A stretch of 34,407 nucleotides of DNA from a virus (Duplodnaviria; Caudoviricetes): IMG/VR virus record IMGVR_UViG_3300011339_000348, positions 1 through 34,407 of that record; one strand, given 5' to 3'. The translations under genes and the position numbers were made by a program. Within the stretch, counting starts at the first letter, position 1; each line of letters starts with the position of its first letter. This document shows positions 1-34,407 of this stretch, in pieces. Under the pieces are notes generated by a model. It had not been told where the DNA came from. It was given only the letters and a program-made list of their open reading frames with translations, and made no database searches.

Positions 1-191
1 TTAGCGATGGAATTTACCGTTCAACCGCAGTTGCAAAAAGCGTATGATGAGATTGTGAAAACACAAAACTATCAAACAACATTTCAACAGCAGATACAGC
101 GCACTAATGATCCTGCAACACAAGCAAGGATTCAGGCAGCAATGCAACAGAACGAACAGTATATCAGGCAACAACAGGCTGTAATAGGTCA
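1..191 (+). repeat. Terminal direct repeat, copy 1 (circular overlap)
   Basis: Bases 1-191 (ttagcgatggaatt...gtaataggtca) are identical to 34217-34407 and lie mid-ORF, as expected for an assembly overlap of a circular or permuted genome. Confidence 0.97.
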
Positions 192-636
192 AATGAAGCC
201 ACAGATAGACCAGTTCAGACAAGTTCGTGCTCAACAAGTCGCAGAACGATTGGATCAGGCACGTAAAGGATTTACAGACAAAGAGTTGAAAAACGAATAT
301 GTCTATAATGAACTACGTGATAAGGTTACGAAGTTATGGCCGCAAGCCAAACAAGAAATCATACCTGGTGTTCCTAACATTGACCTCATCAGTAGTGATG
401 AGAACTTACTAAGTTTAGTAAGAGATGGATTACGCTATAGAGACAAACCTTCTACTAAGTCAGCTGGATCAAGTATGGCAGTGCTAACGCAACGCCGTGG
501 ATCAAGTACTCAAAAGGGTAATAATGATGAACTCAGCAAACTTCGTGAACAAGCCAAGGGCGGTGATAAAAAAGCCGCAGACAACCTACTAACACAACGA
601 TTAACACAAATTCGTGGTGCTAGAGGGGGTAGATAA
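1..636 (+). CDS. Capsid scaffolding protein, C-terminal part (continues from 33689)
   Basis: In frame with the ORF starting at ATG 33689 across the overlap (about 387 aa in total). Q/E-rich coiled coil with a basic C-terminus, located between portal and major capsid genes. Confidence 0.8.
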   Translation, partial: LAMEFTVQPQLQKAYDEIVKTQNYQTTFQQQIQRTNDPATQARIQAAMQQNEQYIRQQQAVIGQMKPQIDQFRQVRAQQVAERLDQARKGFTDKELKNEYVYNELRDKVTKLWPQAKQEIIPGVPNIDLISSDENLLSLVRDGLRYRDKPSTKSAGSSMAVLTQRRGSSTQKGNNDELSKLREQAKGGDKKAADNLLTQRLTQIRGARGGR

Positions 637-670
637 AATATAGCCTATATATACATTCAAGGAGAATAAA

Positions 671-1843
671 ATGGCAGAAATTACAACCAGTCAAATTGGT
701 AACGGTACAACAGCATACGGCTCAGACATCGTTGTCAAGGACTTAGATTTAGACGTTTCAAATCGTGTTAAAGACGATACACCTGTACTTAATATGTGTA
801 TGAGTAAAAAGCGCAAAGTTAACTCAACATTGCCACTATGGACAGACGACATTTATCGTGCTCCAGCAGTGCAAGCTCAAGTTGAAGGCGCTACGGTCAA
901 CACTAGTCAAGCTGAATCAAATCAGCGTTTCAACTTAGGTAACTACACACAGATTTTCAGTACAGTTATTGCCGCTTCAGGCACTGCACGTGCTGTTATG
1001 CAATCTGGTGGTGACCCACAAGCATATCAAGAAGTCAAGCAATTGATTGAATTGATGTTTGACGTTGAACTACAACTAGTTCGTCAAGACCAAATCGGTA
1101 CAAAATATGCAGGTCAATCTGGCTCAGCATCTGGTCTACCATCAGGTCAAACAGGTCGTCGTATGGGTTCATTAAATGCATTTGCAGGTACAATGAGTTT
1201 CAATACAACATCAGGTACAACTACTGGTCTAAACACTAGTACTAACAATGAGTCAAGCGATAGTGCTACTACTGCTACTGACACTTTCAACATTGCGGCT
1301 CAAGGTAGCCAGTATTACACAGGTACATTTACTAACCAGTATTTCTCACCTGCGCTATACAAGCAATTGGTAACTGTTGCAGAACAGCGTTACAATGCTA
1401 AGATTCGTACTGTTGTTGCTCCAACATCATTACGTACTAGTTTAAGCGATAATATGCCACAAAGTCGTGGTATCAATCGTGTTGACTCAGCACGTGGTGA
1501 CACAATCAGCACATACGAAGGCGACTTCAACTATACATACGAAATCTATGATTCTTGGATTATGGATCAAGTATCTCCTAATAGCATCTACTTTATGAAT
1601 GAAGATGTTATTCAGTGGGGTAGTTTACGTGACTTAGGTCCTAACAATGAAGTATTCAGTAATGCTGATGCTAGTTTGGATCAGTTCATTATGGAAGGTA
1701 CATTGATTGTACGTAACCCAGCAGGTGTTGGTGTTCTAAACAACATCACTGCAGGTACTACAGCACAATCAAGCTTACCAGGTGCACGCCCAGCGGCTCT
1801 AGTAAGTCGTGTAAACCAAGGTGCAGGCGACGTTACACCTTAA
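671..1843 (+). CDS. Major capsid protein (SU10/DUF5309-like, HK97 fold)
   Basis: 390 aa with a strong SD (aggag). Motifs DLDLDVSNRVKDDTPV, WTDD, NYTQIFS...SGT and EGTLIVRNP are typical of this family. Follows the scaffold gene and precedes a terminator. Confidence 0.88.
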   Translation: MAEITTSQIGNGTTAYGSDIVVKDLDLDVSNRVKDDTPVLNMCMSKKRKVNSTLPLWTDDIYRAPAVQAQVEGATVNTSQAESNQRFNLGNYTQIFSTVIAASGTARAVMQSGGDPQAYQEVKQLIELMFDVELQLVRQDQIGTKYAGQSGSASGLPSGQTGRRMGSLNAFAGTMSFNTTSGTTTGLNTSTNNESSDSATTATDTFNIAAQGSQYYTGTFTNQYFSPALYKQLVTVAEQRYNAKIRTVVAPTSLRTSLSDNMPQSRGINRVDSARGDTISTYEGDFNYTYEIYDSWIMDQVSPNSIYFMNEDVIQWGSLRDLGPNNEVFSNADASLDQFIMEGTLIVRNPAGVGVLNNITAGTTAQSSLPGARPAALVSRVNQGAGDVTP

Positions 1844-1864
1844 TCAAGTATTATAGTGTAAAAC

Positions 1865-1891
1865 AAAAAGGACTCTTCGGAGTCCTTTTTT
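1865..1891 (+). terminator. Rho-independent terminator
   Basis: aaaaaggactc-TTCG-gagtcctttttt: perfect stem, UUCG tetraloop and U tract directly after the capsid gene. Confidence 0.93.
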
Positions 1892-1920
1892 CGTTAGTGA
1901 TAGCAATAATCAACTAACAC

Positions 1921-1926
1921 TAAATA
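1921..1926 (+). promoter_or_regulatory. TAAATA late-promoter-like motif (leaderless start)
   Basis: cacTAAATAcatactATG: just after the terminator, 6 nt before ATG 1933, no SD. Confidence 0.75.
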
Positions 1927-1932
1927 CATACT

Positions 1933-2517
1933 ATGAGCAATATAAATAATCCCGAATACTTAGACGACACTGATCCTGAAAAGAACTATAATTATTATCG
2001 CCAAGACCACGGTGGAATGATTACAAACAACAACGGCGTAGCAGACAAGTTATTACAAAATAATGAACTGTATAATGCTATGAAAGGTAATTGGACCAGA
2101 ACAGAAGCAAGTAAAAGCAAAAACATCATTACAACTACAGGTCGTGAAGATGGTAAGTTTTACATTAAGCGTGAACAATTAAACATTAAACGCATATTAC
2201 AAGATGTAAAAGATTATCGTCAGGCCGCAGAAATGGGTATGCCTGATCCAATGGCACCATTAATGCCAGATGGAACATTAGGTTGGAAATGGATGGAATT
2301 GCCAAAAGTTATTAGTATTCGTATCAGCGATCAATATTTTGGTGGTATGCCGTGGAGTGCTATTAAAAACGACAGAACATTAAAAGCACAATTTTACAGA
2401 GTGGTTGAAACAGAATATCCTCAATATGTGTGCTATCCGGGTGGCAAACTACCCATACCAATAGAAGTATCATATCCTACAAAAGTAGGACAACAAAAAT
2501 TCTTTAGAGGACATTAA
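1933..2517 (+). CDS. Hypothetical protein of the head/neck module
   Basis: 194 aa ORF between capsid and adaptor genes; function from synteny only. Confidence 0.6.
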   Translation: MSNINNPEYLDDTDPEKNYNYYRQDHGGMITNNNGVADKLLQNNELYNAMKGNWTRTEASKSKNIITTTGREDGKFYIKREQLNIKRILQDVKDYRQAAEMGMPDPMAPLMPDGTLGWKWMELPKVISIRISDQYFGGMPWSAIKNDRTLKAQFYRVVETEYPQYVCYPGGKLPIPIEVSYPTKVGQQKFFRGH

Positions 2518-2519
2518 AA

Positions 2520-3704
2520 ATGTTTGTAATTCCAACAGGTGATGACCTAATAACATTCATCAAAGATTTCACAGGATCAACTAATGACGAAGAAATCAAG
2601 AAGTGCATATTTATGGCTGAGCTGAGTATGCGTAACATTGAGCTACCTGCATTACGCAGTGATCCATATGCAGTAGAAAACATTGGGGTAGCAGATGAAA
2701 TGGGACGCATCCCAATTCCAGGTGATATGAACAAACCTATTCTTTTCTTTAAGCAAGGCAGTCAATATACTACAACAGCAACCTGTACAGGCACAATAGG
2801 CACTAACACGATTACATTACAAAGTGCTCCTGCACAGAGTTTACAACCTGGTATGTTTGTTACTGGCACAGGCATTGCACCTGGATGTGTGTTAAACGCT
2901 GTGGGTGGTGGCACTATTGGAAGTGTTCTTACATTAAGTTTGAATAACACAGGCACAGTTAATGGTGAAATTACATTTACCACAGTTGGTAATAGTAGTA
3001 GCCAAACAGGTCCTTGGATTGTTTATGATCGTATTGGTGATAGAGATATTATTACACAGGGTATGATTGCTCAATTATATCTACAGCCAGTAAACGTTCC
3101 AGCAGTTATTCGTGGTAAGTTCAGTGAAGTTTATAACAAATATCAGTTTTTACCATATGTTGCTCAGGGCGATCTTATCAATATGTATTACTACAAAGCG
3201 TGGCCACTATTGTTTGCGCCAGTTGATGATTTACTAATTGACACAACTGCAACTGTTTCAGCAAGTACAGGTACAACTGCAACATTAACGGTAAATGATA
3301 GTAGTAGCGTAATGGTTGGTGACATATTAACAGCAACAGCGGGTGTAGGTGATTTTGGTCCTACCAACAAGGTAACAGTTACACTAGTGCCTACAGGCAC
3401 AACAATTACAATAAGTGGTACTGGCATTAGTGATGGATCAGTAACAGATGTTTACATTACTGACCAAACAGTTCAAAGTAATGCAGTATTACAAACTTGG
3501 GCAGAAGGTTATGTTTATTCAACATTGCGTGAATATTACATCAAACGTCACAATAGTGAAGATGCCGCAGTATACGCACAAAAATATGAGAATGCTTGGA
3601 ACATTGTTGAGGATCAAAACAATCTTGGCAAATGGAGTGGAGGTCACACACGATTGACTTCAGTATGGCAACCAAGACAGTATCGTCAATATAACATCAA
3701 ATAA
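2520..3704 (+). CDS. Head-to-tail adaptor protein with inserted beta-rich domains
   Basis: N-terminal IKKCIFMAELSMRNIEL and C-terminal SNAVLQTWAEGYVYSTLREYY resemble podovirus (SU10-type) adaptors. Two Thr/Gly/Val-rich insertions lengthen it to 394 aa. Confidence 0.7.
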   Translation: MFVIPTGDDLITFIKDFTGSTNDEEIKKCIFMAELSMRNIELPALRSDPYAVENIGVADEMGRIPIPGDMNKPILFFKQGSQYTTTATCTGTIGTNTITLQSAPAQSLQPGMFVTGTGIAPGCVLNAVGGGTIGSVLTLSLNNTGTVNGEITFTTVGNSSSQTGPWIVYDRIGDRDIITQGMIAQLYLQPVNVPAVIRGKFSEVYNKYQFLPYVAQGDLINMYYYKAWPLLFAPVDDLLIDTTATVSASTGTTATLTVNDSSSVMVGDILTATAGVGDFGPTNKVTVTLVPTGTTITISGTGISDGSVTDVYITDQTVQSNAVLQTWAEGYVYSTLREYYIKRHNSEDAAVYAQKYENAWNIVEDQNNLGKWSGGHTRLTSVWQPRQYRQYNIK

Positions 3705-3714
3705 GGTAAAAAAA

Positions 3715-6700
3715 ATGGCAAATGTATCATCAAACAATCTAACAACACTATATTCTGGGGGTGGCGTAAATGTAAGACCAACTTCAGCGTATGGCAATGC
3801 CAATGTTGTAGCATTACTTAATGCAGGAACAGATGGAGCAAACACTGTTACAAACATTGTTGCGACTGGTAATATTACAGCAAATAATATTAACGCAAAT
3901 ATAGTGTATCATAATAGCACAGGAGTTGCAATACAGAGCAATGCTTGGGCACAACTACAATATACCAATAGTAATGTTGCACCAGCAGACCAAACTAACT
4001 TAGGCACTGGTTCTTGGTTTTTTGTAGATAGTTCAGGTGCGGCATTTGAAAGTAATACTACTGGCACAACACATTCAATATTGTTTAGTAATAGTGGTAA
4101 TGTTACAGCAGAAAACTTTATTGGTAATGTTGTTGGTAACATCACAGGTAGTGCTAACTACGCAAACTATTCAAATATAGCAAATACAGCAAATAGCGTG
4201 AGTGTAGCAAATGTAGTTGGAATAGGCAACATTGCTGTAATAAACTTAGATGGTAATGTAAGCAACATTTTACACGGTGATGGATACTGGGGACCTGAAA
4301 GTGGCAATCTAAATGCTAACTTTGCTAACTACGCAGGAAATGTAACTAACTCAGCACAACCTAATATTACAAGTGTTGGCACACTAGTCAATGTATCAGT
4401 TACAGGTAATATTACATCTGTATCAGGTGTGTTTGTTGGTAATGGTGCAGGTTTAAGTAACTTGACAGGTGCTAATGTAAATGGCACTGTTGCTAATGCA
4501 AACTATGCGGCATATGCAGGTAATGTAACTATTGCTGGTCAAAGTAACATTACTAGTTTAGGCACACTAACAGGACTGTCAAGTAATGGAATAGTTGATT
4601 TTGCTAATGCTGCCAACGTAAATCTTGGATCTAATAGTAATGTTCATATTGGTGGTGGTGCGGCTAACTACGCATTGATTACAGATGGTGCAGGTAATTT
4701 AAGTTGGGGGCAAGTGGCAAACGCATTAGTTGCCAACTTTGCCAACTTTGCAGGTAATGTAACTAACTCAGCACAGCCTAACATTACAAGCGTAGGCACA
4801 TTAAGTAACTTATCAGTAAGCGGCAACATTACAAGTGGTAATGCTAATTTGGGCAATCTTGCTGTTGCTAACTTCTTCAGTGGTAATGGTAGTTTATTGA
4901 CTGGCATTATTGCATTAAGCAGTAATTTTGCCAACTACGCAGGCAATCTAATTAATGGCACCAGCAATGTTAATACTAACGGAGCAAATGGAAACATTAG
5001 TGTTAGTGTAAATGGTGTTGCTAATGTTGCTACATTTCAAAATAATAGTATCAACTTAAATTATGCTATTAATACTCCAAATTACATTTATATTGGTACA
5101 AATTCAGGAAATCGTGCTAGTATTAAAAGCAATTTAATTGCTATAGGAACAAATACAGCAACACTAACTAATGTTAATGATACTAGAACTATTGTAATAG
5201 GTCACGAGGCTGCTAGCAGTCTTACTCTTGCTACTCCTGGAAGTAATACTATTATTATTGGGACAAGTGCGGCACTACAAAGTGCAGGAGATAATAGAGT
5301 TGTTATTGGTAGAGGTGCAGGTCAAGCAGGTATCGCTAATAATGTCGTAACTATTGGTTCTGTGGCCGGAACTTGGCCAGGAGATGACAGTATTTCGATT
5401 GGCACAGGCGCAGGTAGCCTTTTAACAAGTCAAACAAATGCAATTGCAATTGGAAGTGGTAGTCAGGCCTTTTCAAATTCTATTGCAATAGGAGGAAGCG
5501 CACAATCAAATGTCGTTAATTCTATTGTGTTAAACGCTACCGGATCAGTATTAACTCAAACAACAGCAAACACATTTACTGTTAAACCAGTTCGTAATGT
5601 ATTGACTGGTAATGCAATGTTTTATAATAGTTCTACTGGTGAAATAAGTTATGATGTTGTTGGTAATCTTGTTGCTGGTAATGCAAACTTTGCAAACTTT
5701 GCTGGTAATGTAACTGTAAGTAGCCAATCTAATATTACTACACTTGGTAATTTATTGTATGCCAATGTAGTTGATAGTGGCAACGTTACTGGTACTAAAC
5801 AACAATTTAGTCCAAATACAATAACTGTTGGTACTAATTCAACCACTAATGCATCATATAACTTAACCACACTATATGGTTTAACAAGTAATCTTGCAGA
5901 ACCAGGATCAAGAGCAATAATTCGCAGTCGTGGTAATAGTGCAACACCTGCTACTGCACAAGTCAATGATATTGGTAGTAGAGAACAAGTTTTCTTTTAT
6001 AATGGAACTACAAACGCTGTTGGATTTTCTACACAGGTAACATTAAGTAATTTAAACAGTAATAGTAATGCATTTACTACTGGTACAACATATAATTTAA
6101 GTGTTGGTAATCCTAATGGTGACCAAGGCAATACTAGCGCATTAAGTGGTTTTAACACATTACAATATGACGCAACTGGTACATTAACATTATTAAATGG
6201 TGCGGCACCAGCTGGTACTGGTGCATTGCAACAAATGCTGTTGGTAAATTATGGTCATACCAGCGGTAATACAAATGCCGCAGTTGGCGGCATAGTAATG
6301 CGTAGAGCCCGTGGCAACCGTGATGCTAATGTAACAGTAGAGCCAAACGATCAATTAGGTCGTGTTGTATTTGGAGGATATAATGGTACTATCTTTCAAA
6401 CTAATCGCACTGCATTAGTAAGAGGTATAGTTGATAGTAGTTATGTTGGTGGAAATGCCAACATACCAATTGGCTTACAATTTATTACTTGCGATAATAC
6501 TACTTCTTACACACATAATTTTTACGCAAATAGTAATGTTGTTTTTGCTACATCAACAACTGTAACAGCAAATGGTGGATTTAACACGACTGGTGTAGTA
6601 AGTGCTACTGGTAATATTACTGGTGGTAATCTTATTACTGGCAATATAACTGCAAGTGGTGGAACTTATAGTTTAAGTAATGGTGCTGGTGGTGCAACTA

Positions 6701-7329
6701 GTTTAAGTTTCATTGGTGATAAAACAACAAACAGCAGTTTTAGTTTGTTTAATGCACAGTTCAGTGTGTCAATGAGTAATGTGAATACTACAACTGGTTT
6801 CAGTCCGTTTAGATTCCAACAATATGCACCTACTAGCAGTGAGTTTGGTGATATGTTTATGTATCGTAGCAGAGGTAATAGTTTGGCCAACTCAGCACCA
6901 GTAGTTGCTGGCGATAAAATAATGCAAATCAACTTTATTACTAATAGTAATAATGCTACTTCAAGTGTTGGAGCTTTTAGTTCAAGTATTACATACAATG
7001 ATAATGCTGGCAATGTTGGATCTAAACTTGAATTAAATGCTGTTGGAACTGGTACAACTGGTTATTTAAATGGTCAAATTAATTTATTAGCAAATACAAC
7101 TGCGGCTAATAACTTTACTGCTAACAATGTAACTATCAATAATAGTGTTAATGGCTTTATGAAGTTATCAAGCTATACAGCGGCGGCATTAACAGCAATC
7201 ACTGGAAGTGTTGGTTGGATGGCGGCTGTAACTAATAGTGCTGGTGGTAGTAACCCAAATGGTATGATTGCATTCTGGGACACAACAAATAGTCGTTGGA
7301 GTTATGTCCACGATAATAGTGCTGTATAA
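3715..7329 (+). CDS. Long tail fibre / adhesin
   Basis: 1204 aa, very Asn/Gly/Ala/Thr-rich. Recurrent ANFANYAGNVT...QPNITSVGTL units and a YadA-head-like xIAIG repeat block (LIAIG, SISIG, AIAIG, SIAIG). Confidence 0.8.
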   Translation: MANVSSNNLTTLYSGGGVNVRPTSAYGNANVVALLNAGTDGANTVTNIVATGNITANNINANIVYHNSTGVAIQSNAWAQLQYTNSNVAPADQTNLGTGSWFFVDSSGAAFESNTTGTTHSILFSNSGNVTAENFIGNVVGNITGSANYANYSNIANTANSVSVANVVGIGNIAVINLDGNVSNILHGDGYWGPESGNLNANFANYAGNVTNSAQPNITSVGTLVNVSVTGNITSVSGVFVGNGAGLSNLTGANVNGTVANANYAAYAGNVTIAGQSNITSLGTLTGLSSNGIVDFANAANVNLGSNSNVHIGGGAANYALITDGAGNLSWGQVANALVANFANFAGNVTNSAQPNITSVGTLSNLSVSGNITSGNANLGNLAVANFFSGNGSLLTGIIALSSNFANYAGNLINGTSNVNTNGANGNISVSVNGVANVATFQNNSINLNYAINTPNYIYIGTNSGNRASIKSNLIAIGTNTATLTNVNDTRTIVIGHEAASSLTLATPGSNTIIIGTSAALQSAGDNRVVIGRGAGQAGIANNVVTIGSVAGTWPGDDSISIGTGAGSLLTSQTNAIAIGSGSQAFSNSIAIGGSAQSNVVNSIVLNATGSVLTQTTANTFTVKPVRNVLTGNAMFYNSSTGEISYDVVGNLVAGNANFANFAGNVTVSSQSNITTLGNLLYANVVDSGNVTGTKQQFSPNTITVGTNSTTNASYNLTTLYGLTSNLAEPGSRAIIRSRGNSATPATAQVNDIGSREQVFFYNGTTNAVGFSTQVTLSNLNSNSNAFTTGTTYNLSVGNPNGDQGNTSALSGFNTLQYDATGTLTLLNGAAPAGTGALQQMLLVNYGHTSGNTNAAVGGIVMRRARGNRDANVTVEPNDQLGRVVFGGYNGTIFQTNRTALVRGIVDSSYVGGNANIPIGLQFITCDNTTSYTHNFYANSNVVFATSTTVTANGGFNTTGVVSATGNITGGNLITGNITASGGTYSLSNGAGGATSLSFIGDKTTNSSFSLFNAQFSVSMSNVNTTTGFSPFRFQQYAPTSSEFGDMFMYRSRGNSLANSAPVVAGDKIMQINFITNSNNATSSVGAFSSSITYNDNAGNVGSKLELNAVGTGTTGYLNGQINLLANTTAANNFTANNVTINNSVNGFMKLSSYTAAALTAITGSVGWMAAVTNSAGGSNPNGMIAFWDTTNSRWSYVHDNSAV

Positions 7330-7511
7330 TGGAATTCACACTCAAACAATTAAGTTGGATAGTCATCGGTAGTTTAGGAATCGGTGGCACCGGCTATATG
7401 AGTATGAACAGTAAGATAGATGAACTATCAACTAAGGTCGCTGTCGTGCATACACAGGTATTAACACTCACTAAACAACTTGACCGCATAGAAGAAAAAC
7501 TAACCAAATAA
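7329..7511 (+). CDS. Small membrane protein (one TM helix plus coiled coil), possible holin-like
   Basis: 60 aa with hydrophobic WIVIGSLGIGGTGY followed by heptads ending LDRIEEKL; coupled to the fibre stop codon (TAATG). Confidence 0.5.
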   Translation: MEFTLKQLSWIVIGSLGIGGTGYMSMNSKIDELSTKVAVVHTQVLTLTKQLDRIEEKLTK

Positions 7512-7543
7512 CGCCTTAAACACCCGTTTTTTGCTATTTTTGA

Positions 7544-7549
7544 TAAATA
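7544..7549 (+). promoter_or_regulatory. TAAATA late-promoter-like motif
   Basis: tgaTAAATAt upstream of the SD (ggaga) and ATG 7582. Confidence 0.65.
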
Positions 7550-7581
7550 TATTTCTATTAGAATAGAATGGAGAGATACAA

Positions 7582-8037
7582 ATGGCAAGAGGAAGACCTA
7601 AAGGCAGTAAATCGTTATTAGAACGATTATTAGAACGAGTTATAATCAATGAAGTAACTGATTGTTGGGAATACCAAGGCGGTAAAAACAACATTGGTTA
7701 TGGAATGATACGTGACGAGAAGAAAATGCGAACGACACATCGTGTCAGTTATGAGGAACACAAAGGACCTATACCACCTGGTATGTGCGTTCTACACAAG
7801 TGTGATAATACAATCTGTTGTAATCCCAATCATTTATGGTTAGGCACACTCAAAGACAATACCCAAGATATGATGAGTAAAGGACGTGCTAAACCTTTTG
7901 GTGGGCATTTAGATACTGGTGGAATGAAAGGTAAGAAACAACCAACAACACTTTGCAAGTATTGTAATCGGTTAATGCCAAACAATAGTTATGCAAGATT
8001 TCACGGGGAAAAATGTAAATCTAAACAAATAGAATAA
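7582..8037 (+). CDS. HNH endonuclease (homing-endonuclease type)
   Basis: CWEYQG...GYG...THRVSY...VLHKCDNTICCNPNHLWLGTLKDNTQDM is a canonical HNH motif. N-terminal RGRPKGS and C-terminal CKYC...RFHGEKCK. Confidence 0.92.
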   Translation: MARGRPKGSKSLLERLLERVIINEVTDCWEYQGGKNNIGYGMIRDEKKMRTTHRVSYEEHKGPIPPGMCVLHKCDNTICCNPNHLWLGTLKDNTQDMMSKGRAKPFGGHLDTGGMKGKKQPTTLCKYCNRLMPNNSYARFHGEKCKSKQIE

Positions 8038-8040
8038 ATA
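8035..8040 (+). promoter_or_regulatory. TAAATA motif ahead of a non-coding structured segment
   Basis: gaaTAAATA overlaps the HNH stop; no sizeable ORF follows before the terminator at 8187. Confidence 0.6.
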
Positions 8041-8043
8041 ATT

Positions 8044-8227
8044 GTGTAGTGAGACACCTGAATTGCATATTTCAGTTATCCTATTATCTACGCCATAGAT
8101 AGTTCCTTTAACCCGTCTCACTACACTTTCGTTTAGTTCATAATAAGAAGTTCGTTATCCTGATTAGTTATCGCAATGATAACTTTGAAGCCTCTAAAGT
8201 TTTAGTCATCTTTAGGGGCTTCTTTTT
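8044..8227 (+). ncRNA. Candidate structured small RNA
   Basis: A perfect 12-bp stem (8044-8055/8115-8126) encloses two hairpins. A further hairpin lies at 8166-8184, then a terminator. Bounded by a promoter motif and a U tract. Confidence 0.6.
8187..8227 (+). terminator. Rho-independent terminator
   Basis: gaagcctctaaag-ttttagtcat-ctttaggggcttc-ttttt: 13-bp stem with one G-U pair, then a U tract. Confidence 0.85.
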
Positions 8228-8336
8228 ATCTACCGTGTATGTAGATACACATCCTGGCGAGATATCCAGTTATTTTATTTTCACTCAAAAAACACACAAA
8301 AAACACGGCTGTAGGCGCCTACAACACAACATTTTT

Positions 8337-8393
8337 TGTTGTTTTTATACAACAACAGATTTTTAGATAGAGAACTGTTGTATTTTTACAACC
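8337..8393. promoter_or_regulatory. Two palindromic operator-like sites TGTTGT-N6-ACAAC
   Basis: tgttgtttttatacaaca (8337-8354) and tgttgtatttttacaacc (8376-8393), just upstream of the sigma70 -35 box. Confidence 0.55.
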
Positions 8394-8403
8394 CCAACAA
8401 TAT

Positions 8404-8432
8404 TTGACAAAGAATAAAGGTTATGTTATACT
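8404..8432 (+). promoter_or_regulatory. Sigma70-type early promoter
   Basis: TTGACA (8404-8409), 17-bp spacer, extended TG, TATACT (8427-8432); SD aaggaa and ATG 8461 follow. Confidence 0.85.
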
Positions 8433-8460
8433 TGATGTAACAAACAACTAAAGGAAAGTT

Positions 8461-8949
8461 ATGGCGTCATTAGCAGAAATCAGGGCTCGTATGGGCATTA
8501 TACAAGAAGAAAAACAAAAGGAAGATAAACCAGATCCAATCACTTATGAACAATATAAAGTATGGGATCAACTAAAAAAACCAAATAAGGTGTCCGATGT
8601 AGATGTGAGAATATATCATCATTCGGATAAGTCATTACACAACACATTGGAATGTCCAAAATGTGAAAGTGAGTATATGCACCATATCGGTGTTGAACTA
8701 TTCAACTGTGAAGAGGATGAACCGGGAGAACATATAGAACTATACCTCAAAGAATCATATGGATGGGATATGCTTAATGTAAAATGCCCAGAACATACGG
8801 TAAATAGTGATATGAAAAATAATCCAAGCAAAAGACGTAATGGATTATCCATTTCATTTGTATGTGAAGAATGTCATCATATACTACATTTGGGTATTGC
8901 TCAACATAAAGGTTTAACACAACTTTCTTGGAGCTTTATGAATGGCTAA
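8461..8949 (+). CDS. Early hypothetical protein with two CxxC motifs (Zn ribbon-like)
   Basis: 162 aa containing CPKC and CEEC; first gene after the sigma70 promoter; good SD. Confidence 0.7.
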   Translation: MASLAEIRARMGIIQEEKQKEDKPDPITYEQYKVWDQLKKPNKVSDVDVRIYHHSDKSLHNTLECPKCESEYMHHIGVELFNCEEDEPGEHIELYLKESYGWDMLNVKCPEHTVNSDMKNNPSKRRNGLSISFVCEECHHILHLGIAQHKGLTQLSWSFMNG

Positions 8950-9190
8950 AAACCTAGAACAACATATTAGAGATAGTTTTATTAAACTAAACGAACGTGA
9001 AGAACTATATGAAAGTCACAACTTACATAGTGAAATATTGACTAATCATTTGGAAAAAGAACGAGATAGTTTGCGTAGATTACAGTTTCTATTATATCTA
9101 ACTATGAAAGAGCAATACCCAAATGAAACTATTGATGGGACTACTATGTTTGAGAAATATCTTTTTGAAATAAAGGTCACATTAAAATGA
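8942..9190 (+). CDS. Hypothetical protein
   Basis: 82 aa, overlaps the preceding stop, SD ggag. Confidence 0.65.
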   Translation: MAKNLEQHIRDSFIKLNEREELYESHNLHSEILTNHLEKERDSLRRLQFLLYLTMKEQYPNETIDGTTMFEKYLFEIKVTLK

Positions 9191-9232
9191 CCAAAAAACA
9201 TATGTTTTTTAACGGTTATTTGCTATAATGAC

Positions 9233-9357
9233 TAAATACACTTGTACATATTGACATTTGTATAACACTCCAGTTAGAAACCCCTGATTAGCGTCAGGGC
9301 GTTTCGTCTAAACGCTAATAGATTAAGACTGTAGTACAACATTTAACTGGAACTGAA
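9233..9357 (+). promoter_or_regulatory. TAAATA motif followed by a structured 5' leader
   Basis: gacTAAATA at 9233-9238. Stem 9269-9276/9344-9351 encloses two hairpins with complementary loops. Confidence 0.55.
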
Positions 9358-9663
9358 ATGTATTCAATAGAAGAACTTACCGCACTCAGTGCTGCCACTG
9401 AAACAGAAAACTACGAAAAGAACTATGACTTCTGGTATGTCATAGACCACTTACCCATAGAGGATCTCATTCTCTGGGCAGAACGACTAACAAAAACAAA
9501 ATATCTAAGTAATCACAATGGTGAATATTGGCTAGACCTTATTGATTTAATCAGTATCGCTAAACAACCTATGACTATGATACTCACAAACAAACAAAAA
9601 CGCTATATGTGTATGTTAGTGATTAGTTGCTGGAATGATTTGGAGTGTGATTATGTGTTATGA
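9358..9663 (+). CDS. Hypothetical protein
   Basis: 101 aa ORF overlapping the start of the polymerase-like gene. Confidence 0.65.
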   Translation: MYSIEELTALSAATETENYEKNYDFWYVIDHLPIEDLILWAERLTKTKYLSNHNGEYWLDLIDLISIAKQPMTMILTNKQKRYMCMLVISCWNDLECDYVL

Positions 9664-10753
9664 ACCAAACTACAATGATCCTCGTGTAAGAAAACGCATT
9701 CGTAAAGCACTTGGATTCGTCGGGTCTTGTTTAAGTGAAACAGAACCACACGCCTGGTCAACTCGCTACATAGATAAGCACTTAGGTCATCAAAAAGAAA
9801 ATCTCAGTAAATATCTGAGGTTTAATCTATTATCTTGTGTAAGTGACAGATACAGCAAAGACACAGGTGTATGTAAGAAATACATCAAAAATAAAACGGG
9901 TTATGATTTGGTCAATAATCTACTGAATAACATAACTCAATACCCTAGTGTGTCGGAAGTCGGACTAATACAAGATTGGGTCAAAACAGAATACAAGAAC
10001 GAACTATCTACATTAGATTTCACCTATGATGATAAGTCACATAGATTGTGGCACCCATTACAGCGTGTAAAAAAGCAATATAAAAAAGAAGTTTTTACTG
10101 AAGTGGGTCTCAAATATCAATACGATATAGAATGTTGTGCTCCTACTCTTATACATCAGTTTAGTCAAAAGATACCCGAAATACTACAAGATAACAAATA
10201 CATACAAGGCCCTATGGATTTGTATCTATTCGCACTTAGAAGTTATCTTAAAGACCGTAAATCAATAAGAACTATGTTAGCAACTGAAGCCGAGATACCT
10301 GAGGGTCATATCAAAGTAATCATCAACGCATTACTTGCGGGTGCTCATTTAACTAATAACAAAGATAGCGATATCTATAAACTACTTGGTGGAGATAAGG
10401 CACGCATAGAATATCTTAAACAACACCCATATCTATTAGAACTACGTAGTGATATCAAGACCTGCTGGGATTACATCAAACAAGTATTACCTCGCAGGAG
10501 TGTCGTCAATAAGAACAATAAAACTCAAATGCTACCCATATCAAGTAAGCAAAAAGCAAATACATATTTTCAGTTAGAACGACTTGTATTAGAACAAGTA
10601 GTTGATTTTATGAAGCAATCAGGTGATATACAATATTTTCTGGAACACGACGGGTGGGTATGTAATAAACAACTCAATGAAGAACTACTGATTAAATGGA
10701 TAAAAGATAAAACGGGTTATGATATTCAACTGGATATGGTTGTTCTTGTATAA
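9653..10753 (+). CDS. Minimal family-A-polymerase-like protein (putative replication protein)
   Basis: Start re-called at ATG 9653 (SD ggag at 9642). Ordered motifs RLWHPLQ, YDIECCAP (A-like), KVIINALLAG (B-like), FQLE and LEHDGW (C-like). No exonuclease domains. Confidence 0.55.
   Translation: MCYEPNYNDPRVRKRIRKALGFVGSCLSETEPHAWSTRYIDKHLGHQKENLSKYLRFNLLSCVSDRYSKDTGVCKKYIKNKTGYDLVNNLLNNITQYPSVSEVGLIQDWVKTEYKNELSTLDFTYDDKSHRLWHPLQRVKKQYKKEVFTEVGLKYQYDIECCAPTLIHQFSQKIPEILQDNKYIQGPMDLYLFALRSYLKDRKSIRTMLATEAEIPEGHIKVIINALLAGAHLTNNKDSDIYKLLGGDKARIEYLKQHPYLLELRSDIKTCWDYIKQVLPRRSVVNKNNKTQMLPISSKQKANTYFQLERLVLEQVVDFMKQSGDIQYFLEHDGWVCNKQLNEELLIKWIKDKTGYDIQLDMVVLV
9927..9965 (+). repeat. 39-bp direct repeat, copy 1
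   Basis: ataacataactcaataccctagtgtgtcggaagtcggac; 37/39 identical to 10750-10788. Confidence 0.92.
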
Positions 10754-10788
10754 CATAACCTAATACCCTAGTGTGTCGGAAGTCGGAC
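10750..10788 (+). repeat. 39-bp direct repeat, copy 2 (partial third copy at about 10809-10826)
   Basis: ataacataacctaataccctagtgtgtcggaagtcggac at the stop codon; ccctctaagtgtgtcgga follows. Confidence 0.92.
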
Positions 10789-10844
10789 CTTTCACTAAAA
10801 ACAATAGTCCCTCTAAGTGTGTCGGATCTTTATAAAGGAACATA

Positions 10845-11021
10845 ATGACAGAAGAACAAAGAGATATTATTAGAATGCTAAAATATGGCACGATTGACAT
10901 TGAAGAACTTCCTGAGGAAGAACTAACTGAAGAAGAAAAACAATGGATAGAGGAAGATGAAGATTATTCACTACAAGTAATGATGGATATGTTAGATATT
11001 GAGAATATATCGGATAACTAA
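10845..11021 (+). CDS. Small highly acidic protein (58 aa; not in ORF track)
   Basis: SD aaaggaa. MTEEQRDIIRMLKYGTIDIEELPEEELTEEEKQWIEEDEDYSLQVMMDMLDIENISDN has 21 D/E against 4 K/R. Confidence 0.75.
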   Translation: MTEEQRDIIRMLKYGTIDIEELPEEELTEEEKQWIEEDEDYSLQVMMDMLDIENISDN

Positions 11022-11029
11022 ATAGTGGT

Positions 11030-11257
11030 ATGAAACCCACTCCCATAACATTACATAAGAAAAATCTCTATCTGGTTGAAGATATGCCCAATATGTATCT
11101 TACCCATCAATATCAAAAGACAATAAAGTCTTGGACCTTCATTGGTTATCGTTGTTCAGCCTGTGGTCAATCATTAAAACAGGTTGGCAACATTGTAAAA
11201 CATAATGACTTGTGCCGTGTGTTAAACAAGAAAACAAAGACAGACGAGCCTATATAG
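11030..11257 (+). CDS. Small zinc-finger-like protein
   Basis: YRCSACG...KHNDLC. Preceded by TAAATA (11019-11024) 5 nt before the ATG. Confidence 0.65.
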   Translation: MKPTPITLHKKNLYLVEDMPNMYLTHQYQKTIKSWTFIGYRCSACGQSLKQVGNIVKHNDLCRVLNKKTKTDEPI

Positions 11258-11305
11258 ATTTTCTTTCAAAATTTAACCCTTCTGTTCTCTTATAATAGGA
11301 AACAC

Positions 11306-11311
11306 TAAATA
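11306..11311 (+). promoter_or_regulatory. TAAATA late-promoter-like motif
   Basis: gaaacacTAAATAc, the same extended context as at 17533-17546. Confidence 0.75.
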
Positions 11312-11337
11312 CACTATTACGTAAGAGAACAATAACA

Positions 11338-13530
11338 ATGGCTCAAATAAAAAACCCACTAGATGAAGTTCGCATACCATTTGCGAAGATGACCTACACA
11401 CCTGATGTTCCTTCAACGGCATTACAACCTAACGAATACAATGACGGTCAAAACGTTGAAACAGACGTTAGAGGCATTCGCAGTATGGCAGGTGACCAAG
11501 AGATCCTTGATGCATTACCCAATGGTAGTGGTGCTCCAACATTCATCACTGGAGGCTTTCGTGCTGATGGTAAGTTTTGGTTCGTTGTAGCAACACAAGC
11601 AGATCCTGATGATCCAGTAACTTATCCAGGACAATATCTCGCTTGGAACCCTACAACACAAGCTTGGGAAGATATCACCCCAGTAGGTGCTGATACTTCA
11701 GGATATAATCAAGCAACTAATATTACAGAAGCTTGGAACGGTAATGTATTGTTCTTAAACGATGAACATAATCCTCCATTCGTTTGGTTAGACACACCCA
11801 ATGCTATACTAACAATGTATAGCAACGTTGTTCCCATTGATGTATTTGACATTCAGCCTGATGGCATAAGCACAACAAGTAAGATTGTAACGTTTGATAA
11901 CGTGATTGACGTTACTGGATCCGATATCACTGGAACTACACTAACGATAGGAACATTAGGACCTAGCACACCGGCCATTACAGTAGGACAATATATAGGT
12001 GGTACAGGTATAGCAGCCAACACAAAGATTATTGCTAACATTTTGGGTAGTGGTAATGGTTCTACTTGGACAGTTGATATCAGTCAAACTACAGGAACGT
12101 TAGGCACAAGTTATATAACACCTTGGAATGGCGCGCCCTTCAACGTTAATGAATATATTGTTATCAGTAACGCTAGCCCACGCTATTACAATGGAACTTG
12201 GTTAGTCACAGCCTGCACCATATATGATGTTACAATTAACTGTGATGTAACAGACGCATACAGCAGTGGCGCAAGTATAGCACCGTTGTACGCTTGGAAC
12301 TACGATCCTAACTGGAGTGGAGTTTATGCTAAATTTATGCGTATGTATAACACACCCAACGTTGGGTCAATACTTGTAGCGGGTAATCTTACAGCAACTA
12401 ATACGGTAACAACTGACCAAGAATATTATCCAGTTACAGTGCAATGGAGTCAAGCGTTTGGATTGAATCAAGCACCAACAACGTGGCAACCAACTGTTAC
12501 TAACGTTGCTAACCAACTTGAAGTTCCACTGCGAGGTCCTGCATTAGATAGTTTTCCTTGCAATGGTCAGTTCTTTATTTGCAGTTATTGGGATACGATT
12601 GTATTAAGCCCTATCAACTACTCAACAACAAGTGCGCCAATATTGGGCGTTCGTCAGTTTAATCAAGGTAGAGGCTTACTCAGTTCAAATTGCTGGGCAA
12701 ACACAGACAAGTTAGTGTATGGTGTTGATGCCCGTGATATATGGGTCTTTGATGGACAAGACTTCCAAGGCTTGGGTAATCAAAGAGTTAAGAATTGGTT
12801 CTACGATAGATTAGATCCACGCTACTACGACCGTGTATTTATGGAAACAAACAGCCAGCGTAGTCAAATAGAGATTTACTACACTGACAGAGACAAAGTA
12901 GTTGATGATGGTGTACCAGATAAGATGATTAGTTACAGATACGACATTGATTGTTGGAATGCCCCAAGAGATATCAGCGATGCTACATTTAGTTGTGAAA
13001 GTCCCATATGGTCATACGATGATCCTGATTGGATTACTAACGATGGATCACGCACAGTTGTCTATGCTCGTGGCGTAGCAGAATCTAAAGTAGTGATGAA
13101 GGATCAAGGATTCAGTTTCATCAATGACGCACCCATACCAAGTCGCTTCCGTAGAGATAACATTAAGCTATTGAAAGATTACAGTGGCAAACTAATGGTT
13201 CATCGTATACTACCTGAAGTAGTCAATCTTGGCGCAGAACCTTTTACGGGTGATGACGAGCGTCCAATAGATCCTGCTACAAGTACGAACAAAGGTAACA
13301 TCACAGTAACGATTGAGGGTGCAAACAGCGTTGGTAGTAGCCCAACACAAAAGACTCCAGTTACAATACCTGTAGATGCTAATGGAGCAGCCGGAGCTAA
13401 TCCTTGGGCACAGATTGACCAGAATGCTTTCCGTGTCAATACATTAGAACTAAGCAATAGTTCAAACAATGATGTTTGGATGTGCAGTGCAACAACTTGG
13501 CAAGTCACACAGGTCGAGGATGACAGATAA
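11338..13530 (+). CDS. Tail nozzle / DNA stabilisation protein (P22 gp10-like)
   Basis: 730 aa, beta-rich. N-terminal PDVPSTALQPNEYNDGQNV, VQWSQ and DIWVFDG resemble podovirus nozzle proteins; located ahead of the ejection genes. Confidence 0.65.
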   Translation: MAQIKNPLDEVRIPFAKMTYTPDVPSTALQPNEYNDGQNVETDVRGIRSMAGDQEILDALPNGSGAPTFITGGFRADGKFWFVVATQADPDDPVTYPGQYLAWNPTTQAWEDITPVGADTSGYNQATNITEAWNGNVLFLNDEHNPPFVWLDTPNAILTMYSNVVPIDVFDIQPDGISTTSKIVTFDNVIDVTGSDITGTTLTIGTLGPSTPAITVGQYIGGTGIAANTKIIANILGSGNGSTWTVDISQTTGTLGTSYITPWNGAPFNVNEYIVISNASPRYYNGTWLVTACTIYDVTINCDVTDAYSSGASIAPLYAWNYDPNWSGVYAKFMRMYNTPNVGSILVAGNLTATNTVTTDQEYYPVTVQWSQAFGLNQAPTTWQPTVTNVANQLEVPLRGPALDSFPCNGQFFICSYWDTIVLSPINYSTTSAPILGVRQFNQGRGLLSSNCWANTDKLVYGVDARDIWVFDGQDFQGLGNQRVKNWFYDRLDPRYYDRVFMETNSQRSQIEIYYTDRDKVVDDGVPDKMISYRYDIDCWNAPRDISDATFSCESPIWSYDDPDWITNDGSRTVVYARGVAESKVVMKDQGFSFINDAPIPSRFRRDNIKLLKDYSGKLMVHRILPEVVNLGAEPFTGDDERPIDPATSTNKGNITVTIEGANSVGSSPTQKTPVTIPVDANGAAGANPWAQIDQNAFRVNTLELSNSSNNDVWMCSATTWQVTQVEDDR

Positions 13531-14414
13531 TGACAGCAAAATACCCAGTAGAAACTAGTGACCAAGAAGGCATTGTTGATGCAGTAAACTATTTGTTAAG
13601 TGGTCCTGCAGGCTTAGGTCAGAACTTTCAAGGCTTTAGTGCTTATCTTCCGGCATATGTTCGCCCAAGCACAAGACAGCCTTTTATGCTACCGTTAGAC
13701 ACTACACTGATACCCACGTGGGCGTTTAATTGGACAATTACAAACATAACACTAGTAGGATCTAATCCAACACAATACTTACAAATAGACTTTACACCGA
13801 GCGTTGTCTTAACTGACCCGCCCTTTGAATATGGTGATAGACTATTAGTAGCAGGTGTTAATCCAAGCTTCTATGATGACCGTTATACTGTATTAAGTTC
13901 AACAACTACGTCAGTGATTGTGTTTCCGTCAAAAGATTATACTTGGCCTGCATACGTAAGCGGTGGCACAGTTGGTAGAGATTGGTATGACGTTGCTACA
14001 TCTACTGATTGCAATGCACGTGTAACAGTATTGGGTCCAACAGACCAAGTGTTCGTTACAGCACAAATAATATTAGACATTGACTACACAGCCAGCACAG
14101 CAAGTGACTTTGATATTGTAGTGTCTATAGATAGACTTACCGGCTTTCCCACAAATAAAGCCGGAGACAACGATTATGTTTTTAGTAATCTTGTTACAGT
14201 AAGTGAAAGAACGTTTAACTATACGCCAAGTGTTAGTGGCAGTATTAACGATTTAGAAACTATATTCACAACCGTGCTTGATGGTCCCAATTTAGATTTT
14301 GGATACTACTGGTACATATTAGATATCAGTTTTAATGTCAATAGTGGTGATGTGTTGCCCGGCAATGTGATTGCAGGCTTACGCAGTTTAACAGCACAAG
14401 TTATCAAGCAGTAA
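13530..14414 (+). CDS. Putative tail/virion protein
   Basis: 294 aa, acidic and beta-rich; coupled to the nozzle gene (TAATG). Confidence 0.55.
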   Translation: MTAKYPVETSDQEGIVDAVNYLLSGPAGLGQNFQGFSAYLPAYVRPSTRQPFMLPLDTTLIPTWAFNWTITNITLVGSNPTQYLQIDFTPSVVLTDPPFEYGDRLLVAGVNPSFYDDRYTVLSSTTTSVIVFPSKDYTWPAYVSGGTVGRDWYDVATSTDCNARVTVLGPTDQVFVTAQIILDIDYTASTASDFDIVVSIDRLTGFPTNKAGDNDYVFSNLVTVSERTFNYTPSVSGSINDLETIFTTVLDGPNLDFGYYWYILDISFNVNSGDVLPGNVIAGLRSLTAQVIKQ

Positions 14415-14435
14415 ATATAAGAACAAGGTAAAACG

Positions 14436-17400
14436 ATGGCATACAATAATAAACCAATAAGTCCGCAACAACTCGCAATGATGGGTCGTGATGGCGACAC
14501 AATGTTAGCACACATCAACGAAACTGAAGCAGAGATGTTAAAAAGAATGGGTGGTCGTGGCACCATCAATCCTATGACAGGCTTGCCAGAGTTTGCGTTC
14601 AGTGACGATTGGTGGAATGTTAGCCAAGACTATGGTAGTGGTGATTTTTATGATAACGATACCGGTGGCGGCCTTGGTGGTATAGATACTGGTGGCGGTG
14701 GTACTGTTGATACCGGAGGTGGTGGTGTAGTTGATACCGGAGGTGGTGGTGTAGTTGATACCGGCCCTATCATACCAGATAATACACCAATAGACACCGG
14801 TCCTAGTCAAGCAGATATATTAGCACAACAGCAAGCAGATGCATTAGCGGCACAACAAGCAAATGATGCGGCAGCCGCGGCACAACAAGCATATTGGCAA
14901 CAACAAGCAGACGCACAACAAGCAGAATGGCAACGTTTAGCAGATGAACGTGATGCAGCCGCACGTGCCGCTAATGAAGCATTATGGGCACAGCAAGCAA
15001 GAGATGCCCAAATAGCCGCAGACGCTGCCGCAAGTGTTATACCCGGCAACTCAACATTGATACAAGATTATGTTGGTAACACTGTGGGCAGTATAAACAA
15101 TGGAACAAATACAAACAGTATTACAGTGATCCCGGGTAGTGGCAATACAAACACAACAGTAACAGGTGCAGTCACGCCGGGTGAGATTACAACAGGTAAC
15201 ATCACAGATACAACAGGATTAGATACAGGTCCTGTCATTCCTACTGATACGATAACAGGTGGAACTGGAACAACAGTTGTAGATACAACTGGTGGCACAA
15301 CTGGATCAGTATCACCAACTGATTTAGTCAATAACGATTTTACAGATGGTGCTAATAGTGGTTACACGCAAGCACAATTAAACACAGTGGCAGACTTTGC
15401 TAATAAGATAGACCAAATCAATAGTCAGCCAGGAGTTCAAGTAGCGTTCGCCCCATTAGTATTGTTAGCAGATATCGTAGCGCACGGTATTGCAATAGCG
15501 TTGGCAGCATTATGGAATCCAACAAGTGGCTTAACAGACGAGCAGGCAAAAAATGCCGCGATTGCTACGGTTAAGTTATTGAATGATCCTAACATTGATA
15601 GAGATGCTTTCAATAAGGCTACTGGACAAAGTGTGTCTGATGATATGTTTAATCAACTTAAAATAGGCGCCGCTGATCCTGCATTAGAACAAGAAGTTGC
15701 TACAATCGTTATCACTGGAAAGCGTGATACTAATATTGTATTAGATGATAAAACACCCGTAGTAATAGGTGGCACATACACACCGCCAGGTGGAACTAAT
15801 GTTCCTGATGGTGGAGGAGGCAATACAGGTGCTACTGGTGCAGTCGCCGGAGCAAGTAGTGCTGTAGGAGCAAGTAGTGCTGTAGGTGCAAGTAGTGCTG
15901 TAGGTGCAAGTAGTGCTGTAGGTGCAAGTAGTGCGGCATCAAGCGATGATAGCCCGGGTGCATCTTACGCTAGAAACAATCAAGGTATGGATGCATACTA
16001 CGAAGCCATTAGAGCATTTATGGCAACTAACCCAAGCGCAGCCGCACTCGCTGAAGCAATGGGAACATATGGTGTAAGTCAAAAAGATATTGATGCGGCA
16101 TTGAAACTAACTACAGGAGCGAGTGGAGCAACTACAGCCGCAACCGGAGCAACTGGTGCAGCCAGTGGTGCTACTGGAGCCGCAACAGGTGCAACAAGTG
16201 GAGCATCAGGTGTAGTAGGTGCTACAGGAACAGAAGGAGCAACAGGTCCTACAGTTGGAGCAACCGGTGGAGCGACAAGTGCCGCAAGTGGTGCAACTTC
16301 AGCCGCATCTGGTGCCACAGGAGCCGCGTCGGGAGCAAGTGCAGCCAGTGGTGCAAGTGCCGCAAGTGGATCAACAGGTGCAGCCAGCGGTGCGACAGGA
16401 ACAGTTGGTGCTTCGGGCACGGTTGGTGCTTCGGGCACGGTTGGCGCAAGTGGAACAGTAGGGGCATCAGGAACAGTAGGTGCAAGTGGCACAGTTGGTG
16501 CAAGTGGAACAGTAGGTGCATCAGGAACAGTAGGTGCAAGTGGAACAGTAGGTGCATCAGGAACCGTGGGAGCATCCGGAAGTAGTGGAGCAAGTGGAGC
16601 ATCCGGAAGTAGTGGAGCAAGTGGTTCATCAGGTAGTTCGGGAGCATCAGGTAGCAGTGGAGCAAGTGGTTCATCAGGTGCATCAGGTAGTTCGGGAGCA
16701 TCAGGTAGCAGTGGAGCAAGTGGTTCATCAGGAGCATCAGGATCTAGCGGTGCTTCGGGTAGTTCAGGTGCTAGTGGATCGTCAGGAGCGTCTGGCTCAA
16801 GTGGTGCATCTGGTGCATCAGGATCACGTGGAGCATCAGGATCTAGTGGCGCTTCGGGTAGTTCGGGAGCATCAGCCGCAACCGGAGCAAGTGCGGCAAC
16901 AGGTGCATCAGCCGCTACTGGAGCAAGCGCGGCAACAGGTGCAAGTGCCGCAACAGGTGCAACAACATATACGCCAACGAACTTAGGTTACTTGAATCCT
17001 GGATTCATTAGACCTACACCGTTCTATAATACTAATGCACCAGAACAAAGTAAGTTCTTCTGGGGACAACACGCATTTCAGCCAGGACCTGTCTTTAATC
17101 CTACATTGTATAATACACAACCAGAAGCACCTAACACACCATATGGCATACAACAAATGGCTCGCCCATTAACAATGCAAGAAATCAATGATATGATATT
17201 GGGCAAGACAAGTAAAGCACAAACTGTTGCACCCGCGACACGTGCTGTTCCAATTACTGATTATAACCGTAATGTTATGAATACTGACTACAGCAAAGTT
17301 GGACAACTACCAGTCATAGCACCAGTAGCGCCAAGTCAAGTAGCACCAACAACATCAGTGTCACCTGTCAATGCTGAAATCGCAAGACAGTTAGGTAGTA

Positions 17401-17510
17401 ACTGGTTCAACAAACAACAAGCGGCAGCGGCAGCAGGTGATTGGGAAACATACTACGCAATACAACGACAAGTTGATGCTATTGTGAATCCAGCACAGAA
17501 CATATTCTAA
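14436..17510 (+). CDS. Large low-complexity virion protein with Gly-X-Y tract
   Basis: 1024 aa. N-terminal GRDGDTMLAHI...GTINPMTGLPEF motif, then DTGGG, GASSAV, GASGTV, GASGSS and GASAAT repeats. TAAATA at 14412-14417. Confidence 0.75.
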   Translation: MAYNNKPISPQQLAMMGRDGDTMLAHINETEAEMLKRMGGRGTINPMTGLPEFAFSDDWWNVSQDYGSGDFYDNDTGGGLGGIDTGGGGTVDTGGGGVVDTGGGGVVDTGPIIPDNTPIDTGPSQADILAQQQADALAAQQANDAAAAAQQAYWQQQADAQQAEWQRLADERDAAARAANEALWAQQARDAQIAADAAASVIPGNSTLIQDYVGNTVGSINNGTNTNSITVIPGSGNTNTTVTGAVTPGEITTGNITDTTGLDTGPVIPTDTITGGTGTTVVDTTGGTTGSVSPTDLVNNDFTDGANSGYTQAQLNTVADFANKIDQINSQPGVQVAFAPLVLLADIVAHGIAIALAALWNPTSGLTDEQAKNAAIATVKLLNDPNIDRDAFNKATGQSVSDDMFNQLKIGAADPALEQEVATIVITGKRDTNIVLDDKTPVVIGGTYTPPGGTNVPDGGGGNTGATGAVAGASSAVGASSAVGASSAVGASSAVGASSAASSDDSPGASYARNNQGMDAYYEAIRAFMATNPSAAALAEAMGTYGVSQKDIDAALKLTTGASGATTAATGATGAASGATGAATGATSGASGVVGATGTEGATGPTVGATGGATSAASGATSAASGATGAASGASAASGASAASGSTGAASGATGTVGASGTVGASGTVGASGTVGASGTVGASGTVGASGTVGASGTVGASGTVGASGTVGASGSSGASGASGSSGASGSSGSSGASGSSGASGSSGASGSSGASGSSGASGSSGASGSSGASGSSGASGSSGASGSSGASGASGSRGASGSSGASGSSGASAATGASAATGASAATGASAATGASAATGATTYTPTNLGYLNPGFIRPTPFYNTNAPEQSKFFWGQHAFQPGPVFNPTLYNTQPEAPNTPYGIQQMARPLTMQEINDMILGKTSKAQTVAPATRAVPITDYNRNVMNTDYSKVGQLPVIAPVAPSQVAPTTSVSPVNAEIARQLGSNWFNKQQAAAAAGDWETYYAIQRQVDAIVNPAQNIF
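15849..16965 (+). repeat. Coding 18-bp (hexapeptide) tandem repeat arrays
   Basis: (GASSAV)n near 15849-15935; (GASGTV)n, (GASGSS)n and (GASAAT)n near 16390-16960, with synonymous variation between units. Confidence 0.9.
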
Positions 17511-17539
17511 CCGTAAGTTAGTCAATAGCGTAGAAACAC

Positions 17540-17545
17540 TAAATA
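17540..17545 (+). promoter_or_regulatory. TAAATA late-promoter-like motif
   Basis: gaaacacTAAATAcat upstream of SD aagga and ATG 17568. Confidence 0.75.
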
Positions 17546-17567
17546 CATATTATAAGGAAACATACAA

Positions 17568-18278
17568 ATGAGTTTCGGAAAATCAAGTTCAACAACAACT
17601 CCAACACTGACCGAAGAACAGAAGGCGCAGATTAAAGCGCAAACTGATTTCTTTACAGGCACGATAGCACCAACATACACAGGCGCAGTTAAAGGTGCTA
17701 CAGATGTTTATAATCAAAACGTAGGTGGTGTTGTAAATGCCGCACAAAACTTAGCTGGCACAGCAGGTCAAGCACAACAAGCATTAGGTGAGACAGGTGA
17801 AAGTGCATTACGCACTGGTATCACTGGCTTACAAAGTTTATTCAGTCCAGACTATGAGCGTAATCAAATCAGTTCAGCATTGGCTCCAGCACAAGCACAA
17901 TATCAACAAAACATTGCACAACAACAAGCACAATTTGGTGGTAGTGGTAACTTAGGTAGTGCTCGTCAAGCATTAGCAGGACAACAACTTGCAGGACAGA
18001 ACGCCGCATTACAAGCAAAGACTGCCGCAGATATACAAGCACAAATTGCAGGACAAAGAATGGGTGTAGGATCTACATTAGCAGGATTAGGTCAAGGTGG
18101 ATTAGGTCAAGCATTAGGTGCAGCCGGACAACAAGTCACAGCCGCTATGACTCCACAACAACTATACAATCAATACGCTTCAGTTATCTTTGGCACACCT
18201 GCGTCAAGTTACACTAGTAACTTTGCTGGCACACAAGGCTCTAGTAAAACAGGTCTTGACTTTGGCGCAAAGATTTAA
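17568..18278 (+). CDS. Putative DNA ejection/pilot protein
   Basis: 236 aa, Q/A/G-rich and helical. MSFGKSSSTTT start and GSARQALA resemble podovirus internal virion proteins. Confidence 0.6.
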   Translation: MSFGKSSSTTTPTLTEEQKAQIKAQTDFFTGTIAPTYTGAVKGATDVYNQNVGGVVNAAQNLAGTAGQAQQALGETGESALRTGITGLQSLFSPDYERNQISSALAPAQAQYQQNIAQQQAQFGGSGNLGSARQALAGQQLAGQNAALQAKTAADIQAQIAGQRMGVGSTLAGLGQGGLGQALGAAGQQVTAAMTPQQLYNQYASVIFGTPASSYTSNFAGTQGSSKTGLDFGAKI

Positions 18279-18288
18279 GGAATAAACA

Positions 18289-20919
18289 ATGGCACAATAC
18301 GATTTTATGGATTACGGGGTTGGTTACGATTCCCAAGAAGAAGAACGCAAGCGCAGAGAGGCTGCGTTATTAGCACAACAACAAGCACAAGCACAAGATA
18401 TGGAAAATGGTGCGAACGCCGGTGGTATGCGTAGCCCAATGGACTTTGGTGACATAGTAGGATCAGCGTTCAATCAGCGTCTTGGTGCTGCCCAAAATAG
18501 ATTGAATGAAGCAACATCAGTATTCACAGACCCAGAAGCGGCATTACGAAAAAGATTAGGTGTTGCTCAACCAGAAGCGCAAGAAGAACCTACTCCAGTA
18601 AAACAAACGATTACAACTAATCCACAAACTGGTGAGCAAACAATGAAGATTGAGGGATCGGCAAGAGATTTAAGTGCCGCTAATCCATTGACACCAACCG
18701 TGTCAGGTCCTGTTGTTCCTACATTAGAAGGTCAAGCACCACCTGCTCCGCAAATGAGACAGCAAATGCAACCACCCGTTGATAATCAGCAACGACCCGT
18801 TGCTATTCCGCAACAATTGCCACCAGGTGGACCGATTAGTCCTGAGATGGCTAATATGCCAATTGCTCAACCACGATTACCACAGCCAGGCCCTGCAGTT
18901 CAAGTAGCAAGTGCGGCACCTGGCTTACCGCAAATGCCGCAAATGCAACAAGCACCGCAAGCACCTCGTCCGGCAGTGCCAGGATTGGCTGCATTGCCTA
19001 CGTTAGCACAAATGGGTATGGCAGCACAACAATCACAAGCAAGTCGTATAGCCGAAGGTCAAGGCGAAGGTGGCGCAACTATAGAAGATATACATCGTGA
19101 GGCAATCATTAATGGTGCTAATGAAAAAGATCCAGCAAAACGCCGTGATAGTTTTGCAACAATCATTGCTGATCCAAATGCTACTGAAGGTAATAAAGCA
19201 TTAGCACAAAACTTTATGTTTGATGATTATAAAAAGCAAAGAGGTATAGCCGAGGCTAATGACAAACTTGCTGAAGCTACACCAAATGATATGGCTCGTT
19301 ATATGAAAGAGCAAAAGAAAGAAGGTAGCTACATTAAGGCTATATTACTTGCTCGTTTGGGTCTAACAGACTTAGCACAAAAAGAAATGGAACTTATTAG
19401 TCCTACAATAACAATGAGTAGTGCTGTTGATAGTAAAGGTGAAAAATATGCTGCCGGTCGTGATAAAAATGGCAATATTGTAGTAGGGTTTGACGCTACT
19501 GGTAAAAAAATAGGTCAAGAAAAACTTGCAGAATTAAGCGCAGCCGCAATGCCAACAAAATCATTCTTGTTACCACAATCTGGTGGTGGGTTGATGCAGA
19601 AAACTATTATAGGTGCTGATGGTCAACCTCAAGTTATTACTGGACAAGTATTCACTGACCCACAAACTAATACAACTTACTTCCAAGCTGGTAACAAGCG
19701 TTATGATACTTCTGGCTTATCAACACCTGCACAGAACGTTCAAAATGTATTTGGTGCGGCTGCAGCCGGTAGCGCAGGTAAAGCAGGTGGTGAAGGCTTT
19801 ACACCGCAACCGTTACCAGCATTCCCAGGACAACAAGGTGGAGCACCAGCTTCATATGTAAATCCACAAGGAACACAACCAGCGGCTCCATCAGCTCCTG
19901 CAGATCCAGGTGCATTACGTAGAGCACAAAGTGATATTCAATCACTGACTAATGAATTAACATCGTCAAAATACAAATTACCTGACTCAAAACGAGAAGC
20001 AGATCGTGTTCGTTATTTGAATGATGAAATGGTTAAAGCACAACAACGCTTACAACAAGCGCAAGGTGCTCCAGCCGCAACGGCACCAGCATCTAACGCA
20101 CCTATGCCAACAGCTGGAATGCCCGTATGGCAACAAAGACAAAATGCCGCAATAGGACAAAAGCAAGCAGAAGAAACTATTCAAGTTGCCGGTAAGCGTA
20201 GTGAAAGTTTTAACAAGATACTTGATGAAGAAGTTCGCCCACAAGCACAAGCGGGTGATACAGTTAGTTCAGTTCGCAAACAACAGTTCGCTATCTTTGA
20301 TAGACCGGGTGTTGATAGTAATAAACTATTTGGCTTATATAATGCCGCACAAGAAGATCCAACTAATCAAAAGTTATCTATTGTCCGTGATATTTTTGGT
20401 GGAATATTCAAGCCAGAAGCAGAAGTTAGCCAAAGATTAGCACTATTAAACTTGACACCGCAAGAGAAATCAGCATTGACTGAATATAATATTGCTAATC
20501 AGCGTATCAATGCCGCAACACTAAAACAAACAGCAGGTCCTGGTTCTGTTAGTGATGCTGAACAACGTGCTAATAGAGAAAGCAACGTTGATCCTACTAA
20601 AGTACCAGCACTTGGTGCATACAACGCTATGGCACAAAGTCAGTTTAATGGTGACTTAGCAAGATACAAAGCAGACTGGGCTGACACTCAACCAGCAACT
20701 AATGCATTACAACTTGATAAAGCGTGGCGTAAAGAATCAGCATCGTTATCCGAAGTATATGGTAACATTGCTAAACAACGTGCTCAATTTATTGCAGGTA
20801 ATGGTGCAACAACTGCCGCGGTTCGTGAAGGTTATACAAAGTTCCCTATTCCAGAGTATGATCCTAATACAGGAACTTGGAAGAAAACTAAGCCAATAGC
20901 AGAAATATTAGGAAAATAA
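18289..20919 (+). CDS. Putative large internal virion/ejection protein
   Basis: 876 aa with P/Q-rich disordered stretches and helical regions; C-terminal GSVSDAE motif; synteny. Confidence 0.55.
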   Translation: MAQYDFMDYGVGYDSQEEERKRREAALLAQQQAQAQDMENGANAGGMRSPMDFGDIVGSAFNQRLGAAQNRLNEATSVFTDPEAALRKRLGVAQPEAQEEPTPVKQTITTNPQTGEQTMKIEGSARDLSAANPLTPTVSGPVVPTLEGQAPPAPQMRQQMQPPVDNQQRPVAIPQQLPPGGPISPEMANMPIAQPRLPQPGPAVQVASAAPGLPQMPQMQQAPQAPRPAVPGLAALPTLAQMGMAAQQSQASRIAEGQGEGGATIEDIHREAIINGANEKDPAKRRDSFATIIADPNATEGNKALAQNFMFDDYKKQRGIAEANDKLAEATPNDMARYMKEQKKEGSYIKAILLARLGLTDLAQKEMELISPTITMSSAVDSKGEKYAAGRDKNGNIVVGFDATGKKIGQEKLAELSAAAMPTKSFLLPQSGGGLMQKTIIGADGQPQVITGQVFTDPQTNTTYFQAGNKRYDTSGLSTPAQNVQNVFGAAAAGSAGKAGGEGFTPQPLPAFPGQQGGAPASYVNPQGTQPAAPSAPADPGALRRAQSDIQSLTNELTSSKYKLPDSKREADRVRYLNDEMVKAQQRLQQAQGAPAATAPASNAPMPTAGMPVWQQRQNAAIGQKQAEETIQVAGKRSESFNKILDEEVRPQAQAGDTVSSVRKQQFAIFDRPGVDSNKLFGLYNAAQEDPTNQKLSIVRDIFGGIFKPEAEVSQRLALLNLTPQEKSALTEYNIANQRINAATLKQTAGPGSVSDAEQRANRESNVDPTKVPALGAYNAMAQSQFNGDLARYKADWADTQPATNALQLDKAWRKESASLSEVYGNIAKQRAQFIAGNGATTAAVREGYTKFPIPEYDPNTGTWKKTKPIAEILGK

Positions 20920-20920
20920 A

Positions 20921-21622
20921 ATGGATCCAACATTACAAACAAAGATAGACGAAGCAAAAGCAAATGGCTACACTGATGAAGAAATCAGTGCTTATCTTGG
21001 TAGTCAATCTACTCCTGCTCCTCAACAAGGATTAGGTCCTATGGACCGTAGTGCAGAATACACTGGTTTAGCACAAGGTATGGGTATGAATGCATTAGGG
21101 AATGCTGTTGAGTATGGTGTTCCTGCAGCCGCAGCCGTGTATGGTGTAAAAAAACTTATTGATGCTTATAAAGGTCCTGTATCACCAGCGCAAGCCGCAC
21201 AAATGGGTCAAGCAGGACAAGCCGCACAAAATGTTGGGCAAGCAGTTCGTGCTACTGGAACAGGTGGCGCAGGTGCATTCAATCAAATGGCAAATCAGTT
21301 GAGTAATAATACAATACAATTTCCTAAAGGTCCTGTATCACCAGCACAAGTTACACCACCAACAAGTCCTTCACCGACACAAGCACCTGGTATGATGAGT
21401 CAAGGATTGGATTATGTAAATAAAATGAGACAGATCGCCGCAGAAAAGGTAATACAAAATGCAGGCAATATAGCAAAAGCAGGAGTAGGCATAGGTGCTA
21501 TGACTTACTCAGCCCCATTAGGTCCCCCCGTACCTAATAAAGGTCCTTATAGAGGAATGGAAATAAACCCAATGTCAGGTAGACCTTGGAGACCTGAAGA
21601 ACTTGCACAAATAAACAGATAA
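20921..21622 (+). CDS. Putative internal virion protein
   Basis: 233 aa; begins KIDEAKANGYTDEEISAYL; A/G/Q/P-rich; synteny. Confidence 0.5.
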   Translation: MDPTLQTKIDEAKANGYTDEEISAYLGSQSTPAPQQGLGPMDRSAEYTGLAQGMGMNALGNAVEYGVPAAAAVYGVKKLIDAYKGPVSPAQAAQMGQAGQAAQNVGQAVRATGTGGAGAFNQMANQLSNNTIQFPKGPVSPAQVTPPTSPSPTQAPGMMSQGLDYVNKMRQIAAEKVIQNAGNIAKAGVGIGAMTYSAPLGPPVPNKGPYRGMEINPMSGRPWRPEELAQINR

Positions 21623-21630
21623 GTATAGAT

Positions 21631-22062
21631 ATGACTACACAAGAACAACTAACACAAACCTTCAACAATAACTTTGTTGCTTATTATCGTGCTCACGTGG
21701 CACATATAAACATTATGGGTAGAAACTTTCGCAGTGACCACAAGTTACTTGAAGGTGTCTATACAAGACGACAAGACCAGATTGATGTTCTTGGAGAACT
21801 ACTACGCACATTAGATGATTATATGCCTTGTGAGATACAAGATGTATTAAATCAAAGTGAAATATCAACAGCAATCTTTGAAGAAGATGCGGATGGATTT
21901 TTAGAAGGAGTAAGAGATGATTTGGAACTACTTAAAGGAACATACGAAGAACTTATGGCTATTGCTGAAGACGAAGGTCACAAAGAAATAGCCAATTACG
22001 CTCAGGATCAAATATTAGATTTAGCAAAGAGTATTTGGATGCTAAACTCTACACTTAGTTAA
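21631..22062 (+). CDS. dps: Dps/ferritin-like protein
   Basis: HINIMGRNFRSDHKLLEGVY...IDVLGELLR and C-terminal IWML match the Dps pattern. A variant TAAGTA (21620-21625) lies 5 nt before the ATG. Confidence 0.85.
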   Translation: MTTQEQLTQTFNNNFVAYYRAHVAHINIMGRNFRSDHKLLEGVYTRRQDQIDVLGELLRTLDDYMPCEIQDVLNQSEISTAIFEEDADGFLEGVRDDLELLKGTYEELMAIAEDEGHKEIANYAQDQILDLAKSIWMLNSTLS

Positions 22063-22141
22063 GACACCTAAAACGCTATCAAGAACCAAGTGATTTTGTG
22101 TCTTTCTAACTTGGGCATCAACGAATAGGCAGGCGAGTTTG

Positions 22142-22630
22142 TTAAGCGTTTAACTTTTTATAAGCATAACTACCACGCAGAATGTAACCATTACGTTCGT
22201 GTAGTTTCAGAAACGCATTTTGCTCTCTACGCATTGTAGAACTACATACCACACTAACTTCACACAATCGTGCCCAATCTTCCCATATGGTTAGCATATC
22301 TTTTACTAATGCTACTCGTAGCCTTGATGATAATCTTAAATCAAGGTGAGCAATACGAACGGATACCATCTCATCATCACTCCAAACCGCTCGTTCGCCC
22401 CTCGTAGCCCAAGTATAGGCTAATAGATTGTTATTTTCATCAACAGCAATACTAACAAGTTGTGTAAGAGGTCCGTAAAACTGATTGATAACAGCGAGTG
22501 TAAGATTACGCTGATAGATTACGGGTTCTGGAGTAAAGATGCCATCAGTTTCAATAAGAAAATGTTCAATAGCCATATCAACGATATGTTTTACATCTAA
22601 TCCATTTGCGGGGCGCCAAGTATAATTCAT
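22142..22630 (-). CDS. GNAT-fold (acetyltransferase-like) protein
   Basis: YTWRPANGLDV start and FLKLHERNGY end fit a GNAT pattern. Own SD (aaaggaa) and TAAATA on the minus strand. Confidence 0.6.
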   Translation of the reverse strand: MNYTWRPANGLDVKHIVDMAIEHFLIETDGIFTPEPVIYQRNLTLAVINQFYGPLTQLVSIAVDENNNLLAYTWATRGERAVWSDDEMVSVRIAHLDLRLSSRLRVALVKDMLTIWEDWARLCEVSVVCSSTMRREQNAFLKLHERNGYILRGSYAYKKLNA

Positions 22631-22651
22631 TTCTATTCCTTTATAATATGA

Positions 22652-22671
22652 TATTTAACGAAACATAAATA
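22652..22671. promoter_or_regulatory. Divergent pair of TAAATA motifs
   Basis: TATTTA at 22652-22657 (minus-strand TAAATA, for the gene at 22630) and TAAATA at 22666-22671 (for the gene at 22693). Confidence 0.75.
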
Positions 22672-22692
22672 TATGTTTAGGAAAAGAATAGA

Positions 22693-23814
22693 ATGAGATT
22701 TCATATATTGGGCTTGCCCCACACAGTAACAAGTAAAGAATATGTCGCTTGCGCTTACACACAAAAAGTGTGGAAGTTTGGTAAGATGATGAAAAAGTTA
22801 GGGCACGAAATAATACATTATGGTCACGCTGATAGTGATGTGATTTGTGATGAACACGTTACCGTTATTGACAACGGTGATTTACAAAAAGCATATGGTT
22901 CATACGACTGGCGTAAAAACTTCTTTAAGTTTGACAACAACGACCACGCTTACACTACATTTTTCTCTAACGCTATAAGAGAAGTAGGCAAAAGAAAACA
23001 AAAAAACGATTTTATACTACCATTCTGGGGATCAGGAGTAAAACCTATCTGTGATGCTCATACAGATATGATATGTGTAGAGCCAGGCATTGGATATGCT
23101 GGTGGTCATTTCGCAAAATGGAAGATATTTGAAAGTTATGCTATCTATCACGCCTATTGTGGCTTACAAAATGTAGGTAGTTGTAATCAAGGATGGTATG
23201 ATGTTGTTATTCCAAACTATTTTGACCCAGATGATTTTACATACAAAGATGTAAAGCAAGATTACTTCTTATTCTTGGGTAGAGTGTATGAAGGTAAGGG
23301 TATTCATATCGTCAATCAAATAGCAGAGAAGTTACCACATATCAATGTTGTTGTTGCAGGACAGAATCCAGACAATATCAAGTTTCCTGACAACGTATTG
23401 TTTGCTGGTTATGCTGATACAGAGACACGCAGAGAACTAATGGCTAATGCTAAGGGTGCGTTCGTTCCCAGTCAGTATGTAGAGCCATTTGGTGGCGTTC
23501 AAATAGAACTATTGATGAGTGGCACACCTACAATCACAACAGATTGGGGAAGTTTCGCAGAGAACAACATTCACGGAGTCACTGGATATCGTTGTAGAAC
23601 ATTTGAGCAATTCTTATGGGCTACAGAGAACATAGAAAATATTAAACCAAAAGATTGTAGAACTTGGGCAGAGAACTACACATTAGACAAAGTAGCCCCA
23701 ATGTATGAGGAATACTTTCAAAGCATATTAAACATACATACAGGCAATGGATGGTATGAGCCTAATGATAAAAGAACCAATTTAGATTGGTTAAAGAAAG
23801 ATTATCCTAAATAA
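22693..23814 (+). CDS. Glycosyltransferase (GT-B, family 4-like)
   Basis: VIPNYFD, YFLFLGRV..GKG and EPFGGVQIE (ExFG-x4-E) followed by SGTPTITTDWG...G.TG. Confidence 0.92.
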   Translation: MRFHILGLPHTVTSKEYVACAYTQKVWKFGKMMKKLGHEIIHYGHADSDVICDEHVTVIDNGDLQKAYGSYDWRKNFFKFDNNDHAYTTFFSNAIREVGKRKQKNDFILPFWGSGVKPICDAHTDMICVEPGIGYAGGHFAKWKIFESYAIYHAYCGLQNVGSCNQGWYDVVIPNYFDPDDFTYKDVKQDYFLFLGRVYEGKGIHIVNQIAEKLPHINVVVAGQNPDNIKFPDNVLFAGYADTETRRELMANAKGAFVPSQYVEPFGGVQIELLMSGTPTITTDWGSFAENNIHGVTGYRCRTFEQFLWATENIENIKPKDCRTWAENYTLDKVAPMYEEYFQSILNIHTGNGWYEPNDKRTNLDWLKKDYPK

Positions 23815-23828
23815 GTTATAAATACATT

Positions 23829-24179
23829 ATGGAAAAGACAGAAACAACAGTAAAGAAACCAAGAGGCAAGGGCGGTGCTCGTCCAGGTGCGGGCAGACCT
23901 AAAGGTGGCACTAATCAAGTATCAGTCAATGGATTATTAGCCGCGTTGGAAAGAAAAACAAAAGGTGTTGGTTATGAAACGATATTGATGGAAGACTTCA
24001 TCAATGCCAGAGAGAGCAAGGATCATCAGTTAGTCATTAAATATCACAACCTAATATTGAATAAGTTAATGACACACATTAGCAAGATTGAGATTACTGA
24101 TAGCCAAGACACTATTGATATGAAGCAAAAAGCCTTTACAGATGCATTGGCTAAACTCGCAGGAATAAAGAAAGACTAA
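23829..24179 (+). CDS. Basic protein, terminase-small-subunit-like N-terminus
   Basis: GGARPGAGRPKG motif. TATAAATA (23817-23824) lies 4 nt before the ATG. Confidence 0.55.
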   Translation: MEKTETTVKKPRGKGGARPGAGRPKGGTNQVSVNGLLAALERKTKGVGYETILMEDFINARESKDHQLVIKYHNLILNKLMTHISKIEITDSQDTIDMKQKAFTDALAKLAGIKKD

Positions 24180-24187
24180 ATAGTGTT

Positions 24188-24412
24188 ATGGCTACTAAAA
24201 AAGTAAAACTAAGTGTTGGCAGAGGTGAGAAATTACCTGTAAGCAAAGGCGCTGGTTTAACTGCTAAAGGTCGTGCCAAGTATAACAAGGCTACTGGTAG
24301 TGATTTGAAAGCACCAACTAAAAGTGGTCCTAGACAAAAGAGTTTTTGTGCTAGAAGCAGTAGTTGGGACGGCGAACGAGGCAAAGCCGCAAGAAAGAGA
24401 TGGGGATGTTAA
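24188..24412 (+). CDS. Small basic phage protein
   Basis: GLTAKGRAKYN...LKAP...RQKSFCAR...RWGC. TAAATA (24177-24182) lies 5 nt before the ATG. Confidence 0.75.
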   Translation: MATKKVKLSVGRGEKLPVSKGAGLTAKGRAKYNKATGSDLKAPTKSGPRQKSFCARSSSWDGERGKAARKRWGC

Positions 24413-24413
24413 T

Positions 24414-24569
24414 ATGAAAAACGGACTATACGCAAACATAAACGCCAAGCGAGAACGCATAAAAGCGGGATCGGGTGAGAAGATGCGTAAGCCGGGTACT
24501 AAAGGTGCACCAACAGCTAGTGCGTTTAAGCAATCAGCAAAAACGGCTAAGAAAACAAAGACTAAATAA
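24414..24569 (+). CDS. Small basic phage protein (51 aa)
   Basis: Start re-called just after the previous stop: MKNGLYANINAKRERIKAGSGEKMRKPG... Confidence 0.7.
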   Translation: MKNGLYANINAKRERIKAGSGEKMRKPGTKGAPTASAFKQSAKTAKKTKTK

Positions 24570-24573
24570 TAAT

Positions 24574-24723
24574 ATGCCATTAATCAAATCAACTAGTAAA
24601 CAAGCATTCAAAAAGAATATTGGTAAAGAGATTGCTGCCGGGAAACCCCCTAAGCAAGCAGTAGCTATTGCTTACGCTACTAAAAAACAGGCAGCAAAGA
24701 AAACAAAAGGAAAATCAAAATGA
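24574..24723 (+). CDS. Small basic phage protein (49 aa)
   Basis: Start re-called: MPLIKSTSKQAFKKNI...PKQAVAIAY. TAAATA (24563-24568) lies 5 nt before the ATG. Confidence 0.7.
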   Translation: MPLIKSTSKQAFKKNIGKEIAAGKPPKQAVAIAYATKKQAAKKTKGKSK

Positions 24724-25076
24724 AATTTGAAAAAGTAAACCCAGCAACTGGTGCCGCAAGCCCCGGTTACAGTCGTAACAACTCAGCTAGTGTATTAGTT
24801 AATCATCATTCTGGAACTATGAATGATGGTAAACTAATCAACAAGGGTCGTGGTCCTACTGTTGGTAATCACAGTGATGACGATAGCACATATCCTGATG
24901 CGGCTCGTATGCCTAAGTCAGGCTTAGGTAAAGAAACGTTTATGGGCAGTGCTAATCCACAAGTTCGTACACCTGGTGGCACACGTGCTTGGGATCCAAA
25001 GGCTGGTCAAAACTATAAGGGCAACGCCGATAGTATTAATATGGGTCGTGGTCCAACTAAAGGGAATCAACGATAA
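24720..25076 (+). CDS. Hypothetical G/N/P-rich protein
   Basis: 118 aa, ATGA overlap, SD aagga; INxGRGPTxGN occurs twice. Confidence 0.7.
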   Translation: MKFEKVNPATGAASPGYSRNNSASVLVNHHSGTMNDGKLINKGRGPTVGNHSDDDSTYPDAARMPKSGLGKETFMGSANPQVRTPGGTRAWDPKAGQNYKGNADSINMGRGPTKGNQR

Positions 25077-25444
25077 TGGCTATTCAATCATATCAAGTTA
25101 CAGGACTAACTCACAAAGTAACTGCCACTTCAAGTAGCAGTTCAATTAACATTACTCCTACAGAAGCAGGCACAAGTTTTAGTGGCGCAGGTGGTCCTTA
25201 CTTCTTAAAGATTACTAATGGTAGTGCTACTGAAAACATTTACTTTGCTACTGGCACAGCAAATTTAACAGCAACTATACCAACAGGTGATGGTGCAAAT
25301 GCAGGTAGTTGCGTAATTCCAGCATATGCTGAAGTTATTGTACAAGTTGCCGCACAATCAAATACACCAACAACGATTTATGTTGCTAGTGTAGCCGCAA
25401 ATTCAAGCCCAGTGTACATTACACCAGTGGCAATATTAAGTTAA
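25076..25444 (+). CDS. Small beta-rich putative virion/decoration protein
   Basis: 122 aa, T/S/A-rich, ends VYITP; translationally coupled to the previous gene. Confidence 0.6.
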   Translation: MAIQSYQVTGLTHKVTATSSSSSINITPTEAGTSFSGAGGPYFLKITNGSATENIYFATGTANLTATIPTGDGANAGSCVIPAYAEVIVQVAAQSNTPTTIYVASVAANSSPVYITPVAILS

Positions 25445-25459
25445 TAAAGGAAAAATATT

Positions 25460-26284
25460 ATGACAGTCATTAGAACGGATCTAATCCCAAATTTATACGC
25501 TAACCCAATCGTAAGCATTAGCAAGGCAGACCCAGCAGTAGTTACAGTTCCTGTAGTTGCCGCAATCGTTAGCACAACAGGCACTATTGGCACAGTAAGT
25601 GGTTCAGGTACTAGTGGTACTCCTTGGACTGCTACAATCACATTGATGAGTGCAGTAACAGGATTAAAATCAGGCAGCATCATTACTTCAACTGCAGGCA
25701 CTGGCACTTTTGCCGCAGGCGGCGTAGTAAGTGTTAAAGAAGTTACTGGTAATAAGAGTATTACAATCAATAAGATTGGTGGCACTATTCCTACAGCAGG
25801 AACAGTTACTAACATTTCATTACCAGCAACTAGCACATTACCTACATTTTTAGTTGACGGTGAGCCTATATTGTTTACTAATCCAGGTAATAAACTTACA
25901 TTTGCAAGTTCTACTGGAACATTCCAAGCAGGTGAAAACATCAGTCAAGCTACAAGTCTTGCTACAGGTATTGTTACAAACGTATTGCCAACAAGTATTG
26001 AATACATAGCAACTGCTAATGTGTTTAACACCGCTAACGTAGTTACTGGTGGTTCTAGTGGTGCTACTACAACTCCAACAGTAGTAACAGGTATGAACCA
26101 ATTACTAACAGCAGGCGAGAACGGTACTAATCAGTATTACTACAAAAATGTAACTTCAACAACTTTTGAATTGTATACAGATGATGCACTAAGTGTTGGT
26201 GCCAATACTACTACGTTTACCACATACACAGCAAACGCTGGACAATATACAGTTACCGATGTAGTAGAAATCACAACTCCTTAA
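25460..26284 (+). CDS. Thr/Gly-rich putative virion protein
   Basis: 274 aa; ISKADPAVVT, TFQAGENISQ and QYYYK...TFELYTD segments; SD aagga. Confidence 0.6.
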   Translation: MTVIRTDLIPNLYANPIVSISKADPAVVTVPVVAAIVSTTGTIGTVSGSGTSGTPWTATITLMSAVTGLKSGSIITSTAGTGTFAAGGVVSVKEVTGNKSITINKIGGTIPTAGTVTNISLPATSTLPTFLVDGEPILFTNPGNKLTFASSTGTFQAGENISQATSLATGIVTNVLPTSIEYIATANVFNTANVVTGGSSGATTTPTVVTGMNQLLTAGENGTNQYYYKNVTSTTFELYTDDALSVGANTTTFTTYTANAGQYTVTDVVEITTP

Positions 26285-26293
26285 GGAAACAAA

Positions 26294-26593
26294 ATGTTAT
26301 CAACAAAAAACTTACAAGCCAAACCAATCAATCAAAAGCGCGGTCCTACAACAGGTAATGCTGGTACACCAACTAAGCGTAATGATTTTATGGATGCTAA
26401 ATCTACTAGTTCAGGCGAAAAAGCAACACTAGCTAAAATGGTTACAGACGCACTTGAAATGCGTGGTCGTGGTCAAGCAGGAACTGTTAATCCAGCATTA
26501 GAAGGTGTCAGTAGCAATACTAATACAGGTCCTAAAAAGAACTCTACAGCAGATGGTGCTAAACTACCAAGCAAATACAAGTCACCAAAATGA
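26294..26593 (+). CDS. Hypothetical basic protein
   Basis: 99 aa; SD aagga; contains RGPTTGN, similar to the motif in ORF 24720. Confidence 0.65.
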   Translation: MLSTKNLQAKPINQKRGPTTGNAGTPTKRNDFMDAKSTSSGEKATLAKMVTDALEMRGRGQAGTVNPALEGVSSNTNTGPKKNSTADGAKLPSKYKSPK

Positions 26594-26742
26594 TGACTAA
26601 AACTGTTAAGCCAAAAGTAACTAAAAAATCTGCAACTAAAACTGTTGCACCTAGTAAGTTCAAAAAGCCTAATCGCCCAAATCCTGGTAGGTCAGGCCCA
26701 GCAGGACAAAAAGGTGCATTAGGCGCAACTAGCGGCTACTGA
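26590..26742 (+). CDS. Small Lys-rich protein (50 aa; not in ORF track)
   Basis: ATGA overlap; MMTKTVKPKVTKKSATKTVAPSKFKKPNRPNPGRSGPAGQKGALGATSGY. Confidence 0.55.
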   Translation: MMTKTVKPKVTKKSATKTVAPSKFKKPNRPNPGRSGPAGQKGALGATSGY

Positions 26743-26743
26743 G

Positions 26744-26751
26744 TATAAATA
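26744..26751 (+). promoter_or_regulatory. TATAAATA late-promoter-like motif
   Basis: Exact T4 late consensus; followed by the hairpin aaagagac-atttgt-gtctcttt. Confidence 0.7.
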
Positions 26752-26801
26752 GAAAGAGACATTTGTGTCTCTTTTATTGTTTTGATATGAAAGGAAATTA
26801 T

Positions 26802-27608
26802 ATGAATAGAAAAACAACACCAACCGACAACACTTGGGACATTGCTCCCACTCCTCAAGATCCTACTGACATTGTAGAAGAAGTCAAGCAGGAAAAACTA
26901 AAATCAAGAAAACAAATCGTAGAAGATAAAACAATATTAACTCATCCAGAGTTTGATATTGATGGATTAATGACAGACTTCCCTACGGCTACTGAGCTTG
27001 AACGTTTTGTGTATGACCAAAGAGGTATAGTATTAAATCTAAAAGGTCGTGCTAACAAACTAAAATATCAAGTAGCAATGGATGTATTAAATGGAGTTGA
27101 AGTAGATCCTAAGTTTATTGGTAGTGATAATCCATATATTGATAGAACTGAACTAGTTCCTATTGATGCACTTAAGGTTGTGCCAGATCGTGATAGAACA
27201 TTGCCACCATCTACTGAAGTTCAAAATACATTTTATGTTCCTACATTCCCTCATCCAGATGAAGAAGCACGTGCTAAGGATATGAAATGTCATATGGTAT
27301 TCCGTAAATATAAAAATGGTATGATTAGCTATGAGATATTAGGTCCATTACAAGAACGACCAGTTGGTGAAAAGATTGACAAGTTTGGTCGCACTCGCCC
27401 TGAAGTTATTAAATGGTTTGATCCTCGTAGTGGTGAACAAGTTGTTCAGCGTGAAGATGGTACATTGACTCCAACTGGTAAAAAGCTACGTGGCACTATG
27501 CAAACATATCGTGTTAATAAATCTAATCAATGGGAAGTATGGGTAGACCGTGAGTTCATTACATTGAATGATGCTGTGAAAAATAACCCTTGGGACTTAA
27601 CCAAATGA
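26802..27608 (+). CDS. Hypothetical protein
   Basis: Start re-called at ATG 26802 after SD aaggaa; 268 aa; no family recognised. Confidence 0.75.
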   Translation: MNRKTTPTDNTWDIAPTPQDPTDIVEEVKQEKLKSRKQIVEDKTILTHPEFDIDGLMTDFPTATELERFVYDQRGIVLNLKGRANKLKYQVAMDVLNGVEVDPKFIGSDNPYIDRTELVPIDALKVVPDRDRTLPPSTEVQNTFYVPTFPHPDEEARAKDMKCHMVFRKYKNGMISYEILGPLQERPVGEKIDKFGRTRPEVIKWFDPRSGEQVVQREDGTLTPTGKKLRGTMQTYRVNKSNQWEVWVDREFITLNDAVKNNPWDLTK

Positions 27609-27904
27609 ACGATGTAAGAGACAGTGTTATTCGTCAGGCACAACAGCAAGCAAAAACAAGCGACACATTAATTATGCAAAAGATTAATGCTAGTCATCGT
27701 GTTGCTTTTGCTGAGAAGTTTCCTGGTCAATGTGAACACATACTACGATTACTAACAGAACGATTACAAGCAGGACTTGATAAGCGTGATGGTGTATTGA
27801 TTGAAGATGTAAGTACTTGGAAACTATCACCACAAGAACTTAAAGATTTAAGTAAAGCACTTGAAGCAATATACTTTGTCCATAAAAGTTTGAAAGCAGA
27901 GTAA
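27605..27904 (+). CDS. Small helical protein upstream of terL (possible terminase small subunit)
   Basis: ATGA overlap with the previous stop and TAATG coupling to terL; function from synteny only. Confidence 0.5.
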   Translation: MNDVRDSVIRQAQQQAKTSDTLIMQKINASHRVAFAEKFPGQCEHILRLLTERLQAGLDKRDGVLIEDVSTWKLSPQELKDLSKALEAIYFVHKSLKAE

Positions 27905-29514
27905 TGTTAGGTGAAGATGTTCTAATGGCGAGAGCATTGCGCTATAGTGTGGATAAACACAATCTCACTATTGACAGTCTCAAAACAATACCGGGACCAT
28001 TAAAAAGTTCATTAATGGATCTCAGTATTAGTATTGCTGATGATATGAAATACAATCAACTAAAGTATTTTAGACCATTCAAGCATCAAACTGAGTTTTT
28101 CAAAACAGGTATACACGAACGTAGAGGCATTCTTGCCGCTAATCGTATTGGTAAAACAGTTAGTACTTGTTTTGAGACAGCAATGCATCTCACTGGGATA
28201 TATCCTGAATGGTGGGAAGGTCATCGCTATGAAGGACCTATCACAGCAATGGTTGCTGGTGAGGGATGGAGCCAAGTTGCTCTTGTATTACAAAATGAAT
28301 TGTTAGGAACGCAAGATGTCAAAATCACTGAAAATCTTGGATCTGGTGCTATACCACGTGAGTGTATTGTTACTAGTACTATGCGTAATGATGGGGCAAA
28401 CAACATTGGTTGCGAGATTAAGCATAAGTCTGGTGGTAATAGCTATTTGTTATTTGCCAATTATACGCAAGAGGTACGACAACTACAGGGTTTCAAACTA
28501 AACTTAGCTGTATTTGATGAACAACCACCGGACGATTTCTTCAGTGAGATTGTTACACGTACAGCTACCACACAAGGTAAGGTCCTTTGTTCCTTTACAC
28601 CATTAAAAGGATTGAATGGATTGGTTAGTAAGTTTTGGAACCGTGAAGAAGGATACAACTATATTCGTGTTGCTTGGGATGATGTTCCAGAATACGATCC
28701 TTGGGGTCATCCATTCTTATTAAAAGAAACACGCAGACAACTAGAACGTGATTACTTACCACACGAACGTGAAGCACGTATGGCAGGTAAGCCTGTTATG
28801 GGTAAAGGTGCTGTGTTCCAAATCAATAACTGGCCTACATATAAAACGGGTGAAGTTGATTTTACTAGAATGCCAAACATTCATAGAGTTATCGCACTTG
28901 ACTTGGGCTTAGTTAATGACAAGACTGTTATATCATTAATGTATTGGGAACCACACGAACGAACAGCATACTTACATAAACAGATTATTGTGCAGGGCAT
29001 AGAAGAAGCTGTCCCTACACAATACATTAATCATTTGCTTAGACCTGAAGTGTTTGGTACACCGATTGTGTTACCTGCTGACGCTAACACTTCAGGTCGC
29101 TATACTATGAGTGCGGCATCAATACGTGAACTGTTTGAAAGCTACGAACTTAACGTGTATGAAAAAGCCATTATGAATCCTCCAGATAGTGAAGGTCGTA
29201 CAACTAATCACAAAAGTTATGGTATCAATCAAATGCGTCAGATGTTAGAAGTGGGAAGTTTGATGATTAACGAAAATTGTACAAACTTTCTAAGTGAAGC
29301 ACAAAACTATTATGTAGATGTACAGGGTAGATTTAGTGACCCAGACGATTGTATTGATAGTTGTAGATATGCTATACTGGCTTGTCTAAATGGAATTGCT
29401 GAACCTTGGGACAATCGTAGTCCTCAACAAAGAATGGCAGCACAACGTGACCGCTACGTTAAATATGATGATAGCAATAAACCAGCTTGGAAGAAAGCAT
29501 ATTCAGCAAATTAA
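27904..29514 (+). CDS. terL: Terminase large subunit (P22-like)
   Basis: Walker A AANRIGKT, Walker B AVFDEQPP, coupling motif SFTPLKG, nuclease IALDLG...DDCIDSCRYA. Confidence 0.95.
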   Translation: MLGEDVLMARALRYSVDKHNLTIDSLKTIPGPLKSSLMDLSISIADDMKYNQLKYFRPFKHQTEFFKTGIHERRGILAANRIGKTVSTCFETAMHLTGIYPEWWEGHRYEGPITAMVAGEGWSQVALVLQNELLGTQDVKITENLGSGAIPRECIVTSTMRNDGANNIGCEIKHKSGGNSYLLFANYTQEVRQLQGFKLNLAVFDEQPPDDFFSEIVTRTATTQGKVLCSFTPLKGLNGLVSKFWNREEGYNYIRVAWDDVPEYDPWGHPFLLKETRRQLERDYLPHEREARMAGKPVMGKGAVFQINNWPTYKTGEVDFTRMPNIHRVIALDLGLVNDKTVISLMYWEPHERTAYLHKQIIVQGIEEAVPTQYINHLLRPEVFGTPIVLPADANTSGRYTMSAASIRELFESYELNVYEKAIMNPPDSEGRTTNHKSYGINQMRQMLEVGSLMINENCTNFLSEAQNYYVDVQGRFSDPDDCIDSCRYAILACLNGIAEPWDNRSPQQRMAAQRDRYVKYDDSNKPAWKKAYSAN

Positions 29515-29523
29515 GGAATAGAA

Positions 29524-30732
29524 ATGAATTGGAAAGTAATAAATGGTAACAGTGCCGAAATACTGAAAACATACCCAGACAATAGTTTTGACTGCGTAGT
29601 CACAGACCCACCATATGGTATCAACTTCTTAGGTAAGAGTTGGGATAATAATACAGGTGATCGTGAAGTGTATGAACAATGTTTAAGAGTGTTAAAGCCA
29701 GGTGGTCATCTACTTGCGTTTAGTGCGGCACGAACATATCATCATCTTGCTATGACTGTTGAGACAGTTGGCTTTGAGATTAGAGACCAGATTATGTGGA
29801 TCTATGGTAGTGGCTTCCCTAAATCGCAAGATGTTGGAAGACAGATTGATAAGTCACAAAATAAGGGTAAATTTATTGGAACTGGTGCTACACAAATGAG
29901 TGGTGGACCAAAAGAATTTCCTGATGGAGCACTGCCTCGTAGTGAGAAGATGATACACGAACCAGAAACAGATGAAGCAAAACAATGGAGTGGTTGGGGC
30001 ACACAACTAAAACCCGCACACGAACCAATCGTTATGGCACGAAAGCCTGTTATTGGTAGTATTAGACTGAACGTGTTAGAGTATGGCACTGGAGCAATCA
30101 ATATTGATGCTACTCGTGTTAGTGGTGAGGCAAGAACTATCCCTGTACCATCTAATACTGAACGAAATGATAATACAATGTTTGGATTAAATCCAATGAT
30201 TACGCACGAACGAGTTGAAACTACTATTGGTCGCTTCCCATCAAATGTAATATTAGACAGTGAAGCAGGACAGATATTAGATGAGCAAGCACCTAAAGTT
30301 GGTAATCTATTCAGTGGTAAAAGAACCAAGTCATCAACTACTGGATCAGGTCATAGTTTAGTAAAAGAAAAACACGAAGGTGAAGACAATGGCGTGTTTG
30401 ACGGATTAGGTGGTGCAAGTCGTTTCTTCTATTGCGCTAAAGTCAGTGGTAAAGAACGACATATTGGTATAGCAGAAAACAATCACCCAACAGTGAAGCC
30501 AATAGAACTAATGAAGTATCTTATCAAGTTAGTCACACCACCAAATGGTCACATATTAGATCCGTTCAATGGTAGTGGCTCAACAGGATGTGCGGCAGTA
30601 GAACTTGGCTTTGACTATACTGGCATAGAGTTAGACCCTAACTATGTTGAGATAGCAACTAAGCGTATTAGTCATTGGGAGCAAGAGTGTAAGCCCAAGA
30701 CTACATATAATAATCTGTTTGAGGAAAAATAA
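29524..30732 (+). CDS. DNA methyltransferase, N6-adenine/N4-cytosine, beta class
   Basis: N-terminal VTDPPYG; HPTVKP and C-terminal LDPFNGSGSTG. Confidence 0.95.
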   Translation: MNWKVINGNSAEILKTYPDNSFDCVVTDPPYGINFLGKSWDNNTGDREVYEQCLRVLKPGGHLLAFSAARTYHHLAMTVETVGFEIRDQIMWIYGSGFPKSQDVGRQIDKSQNKGKFIGTGATQMSGGPKEFPDGALPRSEKMIHEPETDEAKQWSGWGTQLKPAHEPIVMARKPVIGSIRLNVLEYGTGAINIDATRVSGEARTIPVPSNTERNDNTMFGLNPMITHERVETTIGRFPSNVILDSEAGQILDEQAPKVGNLFSGKRTKSSTTGSGHSLVKEKHEGEDNGVFDGLGGASRFFYCAKVSGKERHIGIAENNHPTVKPIELMKYLIKLVTPPNGHILDPFNGSGSTGCAAVELGFDYTGIELDPNYVEIATKRISHWEQECKPKTTYNNLFEEK

Positions 30733-30959
30733 TGAATAATAAGTTTTTAGCAACAGTGGGAAACAATCTTCCTACAATAATGTGTGAAGAACACGCAAAG
30801 ATGTTTGAGAAGATGATGATGATAGCAGAAGTTCCACATACGATCTATGAGATGGAAGATGAAGATTCAACAGATTTAGAATGTCAGGCCTGTAATCTTA
30901 AAGATACAGTAGATGAACTAACTAGACCCAAGATTATCTTGCCGGGTGACTATCATTGA
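30732..30959 (+). CDS. Small acidic Cys-containing protein
   Basis: 75 aa with CEEH and CQAC; coupled to the methyltransferase gene. Confidence 0.6.
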   Translation: MNNKFLATVGNNLPTIMCEEHAKMFEKMMMIAEVPHTIYEMEDEDSTDLECQACNLKDTVDELTRPKIILPGDYH

Positions 30960-30980
30960 TAGAGATAAAATAGGTATGAC

Positions 30981-30986
30981 TAAATA
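30981..30986 (+). promoter_or_regulatory. TAAATA late-promoter-like motif
   Basis: gacTAAATAgtag upstream of the portal ATG 31014. Confidence 0.7.
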
Positions 30987-31013
30987 GTAGATACTAAAGG
31001 TAAAAGCCCCATT

Positions 31014-33296
31014 ATGTTAGATATCAAAAATATCCCAGTTGAGAACATCAATCAAAATAGAACGCAAAACGCAAGATTCGTCCGTATGAAGAACCAGATG
31101 GATGTGAAAATGGCAAGCTATTTGCGCTATTTAGGCACCAAAAACGCAGTCAATCGTGCCAGTGATTATCACTATCTATGTCTTGCTGTAACGGATTCAA
31201 CAGCGCCCGTGAATGGCATTGACTACATTCACCCATCCGTAAAACCCGTAGTAGATTACGCAACAGCAGTAGTCGCTAAGGGATTAATGCCAAATGGCGA
31301 AATCAACTTTGAGTTTGTAGCAGATACAGAAGATGATGAAATAGCCGCACGTCAAGCCAGCGATATGGTCAGTAAAGTTGTCAACCAAATGAATGATCCA
31401 CACTTCATCTTAGAACGTTGGATTATGGATGCGATGATGCACAAGAATGGTATGATGATGATTAAGCCCATACGTGAGCCTATCACCCGTTATGTAGAAA
31501 CACAGGGTACATTAGACCAACTACGTGCATTTGAACAACAAGCAGGTGACAGTGGATTAACCGCATTACGTCAATCTAAACGCAAAGTCAGTGTTGAGAT
31601 GGATAAAGTTATTGCTGAAGTTCAACAACTTGTGGGTGAGCAACAAAGCGAGTTAGCAAAGTCTATGGTAGAAAGTCGTATGAATAGTATGATGCAAATG
31701 CCAGAAGATATGGATCCAGAATCAATGGCAATGGAACAAGAAGAAATAACTGCTGGTTCTATTGAAAGCCAAGAAGAAATACTTAACAGTGCTATCAATC
31801 GCAATACAATCTATTCAGCAAAATACAAACTAACTGGTTACAATATCAACGTTAGATTTCACCCAATTGCTCAACACTATTGGATCTGTGATCCTACTGT
31901 GCCTGAGATGAAGGATCAACCATTCTGTGGTTACTACGATCCAATGAGCATACAAGAAGCAATGGAGTTATATCCAGGCATCAACTTGGAAGAGTTTAGA
32001 ACTCACGCAGAATACAATATGAATGGTGCATATCAAGCAGGTAGTGTATTAAACAACTTAGCCATTCACGCACGTGATAGTGTTCCAGTTATGGGTATCC
32101 CTGTTAGTAGTGCGGCAAGTGCTGATCCAGATAGTCGTCAGATATCAGTTGTTACAGTTTGGAACAGATATGATATTGACGGTGACGGTGAGTTAGAACT
32201 TGTTGAGTTGATTTACTCTGGTTCATACATTATTAGTGCGAGGGAAGTTGAGTTTATACCAGTCGCTAATATGTGTCCTAAGCCACTACCAGGCAACTTC
32301 TATGGTATGAGTGTTGCTGAATCAGTGATACCTATGCAAGAATACAACACTTCAGCCGCACGTGCCGAGATACAGTTAGGACTATTAACAGCAACTCCTC
32401 GTATTGGTGTTAAACCAGACAGATTAGACTTTGAAATGTTACAAGATGGCGAAAGTGCTATCTTTATCTTAGACAGTAAGTTTGATCCAACAAAAGACAT
32501 TTATCAACTACCTCCCCCATCAGGTAATCTACAGTTCTTGGAAGTTGCTATGAATCGCATACAACAAGATACAATGGCTATGGTTGGAATGACTACACCT
32601 GCTGATGTGTTCAATCCAGAAGTAATGGCTCCTGGTAACAGTGGTATCAAGTTACAGTTAGCATTAAGTCCTAATCAAATCATACAAGACAATACAGTTC
32701 GTAACAGTGCTGAAGGTCTTAGAGAAGCATTATGGTTAGTATGGCGTACATTAGTTCAGTATGGTGATGATTATGGTGTTCGTAAGTTAGCACAACAGTT
32801 TAATCCAACTAAGAAAGCAGAGTTCTTAGATTATGTGTCTTGGGACGATATGAACTTCTGTGATAGAAAACAGATACGTATGGAACTAAGTTTGGGTATG
32901 ATGAGTGAAGAAAATGCATTGGGCAGATTACAAATCATTCAAAAGTGCCAACAAGATTTATATCAAACAACTACAAGTATGGTAACAGCAGGCACGTTGA
33001 CCAAAGAAGTATATCAGAAAGTTAAGAAGCCATTCGCTGATACATTGTATGTATTGGGCGTAAAAGATTGCGATAGTTATCTACCAAGTGATAGTGAAGT
33101 AGAACAGATGATTAAACAAGGTCAAGAAGCAATGAAGAACCGTGAGCCCTCACCAAGAGATAAGAAAGATTTATCAAGTGCTAATCTTGACGATGTAAAA
33201 GCAAAACAAATAGAAATGGAAGTTGCCGGAACTGACGCTGAAAGTCAGCTAGATTTTATGGCGATGGCAGCAGGGGATCCAAAAGTTTATTCGTAA
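31014..33296 (+). CDS. Portal protein (P22/SU10-like)
   Basis: 760 aa. EDDEIAARQASD, DAMMHKNG, DIDGDGELEL and FYGMSVAE..IPMQ motifs; located between terL and scaffold. Confidence 0.9.
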   Translation: MLDIKNIPVENINQNRTQNARFVRMKNQMDVKMASYLRYLGTKNAVNRASDYHYLCLAVTDSTAPVNGIDYIHPSVKPVVDYATAVVAKGLMPNGEINFEFVADTEDDEIAARQASDMVSKVVNQMNDPHFILERWIMDAMMHKNGMMMIKPIREPITRYVETQGTLDQLRAFEQQAGDSGLTALRQSKRKVSVEMDKVIAEVQQLVGEQQSELAKSMVESRMNSMMQMPEDMDPESMAMEQEEITAGSIESQEEILNSAINRNTIYSAKYKLTGYNINVRFHPIAQHYWICDPTVPEMKDQPFCGYYDPMSIQEAMELYPGINLEEFRTHAEYNMNGAYQAGSVLNNLAIHARDSVPVMGIPVSSAASADPDSRQISVVTVWNRYDIDGDGELELVELIYSGSYIISAREVEFIPVANMCPKPLPGNFYGMSVAESVIPMQEYNTSAARAEIQLGLLTATPRIGVKPDRLDFEMLQDGESAIFILDSKFDPTKDIYQLPPPSGNLQFLEVAMNRIQQDTMAMVGMTTPADVFNPEVMAPGNSGIKLQLALSPNQIIQDNTVRNSAEGLREALWLVWRTLVQYGDDYGVRKLAQQFNPTKKAEFLDYVSWDDMNFCDRKQIRMELSLGMMSEENALGRLQIIQKCQQDLYQTTTSMVTAGTLTKEVYQKVKKPFADTLYVLGVKDCDSYLPSDSEVEQMIKQGQEAMKNREPSPRDKKDLSSANLDDVKAKQIEMEVAGTDAESQLDFMAMAAGDPKVYS

Positions 33297-33304
33297 TATA
33301 AATG

Positions 33305-33312
33305 TATAAATA
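33305..33312 (+). promoter_or_regulatory. TATAAATA late-promoter-like motif (head operon)
   Basis: Exact T4 late consensus upstream of the 33334-scaffold-capsid unit. Confidence 0.75.
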
Positions 33313-33333
33313 GATTACAACAATGGAATAGAA

Positions 33334-33678
33334 ATGATTAATGACAATACGATAGATTTTTTTAATAACAGATTAACAGTTGATTTAAGTAATATAAACA
33401 AGCTCACCCCTGCTCAACAGGATAGAGTTAGACATTACGGAAGTCAAGCAGAAGCATTGCTTAAGAATAAAGACTTAGCAATGTTCGTGCATCATTTTAA
33501 GTTTGAGTGTGCTGACAACTTAGCAAGTATAAGAGGTCATACACCAGACGATAATATGCAACGAGTTTCGTTATGTAACGAACTCGCTGGAATAGACAGT
33601 TTCATTACTTCTTTGAAAAAAGCAGTATATTTGAAAAATAAGCTCGGTAACACTAACGTGCCCGATGATAAAACATAA
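33334..33678 (+). CDS. Small protein between portal and scaffold
   Basis: 114 aa, helical (GSQAEALLKN); position typical of this podovirus layout. Confidence 0.7.
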   Translation: MINDNTIDFFNNRLTVDLSNINKLTPAQQDRVRHYGSQAEALLKNKDLAMFVHHFKFECADNLASIRGHTPDDNMQRVSLCNELAGIDSFITSLKKAVYLKNKLGNTNVPDDKT

Positions 33679-33688
33679 GGAAACATAA

Positions 33689-34407
33689 ATGGAAACAACG
33701 ACAAGTCCTAACACTGAAAACAGTGCGGTCGCAAGTCAAAGTGCAGTTACAAGCGATGCATCTATTGCCGCTAAAATGGCCGCTATGCGTGAAAACACAG
33801 AGCGTAACCTAATTAGACAGCAAGCAGAGCAACCTGCAACAGGAGGTGAGGAATCGGCAGAAACTTCAAACCCTGTGGCCCCCAGCGATAATGCTGAAGC
33901 CGAAGTTGGTGATACCAATGATAATAGTAATGTTAGCGACAATCAAGAAACAGATAGCCCTCAAGAGGTAACTACTGGTAGTAATGAGAGTTCAGCAGAA
34001 GATTTGATTGACTTTATTGAATTCGCAGATACAAACCCGAACGCTAAGTTCAAGTTTATGCGAAATGGTAAAGAAGTCGTAATAGATGCTAAAAAAGCCG
34101 CGGCAATACTAGGTCAGGGATCAGCAATACACGAAGAAGCAAGAGAGTTAAAAATCCAGAGGGCTGAGTTTGATGAATATCTTAATCAACAAAGAGCACA
34201 GCAAGAGGGTTTGACTTTAGCGATGGAATTTACCGTTCAACCGCAGTTGCAAAAAGCGTATGATGAGATTGTGAAAACACAAAACTATCAAACAACATTT
34301 CAACAGCAGATACAGCGCACTAATGATCCTGCAACACAAGCAAGGATTCAGGCAGCAATGCAACAGAACGAACAGTATATCAGGCAACAACAGGCTGTAA
34401 TAGGTCA
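33689..34407 (+). CDS. Capsid scaffolding protein, N-terminal part (not in ORF track; wraps to 636)
   Basis: SD aagga and ATG 33689; acidic disordered N-terminus, KFKFMRNGKEVVI; open to the window end. Confidence 0.8.
   Translation, partial: METTTSPNTENSAVASQSAVTSDASIAAKMAAMRENTERNLIRQQAEQPATGGEESAETSNPVAPSDNAEAEVGDTNDNSNVSDNQETDSPQEVTTGSNESSAEDLIDFIEFADTNPNAKFKFMRNGKEVVIDAKKAAAILGQGSAIHEEARELKIQRAEFDEYLNQQRAQQEGLTLAMEFTVQPQLQKAYDEIVKTQNYQTTFQQQIQRTNDPATQARIQAAMQQNEQYIRQQQAVIG
34217..34407 (+). repeat. Terminal direct repeat, copy 2
   Basis: Identical to 1-191. Confidence 0.97.

Follow-up and report, generated by a model that had tools for sequence, protein, structure and literature searches.

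The window, a 34,407-nucleotide stretch of DNA analysed here at its full length, holds a complete 34.2-kb phage genome whose host group is bacteria. Capsid, portal, terminase and tail-like proteins are all encoded, which gives the genome the gene set of a podovirus-type particle, and the capsid has 551 matches in IMG/VR. No integrase match was found among the 39 window proteins or among 143 cluster representatives, and genome contigs searched with one clade-specific query held no relative. The principal features other than promoter boxes are these:

671..1843, plus strand: SU10-type major capsid protein (PF17236, E 2e-33), without a box of its own
3715..7329, plus strand: fibre-like protein of 1204 aa, segments of which resemble jumbo-phage fibre-like genes
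8046..8230, plus strand: predicted structured non-coding RNA, 3-5 nt past the 8035 box, with a terminator-like hairpin at its end
8404..8432, plus strand: sigma70-type promoter TTGACA-17-TATACT with extended TG, 11/12 consensus matches, ahead of the non-virion module
8461..8949, plus strand: 162-aa protein, a distinctive N-terminus plus a widespread Cys-rich domain
9635..10753, plus strand: family-A polymerase core of 372 aa, without exonuclease, full-length in 2/21 clade genomes
27904..29514, plus strand: terminase large subunit
31014..33296, plus strand: SU10-type portal protein (PF23899, E 3e-46)

The preliminary description of this DNA had listed 15 plus-strand TAAATA sites, one on the minus strand at 22652-22657 and a TAAGTA variant. 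All were confirmed, the variant at 21620-21625 lying 5 nt ahead of the ATG at 21631. The boxes and their surroundings are:

1921..1926, plus strand: TAAATA, 6 nt ahead of the ATG of a 194-aa gene; leaderless class; kept in 61/61 orthologues
7544..7549, plus strand: TAAATA, 32 nt ahead of an HNH gene; overlaps a 10/12 sigma70-like site
8035..8040, plus strand: TAAATA, no ORF downstream; structured RNA downstream
9233..9238, plus strand: TAAATA, extended -10-like TGcTATAAT directly 5'; 101-aa gene 119 nt downstream
11019..11024, plus strand: TAAATA, 5 nt ahead of ATG 11030; leaderless class
11306..11311, plus strand: TAAATA, 26 nt ahead of a 730-aa virion gene; 17/18 cluster members
14412..14417, plus strand: TAAATA, overlies a stop codon; 18 nt ahead of a 1024-aa gene
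17540..17545, plus strand: TAAATA, 22 nt ahead of a 236-aa core gene; 21/21 genomes
21620..21625, plus strand: TAAGTA variant, 5 nt ahead of a Dps-like gene; this gap-5 variant also occurs in jumbo contigs
22652..22657, minus strand: TAAATA, 21 nt ahead of the sole reverse gene (22142-22630); 16/18 orthologues
22666..22671, plus strand: TAAATA, 21 nt ahead of a glycosyltransferase gene
23819..23824, plus strand: TATAAATA box, 4 nt ahead of ATG 23829; leaderless class; 28/28 orthologues, 25 of them at gap 5
24177..24182, plus strand: TAAATA, 5 nt ahead of ATG 24188; leaderless class
24563..24568, plus strand: TAAATA, 5 nt ahead of ATG 24574; leaderless class; 22/23 orthologues
26746..26751, plus strand: TATAAATA box, 50 nt ahead of a 268-aa gene, the first of the terminase operon; 36/49 orthologues within 60 nt
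30981..30986, plus strand: TAAATA, 27 nt ahead of the portal gene; 63/63 orthologues
33307..33312, plus strand: TATAAATA box, 21 nt ahead of a 114-aa gene, the first of the scaffold-capsid operon; 47/65 orthologues

The capsid gene is likely transcribed from the box at 33307.

The hexamer had been presented as a genome-wide signal, and this did not hold: TAAATA is under-represented across the window (28 found against a shuffle mean of 43.3), and 99/100 whole-window shuffles reach 28 matches. The 16 listed TAAATA sites are real, but the other 12 of the 28 matches lie inside coding DNA. Likewise the three listed full TATAAATA sites exist, but a fourth, unlisted, sits inside a gene at 1941, and the count of four is near chance for the window (3.4). 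Enrichment over a composition-matched background was nonetheless found, and it is positional, upstream of genes. The 60-nt upstream windows hold 15 TAAATA matches ahead of 14/38 genes, compared with 8 matches in the remaining 31,804 plus-strand positions (ratio 26.9, Fisher p 2e-13). Shuffled upstream windows gave a mean of 4.1 genes with a box and a maximum of 10, so that 14 was reached in 0/2000. Two spacing classes are present: some boxes lie about 5 nt ahead of an ATG that lacks a ribosome-binding site, others 18-32 nt upstream; five boxes stand 4-6 nt ahead of an ATG, where the shuffle mean is 0.24 and 0/2000 shuffles equal this number. The ATG spacing peaks 5 nt behind the box, and one box is followed after 3-5 nt by the predicted structured RNA. 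Only 3/16 listed sites carry the strict TATAAATA consensus, the preceding base being mostly C or A. Lone TATA-type boxes precede the late or virion genes more often than background would give, as at a T4-type late promoter.

Could the boxes simply arise from AT-richness between genes and from TAA stop codons? The genome-wide count below chance and the coincidence of four boxes with TAA stops may be cited for this. Only 4/30 TAA stops continue as ATA, however, so a stop-codon artefact does not explain the signal, and among 15 hexamers of the same composition TAAATA ranks first in enrichment, at a level that 0/2000 shuffles reach. The box is also kept at fixed spacing while its flanks diverge, having been retained ahead of 61/61, 63/63 and 28/28 orthologues of three genes, while genes internal to operons have an upstream box in 0/55, 0/54 and 0/52 cases. 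All 21 clade genomes show upstream enrichment, from 11- to 95-fold. Given the shuffles, the orthologue conservation and the clade-wide enrichment, we reject the by-product reading, whose probability we consider negligible.

The outgroup phage MW202484 shares the SU10-like capsid and portal families. Its virion module is syntenic with that of the clade and contains the same genes, the capsid being 61% identical. Unlike the clade it has no upstream boxes (TAAATA 1.2-fold upstream, p 0.6), and it carries cro, HTH, ERF, RusA and a chitinase-annotated gene, that is, genes of lambda-like control, recombination and lysis type. Beyond the clade, the box is enriched 4.6- to 27-fold in 10/10 other small phages of several virion types.

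We then compared these boxes with described promoters. The T4 late promoter consists of a single TATA-type box that precedes the start by about one helical turn; a gp55-type sigma reads it and, in the excerpted account, there is no -35 conservation (PMC2988020). In jumbo phage CBB an ATAAATA motif stands ahead of structural genes (PMC5259590). The clade resembles both in having a lone box without -35 conservation; it differs from T4 in having C or A before the core hexamer rather than TATAAATA, as in the ATAAATA of CBB, in its leaderless class, of which there is none in the T4 region checked, and in the lack of gp55 in the genome. The earlier remark that no consistent -35 accompanies the boxes is true for most of them, but a near-consensus sigma70 promoter lies at 8404-8432 and a 10/12 site overlaps the 7544 box.

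A reader for the box was sought in the genomes themselves. The preliminary description had recognised no sigma, gp33 or gp45; our search of the ORFs for sigma and gp55 likewise found none, with working positive controls, but a polymerase-fold protein is present, namely the family-A polymerase core. The gp55 family phrog_12791 matched 0/21 clade genomes versus 5/5 jumbo contigs. A broad gp55 profile run against 16,257 six-frame segments gave a best clade match of E 2.3 (controls E 5e-61 and 9e-16), and a profile-profile search of 71 clusters reached at best 5.8% probability versus 95.4% for T4 gp55. Weak matches to activator or repressor families occurred in two relatives (E 0.003-0.007). The polymerase core aligns with Klenow at Z 12.3 (rmsd 4.0, 220 aligned) and with T7 RNAP at Z 9.2 (rmsd 6.7, 266 aligned). 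At 372 aa and nearer to DNA polymerases, it does not represent a T7/N4-type single-subunit RNA polymerase, and since it is found full-length in only 2/21 of the box-bearing genomes it is too rare to be the TAAATA reader; it is likely a replication initiator or primase-polymerase.

With no gp55 in 21 genomes, an autonomous gp55-encoding phage was rejected. A diverged reader could escape detection, and the phage might be autonomous if a highly diverged sigma or activator were present among the core proteins of 194, 268, 114 and 99 aa or were an injected virion protein. These core proteins received no assignment from Pfam, PHROGs, NCBIfam or one atlas search. Moreover G037, a 34.7-kb phage of another virion type, encodes its own gp55 of 139 aa, so small phages with this promoter type can be independent. 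Against this, no gp55 similarity was seen although the controls worked, the core genes belong to operons headed by a box and would need their own product for their own expression, the sigma70-driven module has no clade-wide gene, and orthologues of the 194- and 268-aa genes occur in the outgroup, which has no boxes. We regard such autonomy as unlikely.

Two promoter-like classes divide the genome, a sigma70-type ahead of the swappable replication module and TAAATA ahead of the virion and packaging operons. No gene of the sigma70-driven module is common to the whole clade; a primase-like cluster occurs in 12/21 genomes, the polymerase core in 2/21. A further rival is that the boxes are used facultatively, with host polymerase sufficing for slow autonomous growth and the boxes boosting or rescuing expression once a jumbo phage has taken over the cell. 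Some boxes are overlapped or adjoined by sigma70-like sites (7540, 9221), four genomes (G006, G008, G011 and G018) have TAAATA inside sigma70-like spacers, a replication gene is encoded by the phage itself, and an endolysin family match occurs in one relative (1/21 clade genomes), all of which would suit facultative use. However, the starts of the portal gene, the capsid and terminase operons and the gene at 1933 have no sigma70 site of at least 10/12 at a distance of 150 nt or less, and the operon of the 1921 box is isolated by a terminator-like hairpin and T run directly 5' of that box, found in 18/20 genomes. There is also no cultured clade member among 50,697 phage records, a weak point as the host may be uncultured. 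Facultative use seems to us about as improbable as full autonomy.

The conserved TAAATA boxes together with the lack of a detectable sigma make it likely that late transcription is carried out by a jumbo-phage sigma, and several links point to PA5oct/RaK2/Atu_ph07-like jumbo phages as the likely helpers. The box-ATG gap profile of gp55-encoding jumbos is the same as that of the clade, with a peak at 5, a dip at 9-16 and a second group at 17-32. T4 has no gap below 9 among 54 starts; cultured PA5oct has one gap-5 site among 61 starts, and the excerpted PA5oct paper reports only sigma70-like motifs (PMC7318152). A gene of about 90 aa is present in 12/21 clade genomes, though absent from the window itself, and the 12 matches it has among the 50,697 phage records all come from PA5oct-like or Phosso jumbos. 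A methyltransferase of relative L316 is 82.6% identical to a jumbo gene, a homologue of the polymerase core lies within a gp55-encoding jumbo (L259, L260), and the 1204-aa fibre-like gene is 77% identical to G021 in nucleotides across 140 nt. Regions in common with three jumbo contigs number 0-9 per clade genome versus 2 in the outgroup, and therefore such counts alone cannot separate the two.

The earlier suggestion of a T4-like or jumbo helper is thereby narrowed to this jumbo group and away from T4 proper. Of what had been proposed, the podovirus-type particle of its own and the borrowed gp55-type sigma gain comparative support, but the gp33/gp45 part does not, because the excerpted CBB paper describes a gp55-like sigma with the ATAAATA motif and without a gp33 or gp45 homologue (PMC5259590). 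Recognition of TAAATA by the jumbo sigma is itself a prediction.

The reader might instead come from the host, as an alternative sigma or as a gp55-like gene carried on the host chromosome or by a jumbo phage in the carrier state, and this would also account for the finding that small phages of several virion types (10/10) have the box. Yet phrog_12791 matches 0/14 control genomes, and the spacing profile matches jumbos that encode their own sigma. TAAATA also lacks the conserved positions of the sigma70 -10 box. We consider a host-supplied reader very unlikely.

Taken from promoters and gene links, the reading that we find reasonably probable is a virion-encoding satellite dependent on the late transcription of a helper. 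A co-infecting PA5oct/RaK2-like jumbo phage likely supplies the gp55-like sigma with which host RNA polymerase transcribes the satellite's late genes. A giant-phage-type box without its own reader implies growth likely only in cells co-infected by such a phage, so that multiplication is likely virophage-like. Without a helper, expression would be limited to the sigma70 module, and the DNA, as an episome, may be maintained or slowly replicated. Once the jumbo late sigma is made, the boxes would fire at a T4-type register, giving leaderless mRNA where the ATG is about 5 nt from the box and ribosome-site-led mRNA elsewhere. The small phage would start its own replication and assemble its own particles, with exit probably through helper-driven lysis.

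The closest working analogy is Sputnik and Mavirus, which have their own virion genes and a helper-type late motif upstream. In excerpts of the source, that motif precedes 12 genes of Sputnik and every gene of Mavirus, and expression is thought to depend on the helper's late transcription factor (PMC6723459). Virophages differ in being eukaryotic viruses with another capsid lineage and a giant-virus factory, and no homology is implied; in the clade, tailed phages would rely on the polymerase of the host together with a sigma from the helper. Membership of Lavidaviridae was rejected on the SU10-type capsid, portal, terminase and bacterial ribosome-binding sites, in place of a eukaryotic host and jelly-roll capsid. 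MiniFlayer and MulchRoom, Streptomyces satellite phages with large virulent helpers, have their own capsid and packaging genes; excerpts describe MiniFlayer as having no integrase and its own fibre, and both as replication-dependent without primase-like genes (PMC10690885). The words 'promoter' and 'sigma' are absent from the main text of that paper. The clade is not of this type, as its own replication genes are usual and its apparent dependence lies at late transcription. The PICI, cf-PICI, P4 and I55 types were also rejected, with no integrase match and all particle genes encoded. P4 uses the late activator of P2. As partly described, cf-PICIs, PLE, P4 and I55 are helper-phage parasites that integrate and take helper capsids or tails (PMC12772148, PMC10690885), I55 being a satellite with a jumbo helper (PMC12772148).

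A wider proposal, on which we are evenly divided, is that a widespread guild of bacterial 'virophages' exists: 26-40-kb tailed phages whose virions are of several unrelated types, with complete particles and their own replication initiators. They would have ceded late transcription to a gp55-like sigma encoded by PA5oct/RaK2-like jumbos, traded core genes and segments of fibres with these phages and mimicked helper SSB, and rare members would have become independent again via a captured mini-gp55. If so, hundreds of metagenomic 'complete phage' genomes would be jumbo-phage parasites, and satellite searches that rely on an integrase or on the lack of virion genes would overlook them; the dependence of one phage on another, and the family of the helper, would be predictable from sequence by a promoter box of six letters and an absent sigma; and the virophage strategy would have a bacterial counterpart. 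Our literature search, with most subscription journals and supplements outside its scope, found no description of a satellite with a helper gp55 late promoter.

The SSB mimicry concerns the 162-aa early protein, whose N-terminus has 10 residues identical to a jumbo-phage gp32-like SSB. MASLxxIR is retained in 5/5 close homologues, and 119/120 loci with this pattern are the jumbo SSB-like gene; the SSB-like N-terminus is present in 1/21 clade genomes. Complex prediction of this N-terminus on the SSB core scored 0.38 (best of three controls 0.00), at least 65% contact agreement between runs and partner pLDDT of at least 54; the benchmark's mark was reached by 116/157 solved and 2/215 mismatched pairs, and scores of 0.60 or below comprised only 18 solved pairs plus both mismatches. 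The prediction gives weak support to docking, and likeness to gp32's own N-terminus may explain the score. Speculatively, the protein might dock on helper SSB via its copy of the SSB's N-terminal helix.

The RNA at 8046..8230 folds with z -5.75 (0/200 shuffles as stable) and is above threshold for no Rfam family; two diverged homologues lie behind the same box, with a closing stem that is changed yet paired. A 42-nt direct repeat occupies 9924-9965 and 10747-10788.

The first description of the TAAATA boxes listed sites across the genome, and every one of them is present in the window, which holds 28 matches; 16 had been named and the remaining 12 lie in coding DNA. As a count the label genome-wide is wrong, because TAAATA falls below chance over the whole window (28 observed vs. 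43 expected), and whole-window counting, which gives no enrichment, is the wrong test for a positional signal. On the plus strand 15 matches lie upstream of 14 of the 38 genes vs. 8 elsewhere (ratio 26.9, p 2e-13), the highest ratio among 15 hexamers of the same composition, and enrichment over background held up, with 14 box-bearing genes reached in none of 2000 shuffled sets of upstream windows. In five cases the box stands 4-6 nt ahead of the ATG, and none of these five has a ribosome-site match (a 4-letter match), while one is present for seven of the nine other box-bearing genes. An archaeal TATA box was rejected, since it would not fit a gap of 4-6 nt to the ATG and AAGGAA is frequent in the upstream windows.

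Of 551 capsid matches, we examined 80 related loci for the boxes. A box precedes all 61 orthologues of the 194-aa gene behind the 1921 box (47 at a gap of 5 nt), all 63 portal genes and every one of 28 orthologues of the gene behind the 23819 box, each time with diverged flanks, whereas operon-internal genes lack it (0/55, 0/54 and 0/52). Enrichment is 11- to 95-fold in each of 21 genomes, the window and 20 near-complete relatives (the clade). In 18 of 20 genomes a terminator-like hairpin stands immediately 5' of the 1921 box, and the operon behind it therefore needs a promoter there. The syntenic outgroup phage MW202484, annotated with cro, HTH, ERF, RusA and chitinase, carries the clade's virion genes in a similar arrangement (capsid 61%, terminase 50%). 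TAAATA and TAAGTA, the variant box, are absent from its 28 upstream windows (1.2-fold overall). Because this phage shares the virion genes without the upstream boxes, the boxes are likely a derived trait of the clade.

The preliminary description recognized no gp55-type sigma factor, and family, profile and profile-profile searches, all with working controls, agree. The gp55-like family phrog_12791 was found in none of the 21 clade genomes and in all five contigs of PA5oct/RaK2/Atu_ph07-like giant phages (jumbos), the proposed helpers. A jumbo-sigma profile had its best clade match at E 0.74 and recovered the T4 gp55 control at E 4e-10, profile-profile comparison of 71 clusters with gp55 reached at best 5.8% vs. 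95.4% for T4, and a broader gp55 profile run on 16,257 six-frame segments gave a best clade E of 2.3 with both controls found. The PHROGs scan, run on a single representative of 70-620 aa from each of 143 clusters, contained no sigma, RNA polymerase or integrase; it returned one endolysin and weak activator/repressor matches in two relatives. Neither gp33 nor gp45 appeared in the PHROGs scans of window proteins and cluster representatives, and the 268-aa protein, one of several core proteins without an assigned function, had no usable match in an atlas search.

The hypothetical proteins had also been named as a place where an RNA polymerase might lie. A polymerase fold is present, but the RNA polymerase reading fails. 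The 372-aa protein encoded at 9635 is a family-A polymerase core (model pLDDT 92; T7 DNA polymerase at E 3e-5), with no match in a sequence search of solved structures. A phage RNA polymerase is ruled out by fold rank (Klenow Z 12.3 vs. T7 RNA polymerase Z 9.2) and by distribution. Because full-length copies are confined to 2 of 21 genomes (a third has one weak partial match) and 12 of 21 carry a primase-like gene in its place, the polymerase core is a swappable replication gene and not the factor that reads the boxes in the clade. A near-consensus sigma70 promoter, predicted from sequence at 8404-8432, heads the swappable module, and similar sites stand ahead of non-virion genes in many relatives. 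The family of the polymerase core (window 9635-10753) is without a Pfam or PHROG match; its 421 relatives are exonuclease-less family-A proteins of ~370 aa with an extra N-terminal domain. A 42-nt repeat, with one copy within the gene and one just past its stop, is a candidate origin.

Twenty-four other records carry the polymerase core, 21 of them near-complete, and gp55 is missing in 20 of these 21. The exception is G037, a 34.7-kb genome with a different head type, whose own sigma gene lies just upstream of terminase:
L253:11178-11597, 139-aa gp55-type sigma gene of G037
This genome shows that the gp55 search can find short sigmas and that helper independence would be possible for a small phage; it may represent an escape from helper dependence through sigma capture.

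The jumbos place the box as the clade does. Gaps of 4, 5, 6 and 7 nt occur at 22, 51, 8 and 23 sites (897 ORFs), and three long jumbo contigs match the clade profile, with a peak at 5, few gaps of 9-16, many of 17-32 and the TAAGTA variant. Because short gaps are all but absent from T4 (54 starts, none below 9) and PA5oct (61 starts, one at 5), the match is to an uncultured jumbo branch. The cultured jumbo CBB is reported to encode a gp55-like sigma and to have an ATAAATA motif ahead of its structural genes, with no gp33 or gp45 homologue (PMC5259590). Jumbo-family contigs (mostly 80-90% identity to jumbo locus L157) occur in four of four window-carrying runs, from at most two studies and with no negative control, and this co-occurrence is not counted as evidence.

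Regions shared with jumbos number 0-9 per clade genome vs. 2 in the outgroup, and since these counts do not separate the two, only specific gene cases carry weight. The glycosyltransferase is not such a case: its nearest relatives outside the clade (64-75%) lie in mixed contigs, a few of which (L320, L351) have strong jumbo-family neighbors. Listed next are two of the specific cases, first and last, and between them a Cys-containing gene:
L285:2559-2849, jumbo-derived ~90-aa gene, also in 11 other relatives
window 11030-11257, ~75-95-aa Cys-containing gene, in 8 genomes including the window
L259:9986-11116 (also in L260), polymerase-core gene of a jumbo, between baseplate hub and RusA-like genes
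The first occurs in 12 of 21 clade genomes, the window not among them. Its matches in 50,697 phage records are 12, every one a jumbo, and all 15 matches of its jumbo homologue are jumbos; the fold of its product resembles no structure clearly (best Z 5.2, rmsd 3.3, 63 aligned). This gene and the Cys-containing gene are mutually exclusive across the 21 genomes. The jumbo with the polymerase-core homologue encodes gp55, and the insertion lies near its late sigma. A methyltransferase of the related locus L316 shares 82.6% identity with an L157 gene product across 230 aa, and fibre-like genes share segments with jumbo G021 (77% over 140 nt for the window).

The first gene behind the sigma70 promoter encodes a 162-aa protein (8461..8949, plus strand) that starts MASLAEIRAR. 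A scan for this pattern found 120 loci. One is the window's twin; the remaining 119 are a ~330-aa gene, identified in L128 as a gp32-kind SSB and most closely related in GenBank to genes of PA5oct-like, Phosso, Atu_ph07 and other jumbo phages. Five of five close homologues retain MASLxxIR; most of the wider family, about 100-130 aa, lacks the N-terminal extension, and the SSB-like start occurs in 1 of 21 clade genomes. The genomic context of other carriers was not found in the 9 of 64 parts scanned. Complex prediction of the N-terminus with the SSB core scored 0.38 (best control 0.00). Of 157 solved pairs 18 fall in this range, as do both of the mismatched pairs, out of 215, that passed; with contact agreement of at least 65% and partner pLDDT of at least 54, the model gives weak support to a contact. 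Window-matching contigs of two runs lack 8336-9205 and 9265-11016, as if the SSB-mimic and polymerase modules were exchangeable cassettes lying between promoter sites.

The clade has the boxes, their spacing and conservation and no detectable gp55, and the jumbo family has a sigma, the same spacing and shared genes. From these comparisons, the boxes are probably promoters read by a jumbo sigma, and the phage probably needs this helper. The box is also enriched 4.6- to 27-fold in ten small phages that combine the polymerase core with other virion genes, and distinct head modules occur in three of those scanned; this points to a guild of box-bearing small phages rather than one lineage. The window phage would work as virophages do (PMC6723459) and has its own virion, as MiniFlayer does (PMC10690885), but belongs to neither group. 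The literature searched held no account of a satellite that borrows gp55.

The window is a single virus record and a complete circle of ~34.2 kb with a 191-nt terminal repeat. Its 39 scanned proteins include an SU10-type capsid and portal, terminase, fibre-like and further virion proteins, and a Dps-like protein, glycosyltransferase, DNA methylase and HNH nuclease. Contigs from independent runs match it (8366-11173 with zero differences in run X4), and two of the four runs examined are labelled "riverine metagenome". Clade-specific alignment to genome contigs gave no relative that would indicate a host, and the 50,697 phage records include no cultured clade member. Further features are:
window 8046-8230, plus strand, structured non-coding RNA candidate behind a TAAATA box
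L011:15888-16049 and L263:8668-8768, its diverged homologues
window 21631-22630, Dps-like gene and reverse-strand 162-aa gene, both clade core
window 14436-17510, 1024-aa protein with a long Gly-Ala-Ser repeat tract
No ORF follows the 8035 box; a strongly folding RNA begins 3-5 nt later (z -5.75). Its two homologues, among 454 loci, both lie behind a TAAATA box and have the closing stem altered yet paired, and 7900-9400 has no Rfam match at threshold. Conserved unpaired UUCCUU and a GCCAU loop are complementary to the AAGGAA ribosome site and an AUGGC start, and an antisense role is a possible lead only. The Dps-like gene is in 20 of 21 genomes and the reverse-strand gene in 18; the product of the latter looks acetyltransferase-like by eye and has no family match. 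The 1024-aa gene contains the GC peak of the window (0.56 at 16001-17000), and its position is highly variable across relatives.

Follow-up and report, generated by a model that had tools for sequence, protein, structure and literature searches.

The window analysed here is a complete phage record of 34,407 bases with direct terminal repeats, whose structural genes (capsid, portal, terminase and tail) are P22-like. Comparison of its DNA with cultured phages returned matches at chance level only and no close relative, and the sole cultured relative of its capsid protein is a distant 42-kb record. The PHROG scan took in 36 window proteins, leaving aside ORFs 24574 and ~33690, and the annotation of 16 window proteins rests on PHROG without Pfam. 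The element of interest lies downstream of a gene for an HNH endonuclease and comprises, together with its neighbours, the following features:

7329..7511, plus strand: gene for a 60-aa holin/spanin-like protein (PHROG 739, E 7e-5), a positional marker of the RNA
7582..8037, plus strand: HNH endonuclease gene upstream of the RNA, optional and missing before several homologues
8035..8040, plus strand: T4-type late promoter box TAAATA, the top intergenic hexamer, invariant in 17/17 aligned homologues
8044..8126, plus strand: P1 closing stem around arms A and B, in which the 5' end would be buried
8058..8082, plus strand: arm A hairpin with a UUGCAU loop (CAU at 8066-8068), which reads AGGA...AUG CAA
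8083..8110, plus strand: arm B hairpin with an ACGCCAU loop (CAU at 8094-8096), which reads UAAAGGAA...AUG GCG U
8166..8184, plus strand: accessory hairpin with a GCAA(U) loop, found only in some homologues, where it covaries
8187..8227, plus strand: intrinsic terminator, whose loop UUUUAGUCAU (8200-8209) forms arm T and reads AUG ACU AAA A
8404..8949, plus strand: sigma70 promoter (8404-8432) and ORF 8461, a possible secondary own target of arm B

A preliminary description of this region, made from the sequence alone, had placed in it a TAAATA box, a 12-bp stem, three CAT triplets in hairpin loops and a terminator, and all of these elements are found where it located them: the box at 8035-8040, overlapping the stop codon of the HNH gene, the perfect 12-bp stem at 8044-8055/8115-8126, the CAT triplets at 8066-8068, 8094-8096 and 8207-8209, and the terminator, whose U tail extends to 8227. 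The reverse-complement read-outs that it gave for the arms are likewise correct. Positions 8035-8227 fold strongly (-56.5 kcal/mol, z -7.68, equalled by 0/200 shuffles), forming a 12-bp closing stem that encloses two hairpins and is followed by an accessory hairpin and the terminator. Arms A and B each possess an unpaired linker complementary to a Shine-Dalgarno (SD) sequence, GUUAUCCU at 8075-8082 and UUCCUUUA at 8103-8110, whereas arm T has no adjacent anti-SD. The start of the RNA is predicted at ~8044-8046, based on the T4 promoter-to-start spacing. Among the covariance models of 4,227 Rfam families, none matched at the gathering threshold; the best match on the RNA scored 25.8 bits, compared with the 55 required, and a search for C4 RNA gave no match at E values up to 5. 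The one RNA sequencing run that was found (share 0.07) has no cover of positions 8040-9500. Two other readings of the locus were rejected, namely a HEARO-like partnership of the RNA with the HNH gene, because the RNA directly follows the holin-like gene in several genomes that lack the HNH gene at this place, and a CsrB-like RNA presenting GGA motifs on the minus strand, because promoter and terminator both face the plus strand.

To collect homologous loci, we searched with a loop pattern, with the capsid protein and with the 60-aa gene that precedes the RNA, and retrieved 31 related records. A detector that demanded TAAATA, the long stem and the terminator identified 36 distinct homologues in 25/32 genomes, with a variant recognised by eye in two more (G032 and G034). 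Scanning for the P1-stem pattern mostly produced chance matches, with three true loci among those fetched, and was discarded as a source of homologues. The carriers are small podo- and siphophages, and in each of them the RNA lies downstream of TAAATA, with P1 beginning 1-6 nt past the box in 32 of the 36 cases. The homologues have a median folding z of -5.7 (range -8.2 to -3.2), and the sequence of P1 varies widely among them, yet its two strands remain complementary. When six aligned sequences were compared, using a structure derived from those same sequences, 13/37 pairs had changed on both sides, a level reached in 0/500 column shuffles and far above that of slid controls. Conservation is higher in the loops and linkers than in the stems. 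In the 17 aligned 5' domains, the GCAU of the arm A loop and the GCC of the arm B loop show no variation and the UCC linkers almost none; among all 36 homologues, which are related so that the counts are not independent, 22 contain [U/C]GCAU, 23 contain GCCAU and 19 share an identical terminator loop core while the stems covary. By comparison, a CAU in the loop is seen in only three of 65 other terminator-like hairpins of the carriers, and AGUCAU in none. Loops that stay constant while their stems drift have the look of antisense seeds, and the 36 homologues, the covarying stems and the fixed loops support the earlier proposal of a late, structured, multi-arm antisense RNA that faces SD-plus-AUG regions.

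The RNA is also present in a lineage of siphophages (G008, G010, G018, G021, G028 and G037) for which there is no detectable capsid or terminase match to the window phage. Its occurrence in phages with two unrelated virion types points to a common target outside these phages. Apart from its unrelated virion module, the siphophage lineage has the promoter box, the holin-like gene, Dps, several small genes and the RNA in common with the podophages.

TAAATA has 14 intergenic copies in the window genome, compared with one of TATTTA. It precedes most structural genes and lies on the minus strand ahead of the sole minus-strand gene; in the 32 genomes, it occurs 573 times on the coding strand and 166 times in reverse. 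Judged by this core sequence and its placement on the coding strand before structural genes, the box is a T4-type late promoter. The T4 late system (TATAAATA, gp55/gp33/gp45) has the same core box before structural genes, and the jumbo T4-like phages sampled here possess the same late-sigma family (PHROG 12791 in 9/9 records tested). In contrast to the T4 situation, the small phages carry the box in genomes with no detectable sigma: PHROG 12791 is found in 0/30 of them, 19 of which are at least 90% complete, and neither a sigma factor nor an endolysin nor an integrase was matched among the 36 window proteins (PHROG) or 125 representatives of other families (Pfam). In the relatives, there are only genes of the primase/helicase type or with a weak resemblance to polymerases. 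The box would therefore have to be read in trans, from which we infer that the small phages depend on a helper phage, although they may encode a promoter factor of their own that has so far gone unrecognised.

Jumbo phages are plausible in this role. ATAAATA and a gp55-like sigma have been described in the jumbo phages CBB and GAP32 (PMC5259590). Our jumbo sample was drawn via capsid and tail-tube motifs rather than from co-infections, and includes one complete candidate helper, G099, in which the late sigma is encoded at 50199-51053 and TAAATA precedes 110/457 ORFs, compared with 23 in reverse. Dps, holin-like and several small genes are common to jumbo and small phages, and the 60-aa gene is linked to the candidate helper subgroup in that G099 and G100 are the sole jumbo loci with homologues of it, located two genes away from a gene whose product starts with MTKKL. 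A scan of genome collections for the host yielded nothing usable beyond three short MAG contigs, none of them suitable as host. Two further observations concern the gene content of these phages. A ~95-aa MARPKP protein has homologues in 8 small phages (e.g. G044 3279-3587) and in 6/7 jumbo records analysed, and is a candidate helper-interference or activation factor. In addition, the late sigma gene of two jumbo records is split inside an open frame of 615-643 codons (G078 197766-199568 and G114 162714-164399), probably by an intein.

The preliminary description had named three early or other genes of the phage itself as targets. When the arms were compared with 39 own start regions and shuffled controls, two of these assignments stood in the window genome and one fell. 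Arm B (its arm 2) pairs with ORF 8461 at -20.3 kcal/mol, as did 0/300 plain shuffles (p 0.01 with CAU and UCCU fixed), and the terminator loop pairs with ORF 26590 at -18.3 kcal/mol (p 0.003; 0/300 shuffles). The underlying 13-nt match of 8198-8210 to 26592-26604 is correct and represents the longest antisense match in the genome, bar the RNA's own stem. Arm A (its arm 1), by contrast, pairs with ORF 9358 at -14.5 kcal/mol, which is at chance level (p 0.26 and 0.31). None of the three genes qualifies as a conserved target, since ORFs 8461, 9358 and 26590 are present in just 2, 2 and 5 of 32 genomes. In G004, the loop persists while the 26590 start has changed and lost the match, and G002 (99% complete) retains both loops and has neither gene. 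Ranked against one another in genomes of at least 29 kb (11 for arm A, 13 for arm B and 11 for arm T), the arms showed no better fit to the starts of the genome from which they come than to those of other genomes (mean rank 0.45 for A, 0.49 for B and 0.62 for T, with 0.5 expected); a self fit with p <=0.05 was obtained in 0/11, 4/13 and 3/11 genomes, respectively.

These results weigh against the idea that the RNA serves to turn off early genes of the phage itself at a late stage (8461, 26590 and, in some relatives, a downstream MTKTYTV gene). In its favour, apart from the two pairings that beat shuffles, one of the arms fits a variable gene adjacent to the RNA in the window genome and in G004, G006, G013 and G038. 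The own MTKTYTV/MIKTYTV gene fits arm T over 10-11 nt in G038, G013 and G006, and a variant arm-A linker in G006 matches the ribosome-binding site of this gene; no shorter homologues of the MTKTYTV protein turned up when we searched for them. The strongest own pairing, however, may have a different origin. The first 10 residues of ORF 8461 equal the N-terminus of the jumbo-phage single-stranded DNA-binding protein gp32 (SSB), while the remainder is unrelated and Cys-rich, so that this start appears captured from a jumbo gp32 gene, and arm B may match ORF 8461 because the latter carries the gp32 start. Overall, we consider an own switch-off unlikely as the main function, with a secondary role in own-gene control being possible. 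As an observation in its own right, the start of ORF 8461 (window 8461-8493) could either stem from such a capture or represent a peptide mimic interfering with the SSB of the helper.

Turning to jumbo phages, we ranked 40 gene families (1,094 starts) by their fit to the loops, and each arm proved to have a preferred family. Arm T ranked the MTKKL gene (PHROG 16202) first for 20/22 distinct sequences, arm B the tail sheath gene for 29/32 picks, about four of them pattern mis-picks, and arm A, in the broad jumbo sample, a gp15-like gene for 18/19 variants. The loop UUUUUAGUCAU pairs over 11 nt with 11/37 MTKKL starts compared with 19/3,255 others, and the loop UAAUGCCAU, found in variants of arm B, pairs over 9 nt with 17/55 sheath starts compared with 11/3,237 others. 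Some loop variants differ only at a synonymous base (ACT/ACC; GCA/GCT/GCG). An SD is present in all 57/57 sheath genes but only in 7/42 MTKKL genes, 20/42 of which have the promoter box 4-5 nt before the ATG. The linkers conform to this distribution, as the anti-SD of arm B faces an SD-bearing target and arm T, which has no anti-SD, faces one that is mostly SD-less. The MTKKL gene lies upstream of terL on the same strand, at a distance of 1.3-4.7 kb, in 17/17 loci containing both genes, and 45 kb away in G099. Its product (~160 aa, helical) was also considered as a possible counterpart of the T4 small terminase gp16, for which the comparison with gp16 gave an hhalign probability of 0.1 and the fold matches were to coiled coils only.

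For arm A, the candidate target was changed after the data had been seen. The gp15 protein of the G099 subgroup starts with MAQ or MAS rather than MQ, and because of this mismatch gp15 was demoted. The same subgroup encodes an 81-aa virion protein (PHROG 11854) that has an MQ start and its own TAAATA; averaging over 19 arm-A variants puts its gene at rank 1 of 428 G099 starts, and 9/19 of these variants place it at rank 1 of the 44 starts in G100. Based on these sequence matches, PHROG 11854 is the best candidate target of arm A, with gp15-like as the alternative. A set of 120 loci was not used as evidence because it had been selected by a pattern that contained the arm-A match.

In the subgroup nearest G099, whose five nearest fragments make for small counts, a full fit is seen for 3/5 MTKKL starts and 4/5 sheath starts. 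Taken singly, each loop-to-target fit is modest. When loops are copied from arbitrary gene starts, they match the family-level fit of arm T in 3.6-5.3% of cases and that of arm B in 9.6-12.2%, and permutation of the window's three loops gives p values of 0.385, 0.387 and 0.099. Arm B of the window requires a GCG second codon, and pairs over 7 nt with 1/55 sheath starts (p 0.096) and 0/26 gp32 starts. Within G099, the MTKKL start is mismatched (rank 78 of 428), the 81-aa gene takes 10th place for the window's arm A by itself and the sheath 14th place for its arm B; for the arm B variants, a 138-aa late gene comes first, with gp32 in second and the sheath in eighth place. The preliminary description had proposed that the RNA blocks own, host or helper mRNAs. 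While its named own targets fail as conserved ones, the helper option is the best supported of the three, given that the loops fit jumbo late genes.

We therefore consider it moderately probable that the element is a satellite-type antisense RNA directed against the assembly genes of a co-infecting jumbo T4-like helper, and that it is made probably only when the late sigma of this helper is present. The gp55-like sigma of the helper would fire the TAAATA boxes of the small phage, yielding both its virion genes and the RNA, so that the latter would appear alongside the late mRNAs of the helper. P1 and the terminator would protect the two ends of the RNA, and each loop would first contact the AUG and codons 2-4 of a target, after which a UCCU linker would cover the SD. 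Arm A would meet the gene for the 81-aa virion protein and arm B genes with an AAAGGA-ATGGC start, specifically the tail sheath in the case of the UAAUGCCAU variants and possibly gp32 or the 138-aa late gene in the case of the window's variant. Arm T would need no anti-SD, since its MTKKL target is mostly SD-less and often starts 4-5 nt past the promoter box. As a result, helper assembly would stall, and the small phage, equipped with its own capsid, tail and terminase, could package itself. It is tempting to go one step further and regard many virion-complete small podo- and siphophages as obligate parasites of jumbo T4-like phages, with the helper late sigma as their sole trigger and a retargetable RNA that devotes one seed loop to each helper assembly gene. 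Such phages would shut down the head, tail and packaging functions of the helper while their own virions form, as a bacterial equivalent of virophages that is armed with an RNA, a joint reading that we advance tentatively and to which we give slightly less than an even chance.

Loops conserved across two lineages demand an outside target, but this target could also lie in a shared host, such that the RNA would silence conserved host mRNAs with AAGGA ribosome-binding sites and MQ, MA or MTK starts. We think this decidedly unlikely, as the sigma counts and T4 biology imply that a late-sigma promoter would fire only after the jumbo phage has taken over, and the loops fit jumbo late genes. Slightly less probable still is the notion that the loops are protein-binding sites, or that anti-SD and CAU together form a decoy that titrates many mRNAs non-specifically. 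Arm B indeed fits many AAAGGA-ATGGC genes about equally well, and GUUAUCCU recurs at several positions in the family. However, three distinct read-outs of codons 2 to 4 are each fixed, some variants track synonymous codons, and the only arm lacking an anti-SD faces the SD-less class of targets. Finally, the RNA could be aimed at rival small phages that use the same helper, for instance at siphophage capsid genes (AAAGGAAAA-ATGGCTTAT), given that promoter and module are common to both lineages and that the siphophage capsid start is the best own match of arm B in G008 (p 0.016). Since the siphophages have the same arm B and would thus strike their own capsid gene, and since arms A and T show no such match, this option appears very improbable.

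An antisense RNA of the satellite type, acting on helper assembly genes, would have parallels in several known systems. Phage satellites such as P4, PICI, cf-PICI and PLE are small elements timed by their helper, and PLE is a chromosomal satellite that relies on virion parts of phage ICP1. The carriers described here resemble these elements in the small primase/helicase-type replication module of the relatives (DUF5906, DUF3987 or VapE) and in the inferred timing by a helper. They differ in that they encode a full virion, show no integrase and would borrow transcription and perhaps lysis instead of structural components. The C4 RNAs of P1/P7 and the CI RNA of P4 are antisense RNAs in which a closing stem encloses inner hairpins and more than one seed is present, an architecture similar to that seen here, although they target the immunity transcripts of the phage itself. 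The closest known case is SviR of the V. cholerae PLE satellites, a small RNA that is reported to be conserved across elements, lowers translation of the late helper gene ICP1 gp120, is predicted to cover the gp120 ribosome-binding site and also has own targets (bioRxiv 10.1101/2022.04.08.487710). The present RNA would act likewise, without necessarily being related to SviR. PLE is a satellite element, whereas the carriers here are phages of 33-40 kb that encode capsid, portal, terminase and tail themselves, and it is the RNA described here that has three CAU loops and separate anti-SD linkers behind a T4-type late promoter. In the literature searched, which contained few subscription papers, SviR was the sole satellite small RNA found to act on a helper, and nothing relevant emerged on a satellite using T4 late promoters or on a multi-loop RNA of this kind. 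A further paper, PMC12619734, proved unrelated, judging by its abstract.

If true, the dependence on a helper would explain why many small uncultured phages have T4 late promoters without a sigma, identifying them as parasites of jumbo phages rather than autonomous entities, and would change both the counting of such genomes and their assignment to hosts. Moreover, the loop read-outs could pair a small phage with its helper from sequence alone, and the scaffold, with its closing stem, CAU loops, anti-SD linkers and terminator-loop seed, would constitute a natural design for multi-target antisense RNAs.

Several minor observations relate to other parts of the window. TAAATA lies 5-6 nt ahead of the start codon at 1921, 11019, 23819, 24177 and 24563, which suggests that the late mRNAs of such genes are leaderless, as in jumbo phages. 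For the 372-aa protein of ORF 9635 (window 9635-10753), neither Pfam nor PHROG nor PDB returned a match, and a DNA_pol_A lead scored just 0.77. Like a protein of locus L055 (4671-6413; PHROG DNA polymerase, E 0.005), it contains motifs resembling those of family-A polymerases, and its gene occupies the slot where relatives have a primase together with DUF5906, DUF3987 or VapE helicases. A glycosyltransferase encoded at 22693-23814 shares ~68-71% identity with those of the T4-like cyanophages S-CAM7 and ACG-2014f, and a 1,024-aa virion protein contains long tandem peptide repeats of the GAS/GAT type (window 16090-16950). Lastly, a second conserved structured leader driven by TAAATA precedes replication-type genes at 9233-9357 and is also found in G002, G004, G033 and the loci L224, L226, L228, L242 and L258. 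Its hairpin loop, AGCG in the window and GACA, GACG or GATAG elsewhere, is complementary in the window to a downstream CGCT and co-varies with this downstream stretch, an arrangement that resembles a pseudoknot or conformational switch closing over the ribosome-binding site.

Follow-up and report, generated by a model that had tools for sequence, protein, structure and literature searches.

A minimal family A polymerase with a duplicated site in and beside its gene is a candidate single-chain initiator-primase of a circular phage

A 366-aa protein encoded in a circular phage genome belongs, by its predicted structure, to the family A polymerase superfamily and is reduced to a minimal core. Its gene is tied to a ~43-bp site, which in the sequences searched was not found paired without the gene. 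We suggest that the protein is probably a single-chain, origin-binding initiator-primase whose primer would be taken over by a replisome of the host or a helper. Its role may be accessory, not essential.

Genome setting and features

The window, the whole stretch of 34,407 nucleotides that was analyzed, is a circular and complete phage genome (its ends overlap by 191 nt) and encodes a capsid and portal of SU10-type plus a terminase. The polymerase gene sits in a short early block. Its open reading frame, 9653–10753 on the plus strand, encodes 366 aa, as an earlier sequence-only reading had it; an alternative in-frame ATG at 9635 would give 372 aa, and GGAG directly precedes the start at 9653. 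The features needed below are as follows.

8404..8432, plus strand: near-consensus sigma-70 promoter ahead of the block that holds the polymerase gene, 11 of 12 positions matching (consensus match only)
9653..10753, plus strand: gene for the 366-aa protein, winged-helix-like domain plus minimal family A (TV-Pol-like) polymerase (open reading frame, fold, conserved residues)
9653..9937, plus strand: basic domain, residues 1–95, helix-strand-helix-helix-hairpin-helix (winged-helix-like), predicted site reader (predicted topology, weak fold matches)
9878..9907, plus strand: 30-nt likeness (87%) to 10694–10723, shortly to the left of each site; probably an old conversion tract of greater length (sequence comparison)
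9918..9961, no strand assigned: in-gene site copy with G-poor A/C strip, CCC at 9943–9945 and TA[G/T]TGT box, linker-coding (peptide YPSVSEV); predicted origin or priming site (repeat, family-wide element)
9989..10750, plus strand: polymerase core, residues 113–366, with R131 on a hairpin (10043), D158 (10124), Ala163 at the gate, R206, K221 and G230 without Tyr, E309, and H332-D333
10741..10784, no strand assigned: downstream site copy (CCC at 10766–10768), oriented as the first and 823 bp apart from it (repeat, family-wide element)

No other replication gene was recognized among 25 window ORFs compared with PHROGs, 14 of these also with Pfam. An Rfam search of the window gave no match, and GC skew is approximately monotonic across it and gives no origin position. 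Near-identical DNA was found in metagenome runs from rivers and in others that carry a coded label; none of the listed runs with such DNA is an RNA dataset. Elsewhere the window holds genes for an HNH endonuclease, a ferritin/Dps-like protein, a glycosyltransferase, and a DNA methylase (7582–8037, 21631–22062, 22693–23814, and 29524–30732, respectively) and for a 1024-aa low-complexity protein with long GAS/GAT repeat arrays (14436–17510).

A minimal polymerase core

The predicted structure is confident (pLDDT 92.9) and comprises two domains joined by a loose linker (residues 91–100; pLDDT 62). Residues ~110–366 match family A polymerases, with the best Foldseek hits to T7 DNA polymerase (E 2.5e-5). 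In VIA-align, the model superimposes on Pol nu (Z 11.9, rmsd 3.7, 219 aligned), Klenow (Z 11.8), and T7 RNAP (Z 9.2, rmsd 4.3, 218 aligned). Among viral models, Foldseek matched virophage primase-helicases (E 1.9e-6 and 3.6e-5; Qinghai Lake virophage and Zamilon). The palm of family A type that had been proposed from sequence motifs is thus present in the predicted fold. The model aligns only to the polymerase core; it has no 3'-5' exonuclease and little or no thumb.

Conservation was scored across 267 proteins (the 120 best word-search homologues minus one query duplicate, 147 further profile-search representatives, and the query). Seven residues, R131, D158, R206, K221, E309, H332, and D333, are each kept in 265–267 of them (R131 in 266, R206 and K221 in 267, E309 in 265). 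Both Asp residues previously put forward are among these: D158, with its codon at 10124, is kept in 266 of 267 homologues and D333 in 265 of 267, the misses being gaps. H332-D333 is encoded at 10646–10651 and the full EHDG at 10643–10654. R131 lies on a predicted beta-hairpin ahead of the palm; at the place of the bi-helical thumb of TV-Pols, the hairpin is preceded only by helices 98–113 and 115–120.

The motif-B-like KVIINALLAG keeps K221 and G230 at motif-B spacing, with Ala229 at the usual place of Tyr. The absence of Tyr from this segment had been remarked on before, and it extends to the family, in which Tyr is outside the five commonest residues at 229. Arg is outside the five commonest residues four positions before K221; the invariant R206 is 15 earlier, and RxxxK is also absent from the plasmid proteins and Ma-LMM01 gp030 discussed below. 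Because motif-B Arg and Tyr are outside the commonest residues at their positions, catalysis may be slow.

Mapped by motif spacing, the ribose-gate position (motif A D+5) is Ala in 252 of 267 proteins and Glu in 2, and the F762-like position is Asn or Thr in 254 of 267, with Ala, Cys, or Met at the Y766-like position. These are the positions that we take, from motif spacing and with Pol I numbering, to be the counterparts of E710, F762, and Y766. E710 and F762 are described as the ribose filters of Pol I in the available parts of two sources (PMC7581432, PMC13369328). Replacement of the ribose-gate Glu by Ala, together with the missing O-helix aromatics, makes RNA priming plausible.

Homologues and a link to TV-Pols

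Word searches returned 550 homologues and profile searches 1170 clusters (50% identity) at E <= 0.001, or 423 at 1e-30. The protein has no match in Pfam, PHROGs, NCBIfam, PDB sequences, or cultured phages, and no family model or name; the Atlas matches are unnamed clusters, and a DNA_pol_A cluster appears there only at 0.77. No fused form occurs among proteins of 819–2335 aa, lengths of 642–818 lying outside the word searches, which is consistent with the earlier description of a stand-alone protein. Products with the N-terminal domain only were also searched for, yielding one 128-aa protein on a 510-bp contig, apparently a frameshift. Individual members vary: P0198 has a C-terminal GIY-YIG-like extension (weak NCBIfam match), P0142 a long linker insertion that is endonuclease-like by eye, and at L026:372-1568 the gene is present as two ORFs.

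The TV-Pol (Transposon-Virus polymerase) family was described by Iyer, Abhiman, and Aravind in 2008, who predicted its members to be primases (PMC2579912). P0001 matches two plasmid proteins (Polaromonas) at E 1e-3 (profile score 51 bits), one of which matches Ma-LMM01 gp030 at E 6e-5. The direct profile score on Ma-LMM01 gp030 is only 4.4 bits, the best of 200 shuffles reaching 0.7. Judging from the phage name and the transposase neighbours, Ma-LMM01 gp030 is apparently the member listed in the TV-Pol paper. Since the two plasmid proteins provide stepwise links to gp030, the polymerase is best treated as a divergent TV-Pol-like branch. A role of the Polaromonas homologues as the Rep of those plasmids finds no support, as each plasmid has a separate RepA.

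Some homologues have a different setting. Four on chromosomal contigs (L059–L062; Caballeronia, Janthinobacterium, Duganella, and Steroidobacteraceae) adjoin integrase-family genes, and in L060 the gene lies between two site copies of opposite orientation. No integrase, resolvase, or transposase neighbourhood was found in the window phage.

A site tied to the gene

A 39-bp repeat occurs at 9927–9965 and 10750–10788 (37 of 39 identical). It is part of a family-wide element of ~43 bp, extending from about −25 to +18 around CCC and found at the same two places in relatives. Among 87 non-redundant loci (<90% identical, from 123 complete loci), a matrix trained on the same loci that it scores found a direct pair in 42, an inverted pair in 3, only the downstream copy in 14, only the in-gene copy in 5, and neither in 23. 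Several of these 23 carry upstream copies or divergent pairs. Loci with the site have one to four copies, and tandem extra copies occur in 5 of 87. Individual loci depart further: L027 has four copies, two per strand, the first copy of L018 is upstream of the gene, and in L032, L033, and L122 the downstream copy is inverted yet shares a genome-specific flank.

Away from the gene, only 8 site matches occur in 896 kb. Among 20 near-complete relatives of the window phage, the 19 without the gene have 3 marginal single matches, and the one with the gene has a proper pair. IMG/VR contigs with two exact matches contain the gene in 16 of 16 cases, and stretches with a single match contain it in 8 of 40.

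Two reading frames run through the in-gene copy (47 and 4), and its Pro is CCT in 38 of 38 cases, so the constraint on the site is at the DNA level. To the left of CCC is a strip with 5–6% G compared with 16–24% in the flanks, and 76% A+T compared with 61%. At positions where genomes differ from one another, the two copies within a genome agree (position 5, 1.00 vs. 0.50; positions 10–13, ~0.9 vs. 0.3–0.5). In 34 of 45 pairs a copy is matched strictly best by its partner in the same genome; with the left strip considered by itself, the count is 22 of 45. Because copies agree where genomes differ, sequence is being copied between the sites of a genome.

Two other accounts of the repeat were considered. 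Target-site duplication of a polymerase cassette is rejected, as copies are also inverted, upstream, or up to four per locus. As for excision or inversion of the segment between the repeats, contigs from 4 of the 20 listed runs show no such joint and contigs from 3 span both copies, though contigs drop rare forms.

The N-terminal domain is the predicted reader of the site. That it is separate and basic, as had been noted, is borne out by 17 K+R against 9 D+E, a pI of 9.5, and its place before the low-confidence linker. Its topology fits a winged helix; matches to PadR, MarR, and RTP are weak (Z 3.4–4.5) and below those to unrelated helical proteins at 5.5, and Foldseek gave no match to the domain at E <= 0.001. 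Variation at the site's variable positions, those of the box, follows the identity of the N-terminal domain (partial rho 0.31; 0 of 500 permutations) rather than that of the polymerase (−0.07), a correlation equally expected from linkage and drawn from related rows. Trp67 accompanies T at site position 5 in 10 of 10 cases, and F306R accompanies an ATA start in 6 of 6, all from one clade in a quick tree.

A polymerase with its own site could also be a miniature T7-like RNA polymerase, for which the site is the promoter of a short regulatory or antisense RNA rather than of a replication primer. The missing ribose gate, the structural neighbourhood of T7 RNAP noted above, and the direction of both copies, which point antisense into the gene, agree with this, as does the order of box and then GGG on the minus strand, which resembles the promoter geometry of phage single-subunit enzymes. 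However, all of the few sites lie within a few hundred bases of the gene and none before operons, their orientation varies to include inverted and upstream copies, and primase-helicase pairs take the place of the protein in relatives. We regard a promoter function as improbable.

Exchange with primases in relatives

Relatives of the window phage were drawn from 80 loci whose capsid proteins are at least 80% identical (551 found), the 34 used being among the longest records; 3 of these have the gene. Twenty of these relatives are at least 90% complete, and only one of the 20 has the polymerase gene. In 13 of 20, the interval between the tail/lysis block and a virion gene is occupied by an AEP prim-pol and a helicase (2 prim-pols and 5 helicases were scanned and the rest assigned by cluster; one prim-pol is cut by a contig end). 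The interval has a different TV-Pol-like protein in 1 of 20, this 366-aa family in 1 of 20, and nothing recognized in 5 of 20. The different TV-Pol-like protein has 603 aa, lacks a helicase in the slot (L303:15455-17266, genome G002), and has relatives in a Desulfovibrio phage. Displacement of prim-pols is the argument that was used for calling TV-Pols primases (PMC2579912).

The five relatives without a recognizable replication gene in the slot are G003, G004, G010, G014, and G016 (L305, L308, L319, L327, and L332), two of which have terminal repeats. They suggest that the slot may be optional or accessory. The earlier view of the gene as the sole replication candidate therefore stands for this genome but not as proof that the gene is essential. 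Conversely, a search of 1402 ORFs in flanks of varying length around the gene, from 87 loci, yielded no homologue of a prim-pol or helicase.

These patterns bear on how much of replication the protein performs. As a whole replicase, it would prime at the site and then copy the genome itself by strand displacement. In favor of this, it is the only replication gene recognized in a complete circular genome, TV-Pols have been proposed as primase-polymerases (PMC2579912), and in relatives with a prim-pol and helicase the scanned clusters include no other polymerase. But the protein has no exonuclease, helicase, or ribose gate and little or no thumb, and most direct pairs share one orientation, so that only one strand would be copied. 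A complete replicase is decidedly unlikely.

At the other extreme, the protein could bind the origin and only extend a primer or nick supplied by the host or a helper phage, with no de novo start, or fill gaps at the site. CCPol alone extends primers and cannot prime, according to the available part of PMC7581432, and no recurring single-strand-binding partner was recognized beside the phage gene. Against extension alone, 13 relatives have a primase in the same slot, a missing ribose gate is more in keeping with a primase, and a sharply bounded strip of ~25 nt by the box suggests a defined product. We consider this alternative unlikely.

The polymerase is not needed to read TAAATA

The polymerase had also been proposed, as an alternative, to be the enzyme that reads TAAATA. 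The motif is strand-biased in the window (23 vs. 5), mostly before late genes, with plus-strand sites spanning 1921–33307, and among 55 longer loci that carry the gene, 27 have it before one-fifth or more of their ORFs. Yet the bias is kept in all 20 near-complete relatives (11–37 on the coding strand vs. 1–12, with 1-kb overlaps counted twice and the last 471 bases of one record left out), 19 of which lack the gene, and the polymerase is thus not needed to read TAAATA. In addition, chromosomal integrase-linked copies show little TAAATA before ORFs (1 of 23 in L059, 0 of 33 in L062), and the polymerase has its own, different site. A late-promoter function is therefore highly improbable, and replication priming is separated from TAAATA transcription in these phages. 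No sigma factor was recognized in the window despite T4-late-like TAAATA boxes before most virion genes; boxes without a recognized sigma factor fit a helper-phage model.

Proposed mechanism

An initiator-primase is the reading best supported by the fold, the in-place exchange with prim-pol and helicase, and the gene-tied site, and a primase-like initiator or origin-binding Rep was among the earlier suggestions. We propose that the N-terminal domain binds the TA[G/T]TGT box and that the adjacent A+T-rich strip opens. The polymerase domain would then start de novo at CCC and proceed to the left, antisense to the gene, copying the G-poor strip of ~25 nt and yielding a G-started primer that is more likely RNA than DNA. 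The site's asymmetry and the lack of a ribose gate are what suggest this direction and product. A polymerase and helicase of the host or a co-infecting phage would extend the primer; we assign extension to host or helper enzymes because the phage has no replicative polymerase partner or helicase of its own. The in-gene copy would keep reader and site together during phage recombination, and the second copy may be a second priming or regulatory site. Several findings weigh against an initiator-primase. The polymerase has no ATPase for opening the origin though it takes the place of primase and helicase together, and by the matrix both canonical copies are missing from 23 of 87 loci. The fold matches of the N-terminal domain are weak, five of 20 relatives lack a recognizable replication gene, and CCPol, the analogue that has been tested, needs a partner and uses dNTPs.

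More tentatively, a lone family A enzyme may read a promoter-like origin, melt it, and lay a G-started RNA primer of ~25 nt as an R-loop for a borrowed replisome. If true, this would be the smallest initiator with sequence specificity in the Pol I/T7 RNAP superfamily, and it would serve as a living model of the primase from which T7-type RNA polymerases have been proposed to descend. Transfer of nascent strands between the two sites would also account for the lasting likeness of the copies, inverted ones included.

Comparison with known systems

Initiators with parts of this arrangement are known. ColE2-type Rep and RSF1010 RepB' are origin-specific primases with an AEP fold, and ColE2 Rep binds its origin and primes for another polymerase. 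In phage lambda, the origin lies inside the gene of the initiator O, between its domains, and O has no catalytic domain. Unlike all three, the phage protein uses a family A palm. With T7-type single-subunit RNA polymerases it shares the superfamily fold, a small motif-A gate residue, and a predicted de novo start beside a bound site. However, it is well under half their size and lacks the motif-B Tyr, and a distribution of one to four sites near its own gene is not that of a transcription enzyme.

The closest relatives are TV-Pols, which the protein resembles in its minimal family A core, hairpin Arg, two Asp residues, HTH fingers, and lack of a nuclease. The likeness extends to a setting in mobile elements and small viruses, displacement of prim-pols, structural matches to virophage members, and the stepwise sequence link to Ma-LMM01 gp030. 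It differs in length (366 aa vs. 400–600 in TV-Pols), in its reduced thumb and lack of a literal RxxxK, and in having no D5 helicase fused or adjacent. Its N-terminal domain is alpha/beta and winged-helix-like whereas TV-PolN is predicted to be all-helical, and a conserved duplicated cognate site inside the gene is absent from the main text of PMC2579912.

In the CCPol-MP primase of SCCmec, a family A domain likewise does the priming and starts by preference at the origin of the element, beside replication genes, as far as described in the available parts of PMC7581432 and 10.1101/2022.12.02.518924. According to the same parts, priming by CCPol uses dNTPs and depends on a partner protein. CCPol retains E710 and F762, its primers are DNA, and it requires an OB-fold partner as well as a helicase, whereas the phage polymerase has no gate, carries an extra fused domain, and has no partner or helicase that we could see.

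In the literature searched, with subscription papers mostly beyond its scope, we found nothing on the 366-aa family or the ~43-bp site, nor, in the available text (including that of PMC11348598), a single chain that lacks a helicase and combines a fused reader with a duplicated site in its gene. The kind of enzyme is already known, as TV-Pol or PolA-type primase; this locus adds the site with its controls and the displacement of prim-pol and helicase. From the parts of the sources available, CCPol is the one TV-Pol-type member found to have been tested, and it needs a partner and a helicase. The 43-bp site is a defined candidate substrate, with natural variants, for one small protein, and it thereby becomes testable whether a family A core can initiate alone and with which nucleotides.
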